Positions 1 to 64,000 of a stretch of 64,000 bases of DNA are shown one piece after another; positions within the stretch are counted from its first letter, which is position 1; every line of letters begins with the position of its first letter. Both the position numbers and the translations under genes were made by a program. The stretch lies in IMG/VR virus record IMGVR_UViG_3300032293_002041, positions 62,001-126,000 of that record. The stretch is one strand, 5' to 3'. The notes under the pieces were generated by a model. The model searched no databases. It was not told where the DNA came from and saw nothing but the letters and a program-made list of their open reading frames with translations.

Positions 1-387
1 ACCATACACGGAAGAGGGGTGTTCGCAAATCAAGACATTCAAGAGGGAGAGATTGTCGAAAGATGCCCAACTATAGCACTAGGTTTCAGATCCAGGTATC
101 ATAGTGATCCACAAATATATAGATATTTATATGGTCAACCAATGTGCCCATGTAATGAATGCAAAACACACGGATTCATTTTTCATATGGTTCTTGGCTA
201 TGGTATGATATATAATCACCAAGATAATGCAAATACTACTTGGAAATTTGATTATGCTAACTCTATTGCTGATGTAATAGCTAATCGAGACATAAAGAAG
301 GGCGACGAAATTTTTGTAGACTATGGAACAAAATATTTTCATGATATGGAAAAAATAGAATTAGATACTTATGCAAAAAATAATTGA
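1..387 (+). CDS. SET-domain protein (putative lysine methyltransferase), 5'-truncated
   Basis: Frame 1 is open from base 1 and reads TIHGRGVFANQDIQEGE (SET N-terminal GxG motif), then YNHQDNAN and IANRDIKKGDEIFVDYG (SET C-terminal motifs). Carries a CPCNECKTH insert. Confidence 0.85.
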   Translation, partial: TIHGRGVFANQDIQEGEIVERCPTIALGFRSRYHSDPQIYRYLYGQPMCPCNECKTHGFIFHMVLGYGMIYNHQDNANTTWKFDYANSIADVIANRDIKKGDEIFVDYGTKYFHDMEKIELDTYAKNN

Positions 388-1507
388 TGACACTAAATTA
401 GATTTTGATGATGTTTTGATAGTACCTCAAAGATCTACATTAACAAGCAGATCAGAGATAAATCTAGAAAGATCTTTTAGCTTTTATCATAGTCCAAGAA
501 TTTGGTCTGGCATTCCTATTATGTGTGCGAATATGAGCTTTGCCTCATTTGATATGGCCAATACTTTAAGTCAGTATAAGATGATAACATGTCTCCATAA
601 ATATCATACAGTGCAGCAATTATCTTCGTATTTTCTAGCCAATCCAAACTCTTTAAATTATGTTTGGATTTCTATTGGATATAAAAAATCTGATATAAAT
701 CACTTGCTAGAATTTTATCAAAAAACTGGTATGCAGCCCAATATTTGTATTGATGTACCTAATGGTCACATGGACGTATTTGTCAGATACTGTAAAAAAA
801 TTAGGGATCATTTTCCAGAATCAATTATAATGGCAGGAAATGTTACCAATCCATCGTCTACTCAAGAACTCCTTATATATGGGGGCGTAGACATTGTAAA
901 ATGTGGAGTTGGAGGAGGCAGTGCTTGTATGACAAGATTTATTACTGGATGTGGATATCCCCAGTTATCTTGTTGTTTAGATAACTCTTATGCGGCTCAT
1001 GGTCTACAAAACGGAGACAAGAAATTAGGATTAATTTGCTCAGATGGAGGTCACAAGCACAGTGGAGATGTATGTAAAGCTATGTGTGCTGGGGCAGACT
1101 TTATTATGCTGGGAGGATTTTTTTCTGGAACTGATGCCTGCGAAGGAGAATGGAAGCTAGAATATAAATGCGCAAAAGCTGGAATAGCATCTGAATTTTG
1201 GCAACCATTTGATCCAGGATATGAAACCGAAACCAGAAAAGTTAATTTCACATATTATGGAATGAGTTCCCATCATGCTCAAGACCAATACGAAGACGGT
1301 AAAAAAGATTATAGAGCATCCGAAGGCACAAAGATTACAGTTAAATATAAAGGACTAACTAAGGAAATAATTCAAGAATTGCTTGGAGGCATACGCTCTT
1401 GTTGCTGTTATATTGGATCTAATTCGATTAAAAATATGTCAAAATGCAGTCAATTCTGCAAAACAAATCAGATACATTCAAATAAAAACCCAGTCTTCGG
1501 AATATAA
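371..1507 (+). CDS. guaC: GMP reductase
   Basis: KLDFDDVLIVPQRSTLTSRS, ICIDVPNG, AGNV, GVGGGSACMTR (catalytic Cys), SDGG, YYGMSS, YRASEG; no CBS domains. Confidence 0.9.
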   Translation: MQKIIDDTKLDFDDVLIVPQRSTLTSRSEINLERSFSFYHSPRIWSGIPIMCANMSFASFDMANTLSQYKMITCLHKYHTVQQLSSYFLANPNSLNYVWISIGYKKSDINHLLEFYQKTGMQPNICIDVPNGHMDVFVRYCKKIRDHFPESIIMAGNVTNPSSTQELLIYGGVDIVKCGVGGGSACMTRFITGCGYPQLSCCLDNSYAAHGLQNGDKKLGLICSDGGHKHSGDVCKAMCAGADFIMLGGFFSGTDACEGEWKLEYKCAKAGIASEFWQPFDPGYETETRKVNFTYYGMSSHHAQDQYEDGKKDYRASEGTKITVKYKGLTKEIIQELLGGIRSCCCYIGSNSIKNMSKCSQFCKTNQIHSNKNPVFGI

Positions 1508-1510
1508 TTA

Positions 1511-2569
1511 ATGAACATACATTTACAGGCTCCTATTGGAGCAACAGGATATGGTAATGCAGCTCTGAATATACTAAAAGAAATAAATCGGGATCACGAT
1601 GTCTGCTTAACATCAATAGGAAATCCTCAGATTGAAAATAAGTCTGATGAAGATACTGTCCGCAGATGCATCAATAAACAAGTTAGCGTCCCGTACGATG
1701 CTGTATCAGTAAAAATATGGCATCAGTTCGATCTATTGAATAGATTAGGGCGAGGTAAATACTATGCATACCCCTTTTTTGAAATAGATACCTTCAATGC
1801 CTTAGAAAAACACCATCTTAATTTTCCAGATGAAATAATAGCTAGTAGTCAGTGGGCAAAACAAATATTGATTGATAATGGAATAGACAGACCAATAGGT
1901 ATTGTTCCTCTTGGAGTTAATCCTGATATTTTTTATCCCATTGAAGTAAAGAATAAACCCAAAAATTTTATTTTTATTACAATCGGCAAATGGGAAATTA
2001 GAAAAGCACATGATATTGTAATAGAGTGTTTTAATAATGCTTTCAATAGAGAAGATAATGTTGAGCTTTGGATGATAACCCATAACCCATTCCTCAATAG
2101 TCACCAAGAAGGTGAATGGCTTAGTATGGTTCAAAAATCTAAGCTTAAAGATAAAATTAAAGTTTTTCCCAGACTATCCTCTCAATATGAGCTTGCTCAA
2201 GCTATTGCTTATGCTGATTGTGGACTTTATGTTTCTAGGGCAGAAGGATGGAATCTTGAGCTATTGGAAACCATGTCAATGAATAAACCGGTTATCGCAA
2301 CAGATTATTCAGCACACACCGAATTTTGTAATAATGATAACGCTAGTCTAGTATCTATAGATGAAACTGAAAAAGCAATAGATAATAAATGGTTTCATGG
2401 TAATGGTAATTGGGCTAAAATTGGACCCAAACAAAAAGAACAAATTATTAACTATATGAGAGATATCTATAGAAATAATATTAATACCAATCTTAATGGT
2501 GTTGAGACAGGCAAGAAATTTACTTGGAAAAATTCGGCTAAGGAACTACTCAGGTGTATACATGACTAA
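1511..2569 (+). CDS. Glycosyltransferase, GT-B/GT4-like
   Basis: TGYG at N-terminus, VPLGVNPDIF, IGKWEIRK, SRAEGWNLELLE (EX7E), PVIAT. Confidence 0.85.
   Translation: MNIHLQAPIGATGYGNAALNILKEINRDHDVCLTSIGNPQIENKSDEDTVRRCINKQVSVPYDAVSVKIWHQFDLLNRLGRGKYYAYPFFEIDTFNALEKHHLNFPDEIIASSQWAKQILIDNGIDRPIGIVPLGVNPDIFYPIEVKNKPKNFIFITIGKWEIRKAHDIVIECFNNAFNREDNVELWMITHNPFLNSHQEGEWLSMVQKSKLKDKIKVFPRLSSQYELAQAIAYADCGLYVSRAEGWNLELLETMSMNKPVIATDYSAHTEFCNNDNASLVSIDETEKAIDNKWFHGNGNWAKIGPKQKEQIINYMRDIYRNNINTNLNGVETGKKFTWKNSAKELLRCIHD
2553..2560 (+). promoter_or_regulatory. GGTGTATW motif (putative phage promoter)
   Basis: GGTGTATA 20 nt upstream of ATG 2581, followed by SD AAGGAG. The same motif recurs at other gene boundaries. 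Confidence 0.5.
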
Positions 2570-2580
2570 AGGAGATTTTT

Positions 2581-3144
2581 ATGCCAATACCACAACCACA
2601 CAAAGATGAAGATAGACAAAAATTCGTAGCTCGTTGCATGGGCGACGAGGTTATGAAAAAGGAATATCCCGAAGCAAAACAAAGAGTTGCAATATGTCTT
2701 GGTCAAAGCCAAACTAAAAAATCAAAAAATAGTCTATTAGATAATGTTTTGGCTGTTTTAGGTTTTACATATGATTTTGATTGCGAGGATTGTGGAAATT
2801 CTGAAGAATTGACAATATCAAACTTATCTATTCCTAAAGAAGAAGACTATATAGATGCTGGAGAAGTAAGTGAAGATTACGATATTTCACATATAGTAGC
2901 ATCAGAATATCAAGGAAAAAAAGTAACACTTAATAAATACTTCAGAACTCCAGATGGTCCGAAAAAATTTAGCGTTTATGTTAAGAACGAAAAGGGCAAT
3001 GTTGTTAAAGTAAATTTTGGCGACCCAAATATGGAAATCAAGAAAGATATTCCTGCAAGAAGAAAAAGTTTTAGGGCAAGAATGAGGTGTGATAATCCAG
3101 GACCAAAATGGAAAGCTCGTTATTGGGCATGTAAGAGCTGGTAG
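2581..3144 (+). CDS. Conserved phage hypothetical protein with basic C-terminal domain
   Basis: Good RBS. The C-terminal KKFSVYVK...VNFGDPNM...RRKSFRARMRC...ARYWAC domain resembles one common in large phages. Confidence 0.7.
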   Translation: MPIPQPHKDEDRQKFVARCMGDEVMKKEYPEAKQRVAICLGQSQTKKSKNSLLDNVLAVLGFTYDFDCEDCGNSEELTISNLSIPKEEDYIDAGEVSEDYDISHIVASEYQGKKVTLNKYFRTPDGPKKFSVYVKNEKGNVVKVNFGDPNMEIKKDIPARRKSFRARMRCDNPGPKWKARYWACKSW

Positions 3145-3180
3145 AACAACTTTATATTAACTACAAATGGATTAATAATT

Positions 3181-3711
3181 ATGATTAAATCGATTAATGA
3201 ACTATTAAAAGATCAAGAAACATCAAAAGCTCAACAAGTTGAAGGATATACATCTGACGCAGTAATTGAGTTACTCAAGAAATCACTAAATATTCACTGG
3301 CAACAGACCACCTCGCTTTCTGCACAAGCTGTTCATCTAGACAGATGGGGCTATAAAAAATTAGCGTCTATTCTTAAAGAAGACGCTAAAGAAGAACACG
3401 AACATGCTATGATTAATTTAGCAAGATTAGAATTTTTTGATGAAGACTATCAACCACTAGTGGTTCAACCTCCAGTCTGGAATAGGCACGATATACTTGC
3501 TATGATTAGATATAATCTATCTTCAGTTCAAGAAGCGTCCGCTGCTGAAAGAGCAACCATAGTTGCGGCTAGATCAACCGGTGATGAGATGACTGCAAAT
3601 ATCATGATACCTTTACTACAAGGTAGCGAAGATGGAATTGCTTTATATGAGGGATATCTTAAGCTTATTGAGCAAATGGGATTGGATAACTTTCTTAGTA
3701 TACAAGTATGA
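3181..3711 (+). CDS. Bacterioferritin-like protein with degenerate ferroxidase centre
   Basis: HLDRWGYKKL, EEHEHA..RLEF and C-terminal IEQMGLDNFLSIQ follow the Bfr pattern; several iron ligands are substituted. Confidence 0.75.
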   Translation: MIKSINELLKDQETSKAQQVEGYTSDAVIELLKKSLNIHWQQTTSLSAQAVHLDRWGYKKLASILKEDAKEEHEHAMINLARLEFFDEDYQPLVVQPPVWNRHDILAMIRYNLSSVQEASAAERATIVAARSTGDEMTANIMIPLLQGSEDGIALYEGYLKLIEQMGLDNFLSIQV

Positions 3712-4352
3712 TAAATCTTAACTCATTAATTAGATATAAAGAAATTGAATCATTAGGATATGGTACTACATATATAGAAGAACCTGTTCCTGATATAGTA
3801 GATTTTGATTGGAAAAAAATTTTAGAAGCACCACCGTCTAATATGAGCAAAGAGACTTTTTTGGAGCTACAATTAATATCACGAGCAACTTTGCAGAGAA
3901 CTTCTGAAGACACTAAACTAGTAGAGATTATAGATCAAGATACTGATAGTGTTTTTATTGAATTGCTTAATCAATATGGTCTGGAATATCCCCAACCCAA
4001 AATATTAGAATTCTATAGTATAATTAAACCTATTGTACTAAACGTAAAATACCTATGGAATAGACCAAGACCGGCACAATTGGCCAAATATTATGACTTA
4101 AATATTGACGTTATTGTTACAGACACTCATCATACAGCTGCTTATCCATCTGGACATACGGTGTATAGTAGTTTGATTTCTAATATTATTCAATATTATT
4201 ACCCGACAGTAGACAAAAAAAAATTAGACTCATTGGTCAAAGACACAGAAAAAGCGAGAATACTACAAGGCGTACATTATCCCTCAGATAACCTAGCTTC
4301 AATAAAATTAACTAAATTCCTATTTAACAAACTAAAAGAGAAAATATTATGA
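3708..4352 (+). CDS. PAP2-superfamily acid phosphatase / haloperoxidase-like
   Basis: KYLWNRPRP (KX6RP), YPSGH, ARILQGVHYPSD (RX5HX3D). Confidence 0.85.
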   Translation: MINLNSLIRYKEIESLGYGTTYIEEPVPDIVDFDWKKILEAPPSNMSKETFLELQLISRATLQRTSEDTKLVEIIDQDTDSVFIELLNQYGLEYPQPKILEFYSIIKPIVLNVKYLWNRPRPAQLAKYYDLNIDVIVTDTHHTAAYPSGHTVYSSLISNIIQYYYPTVDKKKLDSLVKDTEKARILQGVHYPSDNLASIKLTKFLFNKLKEKIL

Positions 4353-4840
4353 ACAGATTTTATCAGATTCTAGACTCAATACAATCTTTTGTATCAATTT
4401 CTAACGACAGCACATGTGCGTCTAACGATAACTTGGAAGAGTACAAACAAGATTTTTATGAGATGAATATAGGATCATTGAAAGCTATAGCCTCTCATGC
4501 TCAAGCAATATTAGATTCTGTCAACGACCCAAAAATTAAAGAAAACTTGACAGAAAGCTGGCTACAGGGTAAAATCGCTATCACAGAGGATTACATGCGC
4601 ACAATCCACGATTTTGTAAAGTATGTACCGTCGGATGACGATGATAGTTTAGCCAAAGACAAGACTGGATTATGGGACAATATCAGAAAGAAAAAAGAAA
4701 AAGAAGGCAAAAAATATCGTCCAGCAAAAAGGGGCGACGAAGATAGACCGGATCCCAAAATGTGGAAAAAATTAACACAAGGCAATAAGGTGTGTAGTCA
4801 TTGTGGACTAGCTACCGGATGCTGTATGTGTGGTGGATAA
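4349..4840 (+). CDS. Hypothetical protein
   Basis: ATGA-coupled ORF with a basic GLWDNIRKKK segment and a Cys-rich tail (CSHCG..GCCMC). Confidence 0.65.
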   Translation: MNRFYQILDSIQSFVSISNDSTCASNDNLEEYKQDFYEMNIGSLKAIASHAQAILDSVNDPKIKENLTESWLQGKIAITEDYMRTIHDFVKYVPSDDDDSLAKDKTGLWDNIRKKKEKEGKKYRPAKRGDEDRPDPKMWKKLTQGNKVCSHCGLATGCCMCGG

Positions 4841-4895
4841 TAGTCAGTTGATTTTAGGACATTAATTTACTTAGGACTTTTACAAAGGACAACCC

Positions 4896-5480
4896 ATGGA
4901 AAAAGAATATGATAGTCTGTCTACATATATAATTTTAGCTAAAAAGATTATATCAAAATTTGCACCAGGATTTTATTCTTCATTAAGACAAGAACTATTA
5001 TCTAATGAAGATGCAATAGCAGATATAGCATCCGCAATCATGATAGGAGACTGGAGATGGGACAAGGATAGAACCGGATTTGAGGGAAAGTCTAAGACTA
5101 AATATTCTTACAGAAATCAATGTGGCATATGGGCCATTAAGACATATCTATCTAATAAGTACAGGAAACAGAATAATCATTACTCTCTAGATAATATTAA
5201 TAAAGATCTTGATATTAGCTTTACAGATAATATTGAAGATAAACCAGAGTATGACCCATCATTAATAGCTGAACAAAATGAATATCATGAAGCACTAAAA
5301 GACAATATTGAAAATATCTTATCATGCGGACTCATATCAGAAAAGCAAAAAGAGCAGATAAAGCAATATTACTTTGAAGATAAGACTCTTTCTGAAATTG
5401 GTGCTAATTTTGGAGTTACTAGAGAAGCTATCAGACAAAATATTCAGAAGGGATTGTCAAAGATTAGAGAATATGTTTAA
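4896..5480 (+). CDS. Phage RNA polymerase sigma70-family factor
   Basis: C-terminal region 4 HTH: ISEKQKEQIKQYYFEDKTLSEIGANFGVTREAIRQ; region-2-like N-terminal half. Confidence 0.8.
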   Translation: MEKEYDSLSTYIILAKKIISKFAPGFYSSLRQELLSNEDAIADIASAIMIGDWRWDKDRTGFEGKSKTKYSYRNQCGIWAIKTYLSNKYRKQNNHYSLDNINKDLDISFTDNIEDKPEYDPSLIAEQNEYHEALKDNIENILSCGLISEKQKEQIKQYYFEDKTLSEIGANFGVTREAIRQNIQKGLSKIREYV

Positions 5481-5820
5481 TACAACAATATATTTATATG
5501 TAGTATCTTTCGATCTTGATAAAGATGAACAATGTTTTATTTCGATATCAGAAAACAGATTTATACCATTATCAATTAATTTAAATACTGATGATCTATC
5601 AATAGAGGAATATCTAGAAACTTTATTTGAACAAAATATTTCTTTGGCTTTTGGGTGGGTGAAAACTAAACTATTAGATGTTGTTAAGCAAAAGGAAAAT
5701 ATTAATATACATTACTCTTGTGTTGTCCCGCCTGACACCCCTCTCAAGAACTGTTATTATACTAGTGCAAATCTAGCTATTGTTAACCGTTTTGCAAGAA
5801 AAGCATTATTATATGTTTAA
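5473..5820 (+). CDS. Hypothetical protein
   Basis: ATG at 5473 overlaps the end of the sigma gene; in frame with ORF 5374..5820. Confidence 0.6.
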   Translation: MFNTTIYLYVVSFDLDKDEQCFISISENRFIPLSINLNTDDLSIEEYLETLFEQNISLAFGWVKTKLLDVVKQKENINIHYSCVVPPDTPLKNCYYTSANLAIVNRFARKALLYV

Positions 5821-6277
5821 ATTTTTATGGCAATTTTTCAATACCACTAAATTAGTAGGAAAAACAGAAGAGTTTGTTAAACCGACTGAAGAAGAAAAGG
5901 AAGAGCCAAAAGAAGACAAGCATTCTACTAAAATAGAAAAAGATTATTTGTGTAGTCTTAGTCTACAATTAAATTATGATGGTACAGTAAACATCATTTG
6001 TTATTGGCCTAGTTTTGAGAAACTAGAACCATCTATGATTGATTCAATTGCTAATCAATATGCTACTATGATATTTATGACAAACAATGGCCTATTAAAA
6101 AAGGATATAGTTGAAACTCTTTCTGATGTTTTGGGTTCGGAAGATCCATTTGACGCATATTTTGTTCATCAGGTATTAGCTAAGTGGTTAGAAATAACTG
6201 AAAAAACAGAGCAAACCCTAAATAGCAAACCATTCATCAAGCCGTCTAGTGTATTTAAAAACTATATGACTAAATAG
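5813..6277 (+). CDS. Hypothetical protein
   Basis: ATG at 5813 coupled to the upstream stop. Confidence 0.6.
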   Translation: MFKFLWQFFNTTKLVGKTEEFVKPTEEEKEEPKEDKHSTKIEKDYLCSLSLQLNYDGTVNIICYWPSFEKLEPSMIDSIANQYATMIFMTNNGLLKKDIVETLSDVLGSEDPFDAYFVHQVLAKWLEITEKTEQTLNSKPFIKPSSVFKNYMTK

Positions 6278-6301
6278 TTTACAACTAATAATAGGATCAA
6301 A

Positions 6302-6736
6302 ATGAGAAATGTCTATGGAGAAGATAATCTAATAGTTTGGCAAAAATGGTTTGATCCTTTTGGAGCAGACGATGAGGTTTCTATAGACCCTAGTATTAAT
6401 GAATCTAACAACATAGACGAAGAAGATGAGATTCCTGGCGTTGAAGATCAAATATCTCATCATCAAAAAATGAGAGCGATAGCTACCCCTATGGGTTTAA
6501 TCCCATATACAGAAAACACTGCTTCCAGTAAAATTTTTAATTTTTGGGTAGGTCATTCTAACTTCAATATTAATGAACATGTAATTGATATTATAGAAAA
6601 TACGGACGGCGTTGAAACCCTTGATGTATTTACTAGATATAGATTTAGAATAGCCATAGGGAAGGTTTTTGATGATGCAAAAGTAATGAAAGAGATTAAC
6701 GATCAAGTCTATAGGTACTTACATGGTAGCCAATAA
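6302..6736 (+). CDS. Hypothetical protein
   Basis: SD AGGA precedes ATG; 144 aa, co-oriented with neighbours. Confidence 0.65.
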   Translation: MRNVYGEDNLIVWQKWFDPFGADDEVSIDPSINESNNIDEEDEIPGVEDQISHHQKMRAIATPMGLIPYTENTASSKIFNFWVGHSNFNINEHVIDIIENTDGVETLDVFTRYRFRIAIGKVFDDAKVMKEINDQVYRYLHGSQ

Positions 6737-7394
6737 CGACACAGAACTTAATGACATTCATAATTTTAATATTAATCCAAAAACAAGAGAAGTATTTCTG
6801 CACTCATATTTAGATGGAGAAGAAGAAGGTGGTGTAGATTATAGATCAGCTGTAGTATTTGAAAAAAATATTAGATACCTAAATACTCTCTCAGATGAAT
6901 CTATACTAGTTCATATGCACCTTCCTGGAGGGGACTGGCAGGACTGCTTGGGTATTTATGATACCATAAGATTTTCTAAGGCAAAAATTATTATCTTAGC
7001 CTATGCTAAAGTAGAATCCTCAAGTAGCGTTATACTGCAAGCTGCGCCGCTAAGAGTTTTAATGCCAAATACCAATCTCATGATTCATTATGGATCATTT
7101 AGTATTGATGCAGAACATAGCAAAGCCGCTGCTGCTGGCATAAATTGGAATGAACAAGAGTGTGATAAAATGATTGATATTTTTACTGACCGATGTATGC
7201 AGAGCGAGATGGCTAAATTAAAAAATTGGAAAAGAATGATGGCTAAAAAACATATCACTTCACAACTGGCTAATAAGTGTGACTGGATACTAAAAGCACA
7301 AGAAGCAGTAGAATATGGATTCGCTGACGGTGTATTAGGAGATAAGAAATACTCAACTATAGATTCTCTTAAATCCTATAAGTTTAAAAAATGA
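6723..7394 (+). CDS. clpP: ClpP-like serine protease
   Basis: HLPGGD, VESSSSVILQA (nucleophile Ser region), MPNTNLMIH (catalytic His), DWILKAQEAVEYGFADGV. Confidence 0.8.
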   Translation: MVANNDTELNDIHNFNINPKTREVFLHSYLDGEEEGGVDYRSAVVFEKNIRYLNTLSDESILVHMHLPGGDWQDCLGIYDTIRFSKAKIIILAYAKVESSSSVILQAAPLRVLMPNTNLMIHYGSFSIDAEHSKAAAAGINWNEQECDKMIDIFTDRCMQSEMAKLKNWKRMMAKKHITSQLANKCDWILKAQEAVEYGFADGVLGDKKYSTIDSLKSYKFKK

Positions 7395-8044
7395 TCATAG
7401 AATTTTCAACATATGATATCTCGCTATCTGATCAAGAGATAAAAACAAGTTTAGAAAAAGCTATAGTTTTTAAACCTAAAACTATCTGCTTGCTCCCTCC
7501 ACACATAAAGATGACCAAAAATCTTGTTCCAGACGATATTTTAGTATCAACTGTTATAGACTACCCTCTTGGAGTTTTGGATACCAAAAACCGAAATCAA
7601 GCCATAGAGTCATCCATCAAGTCTGGCGCACAAATTATTAATGTTGTTGCTCAACCTTATTATTTTTGCAATAGAAAATATGACAAATTTAAAGATGATA
7701 TTAAAAGTAATCTAGAAATTTGCAATAAATATTCCGTGGAGTTAAGATATATTTTAGAGTATAGAGTTTTTACATATGAATTACTCTATAAAGTATCTCA
7801 AATTTTATTAGATCTTGGAGTATATACCATATATCCATCTACAGGATATCAATTAGACGATATTAGTGACAATATTTTAGCATCAGCACTGATAAATAAA
7901 AAAGTTCCCATCAATATCATTTGTAATGGAAATATTTGGAATATTAGCCAAATTACTAACATAAATAAGGGCAATTTGTATGGATTGAAGGTTAATTCTA
8001 TTAATGCTTTAAAATTATTATCTAAAAATAATCAGTCTTCTTAA
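7391..8044 (+). CDS. Deoxyribose-phosphate aldolase (DeoC)-like protein, probably catalytically inactive
   Basis: TVIDYPLG, GAQIINVV, YILE, YPSTG match the DeoC scaffold, but the catalytic Asp and Lys positions are substituted. Confidence 0.7.
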   Translation: MIIEFSTYDISLSDQEIKTSLEKAIVFKPKTICLLPPHIKMTKNLVPDDILVSTVIDYPLGVLDTKNRNQAIESSIKSGAQIINVVAQPYYFCNRKYDKFKDDIKSNLEICNKYSVELRYILEYRVFTYELLYKVSQILLDLGVYTIYPSTGYQLDDISDNILASALINKKVPINIICNGNIWNISQITNINKGNLYGLKVNSINALKLLSKNNQSS

Positions 8045-8091
8045 GTTTTAGGGTATACTAATAATAGTTTTCTAACACAATGGAGATTACC

Positions 8092-8634
8092 ATGGCAACA
8101 GCAAAAGTTAACGGTTCATCATATACTATTCCTCCAAATAGAAATGCTAGTGGCTCCCAAAATAATCGTGGTTCTGCTGCTAGAACAGGTTCTTCAAGCA
8201 CATTATCAACCGTATCTGTCTCAAGATACAATACAACAGTATTTGCTTCAACTGTTATTAATAACGGTTGGGCAGATAAGGCTGTTGATGCTGGCACATT
8301 TGCCTACAGCGATAGTAATGGCGTGGGAATGAGATATACCACAACACTAGCTGGCGTTAGCAACAATGCTTTACGAAGTGGCGCTGACGTTCCATCACTA
8401 GTTGAAGGTATTCATCGCCTAAGAGTTCTTAGAACACGCAGATTTACCACAGCAATTAGGGCCAACAAGTATAATAGATTTACTGGTCAATTCGAAGGCG
8501 GTTATCCAGTAGTAGCTAGTGACTCATTAGCAACTGACGTAGCTGCCACCCCAACCAGAGCAGTCCCAGGTAAAATTGTTTACAAGCTCGGCCAGCCTGT
8601 ACCATCTACTCAGAATTATTCATCTGAGTCTTGA
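8092..8634 (+). CDS. Putative virion structural protein (Ser/Thr/Ala-rich)
   Basis: GGAG SD before ATG 8092; composition typical of structural proteins; followed by a terminator. Confidence 0.55.
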   Translation: MATAKVNGSSYTIPPNRNASGSQNNRGSAARTGSSSTLSTVSVSRYNTTVFASTVINNGWADKAVDAGTFAYSDSNGVGMRYTTTLAGVSNNALRSGADVPSLVEGIHRLRVLRTRRFTTAIRANKYNRFTGQFEGGYPVVASDSLATDVAATPTRAVPGKIVYKLGQPVPSTQNYSSES

Positions 8635-8657
8635 TTATTACTATAAGTTTGTTGCAC

Positions 8658-8695
8658 AAAGGCCACTGATACCTATGGTGTCTGTGGCTTTTGTT
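8658..8695 (+). terminator. Intrinsic terminator
   Basis: AAAGGCCAC-TGATACC-TAT-GGTGTCT-GTGGCTTTT hairpin followed by a T-rich tract. Confidence 0.65.
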
Positions 8696-8713
8696 CTTTA
8701 ATGGAGAATAATT

Positions 8714-9028
8714 ATGCATGAAAGTCATGTCTGGCAAATATTAGCAACCACCTGTTTTGGTATTATCGTAACCCTAGTAACATTTTGGGCCACAATAGTA
8801 CGCAATATGGTAACTAAGTCAGAGATCGAAAATCTAATACAAACCCATTCTCCATATATGCAAGATAGGCAATTTATTATGGAGAGATTGGCCTCTAATA
8901 AAGAAACCCAAACAGCTTTTTCTAATGCTCTTCAAAGAAATACGGAAGTTATGACTGAGCTTAAAATCCAGATTGCAACACTTGGTAAAACATTAGAGGC
9001 TTTGGAAGATAGAATCGAAAGACCCTAA
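8714..9028 (+). CDS. Single-TM coiled-coil protein (holin/XhlA-like)
   Basis: N-terminal hydrophobic helix, C-terminal heptads (IATLGKTLEALEDRIE), GGAG SD. Confidence 0.45.
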   Translation: MHESHVWQILATTCFGIIVTLVTFWATIVRNMVTKSEIENLIQTHSPYMQDRQFIMERLASNKETQTAFSNALQRNTEVMTELKIQIATLGKTLEALEDRIERP

Positions 9029-9029
9029 A

Positions 9030-9042
9030 TGTGTATTTATAA
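9030..9042 (+). promoter_or_regulatory. GGTGTATW-like motif
   Basis: TGTGTATTTATAA directly after stop 9028, upstream of ATG 9081. Confidence 0.4.
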
Positions 9043-9080
9043 CTAGTTAAATTTATCATCAATTCAAATTGGAGATTAAA

Positions 9081-9302
9081 ATGTCAAGACCATTCACTGA
9101 TATAACAGTAGCTATTTCAGGTAATCCTATCAAAAACGGAACATTGGTTGATACTACTAGCAAAACTGGATATTATTCTCATTATGATCGTTATGTGCTC
9201 AATACTCCGGCTTCAGGCACTATAGCTAATAAGTATGGCTATAGATTTTATAATGGTATTTTTGTAGAATTAGTCGGCAACCAAACAGTAATAGGTGGAT
9301 AA
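9081..9302 (+). CDS. Small hypothetical (possibly structural) protein
   Basis: GGAG SD before ATG 9081. Confidence 0.55.
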   Translation: MSRPFTDITVAISGNPIKNGTLVDTTSKTGYYSHYDRYVLNTPASGTIANKYGYRFYNGIFVELVGNQTVIGG

Positions 9303-9562
9303 TGAGTATTCAAAGAATAAATGATTTTCCATTAGCCAGTGGATTAACTAGCGACGATATATTTCTAATCATGGACGACCCATCAGGATCTGCTTTAACA
9401 AAAAAAGTATCGGTATCTGTGCTTCATTCTGGATTAGTTCAAAGTAATACTGGTTTAGTTAATAATTCTGTCCGTATCACAAACATGATTAGTATCTCTC
9501 AAAGTAACTACGACAGTCTCGCCACAAAAGATGCTAATACCTTATATATAGTTAATGGTTAA
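9302..9562 (+). CDS. Tail-fibre-associated small protein
   Basis: RINDFPLASGLTSDDIFLI and ISQSNYDSLATKDANTLYIV are motifs typical of phage fibre/adaptor segments. Confidence 0.55.
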   Translation: MSIQRINDFPLASGLTSDDIFLIMDDPSGSALTKKVSVSVLHSGLVQSNTGLVNNSVRITNMISISQSNYDSLATKDANTLYIVNG

Positions 9563-9574
9563 GGACAAATTTGT

Positions 9575-10447
9575 ATGCCCACAGTAAATAGTGATATATT
9601 TTTAAGTAACTCTAATATAACTTCTATTAAATTAGGAAATACTAGTGTTTCTAAAATATTCCTTGGCGAGAATCTAGTATTTGGAAGTACCTTAGAAAGC
9701 TGTACTGACTCAGTCGCTAGCGTTAAAATGACAGGGTGGGCTTCTGGTGATAGGACTCTTGCTCCTATTGGATATGCTCCTTATGGTCGTGAGACCTATA
9801 CCTATGGAGATGAAACTGTCCGATATGAAACGGGGGTATGGCTTTATATTGGCGCAGAAGGAGAAATTACGAGAGCATATAGTTATGCAAACTATCCTTG
9901 GTTAGTAAACTGGCCAGCTCCTTATTCTGGTGAGAAGTTTTGTAGTTTTGGTAGTTCTGGGTTTCAGTGGATGAATATCAGCTCTGTTACTTCAACCACC
10001 GCTTCTGGAATTGGTCAAAACAATATCACGATCTCAATAACACAAACTGGCGGAGGTATGGATGCCCACGATGGCATGGTTGGTGGCACAACCTTTCCCG
10101 AAGCTTACGGAGTACCACTTAGTGGAACTCAAATTAAGAATACTCAAGCAGGTATCTTTACTGCGACTTTCAGTCAACCTGTTAACGATGCGTTAGTTGC
10201 ATTTGCTAGTGTTGGTCAGCAAGGTACCCCAGTTCCTGTACAAGTATCAGCACCATTTACTCCAATATGGGAAACTCTTACAACATATCAAAATTCAGTA
10301 AGTGGCACTCAATATTCTCAGTTTACTGGAGAAGAGGGATATAATATAATTAGAATAGATGGAACTGTAACTACTGTAACTTTCAATTATACTGTTAGTG
10401 AAAATTATTGTACAGTTTGTTTCGGATTTGTTGATCAAAATGCATAA
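9575..10447 (+). CDS. Putative tail fibre / receptor-binding protein
   Basis: N-terminal ITSIKLGNTSVSKIFLGENLVF (fibre-like); beta-rich Ser/Thr/Gly composition. Confidence 0.5.
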   Translation: MPTVNSDIFLSNSNITSIKLGNTSVSKIFLGENLVFGSTLESCTDSVASVKMTGWASGDRTLAPIGYAPYGRETYTYGDETVRYETGVWLYIGAEGEITRAYSYANYPWLVNWPAPYSGEKFCSFGSSGFQWMNISSVTSTTASGIGQNNITISITQTGGGMDAHDGMVGGTTFPEAYGVPLSGTQIKNTQAGIFTATFSQPVNDALVAFASVGQQGTPVPVQVSAPFTPIWETLTTYQNSVSGTQYSQFTGEEGYNIIRIDGTVTTVTFNYTVSENYCTVCFGFVDQNA

Positions 10448-10455
10448 TGCTAATT

Positions 10456-10469
10456 GGTGTATTATATAT
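10456..10469 (+). promoter_or_regulatory. GGTGTATW motif
   Basis: Intergenic GGTGTATTATATAT upstream of ATG 10504. Confidence 0.55.
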
Positions 10470-10503
10470 CAAACATATAATCTATTTTTAATTGGAGCTA
10501 AAA

Positions 10504-10836
10504 ATGGTCAAACCCGGCTATAGAACAAGTGAATTTTGGTTCACAGTAGTTAGCTTTATATTTAGCGGTTTATATCTAGTGGGAATTATTGGAGAAAATT
10601 CTCAAAAAGAAGATCTTATCCAAGAAACTACCAGAGGACTAGAAGCTACAATTCTTGTTATCGGACAATTAACGGTATTATTTAAATATATCAATGGAAG
10701 AACAGATCTGAAAAAGACTTGGTGGAATACAGCAACTCCAGAAGAAAGAAAAGAAGCAAATAAAAAGAACGATAAACCAGTAACAGTAAGAAAAAAGAGA
10801 AAAACAAATGGAAAACCAAAACCTACCAGTAAATGA
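10504..10836 (+). CDS. Holin-like two-TM protein
   Basis: KPGYRTSEFW followed by two hydrophobic helices and a highly basic C-terminal tail. Confidence 0.5.
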   Translation: MVKPGYRTSEFWFTVVSFIFSGLYLVGIIGENSQKEDLIQETTRGLEATILVIGQLTVLFKYINGRTDLKKTWWNTATPEERKEANKKNDKPVTVRKKRKTNGKPKPTSK

Positions 10837-11233
10837 TCTTGGGAATTTAATAGTCAAAGCCAAAGAAATACTTAAAAATGCAAAAGCAGTAGCAATGCCA
10901 CAAGCATGGAACATCTTGCAATTAGCTACAGCTGAAGTTATTCAAACTGTAGAAAATAATAATCCCTCTCTTAAAGGGGTTGACAAAAAAACACTAGCTA
11001 TGGGTATGATCTCTAAGTTTTATGATCAAGTATTTACAATAATAAATTTTCCATTTGTGCCACAAGTTTTCCAGCCTATTATACAGAAGTATGTGAAACA
11101 GATTCTCATGCTTTTGGTTAGTGCCACTATTGATGCTTTAGTTACCACTTTTAGAAATAGTGGAATTTTTGTTGATCCTAGTTACAAAGTTGATCCTACC
11201 CTAGATAATAATCCAAAAGTTTCAGACAAATAA
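10808..11233 (+). CDS. Hypothetical amphipathic-helical protein
   Basis: Overlapping ORF in the same operon, 141 aa. Confidence 0.6.
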   Translation: MENQNLPVNDLGNLIVKAKEILKNAKAVAMPQAWNILQLATAEVIQTVENNNPSLKGVDKKTLAMGMISKFYDQVFTIINFPFVPQVFQPIIQKYVKQILMLLVSATIDALVTTFRNSGIFVDPSYKVDPTLDNNPKVSDK

Positions 11234-11243
11234 GGAAAATAAA

Positions 11244-11660
11244 ATGAATTTTACAGAGAGCTTCCAAGAATTTAGCAGTCGTTTGAGCACAACGGATTTG
11301 GCTCTTTATGCTGGTGCTGGTATCATACTATGGGTATTGTTTAAGGATAAACTTAGCCCTGTTCAGAGTTTATTGATGTCTCTTATGAATAAAGCGAAAG
11401 GTTTGACTAGAGAAAGCACTGGTACGCTTCCAATGGTTGATGTTCCAGCTGTTGTTCCAGCTGTTGATCTAGTTGTTTTACCAAAAGCTGTTAGCGTTAG
11501 CGATAAAGATGATATATTCTTTAAGCTGGTTGTGTCGTGGAAACAAACTCGTGACCTAGCAGAAAAGAGCGGTTGTGTTGAAGCTATTAAGGTTGCTGAT
11601 CAGATGTTTCCATTTCTAAGTCCCAATGTATGTGCTAAAAAAGAGGATAAAGTGATATGA
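11244..11660 (+). CDS. Hypothetical membrane protein
   Basis: AAGGA SD; TM segment LALYAGAGIILWVLF. Confidence 0.6.
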   Translation: MNFTESFQEFSSRLSTTDLALYAGAGIILWVLFKDKLSPVQSLLMSLMNKAKGLTRESTGTLPMVDVPAVVPAVDLVVLPKAVSVSDKDDIFFKLVVSWKQTRDLAEKSGCVEAIKVADQMFPFLSPNVCAKKEDKVI

Positions 11661-12148
11661 AAAATAATATCTTATTAGTAGTAGCTGGATTATTAGTTTT
11701 GATTGGATTAATAGGATTTGATTTTGGTAAACTTAATGTTGTACCAAATAGACCTAACTCTATTGATGTATTAGAACTACCAGAACCAACAGACGAAGCT
11801 ATTAAAAAAGAAGCTGACGATGTTGTTGCAGTACTAAAAGAGTCTGAAGCAAAAAGTGACGCTAAGAGATTACGAGACCTGTATCTTGATTTAGCAAAAC
11901 TAGTTGAGCTTGATGGTGAAGATGAAGTAATTAAAAGTACAGAAGAAATTCGTCAAGCAAATAGTTTGGCCGGTGTTATGCTCAGACTAGATATTAAGGG
12001 TAAATATCCTAATTTAGCTAAAGAAGCTAAAGAAGTGGTAGTAGCTGCTATTGGAGACGATCAAATTCCTTTATCAAAAGAGCTAAGAACTAAGGCTGTA
12101 GAAGGTCTTAATGCTTTAGCCTGGGCTTTTAACATAGGATCAAAATAA
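11657..12148 (+). CDS. Hypothetical exported/membrane-anchored helical protein
   Basis: N-terminal signal/TM (MKNNILLVVAGLLVLIGLIG). Confidence 0.6.
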   Translation: MKNNILLVVAGLLVLIGLIGFDFGKLNVVPNRPNSIDVLELPEPTDEAIKKEADDVVAVLKESEAKSDAKRLRDLYLDLAKLVELDGEDEVIKSTEEIRQANSLAGVMLRLDIKGKYPNLAKEAKEVVVAAIGDDQIPLSKELRTKAVEGLNALAWAFNIGSK

Positions 12149-13071
12149 TGAGTAGATTTTCTCCTAAAGAATTATACGATAATTATCGCAAAGGATTTAG
12201 TGGATGCATCTGGGAAGAGCATGTATTCAATCATCTGATGGAAACTTCTAAGTATCCACTATTTGGTGCTGCTAGTAAAAGAATTAGTGGCAGTGGTAAA
12301 GGAAAACTGTCAACACCATATAAGAGTGTGTTAAAGTTTGATAAGCATCCTTATAATGAAAGACAAACTACCGGGGATTGTGTTAGTCATGGAACACGAA
12401 ATGCTTGTGATGTAACCCGAGCCGTAGAAATAGATGTGCACAATGAGAGAGAAGATTGGATAGCAAAAGGTGCTACAGAAGCTATCTATGGATACAGAGG
12501 ATTCAGCGGACAAGGTATGAGTTGTGCCAGAGCAGCTGAATTTGTTAGTAAGGTTGGCGGTCTTGTGGTTAGAAAGAATTATGGGTTTGTGGACTTTAGT
12601 AAATACAATGGTAATCTAGGTGCTGGCTGGGGAGGTCGAGGACTTCCAGACAAAGTATTAGATCTAGCTAATGACCACCAAATTAAGACTGCTTCATTAA
12701 TACGAACAGTAGAAGAAGCTCGTGATGCTCTTGCTAATGGTTATGGATTAGCAGTATGTTCTAATTATGGATTTAGCAATACTAGAGATAAAAAGGGATT
12801 TGCTAGAACATCTGGTAATTGGGCTCATTGCATGGCTTGGATAGCTTGCGACGATACTGGTGGTGAGCCAGCATTCTTAGTACAAAATAGCTGGGGTAAA
12901 TGGAATGACGGAGGACATCCAGAATGGGGTCCAATCCCAGATGGTTCTTTTCTTATTCATGCTGATGTAGCTGCTGGAATGTTATCTGCTAATGGTTCGT
13001 ATGCCTTTAGTGGCTTCGATGGCTTTCCATTACAAAAACTACCAAGCTATGGATTTGAAGACTATCTATAA
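12148..13071 (+). CDS. Papain-like cysteine peptidase (C1 family)
   Basis: QTTGDCVSH (oxyanion Gln plus catalytic Cys), WAHCM (His), VQNSWG (Asn). Confidence 0.85.
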   Translation: MSRFSPKELYDNYRKGFSGCIWEEHVFNHLMETSKYPLFGAASKRISGSGKGKLSTPYKSVLKFDKHPYNERQTTGDCVSHGTRNACDVTRAVEIDVHNEREDWIAKGATEAIYGYRGFSGQGMSCARAAEFVSKVGGLVVRKNYGFVDFSKYNGNLGAGWGGRGLPDKVLDLANDHQIKTASLIRTVEEARDALANGYGLAVCSNYGFSNTRDKKGFARTSGNWAHCMAWIACDDTGGEPAFLVQNSWGKWNDGGHPEWGPIPDGSFLIHADVAAGMLSANGSYAFSGFDGFPLQKLPSYGFEDYL

Positions 13072-13107
13072 GATAATTTAATCAAAGATAATCAGGCATG
13101 AGGAATT

Positions 13108-13122
13108 GGTGTATTAATATAA
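13108..13122 (+). promoter_or_regulatory. GGTGTATW motif
   Basis: Intergenic GGTGTATTAATATAA upstream of ATG 13151. Confidence 0.55.
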
Positions 13123-13150
13123 TACCTATCCTTTTACAGAGATTATTTCT

Positions 13151-13348
13151 ATGAGATTAATAGATAGAATAGCTCTAAATAGAGCAATCCAAATGGCTTT
13201 AAATTTTATCTTAGCTATTGTTAAGATGTTCGATAAAAGCACTCCAGAAGATAAGCCAGATGGTCCCGTTAAACCAAAACCATCGCCTAAACGCAGACCT
13301 TTAAAAGATCTGATAGATAATGTTGTCCCATGGAGAGAACAAAAATGA
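13151..13348 (+). CDS. Small hypothetical protein
   Basis: Amphipathic N-terminal helix and Pro/Lys-rich tail. Confidence 0.55.
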   Translation: MRLIDRIALNRAIQMALNFILAIVKMFDKSTPEDKPDGPVKPKPSPKRRPLKDLIDNVVPWREQK

Positions 13349-13689
13349 ATAAATTATTTGTTGGTTTATTCTGTATGGGTTTGTTATTCACTCAGTCATC
13401 CTACTATGGCTCTACAACAGCCCCTGTAACCCTTGCTGGAGGAATTATTAAAGCTAAACACACTCAGGAAGCTACACAAAAATATAAAAGAAAAGATTGC
13501 CCAGTTTGTAAAGGCAAAGGCTGGTATATGAGTGGTGATGGTATATTAAAAATTGATTGCACATACTGTGAACCAGATAAAAGCTCGATATCTGTTGGAC
13601 CAATAACTTCTATCAATCCAAAACCTACAACAGAAAGCCCAAACTGCACAAGCGGTCAATGTAAACCATCTATTATAATTAGGAGATAA
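13345..13689 (+). CDS. Exported CxxC zinc-finger protein
   Basis: Signal-peptide-like N-terminus from ATG 13345; CPVCKGKG...CTYC and CTSGQC. Confidence 0.55.
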   Translation: MNKLFVGLFCMGLLFTQSSYYGSTTAPVTLAGGIIKAKHTQEATQKYKRKDCPVCKGKGWYMSGDGILKIDCTYCEPDKSSISVGPITSINPKPTTESPNCTSGQCKPSIIIRR

Positions 13690-13691
13690 TC

Positions 13692-14090
13692 ATGGCAGAC
13701 AACGAAAAGTTAAAAGCTATTGCTATTAAAGTCCTAGAAAAATCTAATGTTCCCAAAGAAGATAATTATGGTTTTGCAATAGTGACTGTGTTGATGATTA
13801 TTAGTATAATATTAACTTGTATAAGAATATTGCAAGAATGTAATAAGAATAAATTATCGACTTCCTCAACAGAGTCTGATAAGTATAATCTATATGGAGA
13901 GCAATTAAAAACATTCAGCACAAAGCGTGGATGGTTTACCAAAATGAGAATTAAGAAAATCTTAAGAAGAGAGATGACCAGAGAAGACTACGAAAAATAT
14001 TCTTTTGCTATATTATCAGCTTTGCTAGATACAGGAGAAGTTCTCACGGATGAGGAGGTTATTACTTTAGTGGAGGCAGCCAATGTTTAA
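13692..14090 (+). CDS. Hypothetical membrane protein
   Basis: AGGAG SD; TM FAIVTVLMIISIILTCI. Confidence 0.6.
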   Translation: MADNEKLKAIAIKVLEKSNVPKEDNYGFAIVTVLMIISIILTCIRILQECNKNKLSTSSTESDKYNLYGEQLKTFSTKRGWFTKMRIKKILRREMTREDYEKYSFAILSALLDTGEVLTDEEVITLVEAANV

Positions 14091-14334
14091 TATTTTAGTA
14101 TGGTGTGTTTATGGCATATTTGTTGGCAGTATTGCTAAGAGTTTAGTTCCAGGCGAAGAAAATTTTGGATTCATCAAGACAGTTGCTTTAGGTGTAGCTG
14201 GTTCTTATATGGGTGGAGCATTACTTTATATGATTGGTCAGTATAGCACAGTAAGTCCAGCTGGTATATTTTCTGGGGTTGTTGGAGCTGTTATATCCTT
14301 GGTGTTGTACAATAAACTAGCGACATCAAAATGA
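14083..14334 (+). CDS. GlsB/YeaQ/YmgE (transglycosylase-associated) membrane protein
   Basis: W..GIFVGSIAK.LVPG, LGVAGSYMGG, GVVGAVISL; three TM helices. Confidence 0.8.
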   Translation: MFNILVWCVYGIFVGSIAKSLVPGEENFGFIKTVALGVAGSYMGGALLYMIGQYSTVSPAGIFSGVVGAVISLVLYNKLATSK

Positions 14335-14335
14335 C

Positions 14336-15883
14336 ATGCTTACCCCAAGACAACTCTATTTATCCTATTCGTTAAATCCATGTATTTTAGGCTCCGAATC
14401 TGGAGGAGTTGGATTAGGAACTCCGTATAGTCTACCAAGATTAATCAAATTTTTAAAACATCTAAAATATCCATGTATAGAATCTACTCCAAATATTGAA
14501 AATATAAGAGATACTGGAAAACAAAGGATCGGCATACCATATAAATTTTTATGTCGTGTGGATGCTGAGGCTTTTTGTGAAATTCAGCCAACGATTAGTA
14601 GTGGTTCTTCTCATGCTGTTAGAAATTCTGTTGATATAACACGAGCATGTGATCTTGAAGTATCAAATAATTATTCTTTATGGCAAAGCAGAACAGCCAC
14701 AGAATATATCCAGCATTTTGGAGGCAACTCATTAGTTGACTGCTTGATGACTTTAGGACCGGATTTAGTTTCCGATGAAACTGCTCAATCCAGAGCTACT
14801 GGTTGCGGTATAATGACTTGCTTACCAAATACACAATATGGAGCTGCTGGGGCATTACATTCTTGTACTAAATTAATGGGTGAGTTAACTGCTAAGTGTC
14901 GTAGTTGTAAAACCTGTAATAGTGATCCACCAGATCCACTTGATCCATGTTGTAATCCTGGTAATTGCACAGAGTATACTAATAAGTGTTGTGGAGGAAT
15001 AATAACAGATAGAGATGATTTTTCATTCTGGGTACCATCTGACGATAATTATTTTAGTGGTAATCAATTAGATGGATTTGTTGGTAAAATTCTTAAACAT
15101 ATTGGTATTCTAAAGAGAAAAAGCTATGGAGGATATGGTAATTTTATAGATAATAGTGGGCCTAATTTCTATGGATGTAGAGACGATGTTTTTTTAAAGT
15201 ATTTTCAAAGCATTAATGGATATAATTATACTGATGATACTATCATACCGCAAACAACCCCTCCAGCCACTAGAATAGATAGATGCAGATCCATCTGCAT
15301 GATTAACTATACTGATATGAATAGAAATATTGGCATGATCAAAGATTTAATTTATAATGGTTATGGTATCGTATTAATGACTAATGTTGGTTTCCCAGAT
15401 TTTCGTGATTCTACTGGATTAAGTTATCCAGATAAAATTTGGTATCACTCATATTCTATCATAGGATACGATGATACTAAACTACAATATCCTGAATGCG
15501 TTTATTTACTATCTAATAGTTGGGGTGAATGGAACAGCGGAGGAGAGCCATTCTGGGGACCAATACCCAAAGGAAGTTTTTTGGTTACTGAAAGCCATTT
15601 ACGATCCATGATATCTTTTAATCAATCGCCCAGCTACAAAGGCTGCAAAGCAAGATATTGTCCTCCACCATGTACGAATCCCAGTGAATATGCTGCTTGT
15701 AGCGAAGACTCTAGCTGCGTACCATTTGAATGTACAGACAGACAAAGAGCATTCGGATTAGTTTTTGCATTATCTACTACAGAAGGTTTTACAAAGAGAA
15801 CTCTTAACTATAAACAATTTTTACCAATAAATAAACTAAGATCATTAAATCAACCATCAGAACTATTTTTTAAGAGCTATTAA
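14336..15883 (+). CDS. Papain-like paralog lacking the catalytic Cys, with Cys-rich insertions
   Basis: Colinear with 12148..13071 (SHAVRNSVDITRA, ATE, NGYG, WYHSY, LSNSWGEWN.GG..WGPIP.GSFL); no Cys at the nucleophile position. Confidence 0.7.
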   Translation: MLTPRQLYLSYSLNPCILGSESGGVGLGTPYSLPRLIKFLKHLKYPCIESTPNIENIRDTGKQRIGIPYKFLCRVDAEAFCEIQPTISSGSSHAVRNSVDITRACDLEVSNNYSLWQSRTATEYIQHFGGNSLVDCLMTLGPDLVSDETAQSRATGCGIMTCLPNTQYGAAGALHSCTKLMGELTAKCRSCKTCNSDPPDPLDPCCNPGNCTEYTNKCCGGIITDRDDFSFWVPSDDNYFSGNQLDGFVGKILKHIGILKRKSYGGYGNFIDNSGPNFYGCRDDVFLKYFQSINGYNYTDDTIIPQTTPPATRIDRCRSICMINYTDMNRNIGMIKDLIYNGYGIVLMTNVGFPDFRDSTGLSYPDKIWYHSYSIIGYDDTKLQYPECVYLLSNSWGEWNSGGEPFWGPIPKGSFLVTESHLRSMISFNQSPSYKGCKARYCPPPCTNPSEYAACSEDSSCVPFECTDRQRAFGLVFALSTTEGFTKRTLNYKQFLPINKLRSLNQPSELFFKSY

Positions 15884-15885
15884 TT

Positions 15886-18798
15886 ATGGCTATATCTAAA
15901 TGGTGTGACATAAATTCATGGTTTAAAAATGATAATTTTTCAATACCTGCAAATAAAATTCCTATCAATGAGATTGATGATATAATTATAGAAGACAATG
16001 ATTATTTATTTAATGTTCTAGATAACTCATGTTATAGCCGTATTCCTTCTTTAGTTTGTAATAATTTATATGTCATCCCTGGTTTTCTTGATAATGTAGG
16101 AAATGATATAGATGTTATATTTTCTTGTCAAAAACTAATAGCCTCAAATGTTGTAATAAATTCTGGTATTATTTGTATAGATTGGGATAACAATATTTGC
16201 GAGTGGACTGTCAAATCATTCAGTGGATTCAATAAGTTTGTTAAATTATATTGTACATCAGAAGAAAACTTCTGGCTATCAAATAGTATATCTAGAGAAA
16301 TATATCTAAATTGTCCTCAATACATTTCTTTAAATGAGTGTACCTTCAACAAAGGACGTATACAAACAGAAAATGGTAAAATAAGTGGTACATCATTAAA
16401 TAATATAAATTTAATAGGCATTTATGATATAGTAAGTAGCGAGCTGATTAGTTGTACTGGCAATGGAGAATTTAAATTTTTAAATAATTCTAAAAATTCA
16501 TCAACTATATACGGAGATACATTATTTTTAGAAAGTAAGAATGATTCTAAAAGTATCATATATGGACCTAGTATTTTTTCTGGAATAAATAGCAGTATAA
16601 ATAGTGGTATTATTGTAGGTGATTGTACTTTTTTTAATTCACAAAATTTTGGTACAATATCGGGAAATGCAATTTTTACTAGTGGATCTATAAATAGCGG
16701 CGTTGTTACAAATGATGCTATTTTTTATTCTGGTACTATTAATTATGGAAATATTTTTGGAGATGCGATTTTTGAATATAGTAATAATTATGGTATGGTA
16801 TCTGGAAACGCTGTTTTAAATACAGGAAATAATTATGGTAAACTACTAGGTGGTTCTACATATATGTCATCTGGCTTGAATACCAAAGATGGTTTTATTA
16901 GCGGACTTCAAATTCAACTAATTAATTCTTCAAACGAAGGACAAATTAAATGTCCACTTGCTTCTACAGGAGCAGAGAGTTCTACTTGTTCTTTAATTGA
17001 ATCAGATAATCAAAATATTTTAGTTGCAAATACTATCAATACAAAGCGTATAATTACAACAGGCTACCCCAAACCATTCAATGGTCTATCGGGCACAATT
17101 ACTTGTGAGTCTATATCCATTGGAAGCGGATATTTTAATGGAGGAGATATAAGTTCTTTAGACTATACTTTTATGTCAACTTCTTCCAATGACGGTACGA
17201 TTGGTCCCGGAGTAGTTGTACCAATTTCAGAAACCACAAATAAACCAGATATTAGTAGGAGTTATCAGTCTGGAACTGTAGTATTTAATTCTGGTTGTCA
17301 TAACAATGGAATCATACTATCTCCATGTATATCAACTTTTAATAACGCTATTAATTTAGGAAATATTTCTGGCGGATGCATTTTTAATAAATTAAGCTAT
17401 AATTTATCAAGTATAAATGCTAATAATTATGATATTATTTATTTTAACGATATAAGCATTAATAAAGGTACTATATTATCTAGTTCTAGTCAAACAATTT
17501 TTAATGATAATTCATTAAATGATGGAACTATATACTCTTTTGTCTATTTTAATAATAGATCAAAAAATTCAGAGACAGGAAATATAAGATATGCTTCTTT
17601 TAAAGACTTATCACAAAACTCTGGCAGAATTGAAAATGGTTATTTTTTTAATGATGCAATTAATAATGGATTCATAACTAACAGTGGTGATTTCTTTGAC
17701 TCATCACAAAACCTATATCCAGCAAAGATTAGCGGTGTGGTTAATTTTTATAATGCTAGCATTAATTCTGGAGATATTAACTTAGCAAATGCTAAATTCT
17801 ACGATAACTCTAAAAACTATGACTATATATATGGTAACAGATCTAAATTATTTTTCGACAACTCACAGAATTTTGGATCTGTAAATAACGCTAAATTTTA
17901 TGACACGTCAGTAAATGTAAGGTTTCTGTTAGGAATTACTGAATTTTATAACAATAGTTCTAATAAGGGCTCATCTAGCTTTGATGATGATACATATTTC
18001 TATGATGACAGCACTAATAATGGACTAATAGATAAAGCTTTTTTCTTTGACCGAAGTACTAATCAGCATAATATAATAACATATAGTGGTCTTGATGGAT
18101 TAATTATATTTAATAATAGTTCACAAAATTTACAACCAATACAAAATAGAACAATTATTTTTAATGATACCAGCTCGAATCAAAGTACACTAAAAATTAT
18201 TCTAACACCTCAATATTCTCCTAGCGGTAATACTATTAACTTTAATACTCAGGCTGAGAATAGAAGCGAAATTATAGAATATAATTCAATTATTTTTTCT
18301 AGTGGAGCAGAGAATTACGGGGATATATCCGTTACTGGCACTGGCTGTATGCTAGTTTTTCAAGACGGTTCTATTAATTTAGGTTATATTAATATAAATA
18401 ATGATGTTCAATTTCAAAATGCAATAAATTCTGGTAGCATAAGAAATCAAGCACATTTTGAAGATAGCACAAATTTTGGAAAAGTTCCATATGCTACATT
18501 TAATAATAGTATTAATTCTGGTATAATTAACTATGGTATATTTATGCAAAATTCTACAAATTTAACTAATATAGCGAGTGGTGTATTTAATAATTCTAAT
18601 AATTCTGGCTATATTTTTCAAAACGGTATATTTAGCACTTATTCATCTAATCGAGGAAATGTAGGAAATAATGCAGATTTTACAGATTATTCAGCAAATT
18701 ATGGTATTATAAATGGAAATGGATCTTTTTTCACTTACTCATGCAATTATGGAACAGTACTAGGAGAGCTTCTGACAGATTCGTCGTGTACAGGTTAA
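15886..18798 (+). CDS. Asn/Ser/Gly-rich beta-solenoid repeat protein (putative virion fibre/adhesin)
   Basis: Many approximately 16-18 aa repeats of S.N.G.(I/V)..(A)..F, e.g. SQNFGTISGNAIF, SINSGVVTNDAIF, SNNYGMVSGNAVL. Confidence 0.65.
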   Translation: MAISKWCDINSWFKNDNFSIPANKIPINEIDDIIIEDNDYLFNVLDNSCYSRIPSLVCNNLYVIPGFLDNVGNDIDVIFSCQKLIASNVVINSGIICIDWDNNICEWTVKSFSGFNKFVKLYCTSEENFWLSNSISREIYLNCPQYISLNECTFNKGRIQTENGKISGTSLNNINLIGIYDIVSSELISCTGNGEFKFLNNSKNSSTIYGDTLFLESKNDSKSIIYGPSIFSGINSSINSGIIVGDCTFFNSQNFGTISGNAIFTSGSINSGVVTNDAIFYSGTINYGNIFGDAIFEYSNNYGMVSGNAVLNTGNNYGKLLGGSTYMSSGLNTKDGFISGLQIQLINSSNEGQIKCPLASTGAESSTCSLIESDNQNILVANTINTKRIITTGYPKPFNGLSGTITCESISIGSGYFNGGDISSLDYTFMSTSSNDGTIGPGVVVPISETTNKPDISRSYQSGTVVFNSGCHNNGIILSPCISTFNNAINLGNISGGCIFNKLSYNLSSINANNYDIIYFNDISINKGTILSSSSQTIFNDNSLNDGTIYSFVYFNNRSKNSETGNIRYASFKDLSQNSGRIENGYFFNDAINNGFITNSGDFFDSSQNLYPAKISGVVNFYNASINSGDINLANAKFYDNSKNYDYIYGNRSKLFFDNSQNFGSVNNAKFYDTSVNVRFLLGITEFYNNSSNKGSSSFDDDTYFYDDSTNNGLIDKAFFFDRSTNQHNIITYSGLDGLIIFNNSSQNLQPIQNRTIIFNDTSSNQSTLKIILTPQYSPSGNTINFNTQAENRSEIIEYNSIIFSSGAENYGDISVTGTGCMLVFQDGSINLGYININNDVQFQNAINSGSIRNQAHFEDSTNFGKVPYATFNNSINSGIINYGIFMQNSTNLTNIASGVFNNSNNSGYIFQNGIFSTYSSNRGNVGNNADFTDYSANYGIINGNGSFFTYSCNYGTVLGELLTDSSCTG

Positions 18799-18835
18799 CA
18801 GCTTGCTATGTTTCCCGTGATTGTTATTACATACC

Positions 18836-19297
18836 ATGAGACCAAATTGGCAGGAATACTTTACAGGATTAGCACACGCCATATCGGCGCGTAGCCACGA
18901 TATACAAACGCAACACGGATGTGTTATTACTGATTCTACAAATAGAATTTTGGGGGTTGGATATAATGGATTTCCAAAAGGGCTAGATGATACTCGACTA
19001 CCAAACACTAGACCAGATAAATATCCCTGGATGATTCATGCAGAACGTAATGCTCTCTCAAATTGCACAATAAGACCAGAGAATGGTATAGCATATGTTA
19101 CTGGTCAATCCTGTAATGATTGTATAATGGCCTTATGGCAGGAAGGCATTACAAAAGTATTTATGAGAAAAAATCATGGCACACATCTATTTGATGAAGA
19201 GCAACAAAAAAGATTTAACTTGTTTATACAAATGAGTGGCATTAATATAGAATATATCGATCCCGACCTATCCTGGATTAGGAATATCAAGGTATGA
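18836..19297 (+). CDS. dCMP deaminase (ComEB-like)
   Basis: RPNWQEYF, GVGYNG, IHAERNA, SCNDC zinc motif. Confidence 0.9.
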   Translation: MRPNWQEYFTGLAHAISARSHDIQTQHGCVITDSTNRILGVGYNGFPKGLDDTRLPNTRPDKYPWMIHAERNALSNCTIRPENGIAYVTGQSCNDCIMALWQEGITKVFMRKNHGTHLFDEEQQKRFNLFIQMSGINIEYIDPDLSWIRNIKV

Positions 19298-19929
19298 TTT
19301 CTTATTGTGTTACCGTATATAATGAAAGCCAAGAACTACCAAGACTAACAGACATCCTATCGACTGCTAAAAAAGAATCCGATGAGTTAGTTATAGTTCA
19401 GACATACAGAGATGAATCTGAGAAAAATACAGACTGGTATAAACTTATTGAAAAAACTAGCCAATTGTATGCTGATAAATATAGTGTTTTTCATTTTCAA
19501 AACGATTTTTCAACACTTAAAAACTATATGACTAATCAAGCATCTAATCCTTATATTTTTAATTTTGATGCTGACGAAGAAATGCAGATAAGTATTATTG
19601 AAGAATTAAGAAAACATATCCTAGAAAATGATATAGACTTGTATTATTTACCAAGAATCAATATTGTCGATGGATTAACAGAAGAAGATATAAAAAACTG
19701 GTCTTGGAAAATAAATGAAAAAGGATGGATAAATTGGCCAGACTACCAGCCAAGGATTTACAAAAATAATAACTTAATACGCTGGATTGGATTGGTGCAT
19801 GAGCACCTAGAGGGATTTAAATCTAGTGCCGCTATTTCAGACGATGGTAGAGTAGCTATTTTGCATAGAAAACACATAAATAAACAAAGAAGTCAAAATT
19901 CATTCTATAAAAATATGGATAAAAAATAA
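19294..19929 (+). CDS. Glycosyltransferase GT2-like
   Basis: TVYNE, FDADE (DxD), WPDYQPRIY, W.G.VHE. Confidence 0.85.
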   Translation: MISYCVTVYNESQELPRLTDILSTAKKESDELVIVQTYRDESEKNTDWYKLIEKTSQLYADKYSVFHFQNDFSTLKNYMTNQASNPYIFNFDADEEMQISIIEELRKHILENDIDLYYLPRINIVDGLTEEDIKNWSWKINEKGWINWPDYQPRIYKNNNLIRWIGLVHEHLEGFKSSAAISDDGRVAILHRKHINKQRSQNSFYKNMDKK

Positions 19930-20798
19930 TGTTCATGAATATTAAGGTTTACGGAGCTAAACAATATTGGTGTCAAGCCCCTCGTATAATGCAGGGGTTT
20001 GCTGGCTTAGGTCACAATGTCGGCCCCGCAGATAAGTATGATTTTGTATATGCTAATAACTTTCCTTATTCATCGAGAGATCCAGACTATCAAGACTGTG
20101 CATTAGATAATGACGTATTCAAAATATTTAATGTGTTAGATATTCCTACGCACATTAGTAGTTTCCCAATAGATCAGCTCAAGGATGAGTTATCCCATGC
20201 GTCGATAGTTACCTGCATTAGCGAGCCAGTCAAAAAACAACTACATGAAATTATAGGTATTGATGCCTATGTTATTGATAATCCAATTAAAGATATTTTT
20301 TATGACTCCTCTATAACCAAAGATATCAATTGTTTGTATGTTGGAAGAGCCACAGACCCAGTTAAAAGAACACACTTACTTGAACCACTATTTGAAGAAA
20401 TTATTTCTGTTGGCCCATTTGGTGGTATTGGTCATAATCTTGGAATGGTAAATGACGTTAACTTAAATCAACTCTATAATAGAGCTAAAATTGTACCATT
20501 ACCTTCTAGTTTTGAAGGACTAGGATTAACAGCCCTAGAAGCAATGGTATGTGGAGCTGTGCCTATTGTTTGTTCAGACAATCCCAATTCCGAATTATGT
20601 CCAGAGTTTTGTATTTGTGATCCTACCAAAGAATCAATATCAAATAAATATCAAGAAATATTGAATAATTTTGAAGAATACAATAAATATATAATGCTTT
20701 ATTGCAGTAATCAAATTCAACACAGATTTTCTAAGTTTCAAATTGCTAAAAATATTTTAAATCTACATAAGTTTTATACAGAAAAAACTAAATTATGA
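19929..20798 (+). CDS. Glycosyltransferase GT4-like
   Basis: YVGR, LYNRAKIVPLPSSFEGLGLTALEAMVCG (EX7E). Confidence 0.85.
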   Translation: MFMNIKVYGAKQYWCQAPRIMQGFAGLGHNVGPADKYDFVYANNFPYSSRDPDYQDCALDNDVFKIFNVLDIPTHISSFPIDQLKDELSHASIVTCISEPVKKQLHEIIGIDAYVIDNPIKDIFYDSSITKDINCLYVGRATDPVKRTHLLEPLFEEIISVGPFGGIGHNLGMVNDVNLNQLYNRAKIVPLPSSFEGLGLTALEAMVCGAVPIVCSDNPNSELCPEFCICDPTKESISNKYQEILNNFEEYNKYIMLYCSNQIQHRFSKFQIAKNILNLHKFYTEKTKL

Positions 20799-21388
20799 TA
20801 ACTTACTCAGATGCGTATCAAGATGTTTTTGTTTTAAAACTTTTCAATACTATTGGATACTATTTAGATATAGGATCCTCTGATGGTGTTACGAAGAATA
20901 ATACACTATTGCTAGAACAAAACGGGTGGTCGGGATTACTGTTTGATTATAATGAAAGCCACATACAGACAGCACAACAGACAAGAAATAGTAAAGCATT
21001 TCTGTGTGATTTATCTCAACCAGAAATTCTGTCCAATATTCTAGATAAAGAAAACTGTCCAGAAACTATCGATTATATATCATTAGATATTGACGATGCA
21101 AGCCTTATCTCTCTCAAGCACTTTCCATTGCATAGATATAGGTTTAAATTTTTAACTTTTGAGCACGACATCTATGCTCAGAGACCAGAATGCATAGCTC
21201 GTAAAAATATAACACCTGTTCTTCTTGATAAATTTGGATATGTTAAGATCGCAGATAATGTGACATGCAATGACCTACCCTACGAAGACTGGTATATAGA
21301 TCCACAATATTTTGATATCAACAGATTTACTGACATTATTAATCAAACTAACTTATCTTATCAAGAAATCTACAAGAGACTCAAATAA
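20795..21388 (+). CDS. FkbM-like methyltransferase
   Basis: QDVFV, GYYLDIGSSDG, NNTLLLE..GWSGL, IDYISLDID, TFEHD. Confidence 0.75.
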   Translation: MITYSDAYQDVFVLKLFNTIGYYLDIGSSDGVTKNNTLLLEQNGWSGLLFDYNESHIQTAQQTRNSKAFLCDLSQPEILSNILDKENCPETIDYISLDIDDASLISLKHFPLHRYRFKFLTFEHDIYAQRPECIARKNITPVLLDKFGYVKIADNVTCNDLPYEDWYIDPQYFDINRFTDIINQTNLSYQEIYKRLK

Positions 21389-21457
21389 TGAAGATAAAAA
21401 CCTTAACAACAATCAACACATATACAGTATTACTAAAAATATTCTAAACTTATACTC

Positions 21458-22108
21458 ATGAATAATAACTATTATAATTTTTTCGATAGACAACCAATAG
21501 AGATATATGAAAATAGTCATCAACTTAGGCTAGATTATTTTGTTGAGGATTTTAAATTAAAACAACTTAATAACTTAAGAATTGGTGATTTTGGATGTGG
21601 ATATGGAATGTTGTACAATAGACTACCTAAGGATCAAAATAATACCTTCTATGGATGGGACGGATACGACAACAAAACAGCATCAGAAGTTTGCGAATAT
21701 TTTGTTACTAATCTTGATTCAAAATTTGCAGAAATATTTCTAGAAAAAAATGCACCAATTGATATTGCCTTTTGTCTAGAAACTATAGAACACGTAACTA
21801 ACCCATACAATTTATTGTTTGAGATCAAACAAATCTTAAAGCCTGGAGGAATTTTATATGTTACTATACCACATAGTAGCATCACTCACAATACTATTTA
21901 TCCAGGATTAATTTATCCTCCAGAAAATTTTGATACCTTTTTACGACAAATGGCTTTTGAAATTATGGACAGAAGAATACACCAAGCAGCTTTCGTACAG
22001 GTAGTATATACGTTGCGTAATTTAGGATGGGATTATTCAAAAATGTTATGGCCAAAACCAGAAGAAAAATTTAAAAATATTCCTCCTCATATATTTGTTA
22101 ATATTTAG
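21458..22108 (+). CDS. Class I SAM-dependent methyltransferase
   Basis: DFGCGYG, ETIEHV, ILKPGGILYVTIP. Confidence 0.85.
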   Translation: MNNNYYNFFDRQPIEIYENSHQLRLDYFVEDFKLKQLNNLRIGDFGCGYGMLYNRLPKDQNNTFYGWDGYDNKTASEVCEYFVTNLDSKFAEIFLEKNAPIDIAFCLETIEHVTNPYNLLFEIKQILKPGGILYVTIPHSSITHNTIYPGLIYPPENFDTFLRQMAFEIMDRRIHQAAFVQVVYTLRNLGWDYSKMLWPKPEEKFKNIPPHIFVNI

Positions 22109-22161
22109 ACAAAGAATAATCAAATGTCGTTTACACACCAAAAGAAGGAGTTGTTCTATCT

Positions 22162-22698
22162 ATGACCACTATCAATAAATACGTAAGCCACCTGATAAAA
22201 ACAGAAGCTGGCAGAGACCATATATTTAAACATTGTTTGGATATGTTTAATCATAATCCAGTTAATATCCTAGAGATAGGAGCAGCTAGAGACCTATCTG
22301 ATCAAGCCAGATTTGGAGACGGATGGAGTAGTATTTTTTGGGCTAGATATATAGAACAATATGGAGGCAGACTTGATATAGTAGATATAGATAATCAAGC
22401 ACTAGAAAATTGCAAAAAATTAGTTCATGGAATTAATGCGAAAATAAACTTTTTAAATGATGACGCATATAATCATATCTCTGATAGTACATATGATTTG
22501 ATATATTTAGATGGATCAGATGATCCACAAGAGATGCTTAGGCAATTTAATAAAATAGATAGAACACAAACAGTAATTTTATGTGATGATTTTAATAGTA
22601 AGGGCTCAGCATTAAGATTAGCATATCCTGTTTTTGATTTATTTTATCTTACCGGAAGTAGATTTGAGATGGCGGTATATAATAAAGTATCAAATTGA
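22162..22698 (+). CDS. Class I SAM-dependent methyltransferase (Methyltransf_24-like)
   Basis: ILEIG, VDID, YDLIYLDG, ILCDD. Confidence 0.75.
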   Translation: MTTINKYVSHLIKTEAGRDHIFKHCLDMFNHNPVNILEIGAARDLSDQARFGDGWSSIFWARYIEQYGGRLDIVDIDNQALENCKKLVHGINAKINFLNDDAYNHISDSTYDLIYLDGSDDPQEMLRQFNKIDRTQTVILCDDFNSKGSALRLAYPVFDLFYLTGSRFEMAVYNKVSN

Positions 22699-22708
22699 AG
22701 AGCTTTTA

Positions 22709-23569
22709 ATGCAAAAAACTTTTGTAGGATTTAATCATGGGCAGTATGGTGATTTGTTCATAGGCTTAACAGCGGCCTCGGTCTTAAAACAAAAATATCC
22801 AGAGTCTAGACTCATATACTCAATTAATAAAAAGTTTTTAGATTGTAAAGAAGCATTTTTACATAGCGATAACATAGATGATATAATCATATGGAATAAA
22901 TATGACAATTGGCCAGGAGAGCAAGATGTATCAATGATACAAAATCTCATAGATATCTATGGGGAAAATTTACATGTATTTGATCCAAATGCTAAACATA
23001 AAGAAATAAACTGGTATTTATATAGACACCAGACAACAGAAAATTGTTTAATGCACAATCTTCCAGAACCATCGGAAGAACAAATGGATTTCTCATTAAA
23101 TACGCCTGGACAAATATGTAGACAAAATTATATAACAATAGCTCCTTTTACTAGTTTTGGAAGCCCGAAAAACTTAACGTATAAAATATTAGAAGAAGTT
23201 CAAAAATTTGCTTTGCAATTCAATCTTCCTATTGTCCAGCTTGGTGGACCAAATGATTCTACAATAGAAGGAGCTACAAAATTTAATGGTACATATTTTG
23301 AATCAGTTAAAGTAATGTTATCTAGTAGATTTTTAATATCGGCTGATACTGGAATGATATGGGCTGCGTCAGCATATAACCATCCAGTTATTGGGTTTTA
23401 TGGTTATTCCTTCTATTCAGGTGCTACAACTGCTATTAATTGGCAACCTAAAAATCATAATCAGATATCTATAGAATCGTACACTATAAACGACATAGAT
23501 TTATCAGACTTATATAATATTCTAGAATATGTCAATAAAACATCAATCAGAAGTAATATTATTGTTTAA
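22709..23569 (+). CDS. GT9 / ADP-heptose:LPS heptosyltransferase-like
   Basis: YGDL at N-terminus, LKQKYP, IVQLGG, ISADTGMIWAASAYNHPVIGFYG (D(S/T)G..H.A.A...P motif with H replaced by W). Confidence 0.7.
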   Translation: MQKTFVGFNHGQYGDLFIGLTAASVLKQKYPESRLIYSINKKFLDCKEAFLHSDNIDDIIIWNKYDNWPGEQDVSMIQNLIDIYGENLHVFDPNAKHKEINWYLYRHQTTENCLMHNLPEPSEEQMDFSLNTPGQICRQNYITIAPFTSFGSPKNLTYKILEEVQKFALQFNLPIVQLGGPNDSTIEGATKFNGTYFESVKVMLSSRFLISADTGMIWAASAYNHPVIGFYGYSFYSGATTAINWQPKNHNQISIESYTINDIDLSDLYNILEYVNKTSIRSNIIV

Positions 23570-23944
23570 TAATATTGTTGTAGAAATATTAGGTATCCTT
23601 GAAAAATAAATTAATGATTCTACATATTCTGACCCTATTACTTTTTTATTTGCATAGTCATCTCCAACTACCATAACTGATATGCTGTGATTTTTAATAG
23701 CTTTTATCAGAGATATTTCAGAATCAAAAACCACAACATCATCTACCCACTTAATGCTCAAAAGCATTTCTTTTCTATATATATCAGAATTAATAGGTCT
23801 ATTTAGACCCTTCATTTCATTAACCCTAGTGTCGCTATCGATACCGACTATCAATCTATCTCCTAAAGATTTAGCATATTTTAAAAGTCTAATATGCCCT
23901 ACATGTAAAATATCAAAACATCCATTGACCCATATATTTTTCAT
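23543..23944 (-). CDS. Heptose-1-phosphate adenylyltransferase (HldC/RfaE domain II-like)
   Basis: NGCFDILHVGH, LIVGIDSD, KG.NRPIN, GDDY, STT. Confidence 0.85.
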   Translation of the reverse strand: MKNIWVNGCFDILHVGHIRLLKYAKSLGDRLIVGIDSDTRVNEMKGLNRPINSDIYRKEMLLSIKWVDDVVVFDSEISLIKAIKNHSISVMVVGDDYANKKVIGSEYVESLIYFSRIPNISTTILLNNNITSD

Positions 23945-24699
23945 GGTGTGGTTACCCCAAATTTTTCTACCACCATAGAAGAACACAAATTAGCATAATT
24001 GATACTTTCATCAATATCTTTGTTTTCCAAGAACTTAACCACCAGACCAGCCATAAAAGTATCCCCTGCTCCACAAACATCTCTTACTTCTATTTTTTTT
24101 GTTGGATAGTTTTTAACGACACTACCCTCATAGAGAGTAGCTCCATTCTCTCCTTTGGTTACAATTACCCGACAATATTTACTAATATCTTCGATGTCAA
24201 CAATATTCTGCTTTAATTCTGTGCTATTAATCTTCAAAAAACTTACATATCTAATAAAATCTTTAATCTTTTTTTTTGTATCTATAAACACATAGCAGGA
24301 TTTTTTAATTTTTTTACATATGTCAATAATACTTGTTTCAGATAAAAATCCTTTACAATAGTCAGAGAATACTATAACATCATATGAGTCAAAATCATAT
24401 TGTTTAATATCGATAGGCTCACATGAATCATTGATATCTTCTCTAAATACTATAGTATTATATCTATAGTCTATAAATCTTCTTTTAATAATAGTAGTAT
24501 TATTTGTTATTAGAGTAACATCCAAATCCGAATTCATTGCTAATATATTGTTATATACATTATGTGCCATACCCATATTAGATGTTTTTTCCTCGCTGGT
24601 TTTGAAACACAGGGCGGCAGCTTCCGGGCAAACCCTGTCGCATACCCCATAAACATATTCATCTATACAAGACTCTCCTACTACAGCAATTTTATTCAT
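23941..24699 (-). CDS. Heptose-7-phosphate kinase (HldA/RfaE domain I-like, PfkB family)
   Basis: VVGESCIDEYVYG..R.CPEA, SDYCKG, VTKGENG, DVCGAGDTF. Confidence 0.85.
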   Translation of the reverse strand: MNKIAVVGESCIDEYVYGVCDRVCPEAAALCFKTSEEKTSNMGMAHNVYNNILAMNSDLDVTLITNNTTIIKRRFIDYRYNTIVFREDINDSCEPIDIKQYDFDSYDVIVFSDYCKGFLSETSIIDICKKIKKSCYVFIDTKKKIKDFIRYVSFLKINSTELKQNIVDIEDISKYCRVIVTKGENGATLYEGSVVKNYPTKKIEVRDVCGAGDTFMAGLVVKFLENKDIDESINYANLCSSMVVEKFGVTTP

Positions 24700-24988
24700 T
24701 AAAAAAACTTTCTGAATTTATTGATTTATCATCTATATACAGATCATAATGAGGTTTATTAAATAATATATTATGTCTTCTGCATCCCCAAAAGTCCAAC
24801 TGATTTTTGGTTAATTCAGACCAATCTTTACCACTCTTAGAACCTCTTGCTGTCCAGTAAACTATTTTATGTCCTTGGTCATATAGGTTGTTTATTGCTC
24901 TGATTCTGTCATACAATGGACTACTATTGTCGTAATCGCTGTTTTCTGTCAAACAGATTGTATTATCAATATCTATATAGTATATCAT
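24692..24988 (-). CDS. Small HAD-family phosphatase
   Basis: DIDNT (motif I), WTARG, KP.YD.YIDDK. Confidence 0.8.
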   Translation of the reverse strand: MIYYIDIDNTICLTENSDYDNSSPLYDRIRAINNLYDQGHKIVYWTARGSKSGKDWSELTKNQLDFWGCRRHNILFNKPHYDLYIDDKSINSESFFNE

Positions 24989-25359
24989 ATAGCTTCTATT
25001 ATTCTATAAGAATCAGAATCCTCATGAAATGTTGATATTTCTATAAAATCACAAGGATAATGTGATTGAGCAGTAAATCTGTGCGCTGTCATGGGATTAA
25101 TAGTAAAGGATTGACCCTTTTCTAAAATGATGCTTTTTACTAAGTGTTCTTCGGGATTTGCTTTCCATTCTTCTTTATCTAGTGAAGTAGAGTATTGTAG
25201 CTTTAATGTGCCACTAATAATATAAAAAGTTTCTTTTTTATTCTTGTGATAATGTACTGAACACCAGCGATTTGGAACCACATGCAAATGCTTTCCGCAA
25301 TATAAATTATTATTCTCTATCCAAATTTCATATCCCCATTTTTTTTGTACAAAATTCAT
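24985..25359 (-). CDS. Cupin sugar-isomerase-like protein
   Basis: KKWGYE, CSVHYHKNKKETFYI, AHRF, IEIST.H.DSDSYR. Confidence 0.75.
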   Translation of the reverse strand: MNFVQKKWGYEIWIENNNLYCGKHLHVVPNRWCSVHYHKNKKETFYIISGTLKLQYSTSLDKEEWKANPEEHLVKSIILEKGQSFTINPMTAHRFTAQSHYPCDFIEISTFHEDSDSYRIIEAI

Positions 25360-25444
25360 AAATATTCCTATTCTTGTTTTACTTGGCTGTTTCTCTATAA
25401 TAAAAAAAGTCAATGAACCATCTACTTAAAAATCTAATAATAAA

Positions 25445-26593
25445 ATGAATATTTCAACAATAGTGGGTCTTAAAAATAATCTAGAATACACTAAATATTT
25501 TTATACTAAATTTCGTCAACACTATCCGTCAAATGAGCTATGTTTTGTTTCCTATGGTAGTAACGACGGAACAAATGAATGGCTTGAAGATATATCAAAA
25601 ACAGATCTATATGTAAAATCCTATAGCAGCAACACCTCCCTCAGTCTGTCTGCCACATACAATAAAGGCGTAACATTAGCCACCAAAAAATATATAGTAT
25701 TTTGTCATAATGATATTGTAATAGCTAAAAATTTTTTAGAAAACATATATAAACATTTAGATAAAAACGAGGTAATTTGCTACACAGTAGTCGAGCCTCC
25801 TGTTTTTGAAAACGAACACCCAGGAAAAATTGTTAAAGACTTTGGCACTAACATAGAAAATTTCCAAGAAAAATTATTCGAATTATTCTGCGATAACGAG
25901 CAACAATTAAAAGCAAATGAAACAATCAATGGGTCTTCTTTTTTTATTGCTTTATGCAAAGACATGTTTCTAGGTATGGGGGGATTAGATACACTCTTCA
26001 ATCCGATGTTTTGCGAAGACGAGGATATGATACGAAGACTAGAGCTTATGGGAAAAACCATTAAGACATCTCTAGATGCTTTATGCTATCATTTTGTTAG
26101 CAAAACATCAAGATTCTCAACAGACTATGAAAATAATTCTAAAGAAATAGAATATCAGTCTAATAGAAACTTTATTAGAAAATGGGGATCAACAGTAAGA
26201 TGTCCATATTATACTAAATCTTTAGTAGTTAAAAATTGCGATCTTTCATTATTGGAACTTTTAGAACCATGGTGTAATAATATATATATAGAAAAAGATA
26301 AAATTAATATCTATACAGAATATCTTTCTACGGAACAAGCGTATACAAAAATTGATCTTTCTAAAAAATTGCACACCTTTCAAAATAACAACCTATTATC
26401 CGAAGACAGTATCATAATATCACTTGATGGATCAAAAATGAATGAACGATCTTTTTCAGCTATGCATCAAATACCTAATATTGTTAAAAACAATAATAAA
26501 ACTGGTATATTTAAATTAGATATCTATACTATCCAAGTTCAAAATTTACTAGAGCACCAAAATCATCTGATAAGCTGTAATAATGATATTTAA
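25445..26593 (+). CDS. Glycosyltransferase GT2-like
   Basis: GSNDGT, YNKG, FCHND, GGLDTLF.PMFCEDED, HFVSKT. Confidence 0.8.
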   Translation: MNISTIVGLKNNLEYTKYFYTKFRQHYPSNELCFVSYGSNDGTNEWLEDISKTDLYVKSYSSNTSLSLSATYNKGVTLATKKYIVFCHNDIVIAKNFLENIYKHLDKNEVICYTVVEPPVFENEHPGKIVKDFGTNIENFQEKLFELFCDNEQQLKANETINGSSFFIALCKDMFLGMGGLDTLFNPMFCEDEDMIRRLELMGKTIKTSLDALCYHFVSKTSRFSTDYENNSKEIEYQSNRNFIRKWGSTVRCPYYTKSLVVKNCDLSLLELLEPWCNNIYIEKDKINIYTEYLSTEQAYTKIDLSKKLHTFQNNNLLSEDSIIISLDGSKMNERSFSAMHQIPNIVKNNNKTGIFKLDIYTIQVQNLLEHQNHLISCNNDI

Positions 26594-27401
26594 ACATTTA
26601 TGGAAAAAAGAAAAAATAATTCCAAACCAAAAAGATCTATTAGAAAAAATAGACCTAGAAAATAAAAACTTATTAAAATTAAATCTTATTTTTCATTTTT
26701 ATTGCATAGATCATGAAAAAGTTCATTATGCTATAGCAAAATTAAAAAATGTTTTACATATTTTTAACGGATACAAAATTATTACAGTATCCTCTCCAGA
26801 TAATAAATTTCACAATAATCATATTTTTCAAAAAATAGTTGATTCATTCAAATCTTCTGATATTTATATCATACCAGTACCAAACTCTAACATACTGAAA
26901 GAATCAGAACATTTTTTTTATAGATCAGGGCCACTAATGTCTAGTCTTTTAAAAAATGATCAACATAAAAATTTCATATTTTTTGGCCATACAAAGGGAT
27001 GCAGTCATTCAGAAAAAAATTATGCAATTACCTGTTGGGTTAATACCTTGTGGAAATACAATATAGATCTATTTTATAATTTAATTAAACCACAGATAGA
27101 ATCTAATAATTACCAGTTTATCGGATGCTTAAGGACTACTAAAGATTGTTATTTTGATAGTAAGTTTCATTATTCTGGTACTTTTTTTTGGTTTGATGCG
27201 GCTATTTTACAAAACGAAAATTGGCATCAGCCTCATGATCATTTACTAAGTCTAGAAATGTGGCCAGGATTAATTTCTGATATGTCTAAATCATTATGTC
27301 TTTTTGATAGCGGAGATGGAAATAAGTATCAAAATGATCTATGGCAGAATCTGGCATTTCGCAGACAGATAGATGCTCCGCACACTGTGCCAAAACAATA
27401 A
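26583..27401 (+). CDS. Hypothetical glycan-related protein
   Basis: FGHTKG, HYSGTFFW and LEMW motifs resemble glycosyltransferase-associated proteins of glycan loci. Confidence 0.45.
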   Translation: MIFKHLWKKEKIIPNQKDLLEKIDLENKNLLKLNLIFHFYCIDHEKVHYAIAKLKNVLHIFNGYKIITVSSPDNKFHNNHIFQKIVDSFKSSDIYIIPVPNSNILKESEHFFYRSGPLMSSLLKNDQHKNFIFFGHTKGCSHSEKNYAITCWVNTLWKYNIDLFYNLIKPQIESNNYQFIGCLRTTKDCYFDSKFHYSGTFFWFDAAILQNENWHQPHDHLLSLEMWPGLISDMSKSLCLFDSGDGNKYQNDLWQNLAFRRQIDAPHTVPKQ

Positions 27402-27409
27402 GTTTTTCC

Positions 27410-27438
27410 TTTACAATACTCATCGACTATCTTAGAAT
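27410..27438 (+). promoter_or_regulatory. sigma70-type promoter upstream of nrdJ
   Basis: TTTACA (27410-15), 17 nt spacer, TAGAAT (27433-38). Confidence 0.5.
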
Positions 27439-27453
27439 ACTACATGATCACAC

Positions 27454-27461
27454 GGTGTATA
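27454..27461 (+). promoter_or_regulatory. GGTGTATW motif
   Basis: Intergenic GGTGTATA upstream of ATG 27500. Confidence 0.5.
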
Positions 27462-27499
27462 TCAGAACAACAGCTTATTCATAATCTCTAGGAGACAAA

Positions 27500-29692
27500 A
27501 TGTCAGCACTACAAGAGCTTCAAAATTACACTTTCGTCAGTAAATATGCTAGATGGTTAAGTGATCAAAATAGGCGAGAGACTTGGAAAGAAGCTGTTGA
27601 TAGGGTCAGAGAAATGATGCACATCAGGTATGACTCTTTTGGAATTAGCGAAGAGATTGATTGGGCTTACGACATGATGTATAAGAAAAAGGTTCTTGGC
27701 AGTCAAAGAGCTTTGCAGTTCGGCGGAGATCCTATCCTAAAAAGACACGCTAAAATATATAACTGTACTAGTTCATATTGTGATAGGTTAAGATTTTTTC
27801 AAGAATGTTTTTGGCTGTTGCTGTGCGGAAGCGGTACAGGATTCAGTGTTCAAAAGCATCATGTATCTAAGCTACCATCACTAGAGCATGAGGTGCAAGA
27901 TGGACAAGCTACTAAGTATGTTATCGAAGATAGTATCGAAGGCTGGGCAAATGCTTTGGGCGTTCTGTTAAGCTCTTATTTTAGCAAACCAGTAGATGAA
28001 TTTAAGCAGTATAAGAATAGTCATATAGTATTCGATTACTCAAGTATTAGACCAAAGGGAGCAGCACTAGCTTCTGGAGTAGGCAAAGCTCCGGGCTATG
28101 AACCTCTTGCAAATGGCTTAGAAAAAATTAGAACACTATTAGATAGATGTATTAAGGACGGCCAAAAGAAACTTAGGCCCATAGATGCATATGACATTGT
28201 GATGCATAGTAGCGATGCTGTATTGTCTGGAGGTGTACGCCGAAGTGCTTCATTAGCTCTATTTAGTCATGATGATGAGGATATGGCTAAGGCTAAGACA
28301 GGAAATTGGTACATAGATAATCCTCAAAGAGCAAGAAGTAATAATTCTGCCTTACTGCTAAAAGATTCAACATCTTTTGAAGAATTTTCCACACTGATGC
28401 AATCTGTCAAGGAGTTTGGCGAACCGGGATTTATCTGGAGTGAATCAACAGAGATGATTTTTAATCCATGCGTTGAAATTGGTATGTGGCCAATAGATGA
28501 ACAAACAAATAAATCAGGATGGCAGGGATGTAATCTATCTACAATCAATTGCTCATCAGTAGCCGACGAAGAAGATTTTTATGAATCATGTAAAGCTGCA
28601 GCTATTATAGGAACACTCCAAGCTGGTTTTACCACGCTAGACTATTTAGGAGACATTAGTCAAAGAATCTTTGAAAGAGAAGCTCTTCTTGGAGTATCCT
28701 TAACAGGAACCATGGAAAAACATGAGTTAGTATTATCAGAAAAAGTCCTTACTAAAGGAGCAAAGATCGCTGTAGAAACAAACAAGAAGATAGCATCTAA
28801 GATCAATATTAACCAAGCTGCAAGAGTAACTTGTTTAAAGCCAGAGGGGACTTCTTCTAGTATGCTAGGAACTAGTTCTGGAATCCATCCTCATCATGCA
28901 AAGAGATACATTCGCCATGTACAAGCTAATGTTCTTGAAGCGCCCTATCTATACTTTAAGAAATTAAATCCTCAAGCTTGTGAAAAATCAGTTTGGTCAG
29001 CGAATAATACTGACGAGGTAGTTAAATTTCCAATAGAGGTTCCAGATGGAGCCAAACTTAAGAATCAATTACCCGCTGTAGAGATGCTCAAGGTTGTAAA
29101 AGATACACAAAAGAACTGGGTGCAGTCTGGCAAGAATAGATCATTATGTACACAAGAATATTTAAGTCATAATGTTAGCAATACTGTCACAGTTAAACCA
29201 GAAGAGTGGGATTCTGTAACCAAGTATATTTATGATAATCGAAAATATTTTGCAGGGATATCTCTAATACCACAGAGTGGAGACAAAGATTATCCTCAGG
29301 CTCCGTTTACAACTGTTTATACTAGTAGAGAAATTGTTAAGGAATATGGAGATGCTGCACTATGGTGTTCTGGATTAATTGAACTAGGATTAAATGCATT
29401 TAATAATAATCTATGGGCAGCTTGCGATTATGTTTCGATGAATCAAGCAAAAGAAGGCGACGACGAACATAAGTTAAAGTTCATGAACAAGATGAAAAAT
29501 TTTGCTGTAAAATATTTTGAAGATGACATAAAGAGATTAACATATTGTATGAAAGATGTTTACAACTGGAAGATCTACTGCGATCTATTTGAGAGCTTTA
29601 AGAAGGTAGACTATACCCAGCTCTCCGAAACAGAAGACAACACTGCTGGTATTGAAGAGATTAGTTGTGCTGGTGGAGCATGTCTTCTATAA
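27500..29692 (+). CDS. nrdJ: Class II (adenosylcobalamin-dependent) ribonucleotide reductase, monomeric RTPR type
   Basis: KYARW...RRETW, YNC, GGVRRSA, NPCVEI (radical Cys), GCNL, KPEGT, C-terminal CAGGAC; no NrdB nearby. Confidence 0.85.
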   Translation: MSALQELQNYTFVSKYARWLSDQNRRETWKEAVDRVREMMHIRYDSFGISEEIDWAYDMMYKKKVLGSQRALQFGGDPILKRHAKIYNCTSSYCDRLRFFQECFWLLLCGSGTGFSVQKHHVSKLPSLEHEVQDGQATKYVIEDSIEGWANALGVLLSSYFSKPVDEFKQYKNSHIVFDYSSIRPKGAALASGVGKAPGYEPLANGLEKIRTLLDRCIKDGQKKLRPIDAYDIVMHSSDAVLSGGVRRSASLALFSHDDEDMAKAKTGNWYIDNPQRARSNNSALLLKDSTSFEEFSTLMQSVKEFGEPGFIWSESTEMIFNPCVEIGMWPIDEQTNKSGWQGCNLSTINCSSVADEEDFYESCKAAAIIGTLQAGFTTLDYLGDISQRIFEREALLGVSLTGTMEKHELVLSEKVLTKGAKIAVETNKKIASKININQAARVTCLKPEGTSSSMLGTSSGIHPHHAKRYIRHVQANVLEAPYLYFKKLNPQACEKSVWSANNTDEVVKFPIEVPDGAKLKNQLPAVEMLKVVKDTQKNWVQSGKNRSLCTQEYLSHNVSNTVTVKPEEWDSVTKYIYDNRKYFAGISLIPQSGDKDYPQAPFTTVYTSREIVKEYGDAALWCSGLIELGLNAFNNNLWAACDYVSMNQAKEGDDEHKLKFMNKMKNFAVKYFEDDIKRLTYCMKDVYNWKIYCDLFESFKKVDYTQLSETEDNTAGIEEISCAGGACLL

Positions 29693-30118
29693 ATGAATAC
29701 CATCAAATATAAAAAATTAGACCCAAAAGCTATTGTGCCATTAAGGGCTAATCCAACTGATGCTGGTGCAGACCTATTCTCTATAGAAGATATTGAATTA
29801 TTACCAATGTCCAGAGTTTTGATTAAAACTGGACTAAGTATAGAAATTCCAGAAGGATATTATGGGCGAATTGCTCCTAGGTCTGGCCTTGCGTTTAAAA
29901 ATGGTATAGATGTACTAGCTGGCGTTATAGATTCATCCTACAGAGGCGAGCTGTGTACCCTATTGTTGAATACCGGATCCAACTCATTCAGTATCAAAAG
30001 TGGAGACAGAATAGCTCAATTAATAATAGAAGCTCACTACAATATGAATTTTGAAGAAACATATGAATTACAGCAATCTAACAGGGGAATAGGAGGATTT
30101 GGCTCAAGCGGTGTATAA
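29693..30118 (+). CDS. dut: dUTPase (trimeric)
   Basis: AGADL, IAPRSG, GVIDSSYRGE, GDRIAQL, RGIGGFGSSG. Confidence 0.95.
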   Translation: MNTIKYKKLDPKAIVPLRANPTDAGADLFSIEDIELLPMSRVLIKTGLSIEIPEGYYGRIAPRSGLAFKNGIDVLAGVIDSSYRGELCTLLLNTGSNSFSIKSGDRIAQLIIEAHYNMNFEETYELQQSNRGIGGFGSSGV

Positions 30119-30120
30119 TA
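30110..30120 (+). promoter_or_regulatory. GGTGTATW motif overlapping the dut stop codon
   Basis: GGTGTATAATA upstream of phoH; also encodes G-V-stop, so it may be coincidental. Confidence 0.35.
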
Positions 30121-30165
30121 ATCGTAATGGCGTTGACGTTCTTACTTATTAAGAAGGGCCAAACT

Positions 30166-30900
30166 TTGAGAAAAACTAATAAAAGGTCTAAAAAGACCAA
30201 AGTAGTCGATGCAACAAATAGTCTTCAGCCAGTTCCAGAAATCTATAGAAATAGATTGAAACCCAGAACAGATAATCAAAAAGAATATCTGAGAACTATA
30301 CTAGAAAGCAATATAACCTTTTGCCAAGGTGTTGCTGGTAGTGGTAAGACACACTGTGCCGTAGGTTTGGCTATAGAACATTTACTTGATGAGAAAGTAA
30401 AAAAAATTATTATTACAAGACCTGTGGTGGAAGCAGGTGAAAAAATAGGATTTTTACCAGGAGATGCTGACTCAAAATTACATCCTTACTTGTTACCCAT
30501 ACTTGATGAAATAAATCATTTTATCTCACTGTCTCATTATAATTCGCTGAAACTAAATAATAAAATCGAAATTGTTCCACTAGGATTAATGAGAGGTAGA
30601 AATTTTAATAATTGTTTTATTATAGCAGATGAGTGCCAAAATGCTTCTTATGAGCAACTCAAAATGTTAATTACTAGACTTGGCAAGGATAGCAAGATGG
30701 TACTCACTGGCGATATCAGTCAGTCAGATTTACAAAGACATTTACAGGGTGGTTTTTATGAGATGATAAAACAATTAGAGGGGATAGAAGGTATTGGGAT
30801 TTCAAGACTTCAATTTTCCGATATCGTTAGACACCCAATTATTGCTAAAATTCTTAGTAGGCTCGATACTTACGAAAATCAAAATGAGACCAGAAAATAG
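30166..30900 (+). CDS. phoH: PhoH-like ATPase
   Basis: GVAGSGKT, TRPVVEAGE.IGFLPG, MRGRNF, DECQN, TGD.SQSD, DIVRH. Start is TTG 30166 or ATG 30127. Confidence 0.92.
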   Translation: MRKTNKRSKKTKVVDATNSLQPVPEIYRNRLKPRTDNQKEYLRTILESNITFCQGVAGSGKTHCAVGLAIEHLLDEKVKKIIITRPVVEAGEKIGFLPGDADSKLHPYLLPILDEINHFISLSHYNSLKLNNKIEIVPLGLMRGRNFNNCFIIADECQNASYEQLKMLITRLGKDSKMVLTGDISQSDLQRHLQGGFYEMIKQLEGIEGIGISRLQFSDIVRHPIIAKILSRLDTYENQNETRK

Positions 30901-31465
30901 TAGATGCCTTGTTCTTAATGCTGACTGTACTCCATTAGGTATTATTGATTGGAAAAAGGCTCTTACTTGGTATATTAAATATGAGAATGACGATACCCAA
31001 GGAATAGAAATAATTGATTTCTATAAAGATGATTATATTTGTGGTGTCAATAATAAAAAATTCCCAATACCAGCAATAGTTAAAACAGCTAAGTATTTTA
31101 GAGTTAATAATCAAAAAGTAAATTTCTCTAGAAAAAATCTATTCATACGAGATAATTATACTTGTCAATATTGTGGAGAAAAAAAAGATCTTAGCAAATT
31201 AACATACGATCATGTTATTCCTAAGTCGAGCTTCCGTGGTCAATCGGAATCTCCAACTACATGGACTAATATTGTAACGGCCTGTGTTGAGTGTAATAGA
31301 AAAAAAAGAAATAGGACTCCCAAACAAGCCAACATGCCTCTGCAAAACTTGCCAATAGCACCGAATAAGAGTCCAAAGTACTTGCCTATCACCCACATGC
31401 TTCTTAGGATAAGGTCGGACATACCATCGGAGTGGTCGGTTTATTTGCCGGAATCATACTTATAA
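30884..31465 (+). CDS. HNH endonuclease (McrA-like)
   Basis: CLVLNAD, RDNYTCQYCG, TYDHVIP, WTNIVTACVECNRKK.NRTP.QA.M. Confidence 0.9.
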   Translation: MRPENSRCLVLNADCTPLGIIDWKKALTWYIKYENDDTQGIEIIDFYKDDYICGVNNKKFPIPAIVKTAKYFRVNNQKVNFSRKNLFIRDNYTCQYCGEKKDLSKLTYDHVIPKSSFRGQSESPTTWTNIVTACVECNRKKRNRTPKQANMPLQNLPIAPNKSPKYLPITHMLLRIRSDIPSEWSVYLPESYL

Positions 31466-31821
31466 TGCCATCATATTCATATTTTTGTGATAAGTGCAAA
31501 ATTAAATTTGAAATATTTTGTAGTATCAAAGACTATAAAGAGGATATAGAATGTTCCGACTGCCACAGCGCAAAACATACTCGTAGAGCATATATAGAAG
31601 ATATAAGTTCTTTGTATACTTCTGTAAAGAAGAGTGATAACGAGCTTTCTACTATTGGTGATATTGCCAATAGAAACAGAGACAAAATGAGCAATGATCA
31701 AAGAATTGAACTAAGCAATAAGCACAACGACTATAAAGAGATCCAATCGAACAAAGAACTCCCAACCGGGATGTCTAGGCTTAAAAAATCAAAAACTAAA
31801 ATCAAATGGACAAAACCATGA
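31465..31821 (+). CDS. FmdB-family zinc-ribbon protein
   Basis: MPSYSYFCDKC...FE...ECSDC. Confidence 0.7.
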   Translation: MPSYSYFCDKCKIKFEIFCSIKDYKEDIECSDCHSAKHTRRAYIEDISSLYTSVKKSDNELSTIGDIANRNRDKMSNDQRIELSNKHNDYKEIQSNKELPTGMSRLKKSKTKIKWTKP

Positions 31822-32213
31822 GTGAATTCATATACAATCCTAAGAGTCTTTTTAAAAACGCTGAAAAAGATGAAACTGTGGATACTGAATTTTTTACTAC
31901 TACTGATAAGGCAGACTTTACTGATGAAAATGGGTTTTCTAGATCCAAGATCGATAGCGAATCAGTATTAGCAAAAAAGAACATTCGTAAGAATGGATCT
32001 ATTAAATATATTATAAGACTTGGTAACAATGGAAAATTTTTGAATCCTTTTTCCATATATGACAAAGAACATGATAATATATTCATAAACAAAGTTTGTA
32101 GATCCAATAGTAAGTTCAAAGAAGTTAATGCGAAAGTATTTGGATTTTACATGGAATTTCTTAATACAAAAAATATAGCATGGCTAAACAACGCAGAAAG
32201 AGAGAATGAATAA
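31818..32213 (+). CDS. Hypothetical protein
   Basis: Coupled ORF in the operon. Confidence 0.6.
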   Translation: MSEFIYNPKSLFKNAEKDETVDTEFFTTTDKADFTDENGFSRSKIDSESVLAKKNIRKNGSIKYIIRLGNNGKFLNPFSIYDKEHDNIFINKVCRSNSKFKEVNAKVFGFYMEFLNTKNIAWLNNAERENE

Positions 32214-32557
32214 TGGCTAAAATGAATAAGACATTGACATACGCAGTCTTGTGGCTAAATAATCAAGGGCTAGATAATTCTAAAATAGCAGATGAATTAT
32301 CTCTAACAGAAAAACAAGTAAAAGCTGTCGTGGATAAGTCTCACATTGCTGAACCTCAATCTAATAGTATACCCACAACTTCATCACCAGTTGGGAAAAT
32401 CAAACCAAAGGACTTAATGATCACAGAAAGTGCATCACGCACTAGAAGCGTATCTATTATGACACAACAAGCATCTGCCTTAAATGATGAACTTAAAAAG
32501 AGAGCTGTCCCAAAACCAGATAACCAAAATGGAATTTTTAGACCCTTTAAGAAATAA
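32213..32557 (+). CDS. Hypothetical protein with N-terminal HTH
   Basis: QGLDNSKIADELSLTEKQV resembles an HTH. Confidence 0.55.
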   Translation: MAKMNKTLTYAVLWLNNQGLDNSKIADELSLTEKQVKAVVDKSHIAEPQSNSIPTTSSPVGKIKPKDLMITESASRTRSVSIMTQQASALNDELKKRAVPKPDNQNGIFRPFKK

Positions 32558-32559
32558 TC

Positions 32560-32970
32560 ATGAACGAACCCAATATTGAAGCTATAATAAATAGCTTATC
32601 TGAAGAAGAACAAAAAATCCTTGAAAAGATACAAGATAAAATTACTGAGTCAATAAATACAATGAAAGACTCTAAGTTTGATAACTTAGACGATACAGAT
32701 CTAGCCTCCTCATTTTCTGATAAAAATCCAGATCTAATTCATCCAAAGCATATAACAAATTCACCACACGAGATACTAATTACAGTTACAGCAGAAGTTT
32801 CAGAAATCGATGATAAAGGATATCTTGGAGCAACAAAGGATCTCATGAATCAACACTATCATATCCCTGTAAAAACAGGCGAAGACTATTCTCTCTTTTT
32901 ACAAAAATTCTTGGAACAATTTCAACAAACATTAGAGTCTACGTGTAGAGATAGCGTTATTACTAAATAA
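32560..32970 (+). CDS. Hypothetical protein
   Basis: ORF in the operon. Confidence 0.6.
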   Translation: MNEPNIEAIINSLSEEEQKILEKIQDKITESINTMKDSKFDNLDDTDLASSFSDKNPDLIHPKHITNSPHEILITVTAEVSEIDDKGYLGATKDLMNQHYHIPVKTGEDYSLFLQKFLEQFQQTLESTCRDSVITK

Positions 32971-32983
32971 CTATTGGATAAAA

Positions 32984-33400
32984 ATGTCTGATCAATATTT
33001 ATCAAATTATTCTAACGGTAAAACTGTATCCGCAGCACAATTTATAACAGAAATTATTTGCGAAAGGAAAGCCCAGTCTACCAAGCAAGATTTACATTAT
33101 AGATTTTGGCTAGAAAAAAAATGGTCTGCTTTCTATAGGAACCAAATAGGATCAGCACATAAGTTGCTTAAAAAATACTCTTCTAAAGCTATCATAAGAG
33201 CATTGAATACTGATCAAGGAAGAAAAATCTATTCTTTGCGAGCACCACATCTTCCAGCTATTATAGAGAGTCAAGAACAAATTATCCAACAAGAAAATAC
33301 AGATCTTACTCTTCATATAGAGAGAAAAGAAAACATTTCTTTTGGTATTAAAAATCAATCAAAGAATATTATTTCTAAACTGAAGGACTTAGATCAATGA
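32984..33400 (+). CDS. Hypothetical protein
   Basis: ORF coupled to recA by an ATGA overlap. Confidence 0.6.
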   Translation: MSDQYLSNYSNGKTVSAAQFITEIICERKAQSTKQDLHYRFWLEKKWSAFYRNQIGSAHKLLKKYSSKAIIRALNTDQGRKIYSLRAPHLPAIIESQEQIIQQENTDLTLHIERKENISFGIKNQSKNIISKLKDLDQ

Positions 33401-35445
33401 GTTTAAAAGAAGATGTTATTAAGGATTTTGGTAATGAAATTATGCTAACAGCCAGCGCTGTTGTAGATAAAAAATTAATTACCATTCCAGTGAGTCCATC
33501 ATTAGACATTATATTGAATGGTGGTGTACCAGAAGGAAGCTTTATGATTTTAACTGGTCAACCAAAATGCGGCAAAGAGATGCCATTAAATAGCTTAATA
33601 TATACTCCCGATGGACCAAGAACAATGGGAGAAATGAAGGTTGGAACAGTAGTCTGTACTCCGGATGGTAATACTGCAAAAGTTATTGGAGTATATCCAC
33701 AGGGAAAGAAGGATATTTATAAGGTCACATTTAATGATGGTTCTTCAGCAGAGTGTGGATTAGAACACAACTGGACTGTTGCCAAAAATAATCGCAAAAG
33801 TGACTATGTAACGATAACCCTAGAAGAGATTATGAGCGAGGGGCTGAGATATAATGATCGTTGGAAGTGGAAGATTCCGTTAACAAAACCAGTTTACTTT
33901 AAACAGCAGAAGAAACTTATTCTTGATCCATATATTTTGGGTTGCTTGATTGGTGATGGTGGACTAACACAAAAGACCCCTAGATTCACAACTTCTGATA
34001 CCTTTATAGCAAGCAAGTTTAGAACTTTCTGTAAAAAAAGAGGACTATCTTTTAGGCATATTGATAAGTACGATTATTCTATTAGTGGTAATGTAGAGTC
34101 AAGTGTTATGGTAAAGAATACTCTAACCAGAGATCTGAAGAAACTAGGATTAATGGGTTGCGGGTCTCATGCCAAATTTATACCAACCGCATATAAGTAT
34201 GCTTCTGTGGCCAATAGACTATCTTTGGTTCGTGGACTAATGGATACCGATGGATATAATAGCAAAGGTAAAAGGGCAGAATATTCAACGGTATCACCAA
34301 GATTAGCTTCTGATGTTAGAGAACTTTTAGAGGGGTTGGGTTACTCTGTTGTGTCAACATTAAGAAATACTAACTGTAATAATAAGAGTTTTCTTTCATA
34401 TAGACTCTGTATTCATGGTAATGACATTAATCAACTATTCAGTTTACCTAGGAAAAAGACCAAGCACAAAAGAATCAAACCTGACTTGTGTAGGACTATT
34501 ATTGATGTGCAAAAGGTTTCTCGCGAAGAAGCCCAGTGCATAGAGATAGACCATAAGGATGGACTTTATTTAACTGATCGTTTTATTGTTACTCATAATA
34601 CCACAACATCTCTAGATTTCGCAGCAACCGCACAAAGACCAGAATATGCTTATAAAGAACTCAAAGAAGGAAGAGAGGTCTATTATCTCAATATTGAGGG
34701 TAGACTTAAGAAACGAGACCTAGAAGGCATCCCAGGACTTAATCTAGATAGATTTCACATCATTGGCTCTCAACAAGGCAAGATATTACATGCGGAAGAA
34801 TATCTCCAGATCGGAGAAAGAATCATAAATGAAATACCGGGATGCGTTCTAATTATAGACTCCTACTCTGCATTATGCACGGAAACAGAAATCACATCAG
34901 ATATGAGTAAAATGCAAAGAGCAGACGGAGCTAAGTTATTAGCTAAATTTTGTAGGAAAGTGGCTAATGTTATTCCTGTAAATAGGAATATCGTGGTAGG
35001 CATTACTCATCTTATGGGGAACCCTGGCACTGGTCATGTTGAATGGAAAGAAAAGAGTGGTCAAGCTATTGCTTATCAAACTGATATCAAGCTCAGAGCA
35101 CAATTCCACAGAGCATGGAAAATTGGAACATCAGAAGATGGTCAGCAGATTGGCCAGGAAATACAGTGGCAAGTTATTTGCTCTGCGTTGGGCGCTCCCG
35201 GCGGCACAATTACCAGCTACATTAGATATGGTCAGGGTATTGACAAGCAGATGGAACTATTAATGCTGGCAGCAGATATTGGATTGATACAAAAGGGTGG
35301 AGCTTGGTATACATTAACTTCAGTAGAAGATAAGCCTAAATTCCAAGGAACTGAAAAAGTCAGACAATATCTGGTTGACCATCCAGACGTTTATGAGAGC
35401 TTATTAGCACAAGTTAAAGAGACTATGGGCATTAAATGCAAATAA
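33397..35445 (+). CDS. recA: RecA/UvsX-like recombinase containing an intein
   Basis: SLDIILNGGVPEG, Walker A GQPKCGK|TTT interrupted by the intein, IIDS, IQKGGAWY. Confidence 0.88.
   Translation: MSLKEDVIKDFGNEIMLTASAVVDKKLITIPVSPSLDIILNGGVPEGSFMILTGQPKCGKEMPLNSLIYTPDGPRTMGEMKVGTVVCTPDGNTAKVIGVYPQGKKDIYKVTFNDGSSAECGLEHNWTVAKNNRKSDYVTITLEEIMSEGLRYNDRWKWKIPLTKPVYFKQQKKLILDPYILGCLIGDGGLTQKTPRFTTSDTFIASKFRTFCKKRGLSFRHIDKYDYSISGNVESSVMVKNTLTRDLKKLGLMGCGSHAKFIPTAYKYASVANRLSLVRGLMDTDGYNSKGKRAEYSTVSPRLASDVRELLEGLGYSVVSTLRNTNCNNKSFLSYRLCIHGNDINQLFSLPRKKTKHKRIKPDLCRTIIDVQKVSREEAQCIEIDHKDGLYLTDRFIVTHNTTTSLDFAATAQRPEYAYKELKEGREVYYLNIEGRLKKRDLEGIPGLNLDRFHIIGSQQGKILHAEEYLQIGERIINEIPGCVLIIDSYSALCTETEITSDMSKMQRADGAKLLAKFCRKVANVIPVNRNIVVGITHLMGNPGTGHVEWKEKSGQAIAYQTDIKLRAQFHRAWKIGTSEDGQQIGQEIQWQVICSALGAPGGTITSYIRYGQGIDKQMELLMLAADIGLIQKGGAWYTLTSVEDKPKFQGTEKVRQYLVDHPDVYESLLAQVKETMGIKCK
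33577..34599 (+). mobile_element. Class-3 intein with LAGLIDADG homing endonuclease (341 aa)
   Basis: Starts EMPLNSLIYTPDG and ends FIVTHN before +1 Thr. Block B EHNW, block F QCIEID, block G VTHN (W-C-T triplet). LGCLIGDG and RGLMDTDG motifs. Confidence 0.88.
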
Positions 35446-35855
35446 AAGATCTTGACGGCAATCTTTGCAATTGGCAACTCATTGGAGGCATTGCTCATGG
35501 TGCCGCTAAAAATAAATCTTCTTTGCATTTGACTGCTAGAGAATTAATACATAAATGCTTCCCAACTATGCAGATACTTGAGGAAGTAGCGATTCCTTTG
35601 AGAAGATCGGAAACTCTATATTTGGATTTTTATATACCTCTTTTAAAACGAACCGTCGAGGTGCATGGTGAACAACATTATAAGTTTACTCCATTTTATC
35701 ATAGCACATTATTAGGATTTGTAAAACACAAAAAAAGAGATCAGGAAAAACAAGAGTGGTGCGAAATAAATGGTATTTCATATATTGAATTACCTTTCAA
35801 CGAAAACGAAGAATCATGGTTAAATAGGATTAAAAATGAACAACAAAACAGCTAA
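35436..35855 (+). CDS. Vsr/DUF559-like PD-(D/E)XK endonuclease
   Basis: LYLDFYIP..VEVHGEQH, RDQEKQEWCE.NGI. Confidence 0.7.
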   Translation: MQIKDLDGNLCNWQLIGGIAHGAAKNKSSLHLTARELIHKCFPTMQILEEVAIPLRRSETLYLDFYIPLLKRTVEVHGEQHYKFTPFYHSTLLGFVKHKKRDQEKQEWCEINGISYIELPFNENEESWLNRIKNEQQNS

Positions 35856-36327
35856 AGAAGAACTACAAGATTGGGATGTTTTACTGGACGAATATGAATC
35901 TGGAATTGGTCTACCAAAATATAGTAGTGGATTATTGCCAGAAACAGAATTAAATACTTATTTATCAATGAATAGAGACGAGCTAGAAAAGCTGACGCCA
36001 GAAGATTGTGGACAAATTTCATATAGGTTAGGCCAATTTGCTTTTCATATACAGAGAACAATTAATAGAGAAATTGCCAGGAATAATTGGGCCGATGACA
36101 CTATAAAGGTAGTTATCGCAGATGATATCAATAACTATAAGGGGTATGGCTATGTGGAAAAAGCTAATCAAGCTATCAAACATAACGACAAAGCCCAATC
36201 TCTCAATAAAATTAGGATATACTCTAAGCAAAGAACCGATAGGTTGTCATACCTAGCAAACTCTGTTAAAAACTTGTCTGATATTCTTCTTTCTATTCAA
36301 AAAATAAAGATGGTGAAACATGGATAA
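35836..36327 (+). CDS. Helical hypothetical protein (possible recombination mediator)
   Basis: All-helical, located between recA and dnaB; function inferred from context only. Confidence 0.5.
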   Translation: MNNKTAKEELQDWDVLLDEYESGIGLPKYSSGLLPETELNTYLSMNRDELEKLTPEDCGQISYRLGQFAFHIQRTINREIARNNWADDTIKVVIADDINNYKGYGYVEKANQAIKHNDKAQSLNKIRIYSKQRTDRLSYLANSVKNLSDILLSIQKIKMVKHG

Positions 36328-36733
36328 TCCAAACCTAGATCCACAGCAGATACAGCAAATGATACAGTTACTACAAGCTATGTTGCCAACAGCTGGTCCA
36401 TCCCCTACTACAAATGAAGGAACCAGCGACTCTGCTTCTTCTCCAAAAAGAAAGCCAAGGAAAAAGACCGCAAATACTGCAACTCATAATATCAAAGCTA
36501 AGCCAGAACGAGAGAATAAGTTTGATCAAATGGCTGAGTTACATATGCATAGAGAAGATATTGCTGTCGATAAGAAATTGGCTATCCAACCACCAGTACC
36601 ACGAGCAAGAAAATTCAGAATGCTTAAGGCAACTTGTAGGGTGTGCGGAAAAACAGAAGATATAAATCCTGTGTTAATAACAGACTCTCTAGATAGATAT
36701 AAGTGCAACAAATGTTCAGCAGGAGCAGGTTGA
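36320..36733 (+). CDS. Zinc-finger hypothetical protein
   Basis: C-terminal CRVCG...CNKC. Confidence 0.6.
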   Translation: MDNPNLDPQQIQQMIQLLQAMLPTAGPSPTTNEGTSDSASSPKRKPRKKTANTATHNIKAKPERENKFDQMAELHMHREDIAVDKKLAIQPPVPRARKFRMLKATCRVCGKTEDINPVLITDSLDRYKCNKCSAGAG

Positions 36734-36734
36734 T

Positions 36735-38189
36735 ATGATTTTGTGTGATTCAGCAGCAGAAAGAGCTGTTCTTTCCGGTATATGTAATTATGGAGAGGAT
36801 GCTTACTTGGATGTGGCAGATATTGTACAGGATTCTTCTTTTACAATTGACAGCAATTCTATTATTTTTAAGTGCTTAAAAGTTGTCTGCGAAAGAGAAC
36901 AAAAGCCCGATATTGACATAGCTACCATTTTTTCTGTAGCAGAAGAATTGGGATTTGGTCATATTTTAGCAAAAAAAGAAGAAGCCCAGCATTTAAGAGC
37001 AATTATTGATTTTCCTGTTGCTGTAGATAATGTAAGAAAATTTGCAGCTAAAATTAGAAAGCTTGAAATAGCTAGACTATTACGCAAGCAGCTTGAGTTA
37101 GCACAAGAGAAGATATTAGACGTTAATGGAACAGAACCGATAGGTTCGATTCTAGGTATAGCCGAAGAGACCATATTCAATTTTACGTCTCTTCTTAACG
37201 ACTCAGACAACAACCCCGTACCAATTGGCAACGATCTAGATGCATATATACATAATCTAGAACATAATAGGGTTGATCAGGTTGGTATACCCACAGGTTT
37301 TCCTGCTTATGATCATGCAATAGGTGGCGGTCTAAGAAAAGGAACCGTGAATGTTATCGGGGCTAGACCTAAAACTGGCAAAACATTACTATCAGATAAT
37401 ATAGGCAATAATATAGCTAAACTAGGGATTCCAGTTCTTAATATGGATACTGAGATGAATAAAGAAGACCATATCAATAGAATATTAGCTATGATGACAG
37501 AAATTGAAATCAATGCTATAGAGACTGGTAAGTTCGCAGAATCTCCAGATAAAAAGAATAAGCTAATAGCAGCAGCTACAGAACTGAAAAAGACCAAACT
37601 ATTTCATAAAAGTATTGCTGGTCAACCGTTTGAAGATCAGCTTGCAATCATGAGAAGGTGGGTACTAAAAGAAGTTGGTCTTAATGACGATGGCACAGCT
37701 AAGGAATGTGTTATTTTTTATGACTATCTTAAACTAATGGATAGTGCTGGCATGAGTCAGGATCTTAAAGAATATCAGGTATTAGGATTCATGATGACTT
37801 CTTTGCATAATTTTGCTACCAGATATAAGGTGCCTATCGTTGCATTCATACAGTTGAACAGAGATGGCATCACAAAAGAAAGTACAGATTCTGCCAGCGG
37901 ATCTGACCGTATTATATGGCTATGTAGCAACTTTAGTATTTTCAAACGAAAAACTCCAGAAGAGATAGCAGAAGATGGACCAGATAATGGTAATCGTAAA
38001 TTGGTCCCATTAATCAGTAGACACGGAGGAGGTTTGGATGACAATGATTATATTAATTGTCATATGAAGGGTTGGTGTGCGAAAATCACAGAAGGCAAGA
38101 CCAGACTTGAGGTACTTAACAATAAGGGTGGAACATCTGATGGCTTTATCGTCAACAATACAAATGAACAAGAAATCCCGTTCGAATAA
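36735..38189 (+). CDS. dnaB: Replicative DNA helicase
   Basis: AERAVLSG, GIPTGF, GARPKTGKT, DTEM, YDYLKLM, QLNR, SRHG. Confidence 0.92.
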   Translation: MILCDSAAERAVLSGICNYGEDAYLDVADIVQDSSFTIDSNSIIFKCLKVVCEREQKPDIDIATIFSVAEELGFGHILAKKEEAQHLRAIIDFPVAVDNVRKFAAKIRKLEIARLLRKQLELAQEKILDVNGTEPIGSILGIAEETIFNFTSLLNDSDNNPVPIGNDLDAYIHNLEHNRVDQVGIPTGFPAYDHAIGGGLRKGTVNVIGARPKTGKTLLSDNIGNNIAKLGIPVLNMDTEMNKEDHINRILAMMTEIEINAIETGKFAESPDKKNKLIAAATELKKTKLFHKSIAGQPFEDQLAIMRRWVLKEVGLNDDGTAKECVIFYDYLKLMDSAGMSQDLKEYQVLGFMMTSLHNFATRYKVPIVAFIQLNRDGITKESTDSASGSDRIIWLCSNFSIFKRKTPEEIAEDGPDNGNRKLVPLISRHGGGLDDNDYINCHMKGWCAKITEGKTRLEVLNNKGGTSDGFIVNNTNEQEIPFE

Positions 38190-39321
38190 TGATCAGACCA
38201 AACTTAAAATAGTTTGCGATGATATTTGTGACAACATATATCCTCTGCTTGATGCTTTTGGCTTGGAATATAGATCCAATAACAAAATGATTTCTATGTC
38301 TTGCCCAATTCATGGTGGAGACAATATGTCTGCCATTAATCTATATCCAGAAGGAGATAGATACAGAGGAAACTGGAAGTGCAGGACTCATGGGTGCGAA
38401 CAGATATTTAAGTCTTCTGTTATAGGGTTCGTTAGAGGAATACTCTCGCATCAAAAGCATGGATGGGAAGAAGATGGAGATAAAACATGTAGCTTCAATG
38501 ATGCCTTGGAGTTTTGTCTCAAATTTATCAATAAAGACCTAAAGAATATTAAAGTCTCGAAAACGGAAAGAGATAAAAAATCTTTTACCAGTACTGTTAG
38601 CTACTTATCCAGAGATGCTCAGGTATTGGATAAGACAGTTCAACTACCAACAAGAGACCAAGTAAGAAAAAATTTAAAAATGTCTCCAGACTATTATATT
38701 CAAAGGGGCTATTCTATAGAGATATTGGATAAGTACGATGTAGGCTTATGCGATAATGCCACTAAAGAAATGTATAATAGGATTGTGGTACCTATTTATA
38801 ATAATGATTATACTCATATGATTGCGTGTAGCGGAAGAAGCATATCTGATAAGTGTAGTCATTGTTCATCTTATCATAACGCAACTGAAAAATGCCCATC
38901 AGACGAAAAAAAGTGGCTTTATCCAAAATGGAAACACAGCGCTAATTTTAAAAGCCAAAATTCTTTGTACAATTTCTGGTTTGCGAAAGAGCACATTATG
39001 AAAAGCAATCAAGTAATTATTGTTGAGAGCCCCGGTAATGTTTGGAGACTAGAAGAAAACGGCATCCATAACAGTGTGGCTATATTCGGATCGTCTTTGA
39101 GCGATAGACAAAAAATTCTACTTGATTCGTCTGGAGCTATGACTATCGTAATCTTAACAGATAATGATGAAGCTGGCAGAAAAGCGGCTGAACAAATTAA
39201 GTCAAAGTGTCAAAATACCTATCGAGTTTTTATTCCATCAATCAGTAAGCCCGATGTGGGAGAGATGACATCAGAAGAAATTAATACTGAAATAAAACCA
39301 TATCTAGAAAGTATAGTATGA
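38164..39321 (+). CDS. dnaG: DNA primase (CHC2 zinc finger + TOPRIM)
   Basis: CPIHGGDN...WKCRTHGC, RIVVPI, SGR, IVESPGN, DNDEAG. Confidence 0.85.
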   Translation: MNKKSRSNNDQTKLKIVCDDICDNIYPLLDAFGLEYRSNNKMISMSCPIHGGDNMSAINLYPEGDRYRGNWKCRTHGCEQIFKSSVIGFVRGILSHQKHGWEEDGDKTCSFNDALEFCLKFINKDLKNIKVSKTERDKKSFTSTVSYLSRDAQVLDKTVQLPTRDQVRKNLKMSPDYYIQRGYSIEILDKYDVGLCDNATKEMYNRIVVPIYNNDYTHMIACSGRSISDKCSHCSSYHNATEKCPSDEKKWLYPKWKHSANFKSQNSLYNFWFAKEHIMKSNQVIIVESPGNVWRLEENGIHNSVAIFGSSLSDRQKILLDSSGAMTIVILTDNDEAGRKAAEQIKSKCQNTYRVFIPSISKPDVGEMTSEEINTEIKPYLESIV

Positions 39322-39908
39322 GTACAATTATTGCATTTGCTGGAAGAAAGCAGTCTGGAAAAACTACTTGTTCTGAAAATATTTGTGATTACTATAATAC
39401 TAAACATTCTGGTTTATCTAAGGTATATAACTTTGCTGATCCTTTAAAACAGGATATATGCATGAATATACTTGGATTGACTCATGATCAATGCTATGGG
39501 TCAGATATTGATAAGAATACTACAACTCATATAGAGTGGGATGAACAGAAGCTTACTGCAAGAGAAGTTATGCAAATAGTTGGTACTGATATTTTTCGAA
39601 AAATGTATAATGGTGTTTGGGTAAATGCCACAATCTCTAAAATTAATCGAGAACATATGGGTTTGGCTGTTATTGCTGACTGTAGATTTCCAAATGAAGT
39701 AGAAGCAGTTAAGAGTGCTGGAGGGATAGTTATTAAGTTAACTAGAAATCTATATAACTCAAATCATGCAAGCGAAATTGCTCTTGATCCAGAAAACTAT
39801 AGTCCAGATAATTTTGATCTAGTTGTACACAATGAGAAGATTGGTATTCAAGAACAAAACGATCTAATTGTATCATTTTTACAAAAAAGAGGGGTGTTCT
39901 CATTATAA
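39318..39908 (+). CDS. Deoxynucleoside monophosphate kinase (T4 gp1-like)
   Basis: AGRKQSGKTT, FADPLK, REVMQIVGTD, DCRFPNE, HASE. Confidence 0.85.
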   Translation: MSTIIAFAGRKQSGKTTCSENICDYYNTKHSGLSKVYNFADPLKQDICMNILGLTHDQCYGSDIDKNTTTHIEWDEQKLTAREVMQIVGTDIFRKMYNGVWVNATISKINREHMGLAVIADCRFPNEVEAVKSAGGIVIKLTRNLYNSNHASEIALDPENYSPDNFDLVVHNEKIGIQEQNDLIVSFLQKRGVFSL

Positions 39909-40945
39909 TAACATATCTAAGAAGTAGTTCTTATGGCACTCACTCAATGTGTCCACAGCAATATTTTTTTGAATATATTCTTGGCTTAAGATCTCCGTCT
40001 AATAAAAAAGCTGACAAGGGGACTGTGGTGCATAAAGTTCTAGAGATATTGGCATATGTCAAACTTAATCAACAAAATAAAATAAATATTTTTGAAGACG
40101 ATGTTGTTGGTTCTGTGAATATTAATAATTACAGCTTAAATACGATCATAGAAAAAGTATATAAATACTATACCTCAAGATTCACCCACCACGAATGGGA
40201 CATAAAGGATTATAAAGATTGTCACGGATGGGTTTACAAAGCCCTAGAATACAATGGTGGCATGTTTGACCCTAGGAATAGGGACATAGTGCAGCCAGAG
40301 CAGCATTTTGACATAGAGATTAAAAAACCATGGTCTTCTTATAAATACGATACTAAAGATGGATTACTAGAAGGTAATTTAGCTATCAAGGGCACAATAG
40401 ATCTTATCACCAGGATTAATGATAAAACCTTAGAAGTAATAGACTGGAAGACTGGAAGAAGACTAGATTGGGCGACAGGAGAAGAAAAAACCCAAGAAAA
40501 GCTACAAAATGATCCTCAACTAAGAATATATCATTATGCTATACAACATTTATATCCAGAAATTGAGCATGTTATGATCTCTATTGATTTTATTAATGAC
40601 GGTGGGGCATTTACTATTTGTTTTGACAAAAGCGATCTTTTCAAAACAGAAATCATGCTTAAGAATAAATTTGAAACTATTAAGAATACACAAAAACCTC
40701 AACTTAATAAAACCTGGAAATGTACTAAGCTATGTCATTTTGGGAAAACAACATTTGAGAATACTTCCATAGCTCCAATAATAGAATACAGAGATAATCA
40801 GATAACACCAAAAGATAAGTGTATGACTAAGTGCGAGCAAGTAAAGCATGATATAGACACCAAAGGCACAGAAGTCGTGATTGACGAATATCAAACTCCG
40901 GGTTATAGTATTGGACACTACAAGGCACCCGGAAGCACCGCATGA
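39902..40945 (+). CDS. PD-(D/E)XK (Cas4/RecB-like) exonuclease, probable non-canonical start
   Basis: YLRSSSY...CP, GTVVHKVLE, KGTIDL, IDWKTG, QLRIY, C-terminal Cys cluster. The conserved N-terminal motif lies upstream of the first ATG (39947). Confidence 0.8.
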   Translation: MIITYLRSSSYGTHSMCPQQYFFEYILGLRSPSNKKADKGTVVHKVLEILAYVKLNQQNKINIFEDDVVGSVNINNYSLNTIIEKVYKYYTSRFTHHEWDIKDYKDCHGWVYKALEYNGGMFDPRNRDIVQPEQHFDIEIKKPWSSYKYDTKDGLLEGNLAIKGTIDLITRINDKTLEVIDWKTGRRLDWATGEEKTQEKLQNDPQLRIYHYAIQHLYPEIEHVMISIDFINDGGAFTICFDKSDLFKTEIMLKNKFETIKNTQKPQLNKTWKCTKLCHFGKTTFENTSIAPIIEYRDNQITPKDKCMTKCEQVKHDIDTKGTEVVIDEYQTPGYSIGHYKAPGSTA

Positions 40946-42816
40946 AAAATTATACTCCGCTCCATTGTCATTCGATGTATAGCTTATTGGATGGATTGTC
41001 TCAGCCAAAAACAATGGCCGAAAGATGTCAAGAAATTGGAGCATCTTCTTGCGCTCTAACAGATCATGGTAACATAGCCGGAACTGTTAAGTTTTATACT
41101 GAAATGAAAAAGCATGGTATCAAACCCATATTGGGTTGCGAGCTATATATTTGCAACGATAATCCATCAATACAAAGCAAAGAGAATAAAGATCTTAGTC
41201 ATTTTGTAATATTGGCAAAAAACTTTGAAGGATGGAAAAGCTTAATCAGAATAACTTCAGAGTCTAATAGGCCAGACTTCTATTATCACAAGCCGAGACT
41301 CAGCCTATCAACCCTAGCGCAGTTCTGCAACAACAATATTATTGGTTTTTGCGGACATGCTGGTTCAACTATAGCTGACAAGATTATGCTAGGAGAAAGT
41401 CTAAATCCAGATTGGAAAGAAATTGGCATTCAACAAATCGGCCTATATAGAGAGATATTTGGTAGAGACAATTTTTTTCTTGAAGCCCAATTAATGGATT
41501 CAGAAAACTCACCAATTCAGAAGATATTGACCGATGCGATGAGAGAGCTTGCAAAGCATACCTCTACCAAGATTATAGCCACACCAGACGCTCATTATTG
41601 CCGCAAGGAGGACGCAATTGATCAAAGAGTACTGCTGTGCAATAATTTAAAAACAACCTTCCCAGAGATCAGCAGGAAGATCACGAATGATGAGGAAGTT
41701 CCTCTTGGCTGCTTTTTTACATCTGACAACTTTCACATATTATCTCAGGAAGAAATACGATTATTTCACACAGAGGAAGAAATCGAGAACACCAATTTTG
41801 TGGCTAATTTATGTGAAGAATATAATATTTTGGATAAGCCACAATTACCACCATTTCCATGTCCAAACAATCTGGACGATGCTGAGTATCTGAGAGAATT
41901 ATGTAGAAACGGATGGAGAGAGAAAATTGCCAATGATATCCCAAAAGAAGACCATGGTAAGTATGTTGATAGGATTAAATATGAGCTTGATGTTTTACAG
42001 GGAGCTGGGCTATCAAGCTACTTTTTGATTGTGCAAGATATTGTGAATTATGTTAGGTCTAATAATTGGCTCCCAGGACCAGGAAGAGGAAGTGCTGCTG
42101 GTTGCTTAGTCTCTTATTTAATCGGTATTACTAGTATAGACCCGATTAAGTATAATCTTCTTTTCGATAGATTTTACAATGCTGGTCGTAATAGTAAAGA
42201 CCATATCTCAATGCCAGACATTGATGTGGACGTACCAATTAATAAAAGAGAAAATGTTATCGAATATATTAAACAGTGCTACGGAAAAGACAAGGTGTCT
42301 CAAATGATAACATTCAATACGATTAAAGGTAGAGGAGCTATCAAGGATGTCTTAAGAGTATATGGTAATATATCTTTTGATGAGATGAATAAAATTACTA
42401 AAAGTATTCCAGATGAGTCCAAAATTGCCGACGATCTTCAAGAAATGAAAGAAGAAACCGGAGAAGCATCAATTATTAGATGGGCTTTAGAAAATCAGCC
42501 AGATAAGCTTAGGGAGTGGTGTTTTATCGATGAAAAGAACGAATTACAAGGACCACTTGCAAAAAGATTTGAGCAGGCTATAAGATTGGAAGGCACCAAG
42601 TCTAATCAGTCCAAACATGCCGCTGGTATAGCCATTAGTGCCAATCCATTAAATATATCATGCCCAATGGTTTATGATTCAAAAAACGAACAGATGATAG
42701 CTGGCATGGAAATGCAAGATTTAGAATCGTTAGGTATAATTAAGTTTGATATTTTAGGTGTAGCGATGTTAGATAAAATTATGACTATTCGAGACATTTT
42801 AAGAACAGGAGAATAA
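40942..42816 (+). CDS. dnaE: DNA polymerase III alpha, N-terminal part (PHP + palm/thumb)
   Basis: LHCHSMYSLLDG, LTDHG, GPGRGSAAGCLV, MPDIDVD, KHAAG, KFDILG; the ORF stops shortly after. Confidence 0.92.
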   Translation: MKNYTPLHCHSMYSLLDGLSQPKTMAERCQEIGASSCALTDHGNIAGTVKFYTEMKKHGIKPILGCELYICNDNPSIQSKENKDLSHFVILAKNFEGWKSLIRITSESNRPDFYYHKPRLSLSTLAQFCNNNIIGFCGHAGSTIADKIMLGESLNPDWKEIGIQQIGLYREIFGRDNFFLEAQLMDSENSPIQKILTDAMRELAKHTSTKIIATPDAHYCRKEDAIDQRVLLCNNLKTTFPEISRKITNDEEVPLGCFFTSDNFHILSQEEIRLFHTEEEIENTNFVANLCEEYNILDKPQLPPFPCPNNLDDAEYLRELCRNGWREKIANDIPKEDHGKYVDRIKYELDVLQGAGLSSYFLIVQDIVNYVRSNNWLPGPGRGSAAGCLVSYLIGITSIDPIKYNLLFDRFYNAGRNSKDHISMPDIDVDVPINKRENVIEYIKQCYGKDKVSQMITFNTIKGRGAIKDVLRVYGNISFDEMNKITKSIPDESKIADDLQEMKEETGEASIIRWALENQPDKLREWCFIDEKNELQGPLAKRFEQAIRLEGTKSNQSKHAAGIAISANPLNISCPMVYDSKNEQMIAGMEMQDLESLGIIKFDILGVAMLDKIMTIRDILRTGE

Positions 42817-42818
42817 AT

Positions 42819-43016
42819 ATGGCAATTAAAAAATTTATGGAAGTTACTGTTGGTCAGACATTTAAGCTAAAAAACGAACAGGGTGCTGTAAATGATTATG
42901 TAAAACTTACAGAAGAAAGAATAAGTTGTTGTAAGGTTATAAATGCAGCATTACTAGCAGATCAAAATCAGCGGATTCAAGTTTTACCCTTAATAGAAGT
43001 AGAAGTAAACGACTAA
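42819..43016 (+). CDS. Small hypothetical protein
   Basis: AGGAG SD; 65 aa; lies between the dnaE halves. Confidence 0.6.
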   Translation: MAIKKFMEVTVGQTFKLKNEQGAVNDYVKLTEERISCCKVINAALLADQNQRIQVLPLIEVEVND

Positions 43017-43020
43017 ACTA

Positions 43021-43719
43021 ATGATTAACTATAATAAAATTTGCGTTTTCGATTTTGAGACAGATGGTTCTGATCCTCGTGTTTGTAGTCCAGTGCAAAT
43101 AGCATCTGTCATTATTGATCCAATTAAGCTTGAATTAGTTCCAAATTCTGAATTTAATATTTTCTTTAAACCAGATGTATTAGCTAAAGATGAAAATTAT
43201 GAATATACAACAGATATTCTGGACTTTCATGCCAAAGTCAAGGGATGTTCCAAGGACGATATTCTAAAAGAATGGAAAGCTTATCCTTCACAAGAACAAT
43301 CTTGGAAAATGTTTACAAATTATTTAGAAATGTATCATAGTAGGTCTTCTAAAAAGAGTCAATTTAGTGCTCCTATAGCTGCCGGTTATAATATTAATCG
43401 CTTTGACCTACCGATAGTAGATAGACTCAGTAATAAATATGGCAACGTCAACAAGGAATCAAAGAGTGATATCTTTTATCCTAGGGATGTGGTCGATATC
43501 ATGAATCTGATTTTCTATTGGTTTGAAAATAATGGTGACTTAAAAAGTTATAGTCTAGATTCATTAAGAGACTACTTTGGAATCTCTAAAGCAGGAGCAC
43601 ACGACGCATTGAAGGATGTGAAGGACTGTGCCGATATTTTAATTAGATTTCTTAGATTACATCGTAATTTAAGCAATAAGATCAAATTCAAGGACTCTTT
43701 CTCTACTAGCAATGTCTAA
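43021..43719 (+). CDS. DEDDh 3'-5' exonuclease (DnaQ/epsilon-like)
   Basis: FDFETDG, GYNINRFD, AHDALKD. Confidence 0.85.
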   Translation: MINYNKICVFDFETDGSDPRVCSPVQIASVIIDPIKLELVPNSEFNIFFKPDVLAKDENYEYTTDILDFHAKVKGCSKDDILKEWKAYPSQEQSWKMFTNYLEMYHSRSSKKSQFSAPIAAGYNINRFDLPIVDRLSNKYGNVNKESKSDIFYPRDVVDIMNLIFYWFENNGDLKSYSLDSLRDYFGISKAGAHDALKDVKDCADILIRFLRLHRNLSNKIKFKDSFSTSNV

Positions 43720-45340
43720 AAAATTTCAATATTCTTGCGGTTGTTCTTTTGATGTTCTTCCAGACTCTACGGATGAGCATATACATATCAACTTTGATCC
43801 AACGATAGAGCACATTCATTTGGATTGTTCTAAAACTTGGCAGTTGATTTCCGATGGAAATACCAAAGGGTGTTTTCAGCTGGAGTCTAGGTTAGGTAAA
43901 TCAATGGCTAAAAAGTTAAAGCCAGAAAATATAGAGCAGTTATCTGCGTTAATAGCCATTTTGAGGCCTGGGTGCTTGGAGGCAATGAGAGAAGGGAAAA
44001 GCGTTAGCAATCATTATATTGATAAAAAAAATGGTAAGGAGTCTGTAGACTACTATCATCCTGTACTAGAGGAGTCCTTAAAGAATACTTATGGAGAGAT
44101 GATTTATCAAGAGCAAGCTATGGAAATAGCTAGAACTGTTGCCGGTTTCGATCTTCAAGAAGCGGACATGTTAAGAAAAGCTATCGGCAAGAAGAAGCCT
44201 GAAGAAATGGCAAAAATTAAAGTTAAATTCATTAAAGGATGCGAAAAGGTAGGCACGGTATCAGTTGATCAGGCAGAAGAAATATTCGGATGGATCGAAA
44301 AATCTCAAAGATACTCATTCAATAAGTCCCACTCTGTATCATATGCAATAAATGCATACTTATCGGCATTTGCAAAAGCACATTTTCCCAAGATATTTTT
44401 CGCCTCATACCTAAGATTTGCGAAAGATAAGATTGATCCAAAAGCAGAGATTAAAGAGTTAGTACAAAACGCTAGCGAAATGGATGTTTCAGTATCAATA
44501 CCAGATATCAGAAATCTTAATAAACTATTTGTACTAAAGAATGAAAAAATCTATTTTGGTTTAACTGATATTAAAGGCTTTGGACAATCAGTATTTGATA
44601 AACTAATCAATATCAAAAATACTAAGCACTTGGATTTCGAAACGATGAATTGGATAGAAATGTTATTGCAAGTATTAATGAACATAAACTCCATATCTGC
44701 AAAAGCATTGATACAGAGTGGGTCTTTGTCTTATTTAAATAAAAGTAGGGCATGTATGTTATTTGAATTTAATCTAGCTTCTGAACTAACTAAGAAAGAG
44801 GCTGAATTCATACTCATTAATATACAGAAATATAAGTCTTTAGGTGATGGCTTATATGATCTATACCATAATGGTAAATCAAACAAGAATAGAAAATCAA
44901 TAATATTAGGATTAATCAATAACTATAATAAGCCACCCCACTCTTTGGAAGATAATCCAGAATGGATTTCCGACACAGAGGATGAGATACTGGGATGCAG
45001 CATCACCTGTTCTAAAGTAGATATGTATGATATTACTATGACGAACACAACATGTAAAGATTTCAAAACATCATTAATGAGCGATAACCTTATCTTGTGC
45101 GGTGAGATCGATAATCTTAGTGTTACTAAGACTAAGACAGGCAAAAATCCTGGACTAGAAATGTCTTTTGTTACATTGAGCGATGGGACTGGAGTTCTGG
45201 ACTCTGTTATTTTCTTTCCAGAAGCATACAAGGCTTATAGAAATATTTTATTCCAAGGCAATGTTATCATAGTTAAGGGTAGCAGATCAAAGAACGGCGA
45301 TTCGTTTATCGTAGAAAAAACTTATATTCCAAAGACTTGA
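43712..45340 (+). CDS. dnaE: DNA polymerase III alpha, C-terminal part (fingers, HhH, OB)
   Basis: TKGCFQLES, LRPG, TYGEMIYQEQ, ADMLRKAIGKK, YSFNKSH, GLTDIKGFG, MSFVTLSDGTG. Confidence 0.92.
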   Translation: MSKKFQYSCGCSFDVLPDSTDEHIHINFDPTIEHIHLDCSKTWQLISDGNTKGCFQLESRLGKSMAKKLKPENIEQLSALIAILRPGCLEAMREGKSVSNHYIDKKNGKESVDYYHPVLEESLKNTYGEMIYQEQAMEIARTVAGFDLQEADMLRKAIGKKKPEEMAKIKVKFIKGCEKVGTVSVDQAEEIFGWIEKSQRYSFNKSHSVSYAINAYLSAFAKAHFPKIFFASYLRFAKDKIDPKAEIKELVQNASEMDVSVSIPDIRNLNKLFVLKNEKIYFGLTDIKGFGQSVFDKLINIKNTKHLDFETMNWIEMLLQVLMNINSISAKALIQSGSLSYLNKSRACMLFEFNLASELTKKEAEFILINIQKYKSLGDGLYDLYHNGKSNKNRKSIILGLINNYNKPPHSLEDNPEWISDTEDEILGCSITCSKVDMYDITMTNTTCKDFKTSLMSDNLILCGEIDNLSVTKTKTGKNPGLEMSFVTLSDGTGVLDSVIFFPEAYKAYRNILFQGNVIIVKGSRSKNGDSFIVEKTYIPKT

Positions 45341-45364
45341 CGCTCGTCGCGTCATTGCTATAAT
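45337..45364 (+). promoter_or_regulatory. Strong sigma70-type promoter upstream of ssb
   Basis: TTGACG, 16 nt spacer, TATAAT with extended -10 TG; contains the inverted repeat TGACGC-N5-GCGTCA. Confidence 0.7.
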
Positions 45365-45401
45365 AGTTCAGTACATTGGTCTTTTTTTCAAGGAGAAGTT
45401 A

Positions 45402-45773
45402 ATGAATATTAACATTTTACGCGGTAATTTAGCTAGGGATCCGGAAGTTCGTGTTGTCAATACAGCAGGTAAGCAAACATCAGTAGTTAATTTTACTGTT
45501 GCTGTATCTCGTGAATATACCAAGGCCAACGGAGAAAAGGATAAGGTAACAACCTTTGTTCCTTGTGAGGCTTGGGATAGTGGAGCTGAAATTATTGGTC
45601 AGTCTTTTAAAAAGGGTGATCTAGTTTTGGTAGAGGGTTCGCTAAGGAATGATTCTTGGGAGAAGGATGGAGTAAAACATAACTCTCTAAAGGTTCGTGT
45701 GAATAATTTTTCTAAGATTACTAAGCTTTCAAAAAAGAGCAAGGAATCAACTGAGGAAGTCGTTAGCTTTTAA
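45402..45773 (+). CDS. ssb: Single-stranded DNA-binding protein
   Basis: GNLARDPE, NFTVAV, CEAW, KGDLVLVEGSL; short acidic tail ending in F; AAGGAG SD. Confidence 0.92.
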   Translation: MNINILRGNLARDPEVRVVNTAGKQTSVVNFTVAVSREYTKANGEKDKVTTFVPCEAWDSGAEIIGQSFKKGDLVLVEGSLRNDSWEKDGVKHNSLKVRVNNFSKITKLSKKSKESTEEVVSF

Positions 45774-45804
45774 TCTTATTATCAACCACTAGTCATTTCC
45801 GGGA

Positions 45805-45830
45805 GATGGGGGTGAAATATCCCCCGTTTT
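45805..45830 (+). terminator. Intrinsic terminator after ssb
   Basis: GATGGGGG-TGAAATAT-CCCCCGTTTT hairpin plus T tract. Confidence 0.65.
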
Positions 45831-45834
45831 CATT

Positions 45835-47502
45835 ATGTCATCAAAAAAATTAAAAATTCTCATGTGTTCTGAAGCTAGTTTTTTAAGCTCGGGCTTTGGC
45901 ACCTATGCTAAAGAAATACTTAAAAGACTTCACGCTACTGGAAAATATGAAATAGCTGAATTTGCTTCTTATGGAAAAGTCAACGATCCAAAAGACGTTG
46001 GTATAACATGGAAATATTATGCTAATGCTGTGGACGATAAAGATCCTAGACATAGAGAATATAATAGTTCAGCAGAGAATCAATTTGGTAGATGGAGATT
46101 TGAGCGGGTTCTTTTAGATTTTCAGCCAGACATAGTGTTTGACGTTAGAGACTATTGGATGAATTCTTATCAACAATTTTCTCCATTAAGGCCTTTCTAT
46201 CATTGGATCTTGATGCCGACAGTAGATTCCGCACCACAACAAGAGGAATGGATTGATACGTTTCTTCATGCTGATGCTATATTTACATATTCTGATTTTG
46301 GTAGAGATACAGTATTACAACAAAGTAATAATAAGATCAAATATATAAATACTACTTCTCCAGGTGTAGATTTACAAACATTTAATTTGATTGGAGATAA
46401 AAAATCAATTAAACAAGCTTTTGGACTAAAAGATGATTCATTTATTATTGGATCTATCATGAGAAATCAAAAACGTAAGCTTATGCCTGAGTTGTTTGTT
46501 TCTCTAAAAAAGCTTTTAGAAAAGTTTGAGCAAGAGGATGATCCAAGAGGGAAGAATACCTACTTGTATCTTCACACGAGTTATCCCGATGCCGGTTGGG
46601 ATATGCCGCAATTACTCAAAGAATATAAAGTTGGTAACAGGGTTCTGTTTACCTACAGCTGCAAGAATTGTTCGTACTTTGCTCCATGCCTATACCAGCA
46701 TCCTGTTAGTTTTTGCCCAAGATGTGGCCAAAAAGCTTTCTCTATGCCGAACGTTAGCTCTGGTGTAACTTCGCAAGTTTTATCGACTATTATTAATTCT
46801 TTTGATATATATGTTCAGTATGCTATTTGTGAAGGTTTTGGTATGCCTCAAGTAGAAGCCGGAGCATGTGGTGTCCCTGTTGCATCAGTTGATTATAGTG
46901 CAATGAACGATGTGGTCAGAAAGTTAAATGGCTATCCAATTAAGATTGGTCAATATTTTAAAGAACTAGAGACCAAGGCTATTAGGGTATATCCCGATAA
47001 CGAACATTTAGTTCAAATATTATATGATTTTAGCAAATTGCCAGAGTTTTTATTGGAACAAAAACGATTTGAGACAAGAAAACTAACTGAACAATATTAT
47101 AACTGGGATCATATAGCTAATAAATGGGAAGAGTATTTTGATTCTGTAAAGTTAACAGGTCTGCAAGGCAAATGGCAAGAAAATCTATTAACACTAAATA
47201 CCATAAAAGAATTACCACAAGGTAATAGTCCATATGATATTTTAACAAATGTAGTGTCTAAGCATTTACCAAATCATCAAATAGCTTCGTCTATAATTCT
47301 ATTGAATATGATTAAAGATTTGGATTATGGTTTTACTATTAATGGGATGCATACAGAACCATATAATATATCTAAAGCTATTGATGTTCTTAATAATATC
47401 ATATCTAATAATAATCTAGCCCAAAATGCAAAGAATGATTTCAAACAACTAAGAAATGAAGATTTCATAGAATATGCTAATATGAAAGAAAAACTACAAT
47501 GA
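45835..47502 (+). CDS. Glycosyltransferase GT4-like with inserted zinc ribbon
   Basis: SGFG, PGVD, RNQKRK, CKNC...CPRCG, EGFGMPQVEAGACG. Confidence 0.85.
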   Translation: MSSKKLKILMCSEASFLSSGFGTYAKEILKRLHATGKYEIAEFASYGKVNDPKDVGITWKYYANAVDDKDPRHREYNSSAENQFGRWRFERVLLDFQPDIVFDVRDYWMNSYQQFSPLRPFYHWILMPTVDSAPQQEEWIDTFLHADAIFTYSDFGRDTVLQQSNNKIKYINTTSPGVDLQTFNLIGDKKSIKQAFGLKDDSFIIGSIMRNQKRKLMPELFVSLKKLLEKFEQEDDPRGKNTYLYLHTSYPDAGWDMPQLLKEYKVGNRVLFTYSCKNCSYFAPCLYQHPVSFCPRCGQKAFSMPNVSSGVTSQVLSTIINSFDIYVQYAICEGFGMPQVEAGACGVPVASVDYSAMNDVVRKLNGYPIKIGQYFKELETKAIRVYPDNEHLVQILYDFSKLPEFLLEQKRFETRKLTEQYYNWDHIANKWEEYFDSVKLTGLQGKWQENLLTLNTIKELPQGNSPYDILTNVVSKHLPNHQIASSIILLNMIKDLDYGFTINGMHTEPYNISKAIDVLNNIISNNNLAQNAKNDFKQLRNEDFIEYANMKEKLQ

Positions 47503-48623
47503 GCGTACTTTTTATAGGACCATATAGACAGCAAGATGGATGGGGAATGGCGGCGCAGAGCTATATCAAGGCTGTTGCCACACAAGTAAGAGAATTAACA
47601 AGTAGACCAATCTTTTTGGCTGGCAATGGATCAAATCAATTAGATAATGATATTCTTGGATATGAAAATTCATTTTATCATAACTATGATATTGTGATAC
47701 AAAAAACTCTTCCGCACTGCTTGTTTTATGACGGTAGATTTAAGAAAAATATTGGATTATTCATGCTAGAGACCAATAATATTTCAAATTCAATATGTGT
47801 TCAAACCGTCAATCAAATGGATGAGGTATGGGTTCCAAGTGAGCAAGAAAAAAAATGTTTGATAAAGTCTGGAATAACAAAGCCAATAAAGGCAATTTCG
47901 CAACCACTAGATATTGAAACCTTAAATAAAAATTTAAGCTATAAAATCGACTTTAATCCCGTAGTGAATAGAACCTTCAAGTTCTATTTTATCGGAGAGT
48001 ATGTAGAACGTAAAAATATTAAAGATTTAATTACCGCATTTCATTTGGCCTTCGATATCAATCAGCCAGTATCACTAATCCTAAAAACTAGTATCCCAGG
48101 AATGTCGTCAGGCGAATCGTTAAAAATTATTGAAAAAGATCTGAATGAAGTTAAACAAAAATTAAACATCTCTCAACGATATAAAAAAGAAATTATCATC
48201 ACAGAAAAACTACCATATACAGATATTATTGGACTACACAATGCTTGTGATTGTTTAATATCTCCGTCTTATGGTGAGTCTTTTTGTAGACCAGTAGCTG
48301 AGGCCTTATGCTTAGGTAAAACTCCTATTGTCACAGATAATACGGGTATGATAGATTACATTAATAATAATAATGGTTTTATTGTTAATAGTCATAAAAC
48401 ACCAGTAGTTATAGACCAAAGAACACTATCTAAAGATTTTGATATCTATAATGCTAATGAATTCTGGTATAAAATTAATCTTTACGACTTAATAGAGAAA
48501 ATGAAAACGGTTTATCAGATGCATAAAGAAAACAGAAAAAAATTAGAAGAAAAAAGAGCTATTGGTCTCTCAAGTACAGAGCAATTTAGTTATACTACAA
48601 TAGGAAAGAAATTATGTATTTAA
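47499..48623 (+). CDS. Glycosyltransferase GT4-like (paralog of 1511..2569)
   Basis: GWGMAA, WVPS, IGEYVERK, PSYGESFCRPVAEA (EX7E). Confidence 0.82.
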   Translation: MSVLFIGPYRQQDGWGMAAQSYIKAVATQVRELTSRPIFLAGNGSNQLDNDILGYENSFYHNYDIVIQKTLPHCLFYDGRFKKNIGLFMLETNNISNSICVQTVNQMDEVWVPSEQEKKCLIKSGITKPIKAISQPLDIETLNKNLSYKIDFNPVVNRTFKFYFIGEYVERKNIKDLITAFHLAFDINQPVSLILKTSIPGMSSGESLKIIEKDLNEVKQKLNISQRYKKEIIITEKLPYTDIIGLHNACDCLISPSYGESFCRPVAEALCLGKTPIVTDNTGMIDYINNNNGFIVNSHKTPVVIDQRTLSKDFDIYNANEFWYKINLYDLIEKMKTVYQMHKENRKKLEEKRAIGLSSTEQFSYTTIGKKLCI

Positions 48624-49534
48624 GTTTTATAACTGGAAATATATTACAAAAATTCTGTAAAGATCATTACAATGTAGTTTATTATCCTCAGAATAATTTA
48701 TTTGATATTATGCTTATGAGCATACAACAGCACAACTATTACATTTTTGGTGAAAATAACAAAGATTATAATATGCCCAATGTAATAGACTTACCTCCCA
48801 GCTATATTAGATTATATAACTACAATCTTTGCTGCACCAACAATATTATTGGATTCACCTCAAACAATCTTAAGCAATTTCATCTCAATACATTAATTTT
48901 TACTCATTCATATAAGCCACCTTACATTAAAAAAGAAGACGCTTTATTAATGAGCCAAAGACTTGAAAGAGAAACCAAAATATTCTTTACCGAAAATGCA
49001 AAACAGTCATGGAATCTACAGGGTGGTTCGATAGTGATGAAATACGGAATCCCCGCTGATTTTAAGATTATCAAATCTCCATCTGATAGAAAAGATATCC
49101 TCATACTTAATACGGAAAACCTCCCCTATAATCAACAACTATATCAAGCAATTACATCAAAAGGATACTCTTGTGATATCGTTAATTCTATAACAAATAA
49201 CTCAAAAACTATTAATGATCAATTTAATGAATACAAAATATGTATTGATTTAGCCGAACATAACGTAGCAAATTTATTATGTGCGATATCTTCAGGATGT
49301 GTTGGAGTATCTATAAAAACGCCTATGTTGATGAATGAATACAATATTCCAGGACTAATTTTAGTAGATTCTATCAATGGTCTTTTAGAAAGTATTAATG
49401 ATCTACTAACAATTCCCGATACTGAAAAAGAAGGTTTTTCTGCTGAAGCTAATAGTGTTTTTAATTTCAACACATTTTCAAAAAATATAGATGGTTTAAT
49501 GCTCAAAGCTAATATGGAGGCTTTTATACTATGA
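48614..49534 (+). CDS. Divergent GT-B-like protein
   Basis: YGIP and LLCAISSGC resemble the GT4 C-terminal domain but lack EX7E. Confidence 0.45.
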   Translation: MYLSFITGNILQKFCKDHYNVVYYPQNNLFDIMLMSIQQHNYYIFGENNKDYNMPNVIDLPPSYIRLYNYNLCCTNNIIGFTSNNLKQFHLNTLIFTHSYKPPYIKKEDALLMSQRLERETKIFFTENAKQSWNLQGGSIVMKYGIPADFKIIKSPSDRKDILILNTENLPYNQQLYQAITSKGYSCDIVNSITNNSKTINDQFNEYKICIDLAEHNVANLLCAISSGCVGVSIKTPMLMNEYNIPGLILVDSINGLLESINDLLTIPDTEKEGFSAEANSVFNFNTFSKNIDGLMLKANMEAFIL

Positions 49535-49944
49535 TACAGCAAGTTAATATGGTTATAGATAAAGAAGATTTCGTAGTCGGATATAATAATATTGGTGTCG
49601 ATAAACTTACACAATTAACAAATGGTTATGTTAACTCAATAGTATGTAATTGTGTTGATAAGATTTCTGAAGATACCAGAAATAGTCTATTTATGGAAAT
49701 GCTAAAAAAACTTAATCATGGTGGTCAATTAACAGTCAGATTTTTAAATCCTATACTGGTGTGCAACAAGGTCAAAAATGGTTTTGTGGATGGTATGGGT
49801 TTTTCAAAAATGGTCGATGGACTACGCTCCTCATGGACTGAGCCAGATTTTCTAGCTTTAATTTCTCAACTTAACGGATATAGTCTTATCAAGATGTATA
49901 GTGAAAATATCCATACTATTGCAGTGATTGAAAAGAATAAATGA
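49531..49944 (+). CDS. Truncated/divergent methyltransferase-like protein
   Basis: KKLNHGGQLTV resembles class I MTase LKPGG; no glycine-rich motif I. Confidence 0.4.
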   Translation: MIQQVNMVIDKEDFVVGYNNIGVDKLTQLTNGYVNSIVCNCVDKISEDTRNSLFMEMLKKLNHGGQLTVRFLNPILVCNKVKNGFVDGMGFSKMVDGLRSSWTEPDFLALISQLNGYSLIKMYSENIHTIAVIEKNK

Positions 49945-50639
49945 GTAAGGTAGCTTGTTTTATTCTATCCTATGAAATTACTAAAGGCATGAAGTCATTT
50001 GGCCCAATAGGACTGTTAAAGGCGAATGCTTCTGCTAGGGAACTAATTTTATGTCAAATTGATAGCTTATACAAAATATTTGATAATCCAGATATATTTA
50101 TTGTTTCCGGTTTTGGATCAGAAAAACTAGATAAAAAACTACCAGAAAAAATTAGTACAATAGTGAATTCTGAATACGAAAATAAAAATCATGGATATGC
50201 ATTAAAACTCATATTGTCAAAAATAGATATAGGAAAATATTCTGGTTGTTTTATTGTGAATGGCGGTACTCTAATAAAAAATAGTGGATCAAAAAATACC
50301 AAACTACCATTTAACAATTCATGGATATTATCACAAAAAAATAAAAAACACCCATCAAGAACAAAATACATGGGCGCTGTTACAAATGAACGAGGCAATC
50401 TAGACTATATCTTCTATGATATAGGAGATCATGTCTGGTGTGGCTCGTTTTATTTATGTAAACAAGATATTACTAAATTAAAGTTATCAATTAATTCATT
50501 TTACGATAATATGTTTTTATTTGAGATAATTAATAGGTCTATTTCAAGCCATCAAATACAATTTAGTCAAGTTGTATTTCCGCCAGAATCCATTAGTATT
50601 ATTACAGGAATGAAAGATAAATACAAGATAAAAGAATAA
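49941..50639 (+). CDS. Divergent sugar-phosphate nucleotidyltransferase (LicC/GlmU-like)
   Basis: KGMKSFGPIGLL, IFIVSGF, IVNSEYENKN follow the NTP_transferase layout; GxGxR, PK and the Asp residues are lost. Confidence 0.5.
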   Translation: MSKVACFILSYEITKGMKSFGPIGLLKANASARELILCQIDSLYKIFDNPDIFIVSGFGSEKLDKKLPEKISTIVNSEYENKNHGYALKLILSKIDIGKYSGCFIVNGGTLIKNSGSKNTKLPFNNSWILSQKNKKHPSRTKYMGAVTNERGNLDYIFYDIGDHVWCGSFYLCKQDITKLKLSINSFYDNMFLFEIINRSISSHQIQFSQVVFPPESISIITGMKDKYKIKE

Positions 50640-50642
50640 ATT

Positions 50643-51425
50643 ATGCAAAAAATATTAATACACATTTGCGGCCACTCAGAGTATCAGTCTTTTGTTAAAA
50701 CTTTCTACGACAATGAAAGTGACGATATTCAATTAATGAGTACTAATGTCCATGGTAATCTATTGGAAATATATTATCAAACTAAGCCAGAGTTTGTAAT
50801 ACTTCCAGTGAATGAGTATACTCAAGAATTTCATGATTTCATAGTTGAGTATCATAAAAACACCAAAATAGTATTATATCTCAATAGTAACACTGATAAC
50901 AATGGTATTTTTAAATTTTGGAATGATCACAACGTAACACTAATAGGAAGATCTTCCTACTTCACAGAAGATAATGATGTTGGACTATGGATCAAATATG
51001 ATGCTCTCTATGATGATACCATATATAATAGGACAGATAGTAGTAGAAATGATAAAATTGCTGTAATTTTATCCTCTAACGATACCAAGAGCGCTCTACT
51101 CCTCGGCTCTCTATTGTATCCAATGTCTTTAGAAAAACTAGTATTGTTTAATTCAGCAACATATAAACATGCACAAAATGTTGGAGTATTGAATCCAGCT
51201 GATACTTGTGTTATATTTAATACATATAAAGCCTTAATAGATATTGATGATAATTTTAAACTAGAAGCACAAATATGTGGTATTGATAACCTATCAACAG
51301 AAGGCGATCTACTCGCTAACATAAAAGAAAATAATAGAAAAGATACTATAGAGAATGCGAATAAGCTTTCTTACACTAATTTTTTCAAAGAAATATTCTC
51401 ACCAAAAATCTTAAGGAAAATATAA
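50643..51425 (+). CDS. Hypothetical (possibly divergent GT-B) protein
   Basis: In the glycan operon; LEAQICG resembles GT4 lEA.acG. Confidence 0.4.
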   Translation: MQKILIHICGHSEYQSFVKTFYDNESDDIQLMSTNVHGNLLEIYYQTKPEFVILPVNEYTQEFHDFIVEYHKNTKIVLYLNSNTDNNGIFKFWNDHNVTLIGRSSYFTEDNDVGLWIKYDALYDDTIYNRTDSSRNDKIAVILSSNDTKSALLLGSLLYPMSLEKLVLFNSATYKHAQNVGVLNPADTCVIFNTYKALIDIDDNFKLEAQICGIDNLSTEGDLLANIKENNRKDTIENANKLSYTNFFKEIFSPKILRKI

Positions 51426-51892
51426 TGGATATAGGTTTTTATTTACTAGATGTAGATGCAAAAAATTCTTTACAGACTAAAATTTTAACCGCAGTTAATC
51501 AGCTGTGTGAAGACCGTCCCTATGACAACATAATAGTATTTAATAATCAATTTAATAGGTTAGATCATAGACACAAATATTATATGCTTCATATACAACA
51601 AGCTAAATATTTCGATGGTATCCTATTTGTTTTTGATACTAAAAGTGCTATGCTTACACAAACATTTCCTTCTCCTAAAAAACAGATTATGTTCATGTCA
51701 GAACCAGAATGGGCAATCAACCCTGCTTTACCATACGGATTTTGGTATAATATCTATATGAAGCCGCAAATTGAACTACTTACGGATAAAAAAGAAACCC
51801 ACGATATAATTGATATTTGTTGGAAAAAACCAATAGGGCTAATACCAGAAATTAATAGCAAGGAATTACAGAATGTCATCTCTAAACTATAA
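51425..51892 (+). CDS. Hypothetical protein
   Basis: Coupled ORF. Confidence 0.6.
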   Translation: MDIGFYLLDVDAKNSLQTKILTAVNQLCEDRPYDNIIVFNNQFNRLDHRHKYYMLHIQQAKYFDGILFVFDTKSAMLTQTFPSPKKQIMFMSEPEWAINPALPYGFWYNIYMKPQIELLTDKKETHDIIDICWKKPIGLIPEINSKELQNVISKL

Positions 51893-52661
51893 ATCTCTTA
51901 ATGACAATCAAAAACTAGATATTTTGAAGAAACTATATGTACAAGAAAAACTTAGTTTTCAAGATATCGCGTCCAAGTTTGATACTTATGCCAATCAAAT
52001 TCGCAGAGATGCCAAAAGACTGAACATTAAAATCAGAAATAAGAGTGATGCTCAAAAAAATGCTCTTAAAACTGGTAAGCATAAGCATCCAACAAAAGGA
52101 TCTCAAAGATCTACAGAAACTAAAGAAAAAATTGGTAAAGCAGTAATGACCTCTTGGGATGGATTAACCGAAAAAGAGCTTAAGCAGAGACAAGACAAGA
52201 GTAGAGCTTTATGGGAGAGCATGGATAATGATGTTAAGGAGAATATTCTAAAATCCGCTAATGCTGCTGCTAGATTAAGCAGTAAAACCGGATCAAAGTT
52301 GGAAAAATTTTTATTGAATAGACTGCTCAAAGATGGCTATTCTGTTGATTTTCATAAGGAGCAAGTCTTATCAAATACAAAGTTGCAGATTGATCTTTTT
52401 CTTCCTAGTATGAATGTGGCTATCGAAGTTGACGGACCATCTCACTTCTCTCCAATTTGGGGAGATGATGCTCTGGCAAAAAATAAAAAATATGACGAGA
52501 AAAAGAATGGCTTGCTTATTGGTAAAGGTGTTGCACTCATACGGATCAAGCAAAAAAAGGATTTTTCAAACGCTAGAGGCAATTTAATATATGATCAATT
52601 ATTGGATCTATTAAAAACACAAAGTTATAAAACAAATAGTATCATAGAAATAGAGGACTAA
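51873..52661 (+). CDS. Putative homing endonuclease (HTH + NUMOD3-like + Vsr/DUF559)
   Basis: LSFQDIASKF HTH; KGSQRSTETKEKIG (NUMOD3-like); SKLE...IDLFLP..AIEVDGPSH. Confidence 0.65.
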   Translation: MSSLNYKSLNDNQKLDILKKLYVQEKLSFQDIASKFDTYANQIRRDAKRLNIKIRNKSDAQKNALKTGKHKHPTKGSQRSTETKEKIGKAVMTSWDGLTEKELKQRQDKSRALWESMDNDVKENILKSANAAARLSSKTGSKLEKFLLNRLLKDGYSVDFHKEQVLSNTKLQIDLFLPSMNVAIEVDGPSHFSPIWGDDALAKNKKYDEKKNGLLIGKGVALIRIKQKKDFSNARGNLIYDQLLDLLKTQSYKTNSIIEIED

Positions 52662-53384
52662 ATGATGGTTAAGGAAAAAAAGACATCTGTTGAATCAAAA
52701 GAGGAAGTGGTTGAGGTTACCAAATTAAATCCTAATGATATTGGATGGACCGACCATGTTTTAAGTTTATTGTCTGATGATGAAAAAATAGCCGGTAATC
52801 CTACCACAGATGGCTTGAGACGCATTTTTGAAATTGCTCTAAATTGTGATCTAATTGAATCAACTAGCGACGTTACCCAAGTTCCTACTCCGGAGAACGA
52901 AAAGAGGGCTACAGTTGTCCATAGGCTGTCTTATTTTTTAAAGGATGAGACACTACAGCAAGAATCTAAATTCAGGACTGTCAGCGGCTCTGCGGACGTT
53001 TATTGGGGTAATTGCGACAAGACATATCGTAACCATCCTACCGCTGTTGCAGAAACACGAGCAGAGGGTAGGGCTTTAAGGCGAGCACTCAAGCTTAGAA
53101 AAGTTGTTGCCGCTGAAGAAATTGCTAAAGATATCGAGGATCATCCCGACGAAAACTCAGTATCTAAAATTAGTGTTAATCAAATAAACTTTATAGATGT
53201 AATTGCCCAAAGGCTGAATATTAATGTGATTCTATTAATAAGTCAGCTTGCAATAACTGAAAGTAACATATATAATATATCTCATGAGAACGCAGTGAGT
53301 ATAATAAAGCAACTCACCGCATATCAGCAAGATATGAATAAAATTCCTTCAGATTTATTAGGCTATCAAGCAAACTGGAAATAA
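52662..53384 (+). CDS. Putative single-strand annealing protein (Rad52/Sak-like)
   Basis: GSAD...AVAETRAEGRALRRAL...AEE resembles a phage SSAP helix motif. Confidence 0.4.
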   Translation: MMVKEKKTSVESKEEVVEVTKLNPNDIGWTDHVLSLLSDDEKIAGNPTTDGLRRIFEIALNCDLIESTSDVTQVPTPENEKRATVVHRLSYFLKDETLQQESKFRTVSGSADVYWGNCDKTYRNHPTAVAETRAEGRALRRALKLRKVVAAEEIAKDIEDHPDENSVSKISVNQINFIDVIAQRLNINVILLISQLAITESNIYNISHENAVSIIKQLTAYQQDMNKIPSDLLGYQANWK

Positions 53385-53386
53385 CT

Positions 53387-53719
53387 ATGAAAGCAACATA
53401 CAAGGCTAATGAAAGATTGTCATTTGAACTAGAGGGTGCTGGACAAAAGGAAATCTTTAAAGAGTTAGCTTTGATTCAGGAAATCTTTTCTGAAGAAAAA
53501 TGTGGCTTATGCGGCAAGTCTAATTTAAAATTTATAGTAAGAAATGTTGACGGCAATGACTATTATGAATTAAGATGTAATGATTGCGGTGCGGTGTTGG
53601 CTTTTGGCCAGCATAAAAAGGGCGGTACGCTCTTCCCACGACGTAAGGATGAAGAAAACAATTGGTTACCGAATAATGGTTGGCACAAATGGCAGAAAAA
53701 TCAGGCAGACAAAACCTAG
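53387..53719 (+). CDS. Zinc-finger hypothetical protein
   Basis: CGLCG...CNDCG. Confidence 0.6.
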   Translation: MKATYKANERLSFELEGAGQKEIFKELALIQEIFSEEKCGLCGKSNLKFIVRNVDGNDYYELRCNDCGAVLAFGQHKKGGTLFPRRKDEENNWLPNNGWHKWQKNQADKT

Positions 53720-54669
53720 TAACACAAGAGAAACTAGATAGTATAGTAAATACACTATATGAGTCTGGAGTACCACACAGTACGATATTTCATACTGTTG
53801 TATTATTGGTATTAGCATTAACTTATTCTGAAGACCTAACACACAAGCCGATTCAAATAAGTTTCTCCTTCAGTTCCATTTCGGCTGCTCCGGACATGGA
53901 GACAGATAGCATAAAGCTATTAGACGAACAACCAGGAAAAGAAGAAGTTAGTGATCTCAAAAATAAAGAGTCCGAAATTTTATCAGAAATTATTGAAAAG
54001 GAGATAACGGAAGAAAGCGTTGTTTCTATTGATGAATATGTTGATGTTATTAACCAGCCCAATAATACTGATAAATTATTACCAACAGATTTAGATCTTA
54101 ATCAAATCATTCCCGTAAAACATACAGAAAAGCATACAAATAGACAGAATGCTGACAGATCTCCCAGCGATATTATCGGAGAAATAGCAAGATCCTTGCC
54201 AAAACCAGGTCAATTCGCTCAATCAGACGGAAGTGTTGGCCTGTCAACACAAAGAGAAATAGGAAGAAGACTATCTAAGGCTGGAGCTAAGTCCGGAGAC
54301 GTTCAGATATCAATAGCCTGGAATACTAGAGACGACATAGATCTTCATGTTTATACAAGACTTAGTAATGGTGAAGTTTCTACAATTTCATGGTCCAATA
54401 GAGTTGGGGCCAACGGAGGAATGTTGGATGTTGACATGAATGCCAATTTTGCAAATCTTGTAGATGATCCTGTAGAAAATATTTTTTGGGCCAAAGGATT
54501 TGCTCCGAATGCAGAATATTATGTCGGAGTTCATCATTTCAGAAGTTGGTCAAGAAATGCTTCTGTTCCGGTGTCAGTGATTGTTAAGGTTGATCAAAAT
54601 ACTCAAACATTTAATGTTAATGTATCTAATGGGCAACCATTATTAGAAGTTACTAGATTTAGACGATAG
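53680..54669 (+). CDS. Membrane-anchored YfaP/DUF2135-like protein
   Basis: TM STIFHTVVLLVLAL, acidic linker, then GDVQISIAW..DDIDLHV...GGMLDVDMN...PVENIFW. Confidence 0.65.
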   Translation: MAQMAEKSGRQNLVTQEKLDSIVNTLYESGVPHSTIFHTVVLLVLALTYSEDLTHKPIQISFSFSSISAAPDMETDSIKLLDEQPGKEEVSDLKNKESEILSEIIEKEITEESVVSIDEYVDVINQPNNTDKLLPTDLDLNQIIPVKHTEKHTNRQNADRSPSDIIGEIARSLPKPGQFAQSDGSVGLSTQREIGRRLSKAGAKSGDVQISIAWNTRDDIDLHVYTRLSNGEVSTISWSNRVGANGGMLDVDMNANFANLVDDPVENIFWAKGFAPNAEYYVGVHHFRSWSRNASVPVSVIVKVDQNTQTFNVNVSNGQPLLEVTRFRR

Positions 54670-55135
54670 GTCCCCACTTATCAGCCGGACACTTTTGATC
54701 TTTGTGCGCCAATTTATTTTGATGATTTGCTTCTCTAATAACAGTACATCCGCACAATAAACAAGAACTATTTTGAAAATATTCACAAGAATTACATACG
54801 CTTAGTCTTTGTTCTATTTGTTCAGCAGAGCAGAGGTTATCTGGATTGTCATTATTTTGAGCTTTTAAGTATTGCTGTTTTGTATTGTCTGCAATTTTAT
54901 TTAGGATAACATCAGACATATTCTGATTCTCTGAAAGATGTTCTACTGAAGATTCTTGTCCTCTATGAACCTGTTGAATCTTATTAGTAATATCTTCCAT
55001 TTTTTTAAAGCATAAAATTTTGGTATCCGGTATTTCAAGACCAACGGTTAAGCCACAATAATTACATTTATACAGTGGCTTATCGTTAAAGAATGTATTT
55101 AATGGCTGAAGATCACAGTAGCTGGAGTTATGCAT
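54659..55135 (-). CDS. Cys-rich zinc-binding hypothetical protein
   Basis: ATG 55135; CNYCG, RLSVCNSC...CLLCGC...CPADKW. Confidence 0.65.
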   Translation of the reverse strand: MHNSSYCDLQPLNTFFNDKPLYKCNYCGLTVGLEIPDTKILCFKKMEDITNKIQQVHRGQESSVEHLSENQNMSDVILNKIADNTKQQYLKAQNNDNPDNLCSAEQIEQRLSVCNSCEYFQNSSCLLCGCTVIREANHQNKLAHKDQKCPADKWGPIV

Positions 55136-58100
55136 ATTCCACCTTATTAGCTTGGCAACATCCTTTATCATCATTACATTTTGACGCTCCGGTATTATAG
55201 CATGATGGAGCAATATCGCAATCAGTAGTTTTATAAGTAGAAGATAGTCTAATATTAGAATTAATACATGATGTCGCTCTTTCATTACATTTGATAGAAG
55301 TATCTACGCCTTTTAAAATATCTTGAATAGTTTTAGGTCTTCTATATTTATATGTATAATACGCTACTCTAACAGGTAATTCAACGCTGACTAATGCTGG
55401 ATCACCTAAAGTAGCCCTATAGTTAATTGCTGGGTATGTTATAATACCAAAACTTAGTTTACTACAAGTGCCTGGAACCACACCTTCAACTATATCATTT
55501 ATTTCATACTTATCTTTATTATTCTTACAAACAGCTATATTATTATAAGCTTGTTCCATGTTGGCTTCCCATTCTTTATTTAACTCGCCATTAGCTCCGG
55601 CTGAACCTTGCTCAAACTGTACTTCAGTTTCACACCCGGCAATAGCATGTTCTATATTTCCTCCTACAACAATTGCTGAAGCTTTGGAAATACAAGTATG
55701 CCATGGAAAAGAATCCGGTGCTGATTTTCCACATTGTCCTATTCCACATGTTGTTACAGTAAAACCATTACAGGCATTAGGATCTGGCAGCGTTCCACAA
55801 AATTGTTTAGCTACTGTTTGACATCCTCCGATTGGTGTCGGCCCATCTTGATTCGGATTTCCTTGTACTAAATACCCTAACACACATGTTCTAGTTTCTG
55901 TTATGATATCCCATGACGGATGCTGATTTATCATAGCTGCTTGATTAGGCTCAACCCCGCAGTCAGAACACTCGCTATTAATAGAATCAACTACACTAAA
56001 GCTATCATCTGGAACTGTTATCGTTATAGAAGGACAATCAGATCTTATTGAATTAGGAATACATTTTGATACTCCACCAGCTAAAGAAATTGTAAGATTA
56101 TTATTATCATAAGATATATTGCATAGTTGTGTAGAACATGAGGGTGAATATCTATTATATTGAATAGTTGTATTTTTATTATAAATATAGTAAGTTTCTG
56201 GATTAGAAATCTGACAAGACATCCAACCACACTGTTCTGTTATAGTTAGTTTATTTGAGGTTGTGGGACTCGCTCTCAAAGCAATATCGGATCGTGGAGG
56301 TATCGGATCTGTAATTATATTTGGATTAGACAAATAACCTACAAGTTTTCTCTTGTAGCCTTTTAATGTAATAGAATGTCTACAATATTCAAAGGTATAA
56401 TCAAAATCGGTATATTCATAATTTAATGATTTACAAGCACAGTCATTAATTTTGTCAGAACTTCTACAATACCCATATTCATAATTAGAACATTCACATG
56501 CGTCCGAAGTGCTGGTTGGAGATGGTGGCCAATCTCTATTTGCTAGATTATTAAATCGTTTTTTGTCTTCATCATCTAATAAAGTAAAACATGTCCCGCA
56601 AGTAGAAGATTCGTATCTGGGATTTAGTGGGAAAGTACCCACATCGGGTATTGTAGTAGATCTAATCATACTTTCTATGGGTCCACCATTTCTGAATGTT
56701 AAGTCATTATTGGGATTTGTAGACCCACCACGATTAACGCATCCCCTAAAGACTCCTCTAGCATAACCAGGAGAACTAACATCTATAGTAACTATTTTAG
56801 ACGATAATACTGTGCAGTTAGAAGCAATCGGATCAATTGGACCAACACCTCTGTTAGTACATTCTAGATAAGGGAAACTATTGGTATTAGCACAAGCATC
56901 ATGGTCCACAAAATAAATACTGGGTATATTTTGATCTCCTGGTGGAACGTTTGGATCAGTTGAACATATCGGTTTATAATATGGTGCTCCAAAGTTACAT
57001 TTTTTACCTTTAGGGTTATTTGAATCTGCCCAAAAAGGAAAACTAAAAGTTTCTATTTCGTTGGAACATCCAATAGTTTCGATCTCTGCTCTTATAATTT
57101 TATTAATTAAATTGAATGCTTTTTGTGGTCGCTCTTTGCATCTTCCTATTTCATTATATGTTTCCAGATTATTAGCTGGAGATAGTGGTTGTGTAGATAC
57201 TACTAAACTAGTATTTGTAATAGATTCTGAGTATATTATTGACTCTAAATCACTATGATTAGATATTGTCGCTATTGCCTTGATTTTGCCATCAGTCCTT
57301 ACGATTTTAATAGTAATTGATAAATTATTAATAGATATATCGACAACTTTACCTACTGCTAAAATACCATTAATGTTTATTGAGCCATTAATTTTTCTAT
57401 TTGAGGTATCAGCACTTATATCTAAGTCATATGGAATATTTTTGTATACATCTTTAGCTTCAATTTTAGGATAGGAATATCTTAAAAAATCTATAAGAGT
57501 TAATGGTTTTTCTGAATTATCAATTCTTTGTAGATTAATTTTCTGTTGTTCACCATATAAAAGCCTAAATAACATTTCATTAGCTAAAATATCAGTATTA
57601 TTGACAATACTAGTATGATCAGAAACTATGCTATTCGATAATAAAGATTGATATTCAGGATTTAATATGGAATATTTTTCTGTTGCTGGCCTTGGCCCAA
57701 CAGATGGATCACAATTTGACTCTGGATACAAAATATTGTTCGGCTGTAATTCAAATCTTTGAATATATTTAATGCCAGTATTACCAATAATATTATATAG
57801 TCCAGCATCATAAGATAACATGAAAGGAATATTATCCGGAATATTTTCGATATTTTTTTCTTTTTCTTTATTGATAGCATATTCTGCTTTTAATGTTGTC
57901 CAACCAACAGTATTAATGCCACACCTAAAACTACCACATCCGCTAACAGCATCTGTATCACAATATACTGGATATCTAGCAAAAATATCTCCAGTGAATG
58001 ATATAGTATTGAAGGAGTTAAAATCAAAAACATCTGTAAATGTAGTATTATTATAAGTTGGTACAGAAGCCCTAAATGTATTCCTGCACATTGATGTGTC

Positions 58101-61100
58101 TGGAGAAAGATTTCCTGATGAATTTAATGCTGATAATCTAAAAGGAGGATCATCTATTCTCAGAGTATTAGAATAAAAAGAACTATTGTTATTAATAGAT
58201 ATTGCTGATTTTAATTTATTATTTGTATTAAGATTAATCCAAAAATATCTAGTACTGTTTGTTGGTTTAAAAGACCCCCACGTATGATCTGATGCAAGAT
58301 TTTTATAAAGTCCACTAACTATTACTTTGCCTTGTAATAATTTATCTTGAGAAAATTTTTGCTGAATAATATCAGTTAATCTTGGTCTGAAGTCCTGAGT
58401 CTGCATTCCTGGGGCTGGAATAAAATTTAAATCTATCAAAGGTAAATAATTGTCCTGAGAGTGAAAATCTTTTTTAGTTAAATAGTTATCACTTCCAAGG
58501 TTATATTTTTGATGAATAGTATAATATACTAGACCAGTATAAGATACTGGAATGTTACTAGCGCTTTCTGGCTTAATAATATAGTTAAAAATGTTATAGT
58601 TATTATTATTAATAATTATCTTATTAAATAAATTATTATATTGCGATAATGGGTAATTATTATGAATAACGCTAGATGAATATATATAGTTACTTAATTC
58701 GCTATTAAGCTTATTATCAAAATCAATTAAATCTGCCCATTTAGTAGAAAAAAGAGGATTATGTAAAAAAGTATCTAGCTCTTTTTTAACTAGTGGATTA
58801 AAATTTCTATAAAGAATAAGAGAGTCCACTCCATTAGGGTTTGTATAGTCTTTATGTAATCTAGAAAAATCTAAATCAACATTATCATATTTTAATTTTC
58901 TATCTAATTTAAATCGAGTATATATTTTAATATATTGATCTGGATTGATAGAATTAAAAGATAGCATACGACCATACTTATCAGTATTATAGCAATAGAT
59001 AGACTTCTCTATAATTTTGGCAGTATGTTTTTGTTTATTGTTGTCTTTATTAATAACTGTTATTTCTTGATCACAAAAGAGTCTGGTTCCATAAATATAA
59101 TTAATTTTGTTTTTAAGAATATAATTAATATTCAGATCGCTAAAGTTTTGATATAGGTAATTATAATCTGTTAATTGATAAGAAGATAGAGAGATTTTGT
59201 TTCCTCCAAGATATCTCCATCTATCTCCATTACTTAATAAAACCACTGGTCTACTATCCACATCAATTAAAGCTTGTTCATCTTCGCTAAGAGATTCAAT
59301 AGAGTCGTGTATGGAAACAACAGGATTATCTTTTTCTGAAACATAAAAATATGATCTAGGACCTTCAACGTTTACAATATCCGGTTTGTTTGGGTCTATG
59401 TGAGCTGACACAAGACATAACGGATATGTGTCGATGTTGTAGTCTAGAACACTCATTCCTGTGGGCTTATGGTTATACAGGAAATCGAATTCTATGGGTT
59501 CTTTAGGAGCAGATGGTAACCACGGGCCTTGTAAATAGCTTTTTTCTTCTGAAGATAAATATTCAAACATAAAAGGCTCGCCAATATATCGATTTTCTTT
59601 ATTAAAAAACCCAAAAGTATTGGGGTTATCATACAAATACCATCCATCTTGTAATTGTAGATATAGTCTTAATTTTCTATGGTCCGATGAACCACCAACT
59701 TGAGTAAGTATTCTTTCAATATCGCTATTTAATTCTCCAATTAAAACTAATCCACTTGGATATAGTGCTTCTGGTCTGAATTTATCTTTTTCATAGTCTA
59801 TATAATAAGAGTGCGACTGCGAATCCTTATATATTGGAGTCAAATTATGGTATTTGTTTTCGAAAGAAAGTCCACTATTAGGATGAAAAAATCCTTTCCT
59901 TAAATTCCCTAATTGAGTATATGAAGGGATAGAAAAGTTTAGAATTTGTTTTCTCGGCACTCGGCTAAATTTAATAGGTACTGAACTAATCTCATCGCCC
60001 CGTGTGCTAAAAATATTGTTAGTTTCACAGATAGTCCCTGTTGGCGGATATAGATAAAATTCATCTCCCAATAATCCTTCTAGATAAGGATTGTTCAGGC
60101 CTATACTAACGCTAGAAGACGAACCCCCTCCTTTACCAATAAATACTTTTTTCTGTTGATCGTACATGGTAATATTATCATTTAAATTTACTTTAGTAGC
60201 AAATCTTTGAAACCCTAAATTAGGAGTAGCTATTAATTCTCCAGTCTCAGAATCTGTACTAAAATTATTAGTTTTAAATAAATTTACACCCTCAAGCACT
60301 TCAGCCCAAACATCTGCATGGGTAGTATTGTAAGAAGGCAAAGTTACTGTCCAATTAGTAGAAGCATAATTATTTAATGTAATAGTAACAGATTTCTCGC
60401 ATCCATAGGGATTCAATGGATCAATTTTAGCATTCACAGATGACAATAGAGAGTTAGCTGTTGGATGGTTTGGTATTATATTAGATGTAATAGACGACAA
60501 TCTATTTCTAAGAGTTTCTAATTCCTCAGAAAGGCCTCTTAATCGACTTTGTAATAATTCTAAATCATCTAAGTTAGTGATAGAAATAATTTGCTCATTA
60601 ATTACTAAAATTTCTGATTCTTTTCTAGATATATCTTCTAAAATTTTAGAACCACCAAATAGTTCTGCTAATTTATTTAAAGAATAGCCTCCATATGCTT
60701 TTAATCTTGGGCTATTTTGTGTAGAAAGTGCTGGAGTATATAATACTTTATCCTGATTAGTATATGTAATAGAGGTTGATGAGCTACATCGATATGGATA
60801 ATCAGTTACATTGCTTAAGTTAAAACATTTGCAACTATCTTTAATTGGAAAAGCTTTGCAGGAATAACTATCCTCCGCTGGGCCTCTAATCTTTTCAATA
60901 GAAATATTATATATTTTTATTCCAACGTCCCTAGTATTAAAGGTAAGAGACAATTGACCTCCATTAATACCACTAAATAAAGACGTAGTATTATTTACAA
61001 ATACTGTACTACCGCTAATTGCTCCAAGAGGACTACAAGTATAATAAATTCCACCCTGACTATGAAATGCTAATCTATCAATATGGGGATTGAAAGCAGC

Positions 61101-63278
61101 TGCTGGATAAGATCTTTTAAAGTATAGTGTTCCATCTACTATGCTTCTAGCCGGTCTATCTCCAGTAATATTGCCACCCTCGCTATTATTATAGAATCTC
61201 GCTAATTGCTCATCACACCAACTAAGATTTCCATTATAGTTTTTACAGATATTATCACTATCGACAATGGATAACTTATAAGTACTATCGCTACCACAAA
61301 CAGTGCAGCTTCCTGTGTTACTGGCAGAGCTAATTCTAGGATAGTTATCTTGATAAACAGAACATCCGCTATTATAAATTATTTCTTTAATTAAACTATT
61401 ATTTAGATAGGCCGACGCTGTTTTTGCCGACTTTGTTTTAGTCATAGTATTACCAGAACAACTTGCGTTATATCTAGTGTATGTATCAGTTACAGTACTA
61501 AAATTAATATTACCTAATGAAAATGCTTGATTATATACAAAAGATTTACGACTAATATTATCTAGACACTCTGTAGTTGGTAAGCAAGAAGAGTTGTCAC
61601 GAAATATTGTTTCGTCTTTATTTAAGACCACGTCGAATTCTAAATCAACCAAACACTGATTTTTAATATTATTTTTGAGCCTTATATTAGTAGTCTGATT
61701 TGGAGAACACCATAAATAAGCTCCATACTTATCTGCTAAAGTATTTACTAGATCTTCTTTGTTGCTAATAAAATTAAGTTTAGATACTGATCCTATTGGA
61801 CTCGTAGTCATATCTTTATTAAAACCAGAAATTTGAAGATATGAATTAATAGTATATTTATATGAACTATTTCTTTTATGTAAATCTAATGTTATATTAT
61901 CATATTGTGGAGCAGTACTTAATAAGGCGGCTAAATCAAATCTTTGCTTTATTGTCATATTTCCACTATCCATGACGTTAGCTTTTTCTATTTTATCATA
62001 TAGCTCTATAAATCTATCATAAATATTGCTGGAAATATAAGTAAAATGAGAACCACTTGGAATTACTCCGGTCACAGAATTATTCTTTAATACCTTGAGC
62101 CCTGATGGACATGGCTTTATACTCATACTACTATCATAAGCCACAGTTAAAGGTTCTGGACCATCATTAGTGGCAAAAAAAACATCTCCAGGAGATATAT
62201 ATAAATCAACATTTTTAATCGGCCTAGCATCTCCTGATGCTTGTATTACATTTCCCGATCCTGATAAGGCCACATTAAAATATCTATACCAGCACAATAC
62301 TCCAGAACTATAATTCCATTTCCAATGAGATCCTATCCTATCATTATGTATAAAGATATTATCATACGTATTTTTAGAAAACCCATAAGGAGGAGTAAAA
62401 TCAGATACTGATGGCAATAATTTATCTTTAGTTAATGTTACTCTAGTTTGATCAATATCTCCTATTAATCCTGAGAATATTGGATAGTATGGATGTATGC
62501 CAGTCGTTGTTGGGTTGATTTGGGTTAGAATAAAGTTTCCACAAGTTCTACTAGTATTAAGAGATTTATTATAAGATTTATTATGTTGATCTATATTAAT
62601 ATGCTGAGAAGTCATCTCGTCATATGGTATTTCTGATATTGTTTCTTTTAATACCCAATCAATGAATAGTGGTGGACAAGTTTCAAAACTCTGTAATCTA
62701 TCAGCAGGTAGTGTCACAAAACTTTCAAATCCTAGTCCTGGATTATTTGTGGCAGGAAATTGTTTTGTATATTTATGATCGTGGAAGGATGTTAAATAAT
62801 TTTGATTAATAACTGGTATTTTTGGTAAGTAATCATCTATTTTCATCCTGGTGTCGCAAGCTCCATTACAACAATCAGCAATAATATTAGCGGGCACTAA
62901 ACCATTATCTGACTGCAATTGCCTAGTATTCCCATCGCTGTCTCTTAGTTGCCATGATGTGGTGTATCCCGACGGAGACAACATTGAACAATATTCACAA
63001 TTAACTGTTGGATCTGATTCTATTTCAGAATAATCTTTGGTGGTATCTGGAACACAGTTAAGTGGATCAAAAGATTTTTGAACTTGACTATTCGCCCTTA
63101 TTAAAGGATCAACATAAACAGTATTTGATAAATTAGATCCAATAATAATTGGCATCCATTGACCACTAATAGCAGGATCAAAAGCTGGTATTAATCCACT
63201 TAATCTAGATAAATTAATATTTACTTGATTATAGTCTATATCAAATAAAAATGGTTTTTTATATATGCTACATCCCAT
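55128..63278 (-). CDS. Giant 2716-aa Cys-rich protein (putative virion/tail protein)
   Basis: Single 8.1-kb ORF; beta-rich with dense Cys at both ends and an internal coiled coil. Confidence 0.7.
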   Translation of the reverse strand: MGCSIYKKPFLFDIDYNQVNINLSRLSGLIPAFDPAISGQWMPIIIGSNLSNTVYVDPLIRANSQVQKSFDPLNCVPDTTKDYSEIESDPTVNCEYCSMLSPSGYTTSWQLRDSDGNTRQLQSDNGLVPANIIADCCNGACDTRMKIDDYLPKIPVINQNYLTSFHDHKYTKQFPATNNPGLGFESFVTLPADRLQSFETCPPLFIDWVLKETISEIPYDEMTSQHINIDQHNKSYNKSLNTSRTCGNFILTQINPTTTGIHPYYPIFSGLIGDIDQTRVTLTKDKLLPSVSDFTPPYGFSKNTYDNIFIHNDRIGSHWKWNYSSGVLCWYRYFNVALSGSGNVIQASGDARPIKNVDLYISPGDVFFATNDGPEPLTVAYDSSMSIKPCPSGLKVLKNNSVTGVIPSGSHFTYISSNIYDRFIELYDKIEKANVMDSGNMTIKQRFDLAALLSTAPQYDNITLDLHKRNSSYKYTINSYLQISGFNKDMTTSPIGSVSKLNFISNKEDLVNTLADKYGAYLWCSPNQTTNIRLKNNIKNQCLVDLEFDVVLNKDETIFRDNSSCLPTTECLDNISRKSFVYNQAFSLGNINFSTVTDTYTRYNASCSGNTMTKTKSAKTASAYLNNSLIKEIIYNSGCSVYQDNYPRISSASNTGSCTVCGSDSTYKLSIVDSDNICKNYNGNLSWCDEQLARFYNNSEGGNITGDRPARSIVDGTLYFKRSYPAAAFNPHIDRLAFHSQGGIYYTCSPLGAISGSTVFVNNTTSLFSGINGGQLSLTFNTRDVGIKIYNISIEKIRGPAEDSYSCKAFPIKDSCKCFNLSNVTDYPYRCSSSTSITYTNQDKVLYTPALSTQNSPRLKAYGGYSLNKLAELFGGSKILEDISRKESEILVINEQIISITNLDDLELLQSRLRGLSEELETLRNRLSSITSNIIPNHPTANSLLSSVNAKIDPLNPYGCEKSVTITLNNYASTNWTVTLPSYNTTHADVWAEVLEGVNLFKTNNFSTDSETGELIATPNLGFQRFATKVNLNDNITMYDQQKKVFIGKGGGSSSSVSIGLNNPYLEGLLGDEFYLYPPTGTICETNNIFSTRGDEISSVPIKFSRVPRKQILNFSIPSYTQLGNLRKGFFHPNSGLSFENKYHNLTPIYKDSQSHSYYIDYEKDKFRPEALYPSGLVLIGELNSDIERILTQVGGSSDHRKLRLYLQLQDGWYLYDNPNTFGFFNKENRYIGEPFMFEYLSSEEKSYLQGPWLPSAPKEPIEFDFLYNHKPTGMSVLDYNIDTYPLCLVSAHIDPNKPDIVNVEGPRSYFYVSEKDNPVVSIHDSIESLSEDEQALIDVDSRPVVLLSNGDRWRYLGGNKISLSSYQLTDYNYLYQNFSDLNINYILKNKINYIYGTRLFCDQEITVINKDNNKQKHTAKIIEKSIYCYNTDKYGRMLSFNSINPDQYIKIYTRFKLDRKLKYDNVDLDFSRLHKDYTNPNGVDSLILYRNFNPLVKKELDTFLHNPLFSTKWADLIDFDNKLNSELSNYIYSSSVIHNNYPLSQYNNLFNKIIINNNNYNIFNYIIKPESASNIPVSYTGLVYYTIHQKYNLGSDNYLTKKDFHSQDNYLPLIDLNFIPAPGMQTQDFRPRLTDIIQQKFSQDKLLQGKVIVSGLYKNLASDHTWGSFKPTNSTRYFWINLNTNNKLKSAISINNNSSFYSNTLRIDDPPFRLSALNSSGNLSPDTSMCRNTFRASVPTYNNTTFTDVFDFNSFNTISFTGDIFARYPVYCDTDAVSGCGSFRCGINTVGWTTLKAEYAINKEKEKNIENIPDNIPFMLSYDAGLYNIIGNTGIKYIQRFELQPNNILYPESNCDPSVGPRPATEKYSILNPEYQSLLSNSIVSDHTSIVNNTDILANEMLFRLLYGEQQKINLQRIDNSEKPLTLIDFLRYSYPKIEAKDVYKNIPYDLDISADTSNRKINGSININGILAVGKVVDISINNLSITIKIVRTDGKIKAIATISNHSDLESIIYSESITNTSLVVSTQPLSPANNLETYNEIGRCKERPQKAFNLINKIIRAEIETIGCSNEIETFSFPFWADSNNPKGKKCNFGAPYYKPICSTDPNVPPGDQNIPSIYFVDHDACANTNSFPYLECTNRGVGPIDPIASNCTVLSSKIVTIDVSSPGYARGVFRGCVNRGGSTNPNNDLTFRNGGPIESMIRSTTIPDVGTFPLNPRYESSTCGTCFTLLDDEDKKRFNNLANRDWPPSPTSTSDACECSNYEYGYCRSSDKINDCACKSLNYEYTDFDYTFEYCRHSITLKGYKRKLVGYLSNPNIITDPIPPRSDIALRASPTTSNKLTITEQCGWMSCQISNPETYYIYNKNTTIQYNRYSPSCSTQLCNISYDNNNLTISLAGGVSKCIPNSIRSDCPSITITVPDDSFSVVDSINSECSDCGVEPNQAAMINQHPSWDIITETRTCVLGYLVQGNPNQDGPTPIGGCQTVAKQFCGTLPDPNACNGFTVTTCGIGQCGKSAPDSFPWHTCISKASAIVVGGNIEHAIAGCETEVQFEQGSAGANGELNKEWEANMEQAYNNIAVCKNNKDKYEINDIVEGVVPGTCSKLSFGIITYPAINYRATLGDPALVSVELPVRVAYYTYKYRRPKTIQDILKGVDTSIKCNERATSCINSNIRLSSTYKTTDCDIAPSCYNTGASKCNDDKGCCQANKVEYA

Positions 63279-63280
63279 AA

Positions 63281-64000
63281 TTAAGACCTAACTGATTGTA
63301 ATATCCAATCTGTGCCCATAAAAATGAATAATCCAATGTCTCCATTTGCTACATTAAAACTTAACGGATTTTTATATGCGCTACTATATTTAGTATTTTT
63401 AGAATCATTAAGCTTATATATCTCTGCTGCTGTTGCATTTTGTATAATACCGGAAGTAACATATGGTCGATTATAAATTGGTTCATAAAATCCATTATCA
63501 CTATCGTATTTACAATATATTTGAGCTCCTCTTGGGGCTGGACTAATTCCTAATGAATCTTTAACATAAACTAATTTCCTTAATCCACTTGGTAATACAT
63601 CGTTTGAGGAGTCTTCAACCATTACTCCTCTGATGGGCGTGTCGGCTATTAAATCAGTTTCTATTTTAATCCAAACTGGTTTATAATTAGCTCCAACGGT
63701 CCATAATCTTGCTTTTTCGTCCCATCGCAAATCAATTGGTCCTACTGGCCATGTTCCTGGTAGTTGACCCCAACCCTTATAGAAAGTATTCTCTTTGTAG
63801 GGTTTTGTCCATGTTCCATCTACTTTTTGAGTTTGATTTCTATATATTAGTCCTGTGGTAGCAGATCCTTCTGTAACCCCCAATACAGTGTTTCCATTTT
63901 GTATTAGTGGTTCACCAGAAGCGTTTGGTACAGGATAGCCTTCTAGGTCATAACCCCAAGCATGAACCATAAGAGGACCACGCAAACCAAAAAATCTTAC
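63281..64000 (-). CDS. Putative structural/tail protein, 5'-truncated
   Basis: Frame runs to the window end; LRGPLMVHAWGYD..G.P and WPVGPIDLRWD. Confidence 0.6.
   Translation of the reverse strand, partial: VRFFGLRGPLMVHAWGYDLEGYPVPNASGEPLIQNGNTVLGVTEGSATTGLIYRNQTQKVDGTWTKPYKENTFYKGWGQLPGTWPVGPIDLRWDEKARLWTVGANYKPVWIKIETDLIADTPIRGVMVEDSSNDVLPSGLRKLVYVKDSLGISPAPRGAQIYCKYDSDNGFYEPIYNRPYVTSGIIQNATAAEIYKLNDSKNTKYSSAYKNPLSFNVANGDIGLFIFMGTDWILQSVRS

What the first reader, a model, noticed from the sequence alone, without database searches (positions are those of the whole stretch)
2553..30120. Recurrent GGTGTAT(A/T) motif at gene boundaries: candidate promoter for the phage sigma factor
Seen: GGTGTATW at 2553, 10456, 13108, 27454 and 30110, with variants AGTGTATT (6248), GGGTATA (8051) and TGTGTATT (9030). 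Each lies about 20-50 nt upstream of a start codon, often in the few intergenic gaps, usually followed by an AT-rich tract and with no obvious -35 box. Copies also occur inside genes (4160, 7329, 18580). Inference: a middle/late promoter read by the sigma factor at 4896..5480, driving structural, lysis-like and nucleotide genes.
Basis: partly seen in the sequence, partly recalled or inferred. Interest (0 to 1): 0.65.

Follow-up and report, generated by a model that had tools for sequence, protein, structure and literature searches.

The report
Phage-specific GGTGTAT promoter motif
A short DNA word, GGTGTAT, sits just upstream of about twenty genes of an uncultured 229-kb freshwater phage and stays put in some 200 related phages, so it is very probably the phage's own middle/late promoter; which of the phage's two sigma-like proteins reads it is still open.

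Summary
GGTGTATW occurs 9 times in the window (3.7 expected). Five copies (2553, 10456, 13108, 27454, 30110) and three variants (6248, 8050, 9030) lie 20-48 nt upstream of co-directional start codons.

- **Genome-wide:** 11 of 19 copies lie within 60 nt upstream of a start (P about 1e-12) and 17 of 19 point with transcription. GGTGTAT ranks first of 140 same-composition words for being followed by a gene start.
- **Relatives:** in IMG/VR relatives the word is kept at the same intergenic gaps while the flanks diverge. An inserted opposite-strand gene carries its own inverted copy.
- **Architecture:** there is no -35 box. An AT-rich tract and a preferred T-A step 8 nt downstream fit a single-element, -10-like promoter.
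- **Chance copies:** 7329 is ClpP coding sequence that drifts synonymously. 4160, 18580 and 21976(-) match the chance expectation.

The link to the sigma factor at 4896-5480 is not shown. That protein is a true sigma-70-family member, but it keeps the -35-reading residues of primary sigmas and has no motif upstream. A second sigma-like gene outside the window (genome 207865-208530, minus strand) has an invariant GTGTA box in its own promoter, and I slightly prefer it. No transcription start data could be obtained.

The parts
2553..2560 (+). GGTGTATA, candidate promoter core. It lies inside the last codons of the GT4 glycosyltransferase gene, 20 nt upstream of the ATG at 2581.
   Evidence: A/G/T-GTGTAT is kept at the orthologous place in 16 of 21 distinct relatives while the flanks diverge.
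6248..6255 (+). AGTGTATT variant, 46 nt upstream of the ATG at 6302.
   Evidence: 10 of 20 distinct relatives have [GAT]GTGTA[TC] (Y = T or C) upstream of the orthologue.
8050..8057 (+). AGGGTATA variant in the 47-nt gap upstream of the ATG at 8092.
   Evidence: At the orthologous gap 17 of 29 relatives have GGGTAT and 8 of 29 have GTGTAT, so the two forms are interchangeable.
9030..9037 (+). TGTGTATT variant, 43 nt upstream of the ATG at 9081.
   Evidence: 14 of 36 distinct relatives carry A/G/T-GTGTAT there, namely those that have a gap.
10456..10463 (+). GGTGTATT in a 56-nt intergenic gap, 40 nt upstream of the ATG at 10504.
   Evidence: 28 of 57 distinct relatives keep it, 27 of them as exact GGTGTAT; where it is absent the gap is absent or different.
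13108..13115 (+). GGTGTATT in a 79-nt gap, 35 nt upstream of the ATG at 13151.
   Evidence: 25 of 38 distinct relatives have exact GGTGTAT. In L005, L012 and L029 a second, inverted copy serves an inserted minus-strand gene.
27454..27461 (+). GGTGTATA, 38 nt upstream of the class II ribonucleotide reductase gene (27500-29692). It lies 15 nt downstream of a sigma-70-like promoter.
   Evidence: It is present only in the closest relatives (6 of 60), so it is lineage-specific.
27410..27438 (+). Sigma-70-like promoter (TTTACA, 17 nt, TAGAAT) just upstream of the 27454 motif. Together they form a possible dual promoter for the RNR gene.
   Evidence: Consensus match only.
30110..30117 (+). GGTGTATA overlapping the stop codon of gene 29693-30118, 48 nt upstream of the TTG start of PhoH (30166-30900).
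   Evidence: 22 of 47 distinct relatives have exact GGTGTAT upstream of PhoH, namely whenever a gap exists.
4896..5480 (+). Sigma-70-family protein of 194 aa with sigma-2 and sigma-4 domains ('sigma1').
   Evidence: PF04545 scores 45.3 bits. TIGR02937 scores 59.7 bits, above its cut-off, over residues 16-193. The model has pLDDT 82 and Foldseek matches sigma factors from E 4e-4 at probability 1.00. It is a core gene of the clade.
4547..4575 (+). Sigma-70-like promoter (TTGACA, 17 nt, TAAAAT) inside gene 4349-4840, 320 nt upstream of the sigma gene. It is a possible early promoter for that gene.
   Evidence: Consensus match of 11 out of 12 positions. Conservation was not tested.
4160..4167 (+). 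Intragenic GGTGTATA, 181 nt from the next start. Judged coincidental.
   Evidence: Only 6 close relatives could be aligned, which is uninformative.
7329..7336 (+). Intragenic GGTGTATT inside the ClpP-like gene 6723-7394 (codons Gly-Val-Leu). Judged coincidental.
   Evidence: PF00574 match. Only 14 of 47 relatives keep the word; the others differ at synonymous positions.
18580..18587 (+). Intragenic GGTGTATT in the 970-aa gene, 248 nt from the next start. Judged coincidental.
   Evidence: No relative could be aligned.
21976..21983 (-). Judged coincidental.

Best explanation
(G/A/T)G(T/G)GTAT(A/T) is the core of the phage's own non-early (middle/late) promoter class. It is a single, -10-like element without a -35 box. 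It is followed by about 7 AT-rich, G-poor bases and a preferred T-A step, where transcription probably starts about 8 nt downstream of the word.

The phage has no detectable RNA polymerase of its own and encodes two sigma-like proteins. The promoters are therefore most likely read by host core RNA polymerase carrying a phage-encoded sigma.

Which sigma is unresolved. I put about 0.40 on the second sigma-like gene outside the window (genome 207865-208530, minus strand; 'sigma2') and about 0.25 on the sigma at window 4896-5480 ('sigma1').

- **Shown:** the positional, strand and evolutionary behaviour of the motif; the absence of a -35 box; the sigma nature of sigma1.
- **Inferred:** the promoter function, the start site, and the identity of the reading factor.
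For: **Positional enrichment and orientation.** 11 of 19 GGTGTATW lie within 60 nt upstream of a co-directional start (P = 1e-12) and 17 of 19 are co-oriented with transcription. GGTGTAT is the second most enriched upstream 7-mer in the genome. It is the top one in 2.64 Mb of relatives: 154 of 520 copies, a 7.3-fold enrichment. It ranks first of 140 same-composition words: 35% are followed by a ribosome-binding site (Shine-Dalgarno) and ATG against a mean of 5% in the genome, and 50% against 5% in relatives.

**Conservation at orthologous gaps.** The word is kept while flanks diverge: 16/21, 25/29, 14/36, 28/57, 25/38 and 22/47 at six sites. Five of the seven control genes that could be aligned in relatives (genes without the motif in the window) give 0 of 15 to 0 of 59. 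The other two give 1/18 and 2/23 for the loose [GAT]GTGTA[TC] pattern and 0 exact GGTGTAT.

**Strand specificity.** An inserted minus-strand gene in L005, L012 and L029 carries its own inverted copy back to back with the plus-strand one.

**Architecture.** There is no -35 signal in 97 non-redundant sites. At position +8 after the word T occurs in 62 of 97 sites, and the T-A step in 46 of 97.

**Separate early class.** Early promoters of the form TTGACA-N17-TAGAAT fill 220-229 kb and 1-60 kb.

**Genes served.** They include RNR, PhoH, portal and tail fibre.

**No phage polymerase.** No multisubunit RNA polymerase domains were found, with positive controls.

**Sigma proteins.** Sigma1 is a full sigma-70-family protein. 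For sigma2, all 39 members match PHROG 1740 'RNA polymerase sigma factor', region 2 aligns to sigma-B, and the best fold matches in PDB and BFVD are sigma factors.

**Pointers to sigma2.** Its operon promoter region keeps an invariant GTGTA box across all relatives examined, down to 53% protein identity, which suggests autoregulation. No region 4 helix-turn-helix is detectable by sequence, which suits a promoter without a -35 box.

**Precedent.** phiEco32 gp36 reads a single element, tAATGTAtA, with starts 6-8 bp downstream (PMC8948821).
Against: - No transcription start or expression data: no RNA run was listed.
- Only 1 of 24 sites has a recognisable terminator upstream, so most would be internal promoters in co-directional gene arrays.
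- 37-44% of sites read as a TATAAT-like hexamer starting at the TAT of the word. The early promoters also carry TG flush against their -10 hexamer. A host primary sigma reading them as extended -10 promoters is therefore not excluded.
- Sigma2 is below every curated cut-off (PF04542 20.6 bits against 24; TIGR02937 17.8 against 42.9), and its fold matches have E >= 0.008.
- Fold alignments span the whole length of sigma2, so a sigma-4-like C-terminal domain may exist.
- Neither sigma is demonstrably related to phiEco32 gp36.
- The 27454 site is kept in only 6 of 60 relatives.
Confidence: 0.62

Rival explanations
1. One reading: the motif is read specifically by the sigma factor encoded at window 4896-5480 (sigma1).
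For: Sigma1 is a confirmed sigma-70-family protein with sigma-2 and sigma-4 domains. It is a core gene of the clade and co-occurs with the motif. It lies among the densest group of motif sites (2.5-13 kb). It has no motif upstream of itself (0 of 34 relatives), as expected for a factor made from an earlier promoter class.
Against: Its region 4.2 recognition helix, T-R-E-A-I/V-R-Q, is invariant across 30 relatives. By my knowledge of E. coli sigma-70, it retains the equivalents of R584, E585, R588 and Q589, which read TTGACA. The motif class shows no -35 conservation at all, whereas the genome has about 60 promoters with a perfect TTGACA. There is no direct link of any kind.
Confidence: 0.25
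2. The sites are -35-independent, extended -10-type promoters read by the host's primary sigma. They would become dominant once a phage factor blocks -35 recognition, as I recall (not checked here) for the middle/late promoters of Thermus phage P23-45.
For: The word can be parsed as GGTG followed by TATwwt. 36 of 97 sites match TATAAT at 5 or more of 6 positions in that register. The early sigma-70-type promoters of the same phage also carry (G)TG flush against TAGAAT.
Against: The position equivalent to T-7, normally near-invariant, is T in only 43 of 97 sites. By contrast GG two turns upstream and T-10 are invariant. The TG is flush with the hexamer instead of one base away. The phage invests in two conserved sigma-like genes.
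Confidence: 0.2
3. The word acts at the RNA level, as a processing site or a binding site for a translational regulator in 5' leaders, and not as a promoter.
For: It shows the same strand bias and the same placement upstream of start codons. Most sites lie in co-directional arrays without upstream terminators.
Against: The distance to the start codon varies from 20 to 58 nt with no fixed relation to the ribosome-binding site. There is no conserved secondary structure around it. A copy sits between the -35 and -10 boxes of the sigma2 operon promoter, where it would not be transcribed from that promoter. The T-A step at a fixed +8 is typical of a start site.
Confidence: 0.07
4. The word is the binding box of a phage activator (MotA-like sigma appropriation) that works with a separate -10 element downstream.
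For: It is a short asymmetric box, as in T4 middle promoters. At the sigma2 operon a TATAAT lies 6-10 nt downstream of the box.
Against: In 97 sites no -10-like hexamer is enriched at any fixed offset of 10-14 nt downstream. The only enriched register overlaps the word itself.
Confidence: 0.05
5. The motif is a chance or composition artefact.
For: The total count of GGTGTAT in the genome (26) is about what base composition predicts. Four window copies look coincidental.
Against: The evidence is the positional P values of 1e-12, the first rank among 140 same-composition words and the conservation at orthologous gaps across the clade.
Confidence: 0.01

Closest known systems
Middle/late promoters of coliphage phiEco32, read by the phage sigma gp36 (consensus tAATGTAtA)
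   Same: Both have a single short conserved element with no -35 box. They share the TGTAT(A) core. [quoted passage not shown] In both, host core polymerase is combined with a small phage sigma.
   Different: Here GG(T/G)G precedes TAT, where phiEco32 has tAAT. Neither sigma of this phage is detectably homologous to gp36 (hhalign probability 2-3%). This phage is an unrelated 229-kb genome whose terminase is 24% identical to Bacillus and Microcystis siphophages. No experimental data exist.
T4 late promoters (TATAAATA), read by gp55 with gp33 and the sliding clamp (from established knowledge; not tested here)
   Same: An 8-bp, -10-only element serves structural genes. The sigma-like reader has mainly a region 2 domain.
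   Different: The sequence differs. TATAAATA is not among the enriched upstream words. Only 2 of 39 sigma2 homologues touch the 'late sigma transcription factor' PHROG 234, weakly at E 0.005. No gp33 or gp45 partners were sought.
Extended -10 (TGn-TATAAT) promoters of primary sigma factors, including my recollection (not checked here) of the -35-less middle/late promoters of Thermus phage P23-45
   Same: Both lack a -35 box and have TG next to a TAT-starting hexamer. 37-44% of sites resemble TATAAT in that register.
   Different: The TG is flush with the hexamer. GG upstream is invariant. The T-7 equivalent is not conserved (44%).
Autoregulated ECF-type sigma factors (general knowledge)
   Same: Sigma2 has an ECF-like region 2. 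Its own operon promoter carries the GTGTA box in all relatives examined.
   Different: ECF promoters are bipartite with a strong -35 box. Sigma2 has an insertion with four invariant cysteines and no detectable region 4 motif.

Membership tests
Single-element (-10-only) promoters read by a phage-encoded sigma (phiEco32 gp36 type, T4 gp55 type) | A short conserved element recurs upstream of non-early genes, on the transcribed strand. | tested here: met
   The genes served include RNR, PhoH, portal and tail fibre.
Single-element (-10-only) promoters read by a phage-encoded sigma (phiEco32 gp36 type, T4 gp55 type) | No conserved -35 element. | tested here: met
   Information content is below 0.2 bit at every position from -60 to -1 in 97 non-redundant sites. 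The same holds in 18 sites of this genome, allowing for the small sample.
Single-element (-10-only) promoters read by a phage-encoded sigma (phiEco32 gp36 type, T4 gp55 type) | Transcription starts 6-9 bp downstream of the element. | not testable with these tools
   No RNA run was listed. The only indirect evidence is a T-A step at +8/+9 in 46 of 97 sites.
Single-element (-10-only) promoters read by a phage-encoded sigma (phiEco32 gp36 type, T4 gp55 type) | Activity depends on the phage sigma. | not testable with these tools
   This needs in vitro transcription or a reporter assay.
Single-element (-10-only) promoters read by a phage-encoded sigma (phiEco32 gp36 type, T4 gp55 type) | The reading sigma is homologous to gp36 or gp55. 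| tested here: not met
   hhalign of A1 and A2 against gp36 gives probabilities of 3.4% and 1.9%. PHROG 234 is touched by only 2 of 39 members at E 0.005. The resemblance is therefore functional analogy only.
Sigma-70 family sigma factor (protein at window 4896-5480) | Region 2 and region 4 domains score above curated thresholds. | tested here: met
   TIGR02937 scores 59.7 bits (cut-off 42.9) over residues 16-193. PF04545 scores 45.3 bits (cut-off 24.1). Foldseek matches sigma factors at probability 1.00 over about 240 columns.
Sigma-70 family sigma factor (second candidate, genome 207865-208530, minus strand) | Region 2 and region 4 domains score above curated thresholds. | tested here: inconclusive
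   PF04542 scores 20.6-22.9 bits (cut-off 24) and TIGR02937 17.8 bits (cut-off 42.9), with no region 4 hit. PHROG 1740 is matched by 39 of 39 members. All best fold matches are sigma factors, but with E from 0.008 to 0.03.
Canonical sigma-70 -35/-10 promoter | A TTGACA-like box lies 16-18 bp upstream of the -10 hexamer. | tested here: not met
   Such promoters exist in this genome as a separate class.
Extended -10 promoter of a primary sigma | TG lies one base upstream of a hexamer with conserved A-11 and T-7. | tested here: not met
   The TG is flush with TAT. The T-7 equivalent is T in 43 of 97 sites. The register is inferred, not measured.

The most novel reading that the evidence does not exclude
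An uncultured clade of freshwater jumbo phages runs a two-sigma programme on host core polymerase.

- **Sigma2** is a divergent sigma with a four-cysteine (probably zinc-binding) insertion and a degenerate C-terminal domain. It would switch itself on through a GTGTA box embedded in its own sigma-70-type promoter, and it would read the -35-less GGTGTAT promoters of nucleotide-metabolism and virion genes.
- **Sigma1**, the window's sigma, keeps a sigma-70-like -35-reading helix. It would take over the phage's many TTGACA promoters from the host sigma.
Probability: 0.25. Interest if true: 0.6.

Novelty: new member of a known kind. Interest (0 to 1): 0.42.

Why it matters
The motif gives a testable transcription map for a widespread but uncultured group of about 230-kb freshwater phages that have no close cultured relative.

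- It divides the genome into a host-type early class (TTGACA-N17-TAGAAT) and a phage-specific class (GGTGTAT).
- It marks operon starts and corrects at least one gene start (PhoH begins at the TTG at 30166).
- It names two candidate sigma factors whose specificities can be tested with simple in vitro or reporter assays.
- It adds another case to the small set of -35-independent promoters that depend on a phage sigma. The core (TGTAT) resembles that of phiEco32 although the sigmas are not detectably related.

Tried and rejected

**Close relatives in GenBank phages.** There was no DNA match. Sigma2 has no tblastn match. Sigma1 matches only region 4 of Vibrio phage sigmas.

**Terminator-then-promoter arrangement as support.** Only 1 of 24 sites has an upstream hairpin followed by a T-run, so this argument was dropped.

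**A third promoter motif.** Other enriched upstream words in relatives (for example CTCACGGA, ATGTTTCC, CCATGGAG) turned out to be conserved 3' coding ends of single orthologous genes. TTAGGAC upstream of sigma1 is specific to that leader: 5 of 84 copies lie near starts.

**A MotA-like box with a downstream -10 element.** No fixed-offset hexamer was found.

**A phage RNA polymerase.**
- There are no beta or beta' Pfam domains, with positive controls.
- The T7-type model rang nowhere, not even in the controls, so it says nothing.
- phiKZ-like divergent subunits would escape these models.

**Homology of the sigmas.** Neither is significantly similar to the other or to phiEco32 gp36.

**Literature.** A search for the word itself returned only primer sequences. 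No paper on this clade or motif was found.

**Big protein searches.** I did not run them, because both sigma candidates were already placed by family scans.

Full report
**Context.** The window is bases 62001-126000 of a single 228,972-bp IMG/VR virus record with direct terminal repeats, rated complete, at 35.6% G+C. It has no DNA match among GenBank phages. About 200 related contigs exist in IMG/VR (208, 189 and 185 confirmed matches to three different genes). Its terminase is only about 24% identical to those of Bacillus (Basilisk-like) and Microcystis phages. A home-made gene call gives about 284 genes (after dropping calls under 120 nt from the 301):
- a plus-strand block from about 220 kb through the ends to about 116 kb;
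- a minus-strand block (116-208 kb) holding terminase, portal, tail fibres and giant ORFs.

In the window I could name the following genes:
- IMPDH/GMP reductase (371-1507);
- a GT4 glycosyltransferase (1511-2569);
- the sigma factor (4896-5480);
- a ClpP-like protease (6723-7394);
- class II RNR (27500-29692);
- PhoH (30166-30900);
- a replication module at 33-45 kb: RecA with a LAGLIDADG insert, DnaB, primase, a PD-(D/E)XK nuclease and a split Pol III alpha.

Most genes directly behind the motif have no family match.

**The observation.** GGTGTATW occurs 9 times in the window against 3.7 expected, at exactly the stated places plus one antisense copy at 21976. Five copies and three one-base variants lie 20-48 nt upstream of a co-directional start codon.
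- Genome-wide there are 19 copies. Of these, 11 lie within 60 nt upstream of a start (3% expected, P = 1e-12) and 17 point the same way as local transcription.
- The total number of copies is about what composition predicts, so the signal is where they lie, not how many there are.
- In an unbiased count of all upstream 6-, 7- and 8-mers, GGTGTA/GGTGTAT is second only to TTGACA.
- Among the 140 permutations of the same seven letters, GGTGTAT is first for being followed within 12-65 nt by a ribosome-binding site, an ATG and an open frame. The figure is 35% against a mean of 5%.

**Comparative evidence.** I fetched 240 loci from relatives around three genes. In the 2.64 Mb from the first two sets (160 loci), GGTGTAT is by far the most enriched upstream 7-mer (154 of 520 copies, 7.3-fold). 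It is again first of the 140 permutations (50% against 5%).

At orthologous gaps the word is kept while the flanks change:

| Site (window) | Distinct relatives keeping the word |
|---|---|
| 2553 | 16 of 21 |
| 8050 | 25 of 29 (GGGTAT or GTGTAT) |
| 9030 | 14 of 36 |
| 10456 | 28 of 57 |
| 13108 | 25 of 38 |
| 30110 (PhoH) | 22 of 47 |
| 27454 (RNR) | 6 of 60 |

- Where the word is missing, the gap is usually missing too.
- Of the seven window genes without the motif that could be aligned in relatives, five give 0 of 15 to 0 of 59. Two give 1 of 18 and 2 of 23 for the loose [GAT]GTGTA[TC] pattern and no exact GGTGTAT.
- One gene (8714) has the word in 15 of 44 relatives where the window has a hairpin instead.
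- In L005, L012 and L029 a small gene inserted on the opposite strand brings its own AGGTGTAT, back to back with the plus-strand copy. That is what a strand-specific promoter predicts.
- The copy at 7329 is different. It encodes Gly-Val-Leu of ClpP, and 33 of 47 relatives replace it with synonymous or similar codons.
- Copies 4160, 18580 and 21976(-) have no support. Four coincidental copies match the 3.7 expected.

**Anatomy.** Ninety-seven sites from relatives with less than 60% flank identity show no information upstream (no -35 box). They show invariant GGTGTAT by construction, then a G-poor AT-rich stretch. T occurs at the eighth base after the word in 62 of 97 sites, and the dinucleotide T-A at +8/+9 in 46 of 97. 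The first base may be G, A or T, and the third T or G. In the register where TAT opens a -10 hexamer, 36 of 97 sites match TATAAT at 5 or more of 6 positions, but the last position is T in only 43 of 97. I read this as a -10-like single element with a start about 8 nt downstream. The start site is an inference.

**Other promoters.** About 60 sites of the form TTGACA-N16-18-TA(G/T)A(A/C)T lie at 220-229 kb and 1-60 kb, the region of small genes and 11 tRNA genes. Many have CGATAAT in the spacer and (G)TG flush against the hexamer. In the window, sigma-70-like consensus matches are no more frequent than in shuffles (98 against 102). The good ones are at 4547, 27410 and 45337. There are thus at least two promoter classes, and they interleave between 37 and 60 kb.

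**Who reads the motif.** No beta or beta' polymerase domains are present, and the T7-type search was uninformative. The genome has two sigma-like genes.

*Sigma1* (window 4896-5480):
- It passes curated thresholds as a sigma-70-family protein over its full length, and it folds like one.
- Its region 4.2 helix, T-R-E-A-I/V-R-Q, is invariant in 30 relatives.
- By my knowledge of E. coli sigma-70 it keeps the -35-reading residues, which fits TTGACA promoters better than a class without a -35 box.
- Its own leader carries no motif, but a conserved TTTAGGAC element.

*Sigma2* (genome 207865-208530, minus strand, outside the window):
- It heads the block that continues into terminase and portal.
- All 39 homologues match PHROG 1740, and its N-terminal half aligns to regions 1.2-2.4 of sigma-B.
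- Its best fold matches are sigma factors, but every score is sub-threshold.
- It has four invariant cysteines between its two helical domains and no detectable region 4 motif.
- Upstream of its two-gene operon, all relatives examined, down to 53% identity, keep TTGACA, then 2-5 nt, then (N)GTGTA(A/T/C), then 6-10 nt, then TATAAT. The distant ones have perfect G/TGTGTAT and a decayed -35 box. This looks like a host-type promoter with the phage motif embedded, that is, autoregulation.

On this basis I slightly prefer sigma2 (0.40) over sigma1 (0.25). The host primary sigma stands at 0.20. None of this is shown.

**Comparison with known systems.** The nearest precedent is phiEco32. Its six middle/late promoters share the single element tAATGTAtA, start 6-8 bp downstream and are read by the phage sigma gp36, which lacks region 4 homology (PMC8948821). 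The core TGTAT(A), the missing -35 box and the inferred start distance agree. The upstream half differs, and neither sigma here is detectably related to gp36. So this works like that system but is not a member by descent. T4 late promoters (gp55) and extended -10 promoters are more distant analogies. No paper in the held library describes this motif or clade.

**Verdict.** The promoter reading is well supported by position, strand and evolutionary conservation, but it lacks any transcript evidence. The assignment to the window's sigma factor is unproven and, in my judgement, not the likeliest. This is a new member of a known kind (phage-specific single-element promoters) in an unstudied phage clade. 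It is useful and testable, but not surprising to a specialist.

Noticed in passing
Outside the window: genome 207865-208530 (-), read as L092:12865-13530 (-): A second sigma-like gene (221 aa) has four invariant cysteines (C102, C105, C119, C128) between an ECF-like region 2 and a short C-terminal helical domain. It is preceded by a conserved small ORF of about 45 aa that overlaps its start. It is a core gene in 189 IMG/VR relatives.
   Followed up: partly
Outside the window: genome 220-229 kb and 1-60 kb (for example L083:1695-1723 and L093 throughout): About 60 sigma-70-type promoters of the form TTGACA-N17-TAGAAT. Roughly half carry a conserved (C)CGATAAT(A) inside the spacer, 3-5 nt after the -35 box. 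That subclass stops at about 51 kb. The meaning of the spacer box is unknown.
   Followed up: partly
Window 4850-4895: The leader of the sigma gene carries TTTAGGAC(A/T)TT, once or twice, 18-35 nt before the ATG. It is conserved in most relatives but is not found upstream of other genes. It may be a gene-specific operator or RNA element.
   Followed up: partly
Window 8655-8700: A conserved hairpin with a T-run lies just before the ribosome-binding site of gene 8714-9028. In 15 of 44 relatives the same gap instead holds a GGTGTAT or AGTGTAT word. In L013 the word sits in the hairpin loop.
   Followed up: partly
Window 55128-63278 (-) and 63281-64000 (-, continuing beyond the window to an ORF of 1819 aa): Giant ORFs of 2716 aa (no Pfam match) and 1819 aa. 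Outside the window the same strand holds ORFs of 7733 aa (genome 136787-159988), 4061 aa (171683-183868) and 1441 aa.
   Followed up: partly
Window 33397-35445 (+): A RecA-like protein of 682 aa has a LAGLIDADG domain (residues 275-344) between its parts, which suggests an intein or a homing-endonuclease insertion.
   Followed up: no
Window 40942-42816 (+) and 43712-45340 (+): DNA polymerase III alpha appears split into two genes (PHP plus NTPase domains; finger plus HhH plus OB domains). Two small genes (42819-43016 and 43021-43719) lie between them.
   Followed up: no
Outside the window: genome 12926-14584 and 187039-188471: Two islands of 48-51% G+C lie in a 35.6% genome. Each holds an ORF of about 340-350 aa that my codon-usage gene call skipped. 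They may be mobile or foreign inserts.
   Followed up: no
Window 30127 versus 30166: The longest-ORF start of PhoH (ATG at 30127) has no ribosome-binding site. The relatives examined (for example L247) and the AAGAAGGG box point to the TTG at 30166 as the true start.
   Followed up: yes
Outside the window: genome 8.5-17.4 kb and 36.6 kb (L083, L085): Eleven tRNA genes (Arg, Asp, Thr, Gln, Asn, Ser, Tyr, Glu, Lys, Gly, Ile) are interleaved with the early promoters.
   Followed up: no

Follow-up and report, generated by a model that had tools for sequence, protein, structure and literature searches.

In the complete 229-kb genome of a freshwater jumbo phage, a conserved block of small membrane-protein genes surrounds a papain-like cysteine peptidase and an exported thiol-redox protein. 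The block was examined in a window of 64,000 nucleotides (positions 62,001 to 126,000 of IMG/VR record IMGVR_UViG_3300032293_002041), where it comprises nine co-oriented genes behind two copies of the motif GGTGTATT (Table 1). The observation made in an earlier note is confirmed, because each of the elements it listed is present: the motifs, a holin-like gene, several membrane or exported proteins, an intact C1 cysteine peptidase without a signal peptide, an exported CxxC protein, and a GlsB/YeaQ/YmgE protein.

Table 1. Features of the peptidase block and its downstream neighbor (window coordinates; close relatives are 80 related jumbo-phage contigs; L numbers denote distant phage or prophage loci).
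Coordinates	Strand	Feature	Properties and occurrence
10456..10463	+	GGTGTATT promoter-like motif	Intergenic; 36 nt upstream of the first cassette gene
10492..10836	+	Small membrane protein, 114 aa (110 aa from the likelier start, the ATG at 10504)	One strong and one moderate hydrophobic segment and a very basic, Lys/Arg-rich C-terminus; holin-like by description only; no Pfam or PHROG family; in 75 of 80 close relatives, not found in distant loci
10808..11233	+	141-aa membrane or exported protein, a conserved companion of the peptidase	Hydrophobic C-terminal half; no known family; its profile hits 31 distant phage loci, on the same strand, ending about 0.5-0.7 kb upstream of the peptidase ORF, and also Bremerella prophage L185
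11244..11660	+	138-aa membrane or exported protein, function unknown	Weak hydrophobic segments; in 78 of 80 close relatives only
11657..12148	+	163-aa protein with an N-terminal membrane anchor and a compact helical domain	Stop overlaps the peptidase start by one base; homologues (alignment A3) directly upstream of the peptidase in L092, L093, L096, L098, L184, L186, L188, and L210 (E 1.5e-25 in L210); model pLDDT 86, all-helical domain at residues 47-162; no informative fold match
12148..13071	+	307-aa papain-like (C1-type, clan CA) cysteine peptidase, the proposed lytic enzyme	No signal peptide or N-terminal hydrophobic segment; most conserved gene of the block (median 85% identity)
13108..13115	+	Second GGTGTATT motif	Intergenic; 43 nt upstream of ORF 13151
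13151..13348	+	65-aa basic protein, uncertain gene	One weak hydrophobic segment; found by tblastn in 28 of 80 close loci
13330..13689	+	119-aa exported protein	Signal-like N-terminus; two CxxC motifs (CxxCxGxG...CxxC, zinc-ribbon or redox)
13692..14090	+	132-aa membrane or exported protein, function unknown	One strong TM at residues 29-47; in 73 of 80 close relatives only
14083..14334	+	83-aa GlsB/YeaQ/YmgE (PF04226) membrane protein, the best holin candidate	Three hydrophobic segments; PF04226 Transgly_assoc at E 2.5e-7, 31.2 bits against a cut-off of 25.3
14336..15883	+	515-aa paralogue of the peptidase, a variable neighbor outside the conserved core	Gly at the nucleophile position; Cys-rich insert of about 190 aa; present at more than 60% coverage in only 11 of 80 close loci

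The GGTGTATT motif occurs nine times in the window against 3.7 expected, a count reached by 1 of 100 shuffled sequences. Of the 19 copies in the genome, about 12 lie 17-64 nt upstream of start codons on both strands, including those of the RNR, PhoH, and tail-fibre genes. The motif is therefore promoter-like but not specific to lysis genes.

The 307-aa peptidase has no Pfam or PHROG hit on its own, and its identity rests on three results. In an alignment of 44 sequences, Gln73, Cys78, His227, and Trp249 are invariant, whereas Asn247 and Ser248 are near-invariant. The profile built from this alignment hits xylellain (3OIS) over its full length, as well as the papains. Lastly, the AlphaFold model (pLDDT 94.7) has the papain/C1 fold and matches 254 PDB chains at E<=0.001; every listed match is a C1 peptidase, with xylellain, Der p 1, cathepsins B/K/L, and papain at the top. 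In many homologues, inteins sit exactly at Cys78, after His227, and at Asn247-Gly250, which marks these positions as the most constrained sites. The family has 1,464 clusters at 50% identity.

The block is kept as a unit while its flanks vary. Apart from the doubtful 65-aa ORF, cassette genes are present in 73-80 of the 80 close loci, whereas the flanks are present in 10-25. Beyond these relatives, four genes travel with the peptidase in very distant phages: those for the 141-aa protein, the anchored 163-aa protein, the exported CxxC protein, and the PF04226 protein. The PF04226-like gene starts 2-10 nt after the peptidase stop in 57 of 72 distant phage loci. An exported thioredoxin or CxxC protein follows the peptidase closely in L185, L186, L209, L210, and the window; it comes directly after the peptidase in L185, L209, and L210, whereas one small gene intervenes in L186 and in the window. 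The CxxC protein of the window is homologous (hmmsearch E 2.2e-12; BLASTP E 5e-11) to the N-terminal half of the L210 protein, which also carries PF00085 Thioredoxin. In addition, 60 of 85 distinct distant homologues of the peptidase have a strongly hydrophobic N-terminal segment before the catalytic domain.

Synteny in related phages and prophages, which the earlier note had named as a way to test its reading, places the peptidase where related phages keep their lysis genes. In small temperate phages and prophages it occupies the two classical lysis-cassette positions, either after the tail genes and before the integrase or directly upstream of the large terminase. For example, in phage locus L133 the tape measure and tail genes are followed by a 123-aa protein, a 184-aa protein with a TM, the peptidase with a TM, and a 75-aa PF04226-like protein, and then by an integrase on the other strand. 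In Blastopirellula marina prophage L186, TM proteins, the TM-anchored peptidase, and an exported Thioredoxin_7 protein lie directly upstream of TerL and portal, whereas in Bremerella prophage L185 the same genes follow the tape measure and tail genes.

The earlier note saw no classical lysin in the window and suggested searching the rest of the genome for classical endolysins. Six-frame scans of the whole DTR-bounded, 100%-complete genome (G000) gave no match above threshold to any of 12 common peptidoglycan-hydrolase families, namely Phage_lysozyme, Amidase_2, Amidase_3, SLT, GH19, GH25, GH108, M23, M15_4, VanY, NlpC/P60, and CHAP. The same result was obtained for three other complete or near-complete genomes that carry the peptidase, G605 (42 kb, DTR), G607, and G609. 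This absence rests on 12 Pfam models, and most of the 289 ORFs have no annotation. No spanin pair is recognizable either.

The interpretation offered in the earlier note is partly supported. The evidence agrees that the block behaves as a functional, envelope-directed module. However, the claim that the peptidase stands in place of a muralytic endolysin presumes that it is not muralytic, whereas papain-superfamily enzymes such as CHAP, NlpC/P60, and PeiW/PeiP are established wall peptidases (PMC10318531; bioRxiv 10.1101/2025.01.22.634383), and this enzyme may simply cut peptidoglycan stem peptides. The rationale of a host with a protein-rich wall is outdated because Planctomycetes do have peptidoglycan (PMC4432640). 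The suggestion of a planctomycete host is half right; it fits a different branch of the family. Of 34 hits in cellular genomes, 26 are Planctomycetota, although the search patterns came from that branch. The enzyme of the window falls in a separate, well-supported clade made only of metagenomic sequences, and the phage, whose host is unknown, has 35.6% GC, against 55-70% in most planctomycete loci.

Comparison with known systems shows both shared and distinct traits. With family C1/clan CA peptidases (xylellain, cathepsins B/K/L, Der p 1, and papain), the enzyme shares the two-lobe fold and the Gln-Cys...His...Asn-Ser-Trp catalytic set, and its N-terminal ~70 residues align with pro-regions of zymogen structures. 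However, it falls below the PF00112 thresholds, with only 3 of 44 relatives giving weak hits, and its Gln-Cys and His-Asn spacings are 5 and 20 residues, against 6 and 16 in papain. It belongs largely to a phage family, with sporadic prophage and chromosomal copies in bacteria, and is cytoplasmic or membrane-anchored rather than secreted as a classical zymogen. The papain-superfamily lysins, which include CHAP (C51), NlpC/P60 (C40, including D29 LysA N4; bioRxiv 10.1101/2025.01.22.634383), Amidase_5, and the pseudomurein endoisopeptidases PeiW/PeiP (C71) (PMC10318531), are Cys-His enzymes with a papain-like core that phages use to cut wall peptides. Those are minimal single-lobe domains, usually fused to wall-binding modules, whereas this is a full two-lobe C1-type enzyme that the CHAP and NlpC/P60 models do not match. 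No member of the family was seen fused to a recognized wall-binding domain, although phage proteins with a C1-like fold fused to peptidoglycan-binding-like or amine-oxidase-N wall-binding modules appear among the BFVD matches.

Canonical holin-endolysin(-spanin) cassettes, such as lambda S-R-Rz/Rz1, and signal-anchored or SAR endolysins, such as P1 Lyz and phage 21 R, likewise cluster small membrane proteins with one hydrolase and lie after the tail genes or before the terminase in temperate phages. Soluble and N-terminally anchored versions of the present enzyme also occur in different phages, and thiol chemistry near the enzyme recalls the disulfide caging of P1 Lyz. In contrast, the enzyme here is a C1-type peptidase rather than a glycosidase, amidase, or metallo-endopeptidase, a separate exported thioredoxin or CxxC partner is present, and the anchors are strongly hydrophobic rather than weakly hydrophobic as in SAR domains. 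The PF04226 family is listed in TCDB as a putative 'T-A holin' (1.E.43; PMC6281302), but this function is only putative and most members are cellular stress proteins; no description of tight coupling to a peptidase gene was found. Baculovirus V-CATH is another virus-encoded C1 peptidase used at the end of infection to break down host structures and release progeny, and viral cathepsins appear among the weaker fold matches. However, V-CATH belongs to a eukaryotic virus, is secreted as a zymogen, and works with chitinase on tissue, with no holin logic and no close relationship to this family.

We consider it more likely than not that the block is the phage's lysis cassette, of holin-endolysin type, and that the C1-like peptidase is its lytic enzyme. 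The analysis demonstrates the fold and catalytic residues of the peptidase, the conservation of the block, the co-occurrence and fixed order of the partners across distant phages, the lysis-slot positions in small phages and prophages, the membrane anchors on most distant homologues, and the lack of matches to 12 classical lysin families in four genomes. Lytic function, its timing, the identity of the holin, the role of the redox partner, and the substrate are inferences. There is no experimental or expression evidence, and no RNA run was listed. Other observations weigh against this reading. In this jumbo phage, the cassette lies in the plus-strand block with nucleotide-metabolism, glycosyltransferase, and replication genes, and its promoter-like motif is shared with RNR and PhoH; late timing is therefore not shown. 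The enzyme is far more conserved than endolysins usually are, and inteins are more typical of replication or packaging genes. Moreover, copies in Isosphaeraceae and a Balneolaceae genome are chromosomal and lack phage neighbors, signal peptides, and anchors, where a purely lethal lysin would not be expected.

Among the alternatives, a membrane-associated protease system with a task other than lysis, such as host take-over, cleavage of envelope or defence proteins, superinfection exclusion, or envelope remodeling during infection, is the least improbable, although it is still unlikely. The location of the block among early or middle-type genes that share its promoter-like motif, the chromosomal copies, which indicate that cells can tolerate the enzyme, and the catalytically dead paralogue in the same genome favor this view. 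However, it does not explain why the gene occupies the lysis slot in temperate phages and prophages, why a putative holin-family gene is coupled to it 2-10 nt downstream, or why four genomes showed no match to 12 common lysin families.

A morphogenetic or processing protease, which would mature the prohead or cut the giant 1,400-7,700-aa proteins into working pieces, is improbable. In its favor, the genome encodes ORFs of 7733, 4061, 2716, 1819, and 1441 aa, no prohead protease was recognized between portal and major capsid protein, and the peptidase is very strongly conserved. Yet the gene is about 85 kb from the head module and on the other strand, and in small phages it lies among membrane proteins rather than between portal and capsid. 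Neither the membrane anchors of its homologues nor the exported partners fit work inside a capsid. A virion-borne entry enzyme that opens the wall locally is similarly improbable. The gene follows the tape measure and tail genes in small phages, and in the window it is followed by a variable 970-aa repeat protein and the dead paralogue, which look like host-interaction genes. However, N-terminal anchors and adjacent small membrane proteins are not features of tail lysins, the Blastopirellula gene is far from the tail genes, and in the jumbo phage the gene lies outside the structural block. Chance grouping of unrelated genes is very unlikely and is already contradicted by the synteny counts. 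Most of the small ORFs have no family match and five are found only in close relatives, but four partners recur with the peptidase, in the same order, across clades that share 35-45% identity and differ by 20-30 points of GC, and the block is retained while its flanks turn over.

In the favored model, the peptidase would accumulate folded in the cytoplasm, because it has no signal peptide, until one or more of the small membrane proteins permeabilize the inner membrane. The conserved PF04226 'T-A holin'-type protein is the likeliest to do so, and the 2-TM protein at 10492 is a second candidate. The peptidase would then reach the wall and cut peptide bonds that hold it together; the substrate is unknown and may be peptidoglycan stem or cross-link peptides or wall-associated proteins. 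The membrane-anchored 163-aa helical protein and the 141-aa protein would be conserved accessories of unknown role. The exported CxxC protein, fused to thioredoxin in relatives, would work outside the cytoplasm as a redox helper, either keeping the catalytic thiol reduced or opening disulfides in the substrate.

The phage genome analysed here (G000) is a single 228,972-bp virus record with direct terminal repeats, an estimated completeness of 100% and 35.6% GC, and it belongs to a tailed jumbo phage. The window is bases 62001-126000 of this record. Large terminase, portal, major capsid protein and tail fibres reside on the minus strand, together with a series of giant ORFs that make up about a quarter of the genome and were not analysed. 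In contrast, the plus-strand block of the window holds sugar-modifying enzymes, ribonucleotide reductase (RNR), PhoH, DnaB, primase and a two-piece DNA polymerase. No tRNAs occur in the window, and genetic code table 11 was used throughout. The coordinates of the features are collected in the table.

Coordinates of the features discussed, in the window or in the complete genome (G000)
Feature	Reference	Coordinates	Strand	Description
GGTGTATW motif	window	2553, 7329, 10456, 13108, 27454, 30110		Also at other sites in G000; GGTGTATT at 10456 and 13108, in intergenic gaps 36 and 43 nt before the next start
Cassette ORFs	window	10492-14334	co-oriented	Tightly packed; several with hydrophobic segments
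CxxC protein	window	13330-13689		119 aa; signal-like N-terminus and CxxCxGxG...CxxC motif
PF04226 protein	window	14083-14334		Three hydrophobic segments
Peptidase paralogue	window	14336-15883		515 aa; His and Asn-Ser-Trp kept, Gly at the nucleophile position; insert of about 190 aa within a protein carrying 27 cysteines
Repeat protein	window	15886-18798		970 aa; Asn- and Ser-rich, weak pentapeptide-repeat signal
DNA polymerase (phrog_405), two pieces	window	40942-42816 and 43712-45340		Profile positions 42-614 and 616-1071
ORF between the polymerase pieces	window	43021-43719		232 aa
Giant ORFs	window; G000	55128-63278; 125281-183868	-; -	2716, 1819, 1441, 7733 and 4061 aa, head to tail beside the structural module
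Peptidase	G000	74 kb	+	307 aa
Terminase, portal, major capsid protein and tail fibres	G000	160-205 kb	-
Head module	G000	197-205 kb	-
Tail-fibre-like protein	G000	190811-193519	-	902 aa; starts with an Mtd_N (major tropism determinant) domain
Neighbouring protein	G000	193615-195375	-	586 aa; FGE-sulfatase / C-type-lectin-like domain

Every element that the earlier note described from the sequence alone is present. The GGTGTATW motif occurs 19 times genome-wide, and about 12 copies lie 17-64 nt upstream of starts on both strands, including those of the RNR, PhoH and tail-fibre genes. The motif often continues as TATTAT or TATAAT. It is therefore a general promoter-like element rather than a lysis signal, and is probably a phage promoter element shared by metabolic, cassette and structural genes. 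The last gene of the cassette matches PF04226 above its cut-off (E 2.5e-7, 31.2 bits against 25.3) and, with its three hydrophobic segments, agrees with the 3-4 TMS of the T-A holin family (TC 1.E.43). The function of this family is only putative even in TCDB (PMC6281302), and the formation of lethal membrane lesions that release an endolysin was not assayed here.

The 307-aa peptidase gave no match on its own in Pfam, in PHROGs, among PDB sequences or, by tblastn, in 50,697 GenBank phage records. Nevertheless, it belongs to a very large family, with 1,823 close homologues at 90% clustering and 1,464 clusters at 50% identity. Only an alignment profile and a fold model identified it. In an alignment of 44 members at 33-52% identity, Gln73, Cys78, His227 and Trp249 are invariant and Asn247 and Ser248 are at least 90% conserved, which is the papain catalytic set, including the oxyanion-hole Gln. 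The alignment profile matches the C1 peptidase xylellain (3OIS) over its full length, and papains over the His...Asn-Ser-Trp block. The AlphaFold model is confident (pLDDT 94.7, pTM 0.93) and has the two-lobe papain-like fold. A Foldseek search with this model returned 254 PDB chains at E<=0.001, every listed match being a C1 peptidase, many of them zymogens, with xylellain 3OIS as the best (E 5e-10). Among predicted viral structures, the matches include phage 'Peptidase C1A' proteins, and some phage proteins there join this fold to peptidoglycan-binding-like modules. The ESM Atlas places the protein in clusters that are 84-100% viral. However, the window protein gives no hit to Pfam PF00112, only 3 of 44 relatives give weak hits (best E 3.6e-4), and family member P0219 scores 19.5 bits against a cut-off of 20.7. 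Consequently, the protein is filed as a C1-like clan CA family and not as a PF00112 member; peptide-bond hydrolysis by a thiol mechanism was not measured. The 515-aa paralogue that follows the cassette is probably a pseudo-enzyme.

Longer family members were examined for fused domains. Ten of them carried no wall-binding domain. The extra length in one, P0234, is due to inteins, with Hint and LAGLIDADG Pfam hits, whereas the remaining nine had no Pfam hit that explains their length. Many homologues of 640-1200 aa (P0121, P0122, P0124, P0126, P0130, P0132, P0139, P0150, P0159, P0186 and P0234) are the same peptidase interrupted by one to three inteins of about 230-420 aa. These inteins occupy three insertion sites: immediately before the catalytic Cys78 (junction ...HN/CVSHG), between His227 and Cys228 (...H/C...HN/CMAW) and at Asn247-Gly250. 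To our knowledge, inteins have not been described at all three catalytic motifs of a peptidase.

Synteny in related phages and prophages, which the earlier note had proposed as a check, shows that the block is kept together. In 80 IMG/VR contigs whose peptidase is 80-96% identical, the cassette genes, in which a hydrolase is clustered with small membrane proteins, are found in 73-80 loci, apart from a doubtful 65-aa ORF. The flanks, in contrast, turn over: the 290-aa gene upstream is present in 25 loci, the 515-aa paralogue in 11 and the 970-aa repeat protein, a hypervariable gene next to the cassette, in 10. The peptidase is the most conserved gene, at a median 85% identity against 55-76% for its neighbours. 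Five of the nine cassette genes are confined to these close relatives, whereas others extend much further. A second set of 72 IMG/VR loci has a peptidase about 35-40% identical to the representative used as query, P0262; searches with two other distant representatives, P0205 and P0183, found no IMG/VR loci. The 72 loci come from high-GC contigs, mostly fragments, the longest 42-60 kb; ORF calls in high-GC loci used simple heuristics. In one of them, L133, the gene order is tape measure, tail genes, a 123-aa protein, a 184-aa membrane protein, the peptidase and a 75-aa membrane protein, followed by an integrase on the opposite strand. Profiles built from the cassette genes of the window recover three of these neighbours: the 141-aa protein in 31 loci, the anchored 163-aa protein directly upstream in 4 loci, and the PF04226 protein in 57 of 72 loci, always on the same strand and starting 2-10 nt after the peptidase stop.

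In 60 of 85 distinct distant homologues, the ORF begins with a strongly hydrophobic segment before the catalytic domain, and the enzyme there is a membrane-anchored, outward-facing protein. The window enzyme has no N-terminal transmembrane segment, unlike signal-anchored or SAR endolysins; it is the soluble form of the same enzyme, which would be holin-dependent. The same split is seen among classical endolysins, some of which are soluble and holin-dependent and others signal-anchored.

A pattern scan of one genome per prokaryotic species found 34 loci, 26 of them in Planctomycetota, including complete genomes of Tundrisphaera and isolates of Bremerella cremea and Blastopirellula marina. Two kinds of context appear. 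In the Blastopirellula prophage (L186), the anchored peptidase lies among small membrane proteins, is preceded by a homologue of the 163-aa protein, and has an exported Thioredoxin_7 protein two genes downstream; the large terminase and portal come next. In the Bremerella prophage (L185), the same set follows the neck, major tail and tape-measure genes. Thus, in L133, L185 and L186 the peptidase occupies the lysis slot, after the tail genes or before the terminase, although its position in the window's own genome is uninformative. In contrast, in Isosphaeraceae (L169, L172, L176 and L183) and in a Balneolaceae genome (L179) the gene is chromosomal, unanchored and surrounded by housekeeping genes rather than by a prophage. 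The Isosphaeraceae neighbourhood is syntenic, next to an ORF read by eye as 6-phosphogluconate dehydrogenase and with a conserved 426-aa gene downstream, which suggests domestication by cells. HMM surveys show that the family is rare in cells, with strong hits in 5 of 301 Planctomycetota genomes, including one seed, and in 2 of 301 Bacteroidota genomes, both of them seeds.

An exported thiol-redox protein is a recurrent neighbour of this cysteine peptidase in both major clades of the family. In L210, a 47.7-kb contig whose peptidase is closer to that of the window, three genes stand in a row: a lipoprotein-like homologue of the 163-aa protein (E 1.5e-25), the peptidase, and a membrane-anchored protein with three CxxC motifs and a thioredoxin domain. 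The N-terminal half of the latter is homologous to the 119-aa CxxC protein of the window (E 2.2e-12 by profile, 5e-11 by BLASTP). In L209, a 170-kb low-GC relative, an exported protein with three CxxC motifs follows the peptidase directly. The two planctomycete prophages complete this pattern. For the 163-aa neighbour itself, fold searches with its model returned only generic helical bundles (Foldseek E above 1, VIA Z of 7 or less), within the noise range for helical proteins. A complex prediction of the peptidase with the soluble domain of this neighbour gave no answer (score 0.02), which is no evidence either way on whether the two interact.

A search of the rest of the genome for classical endolysins had been proposed in the earlier note. 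Six-frame HMM scans for 12 Pfam families (Phage_lysozyme, Amidase_2, Amidase_3, SLT, GH19, GH25, GH108, M23, M15_4, VanY, NlpC/P60 and CHAP) found nothing above threshold in G000 or in three complete or near-complete small phages that carry the peptidase (G605, G607 and G609), whereas control genomes responded in each search. This absence, which rests on 12 profiles, is supportive of a lysis cassette but does not define one. Two sub-threshold signals were dismissed. A 15-bit NlpC/P60 signal in the 902-aa tail-fibre ORF was not reproduced by hmmscan, which found only Mtd_N, and an M15_4 signal lies inside the DNA polymerase gene and is spurious. The Mtd_N protein and its 586-aa neighbour form a combination that recalls targets of diversity-generating retroelements; a reverse transcriptase was not sought. 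Likewise, no spanin of the Rz/Rz1 or unimolecular type was recognised: no lipobox ORF occurs in any frame of window positions 8000-16000, except for a false hit inside the peptidase, and the anchored 163-aa protein is predicted to fold as a compact helical bundle rather than an extended coiled coil.

The simplest reading of these data is a lysis cassette in which a C1-like cysteine peptidase takes the place of the endolysin, and this reading is considered more likely than not. The fold model, the conservation of the block and its recurrent neighbours are results of the analysis, whereas the lytic role, the choice of holin, the task of the redox partner and the substrate are inferred. Release would come from one of the small membrane proteins, of which the PF04226 protein is the best-supported candidate because of its tight, conserved coupling to the peptidase. 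The exported CxxC/thioredoxin protein implies chemistry outside the cytoplasm. It may protect or uncage the catalytic thiol in an oxidising compartment, as a trans-acting analogue of disulfide control in P1 Lyz, or it may reduce disulfides in the substrate. What the enzyme cuts is open, and degradation of the host wall was not assayed. Papain-superfamily lysins that cut wall peptides are well known, and a muralytic peptidase is thus the conservative guess, with proteolysis of wall proteins as the more novel alternative.

The remaining possibilities share the rest of the weight: a non-lytic membrane protease role, a morphogenetic protease and an entry enzyme. No experiment or transcript data bear on the cassette, and the timing of its expression in the jumbo phage is not known. 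A prohead protease would be expected as a soluble enzyme packaged in the prohead and encoded between portal and major capsid protein. However, the peptidase gene is distant from the head module and on the other strand, and its relatives are membrane-anchored. Within the lysis reading, a more far-reaching version is not excluded but is regarded as unlikely. In this view, the cassette is a proteolytic, redox-assisted lysis system, in which the exported thioredoxin/CxxC protein opens disulfide cross-links in wall or outer-layer proteins and the C1 peptidase then digests them, such that lysis would depend on protein degradation rather than peptidoglycan degradation. This route would suit hosts such as Planctomycetota, whose prophages carry the same enzyme, and it would be widespread (more than 1,400 sequence clusters) in environmental phages.

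The interpretation offered in the earlier note, an envelope-breaching module suited to a host with a protein-rich wall such as a planctomycete, is supported only in part: the module idea is well supported, the host idea is unproven for this phage, and the rationale is outdated, as Planctomycetes do possess peptidoglycan (PMC4432640). A quick, unfinished maximum-likelihood tree splits the family into two clades, each with 100% SH-aLRT support. The window protein sits with metagenomic sequences only, whereas all the planctomycete, prophage and small-phage sequences sit in the other clade. Because the scan of cellular genomes used patterns from that second clade, its planctomycete bias cannot be carried over to this phage. 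The 35.6% GC of the phage also differs from the GC content reported as higher for freshwater Planctomycetes (PMC6461901). Other routes to a host gave nothing: cluster names carried no taxonomy, the HMM survey hits are too sparse to assign one, and the 'moraphage' paper (PMC12619734) could not be linked to this phage. Moreover, near-identical or sister peptidase sequences are assigned to MAGs of different phyla, namely L188 (Pirellulales) versus L184 and L190 (Chitinophagales MAG), L133 versus L192 (Limnocylindrus MAG), and L167 versus L168 (Saccharibacteria MAG). This probably reflects phage contigs mis-binned into MAGs, and the non-planctomycete labels among the 34 cellular loci should be read with care.

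Phage lysis is taught as holin plus a peptidoglycan hydrolase. Here, a very large and mostly unannotated family with the predicted papain C1 fold sits in the lysis slot of related phages and is found from jumbo freshwater viruses to prophages of cultured Planctomycetota, coupled to a putative-holin family (PF04226) and to an exported thiol-redox protein. If the reading is confirmed, a new class of lysin and a new accessory function, redox activation or substrate reduction, would join the lysis toolkit, and the 'T-A holin' family would gain a testable role. It would also provide a handle on how phages open the envelopes of Planctomycetota, for which full-text literature searches turned up no description of lysis genes. 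Furthermore, it would allow annotation of a lysis module in thousands of metagenomic phage genomes that currently appear to have none.

What the first reader, a model, noticed from the sequence alone, without database searches (positions are those of the whole stretch)
15886..27401. Possible virion glycosylation (heptosylation) system: Ser-Gly-rich beta-solenoid next to a GT9 and nucleotide-heptose island
Seen: a 970-aa solenoid with about 28 Ser-Gly dipeptides (hand count). SG also recurs in the 9081, 9302 and 9575 proteins and the N-terminal part of the 2716-aa protein. It is followed by GT2, GT4, three methyltransferases, a GT9-like heptosyltransferase, HldA/HldC-like genes and another GT2. 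Known: AAH/TibC heptosylate Ser on beta-helical autotransporters using ADP-heptose, and some phages glycosylate their virions. Inference: this phage builds a methylated, heptose-containing glycan on its own structural proteins, possibly at an S-G sequon.
Basis: partly seen in the sequence, partly recalled or inferred. Interest (0 to 1): 0.7.

Follow-up and report, generated by a model that had tools for sequence, protein, structure and literature searches.

The report
Swappable heptose-glycan cassette in lake jumbo phage
An uncultured 229-kb lake phage carries a recently exchanged 5.5-kb gene cassette for making and transferring a methylated heptose sugar, sitting in a glycan-gene slot that differs between related phages and lies next to a very fast-evolving rod-like protein; what the sugar is attached to is not shown by the sequence.

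Summary
The 970-aa ORF has 28 Ser-Gly dipeptides (11.8 expected, z about 5) and is predicted to be an all-beta solenoid. Downstream lie a dCMP deaminase, GT2, GT4, two clear and one probable methyltransferase, a GT9-fold transferase, a four-gene nucleotide-heptose set and another GT2.

New points:
- The GT9-like protein has a clear GT9 fold. It is nearer LPS heptosyltransferases than TibC/Aah and lacks the extra N-terminal part of those enzymes. Its clade is almost confined to phage-like contigs and is always paired with a methyltransferase.
- The heptose genes match the T4-GC 304-307 genes of cyanomyoviruses. A cupin stands where GmhA would be.
- In nine related jumbo phages the backbone genes are 70-96% identical. 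The solenoid is only 26-30% identical to the window's. The gene content between dCMP deaminase and RNR differs by phage.
- The heptose/GT9 cassette (19929-25444) is an insertion, 92-99.75% nt identical to a phage whose flanks are 70-81% identical.
- SG enrichment is family-wide. It occurs in phages without GT9 or heptose genes and is poorly conserved by position, so it is not a heptose-specific sequon.

The acceptor is unproven. I favour phage-protein glycosylation (0.4) over host-envelope remodelling (0.3) and DNA glycosylation (0.08). Direct TibC-like Ser heptosylation at SG is unlikely (0.07).

The parts
15886..18798 (+). 970-aa Asn/Ser-rich beta-solenoid with a conserved Cys/Trp-rich N-terminal part of about 110 aa. 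It is hypervariable between related phages. It is a candidate fibre and a candidate glycan acceptor; neither is proven.
18821..19297 (+). dCMP deaminase, a backbone gene that marks the left edge of the variable glycan slot (83-92% identical in relatives)
19294..19929 (+). GT2a, a 211-aa GT-A glycosyltransferase with the DxD motif kept. Its only PDB sequence match is the Listeria flagellin O-GlcNAc transferase GmaR. It is present in 6 of the 10 relative loci tabulated (L003, L009, L010, L011, L016; L013 duplicates L012).
19929..20798 (+). GT4 glycosyltransferase, first gene of the inserted cassette. It is conserved with MT23 and GT9-like in another phage lineage.
20795..21388 (+). 197-aa protein, homologous to the C-terminal domain fused to GT9-like proteins in other phages. 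That domain is a probable FkbM-type methyltransferase. The gene is absent from the otherwise near-identical cassette of L003.
21458..22108 (+). SAM methyltransferase (Methyltransf_23/11). In every other lineage examined it lies directly upstream of the GT9-like gene.
22162..22698 (+). SAM methyltransferase (Methyltransf_24, O-methyltransferase type)
22709..23569 (+). GT9-fold glycosyltransferase of about 286 aa, a probable heptosyltransferase from a clade found almost only on phage-like contigs. The listed ORF starts at TTG 22634; homologues support a start near 22709.
23543..23986 (-). HldC-like heptose-1-phosphate nucleotidyltransferase (best family rfaE_dom_II). The likely start is the ATG at 23944.
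23941..24699 (-). Short HldA-like heptose-7-phosphate kinase (PfkB). Its best PDB match is HldA, entry 4e84.
24692..24988 (-). 98-aa HAD-type phosphatase (phrog_1238; EcbF/BcbF-like), the probable heptose-1,7-bisphosphate 7-phosphatase
24985..25413 (-). Cupin related to D-lyxose/D-mannose ketol-isomerases, the probable sedoheptulose-7-P isomerase standing in for GmhA. The likely start is the ATG at 25359.
25445..26593 (+). GT2b, a 382-aa GT-A glycosyltransferase. Its only PDB sequence match is GalT1 of serine-rich-repeat adhesin glycosylation. In L011 it lies directly after GT2a.
26583..27401 (+). 272-aa protein of unknown function, the last gene of the slot. It is conserved with GT2a/GT2b in L003, L009, L010 and L011.
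27500..29692 (+). Class II ribonucleotide reductase, a backbone gene that marks the right edge of the variable slot

Best explanation
The region is a variable glycan slot in an uncultured family of aquatic jumbo phages of about 190-230 kb.

SHOWN:
- The slot always lies between a conserved dCMP deaminase and the ribonucleotide reductase, just downstream of a hypervariable beta-solenoid gene.
- Its gene content differs from phage to phage.
- In this phage a minimal set (GT2a, GT2b, a 272-aa protein) has been split by a 5.5-kb insertion, 19929-25444. One arm of the insertion is GT4, a probable FkbM-like methyltransferase, two SAM methyltransferases and a GT9-fold transferase. The convergent arm is cupin, HAD, HldA-like kinase and HldC-like nucleotidyltransferase.
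- The cassette was exchanged recently between diverged phages.

INFERRED MECHANISM:
1. The cupin isomerises sedoheptulose-7-P to D-glycero-D-manno-heptose-7-P, in place of the absent SIS-type GmhA.
2. The kinase makes heptose-1,7-bisphosphate.
3. The HAD enzyme removes the 7-phosphate.
4. The nucleotidyltransferase makes ADP-heptose. The nucleotide itself is not established.
5. The GT9-like enzyme transfers heptose. The tightly linked methyltransferases O-methylate it.
6. GT2a, GT2b and GT4 add the other sugars of a short oligosaccharide.

MOST LIKELY ACCEPTOR (inference, not shown): a soluble phage-encoded protein glycosylated in the cytoplasm. The neighbouring Asn/Ser-rich solenoid is the first candidate and other large S/G-rich proteins are further ones. 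A GmaR-like GT-A enzyme would start the glycan on Ser/Thr and the GT9-like enzyme would extend it, rather than heptosylating Ser directly.
For: Enzymology:
- GT9 fold: family profile against PDB gives 3tov 1.2e-7 and WaaF 8e-5. The model has pLDDT 93. VIA Z is 22.5 WaaF, 21.6 WaaC, 18.2 TibC, and the next families that are not GT9 relatives score 11.6 or less. The top 10 Swiss-Prot structural hits are LPS/LOS heptosyltransferases or putative GT9 proteins.
- Kinase: best family rfaE_dom_I and best PDB match HldA 1.6e-11.
- Nucleotidyltransferase: best family rfaE_dom_II, 1.4e-30.
- HAD: phrog_1238, 2.8e-29.
- Cupin: nearest D-lyxose/D-mannose isomerases. No SIS protein is found in the genome.
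- All four heptose genes are 35-49% identical to the P-SSM2 / S-SM2 cassette.

Slot and mobility:
- Synteny tables.
- L011 has only GT2a-GT2b-p272 in the slot.
- The cassette is 92-99.75% nt identical to L003 while the flanks are 70-81%.

GT9 and methyltransferase coupling: MT23 lies directly upstream of GT9-like in L005, L018, L019 and L020, and GT9 fused to a p197-like domain occurs.

Towards a soluble, phage-encoded protein acceptor:
- No transmembrane segment, flippase, polymerase, ligase or Gtr-type gene in the island.
- GT2a matches only GmaR (2.4e-7) and GT2b only GalT1 (7e-7) among PDB sequences.
- Two other GT4 genes (1511-2569, 47499-48623) are conserved at 62-85% in relatives of every island type, which suggests a conserved acceptor.
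- The GT9-like clade is nearly absent from 185,579 species genomes: 3 hits, all MAG contigs.
- No route to a hydroxymethylated base was found, and the GTs are acidic.
Against: - No direct evidence identifies the acceptor.
- The solenoid is not shown to be in the virion. It has no PHROG or Pfam structural hit and no significant fold match. Its neighbours are papain-like peptidase-like proteins, small membrane proteins and nucleotide-metabolism genes.
- The known acceptors of the closest GT9 structures are LPS cores.
- The GmaR and GalT1 matches are modest (about 1e-7) and GT2 is a huge family.
- Solenoid and cassette are not co-inherited: the window and L003 share the cassette but their solenoids are 27% identical.
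- Type C islands lack GT2a.
- In another phage lineage the GT4-MT-GT9 trio has no adjacent solenoid-sized gene.
- The kinase, nucleotidyltransferase and HAD scores are below NCBIfam equivalog cut-offs, so the sugar and the nucleotide are inferred.
Confidence: 0.4

Rival explanations
1. Host-envelope remodelling. The enzymes act at the inner face of the host membrane on lipid A-core, O-antigen or capsule intermediates. The host then exports the altered glycan, which changes the cell surface during infection and blocks superinfection or re-adsorption of progeny. This is the usual reading of LPS genes in marine myophages.
For: The closest structures and reviewed proteins to the GT9-like enzyme are LPS/LOS heptosyltransferases. 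One source names a 91%-identical homologue ADP-heptose:LPS heptosyltransferase. The same heptose cassette in cyanomyoviruses, and GT/rfaE genes in the host recognition cluster of pelagimyophages, are read this way (PMC7029224). Phage-to-phage variation in island content would fit strain-specific host surface glycans.
Against: There is no membrane protein, initiating phosphoglycosyltransferase, flippase, polymerase, ligase or Gtr-type component. The GT9-like clade is only 11-19% identical to bacterial GT9 enzymes and is almost absent from bacterial genomes, unlike a recently captured host gene. It is acidic (net -10), whereas the acceptor would be anionic lipid A-Kdo. Core GT4s are conserved across phages with different islands. 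To my knowledge this reading has not been tested experimentally for lytic aquatic phages.
Confidence: 0.3
2. DNA hypermodification. The island puts heptose-containing glycans on phage DNA bases to escape restriction, as shown for a phage gene cluster (HAD/kinase, cytidylyltransferase, GT-B) that makes mono- and di-heptosyl-5hmC.
For: The enzyme set resembles that cluster (bioRxiv 10.1101/2023.12.21.572611). The island is embedded in nucleotide-metabolism genes here: dCMP deaminase, whose ORF overlaps the start of GT2a by 4 nt, then RNR and dUTPase. In a second phage lineage it lies between RNR and RecA/DnaB/primase/DnaE.
Against: The complete genome has no ThyA-family hydroxymethylase and no C5 DNA methyltransferase. 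No Tet/JBP dioxygenase was found either, but the control for that search was silent, so it is weak. An ordinary ThyX is present. The GT9-like model does not resemble T4 beta-GT within the top 50 hits. All four GTs are acidic. The methyltransferases are small-molecule/sugar types, not DNA methylase families.
Confidence: 0.08
3. One reading: the GT9-like enzyme works like TibC/Aah and heptosylates Ser side chains of the beta-solenoid directly, at an S-G sequon.
For: TibC, Aah and BAHTCr are significant structural matches. The solenoid is a Ser-rich beta-helix with real SG excess. SG excess is shared by other large S/G-rich proteins of the genome.
Against: LPS-type GT9 enzymes match better (Z 21-22.5 vs 18). 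The alignments start at residue 87-97 of the autotransporter heptosyltransferases, so their N-terminal region is missing. Only one Cys is nearly invariant in the clade, so a multi-Cys iron site is unlikely. SG excess is equal in phages without GT9 or heptose genes. Only 28% of SG sites are positionally conserved. The clade is tightly coupled to methyltransferases and a GT4, which suggests glycan extension.
Confidence: 0.07
4. Another acceptor: a host protein, or a free methylated oligosaccharide or small molecule made during infection.
For: All enzymes are soluble and no acceptor is identifiable. GT-methyltransferase arrays of similar style occur on contigs with no evident fibre genes.
Against: I know of no precedent in phages. 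It does not explain the fixed position next to the hypervariable solenoid across the family.
Confidence: 0.1

Closest known systems
Cyanomyovirus heptose cassette, T4-GC 304-307 (Prochlorococcus phage P-SSM2 PSSM2_309-312; Synechococcus phage S-SM2)
   Same: The same four gene families are present: a nucleotidyltransferase of about 140 aa, a 252-aa PfkB kinase, a small HAD annotated 'phosphoheptose isomerase', and a cupin annotated 'cysteine dioxygenase' in P-SSM2. Identity is 35-49%. In P-SSM2 the genes lie between tail-fibre genes.
   Different: The host phage lineage is different: not T4-like, with DnaE-type polymerase and class II RNR. Gene order relative to transcription is reversed. Here the cassette is linked to a GT9-fold transferase and methyltransferases, and no cyanophage record matched that transferase.
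LPS heptosyltransferases of CAZy family GT9 (WaaC, WaaF, WaaQ, WaaU, OpsX; PDB 2gt1, 1psw, 3tov)
   Same: GT-B fold with Z 21-22.5 over about 260 residues. G-D, K and D-T-G motifs are invariant in the clade.
   Different: Identity is only 11-19%. The protein is shorter (about 286 aa) and acidic. The single sequence scores below the Pfam GT9 threshold. The clade is almost confined to phage-like contigs and is always paired with, or fused to, a methyltransferase.
Autotransporter heptosyltransferases (TibC, Aah, BAHTCr) acting on beta-helical passengers
   Same: GT9-related fold (Z about 18). The system would combine an ADP-heptose donor with a nearby Ser-rich beta-helix.
   Different: The N-terminal region of about 90 residues is missing, and no conserved multi-Cys motif is seen. 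The solenoid's N-terminus shows no obvious signal peptide, its strongest 19-residue hydrophobic stretch is weak, and no autotransporter barrel domain was detected. LPS-type enzymes are the closer match.
Host recognition cluster of pelagimyophages and cyanomyophages (PMC7029224)
   Same: A hypervariable region combines fibre-like genes with glycosyltransferases and rfaE-type sugar-nucleotide genes. Here a hypervariable solenoid lies next to a variable glycan slot.
   Different: The phage lineage and the position differ: here the region sits in the nucleotide-metabolism and replication arm. The slot is small (3.3-8.2 kb) with sharp conserved borders. That paper reads the genes as O-chain modification.
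Mycobacteriophage virion glycosylation (Freeman et al. 2023, as cited in PMC12619734)
   Same: Phage-encoded soluble glycosyltransferases would decorate the phage's own structural proteins.
   Different: In mycobacteriophages the glycans are shown on the C-termini of capsid and tail-tube subunits. Here nothing is shown, the candidate acceptor is a solenoid, and the phage makes its own heptose donor.
Phage 5hmC-sugar hypermodification clusters (Pyle et al., bioRxiv 10.1101/2023.12.21.572611)
   Same: The combination of HAD/kinase, cytidylyltransferase-family enzyme and GT-B transferase is known to place heptose on a phage macromolecule.
   Different: No 5hmC-generating enzyme was found in the genome. 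The transferase has a GT9 fold, not a T4 beta-GT-like one.

Membership tests
CAZy GT9 / Pfam PF01075 heptosyltransferase | GT-B fold that matches GT9 structures better than any other GT family | tested here: met
   VIA Z is 22.5 (WaaF), 21.6 (WaaC, 3tov) and 18.2 (TibC). After the plant NDH PnsB1 subunits (Z 17.5-17.8), the next families score 11.6 or less. The Foldseek top 31 PDB chains include 30 GT9 heptosyltransferase chains. The family profile hits 3tov at 1.2e-7.
CAZy GT9 / Pfam PF01075 heptosyltransferase | Score above the Pfam gathering threshold | tested here: not met
   19.9 bits against a cut-off of 22 for the window protein. Only 2 of 24 homologues carry a precomputed PF01075 hit.
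CAZy GT9 / Pfam PF01075 heptosyltransferase | Catalytic and donor-binding residues (N-terminal Asp after Gly, a Lys, a D-T-G motif) | tested here: inconclusive
   G17-D18, K157 and D216-T217-G218 are invariant in 17 clade members. Their equivalence to the WaaC residues rests on my memory of that enzyme, not on a residue-level superposition.
Autotransporter heptosyltransferases (TibC/Aah family) | Extra N-terminal region and an iron-binding multi-Cys motif | tested here: not met
   Structural alignments begin at residue 87-97 of Aah, BAHTCr and TibC. The phage protein is about 286 aa against 391-409. Only C116 is nearly invariant.
Autotransporter heptosyltransferases (TibC/Aah family) | Acceptor is a secreted autotransporter passenger | tested here: not met
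   The solenoid shows no obvious N-terminal signal peptide and no strongly hydrophobic stretch. Pfam detected no barrel or any other domain.
ADP-heptose pathway (GmhA, HldA, GmhB, HldC) | HldA-type heptose-7-P kinase and HldC-type adenylyltransferase | tested here: inconclusive
   The best-scoring families are rfaE_dom_I (128 bits) and rfaE_dom_II (106 bits), both below the equivalog cut-offs of 345 and 181.5. The kinase's best PDB match is HldA. The nucleotidyltransferase also resembles CDP-alcohol cytidylyltransferases.
ADP-heptose pathway (GmhA, HldA, GmhB, HldC) | SIS-domain sedoheptulose-7-P isomerase GmhA | tested here: not met
   No SIS_2 match in the complete genome. A cupin related to lyxose/mannose isomerases is present instead.
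Cyanomyovirus heptose cassette T4-GC 304-307 | Homology of all four genes | tested here: met
   HldC-like 41-49%, HldA-like 35-42%, HAD 46-48% and cupin 38% identity to P-SSM2 / S-SM2.
Phage DNA sugar-hypermodification cluster | An enzyme that makes a hydroxymethylated pyrimidine (ThyA-type hydroxymethylase, or C5 methyltransferase plus TET) | tested here: not met
   PF00303 and PF00145 are absent, with working controls. PF12851 is absent but its control was silent. ThyX is present.
Serotype-converting O-antigen modification (Gtr-type) | Membrane proteins GtrA/GtrB/GtrC or a membrane acetyltransferase | tested here: not met
   No island protein has a 19-residue stretch with mean Kyte-Doolittle hydropathy above 1.8. 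No such Pfam families were hit.
Phage virion glycosylation (mycobacteriophage type) | Glycan detected on virion proteins | not testable with these tools
   No isolate or proteome exists. No cultured relative was found in the phage collection.
Host recognition cluster of aquatic myophages | Hypervariable region combining fibre-like genes and glycan genes | tested here: inconclusive
   Hypervariability of the solenoid and of the slot is shown. That the solenoid is a fibre is inferred only from its fold, and the phage is not T4-like.

The most novel reading that the evidence does not exclude
Aquatic jumbo phages carry a swappable 'glycan serotype' locus. Cassettes such as this one, built around a phage-specific GT9 clade with its own methyltransferases and heptose supply, would decorate a hypervariable beta-solenoid fibre and perhaps other S/G-rich virion proteins with variable methylated glycans. 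Virion surface glycans would then be an exchangeable, arms-race trait of phages, as O-antigens are for bacteria.
Probability: 0.25. Interest if true: 0.75.

Novelty: new variant of a known kind. Interest (0 to 1): 0.5.

Why it matters
Glycosyltransferase and LPS-like genes are common in aquatic phages and are usually read as host-surface modifiers, to my knowledge without experimental test. This locus is a compact case that could be tested. It has sharply bounded, recently exchanged cassettes in a fixed slot, a self-sufficient heptose supply, a phage-specific GT9 clade fused or paired with methyltransferases, and a candidate acceptor next door. Finding the acceptor would settle what such islands do. 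It would also show whether virion glycosylation, known from mycobacteriophages and giant viruses, is widespread in environmental phages. The cupin standing in for GmhA would be a new entry point to heptose biosynthesis if confirmed.

Tried and rejected
- Complex prediction of GT2a, GT9-like and solenoid residues 460-760 gave no answer (score 0.00). This is no evidence for or against binding.
- Fold searches of the solenoid model found nothing significant. The best PDB match was EtpA at E 0.04, among generic beta-helix adhesins. The one BFVD hit had a TM-score of only 0.16.
- tblastn of the solenoid against 50,697 phage records found nothing. The GT9-like protein hit only a 100-aa stretch in two Campylobacter phages. 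The polymerase and RNR have no close cultured relative.
- The promoter and terminator scan of 13-28 kb was no better than shuffles.
- PDB sequence searches with the island GT4 and a core GT4 gave only the generic nucleotide-binding motif. The 197-aa protein gave nothing.
- The 272-aa protein is not homologous to the same-sized last gene of the slot in L006/L007 (20-22% identity).
- N-x-S/T sequons in the solenoid are not enriched (25 vs 28.7 expected), so an N-glycosylation reading was dropped.
- I could not establish whether this phage belongs to the 'moraphages' (PMC12619734). The paper's text holds no IMG/VR identifiers.
- The Freeman et al. 2023 paper is not held.
- I first assumed a marine origin from the Tara homologues. 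The sequencing-run search shows lake-water and freshwater metagenomes.

Full report
**Where the window lies.** The window is bases 62001-126000 of a 228,972-bp virus record with direct terminal repeats, rated complete. GC content is about 33%. The cassette sequence is held by lake-water and freshwater metagenomes. No cultured relative was found in 50,697 phage records.

**The observation.** ORF 15886-18798 encodes 970 aa.
- It has 28 SG dipeptides against 11.8-11.9 expected, z about 5. SG is its most over-represented dipeptide, while GS is not enriched.
- AlphaFold2 with 15 homologues gives an all-beta model of short periodic strands, with pLDDT above 90 over about residues 470-960.
- The repeat is roughly F-x3-S-x-N-x-G-x-I with a period of 15-17 residues.
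- 10 of the 28 SG sites are N-S-G and 5 are I-S-G, so they sit just before the periodic Gly.
It needs three additions: a dCMP deaminase separates the solenoid from the island; a small HAD phosphatase and a cupin complete the sugar-nucleotide set; and the third methyltransferase (20795-21388) is only inferred.

**The GT9-like enzyme.**
- Alone it scores below the Pfam threshold (19.9 vs 22 bits).
- 24 homologues exist, all metagenomic, and they indicate a start near 22709.
- Their profile hits GT9 structures: 3tov 1.2e-7, WaaF 8e-5.
- The model has pLDDT 93. It aligns with WaaF, WaaC and 3tov at Z 21-22.5 and with TibC at Z 18.2. After the plant NDH PnsB1 subunits, the next families score 11.6 or less.
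- Among reviewed proteins, LPS/LOS heptosyltransferases rank above Aah, BAHTCr and TibC. The alignments to the latter three start at their residue 87-97.
- It therefore has a GT9 fold but is not an autotransporter-type heptosyltransferase.
- In 185,579 species genomes the clade appears only three times, each on a MAG contig.
- In every other context examined a Methyltransf_23 gene lies directly upstream. In some phages the GT9-like domain is fused to a domain homologous to the window's 197-aa protein.

**The sugar-nucleotide arm.**
- The kinase's best family is rfaE domain I and its best PDB match is HldA.
- The nucleotidyltransferase's best family is rfaE domain II. It also resembles CDP-alcohol cytidylyltransferases.
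- The 98-aa HAD matches phrog_1238 and a capsule-biosynthesis phosphatase family.
- The cupin is nearest D-lyxose/D-mannose isomerases. The genome has no SIS-type GmhA.
- All four genes are homologous to a cassette long annotated in cyanomyoviruses (P-SSM2 PSSM2_309-312, S-SM2). In P-SSM2 that cassette lies between tail-fibre genes.
- The short kinase family is large, with 731 clusters at 90% identity.
- ADP-heptose synthesis is thus a well-supported inference. The nucleotide, and the role of the cupin as a substitute for GmhA, remain inferred.

**Comparative genomics.** This is the main new result.
- 18 solenoid homologues exist, nearly all 26-31% identical to the window protein (one matches at 41% over 17% of the query), on contigs of up to 230 kb.
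- In nine related loci the flanking genes are highly conserved: p307 86-92% (except L003, a partial 42% match), p132 76-88%, dCMP deaminase 83-92%, RNR 89-97%, PhoH 69-96%.
- Every solenoid is 26-30% identical to the window's, with a conserved Cys/Trp-rich N-terminal part of about 110 aa.
- The stretch between dCMP deaminase and RNR is 3.3-8.2 kb and holds different genes in different phages:
  - GT2, GT17, methyltransferase and GT2 in L006;
  - two Methyltransf_24 genes, GT2 and an epimerase in L007;
  - a GT4-like gene, UDP-galactopyranose mutase and Methyltransf_24 in L008;
  - only GT2a, GT2b and p272 in L011, the closest backbone.
- Relative to L011, the window carries an insertion at 19929-25444 made of two convergent arms.
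- That cassette is 92-99.75% nt identical to phage L003, whose flanks are 70-81% identical and whose solenoid is 27% identical. The cassette was therefore exchanged recently and independently of the solenoid.
- Two other GT4 genes in the window are conserved at 62-85% in relatives of every island type.

**The SG motif.**
- SG excess is equally strong in solenoid homologues whose phages lack GT9 and heptose genes: P0033 z 5.3, P0031 z 7.6, P0037 z 5.3.
- Only 28% of the window's SG sites carry [ST]G in homologues, and only S232, S259 and a few others are conserved.
- Across the genome SG is 2.05 times expectation in 13 large S/G-rich proteins and 1.15 times in the rest. TG is 1.43 times expectation and GS 1.11 times in the S/G-rich set.
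- The enrichment is real and directional, but it behaves as a property of the fold class, not as a heptose-specific sequon.
- It could still mark generic O-glycosylation sites. That cannot be tested here.

**The acceptor.**
- For a soluble, phage-encoded protein:
  - the island has no transmembrane segment or export/ligation gene;
  - GT2a matches only GmaR and GT2b only GalT1 among PDB sequences, and both are enzymes of protein O-glycosylation by my knowledge of them;
  - the core GT4s are conserved across island types;
  - the GT9 clade is phage-specific;
  - glycan genes sit beside fibre-like genes here, in P-SSM2 and in pelagimyophage host recognition clusters.
- For the host envelope: the nearest GT9 enzymes act on LPS cores, and this is the usual reading in the literature.
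- For DNA: a phage cluster with a similar enzyme set heptosylates 5hmC, and the island lies among nucleotide-metabolism and replication genes in two lineages. However, the genome lacks a ThyA-type hydroxymethylase and a C5 methyltransferase, no TET was found, it has an ordinary ThyX, and the GTs are acidic.
- The solenoid is not shown to be a virion protein. Its neighbours are papain-like peptidase-like proteins and small membrane proteins, and its fold matches are non-specific.
- A complex prediction gave no answer.

**Verdict.** The proposed S-G heptosylation sequon and the TibC analogy are not supported. Virion or phage-protein glycosylation remains the reading I favour, at 0.4, with host-envelope remodelling close behind. 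The feature is a new variant of a known kind: aquatic-phage glycan islands and host recognition clusters, and the cyanophage heptose cassette. What is notable is the sharply bounded swappable slot, the phage-specific GT9-methyltransferase module and the cupin in place of GmhA.

Noticed in passing
window 40942-45340: The DnaE-type DNA polymerase (phrog_405) is split into two ORFs, 40942-42816 and 43712-45340, which match the N- and C-terminal parts of the profile. A 232-aa ORF (43021-43719) lies between them. This could be a split gene or a mobile-element insertion.
   Followed up: no
window 12148-15883: Just upstream of the solenoid lie two proteins that resemble viral papain-like C1 peptidases by language-model features (p307, 86-92% conserved in all relatives except L003, and p515, 49-75% identical). 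Between them are two small hydrophobic proteins: p132, and p83 whose homologues in relatives carry a Transgly_assoc hit. The set could be a lysis or processing module.
   Followed up: partly
window 45835-53384: A second glycosyltransferase cluster holds two GT4 genes, one of them conserved at 65-85% in five relatives. It is followed by about 5 kb of unannotated genes in a low-GC stretch (0.29).
   Followed up: partly
window 371-2569: An IMPDH/GMP-reductase-family gene lies directly upstream of a third conserved GT4 (62-85% identical in relatives).
   Followed up: partly
window 27500-29692 vs L006, L008: The RNR at the right edge of the slot is a single-chain class II enzyme here and in several relatives. 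L006 and L008 have a two-subunit class I enzyme at the same position, so the RNR type has been replaced within one phage family.
   Followed up: partly
window 33397-35445: A 682-aa protein gives mixed PHROG hits along its length (terminase large subunit, DnaC-like loader and primase, then UvsX-like recombinase). It may be a fused or intein-bearing P-loop protein.
   Followed up: no
window 55128-63278 (-) and genome beyond the window (window coordinates 68750-135124): There is a run of very large minus-strand ORFs. The 2716-aa one lies in the window; those of 1441, 4061, 902, 663 and 569 aa lie beyond it, are S/G-rich and have a roughly two-fold SG excess. They are presumably fibre or structural proteins. 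None is a BLAST-detectable paralogue of the solenoid.
   Followed up: partly
L005, L018, L020: A second, unrelated phage lineage places a variable glycan island (GT2, GT4, MT23, GT9-like with or without a methyltransferase fusion, epimerase) between class I RNR and RecA/DnaB/primase/DnaE. Glycan islands beside RNR thus recur in two lineages.
   Followed up: partly
L023 (MAG contig labelled Flavobacterium sp.): A dense array of GT2, GT4, GT34, GT-methyltransferase fusions, Methyltransf_24 genes, an epimerase and GDP-mannose dehydratase surrounds a GT9-like homologue. Whether the contig is phage or bacterial was not resolved.
   Followed up: partly
window 4896-7394: A sigma-factor-like protein (4896-5480) and a ClpP-like or head-maturation protease (6723-7394) lie in the same plus-strand block as the nucleotide-metabolism genes.
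   Followed up: no
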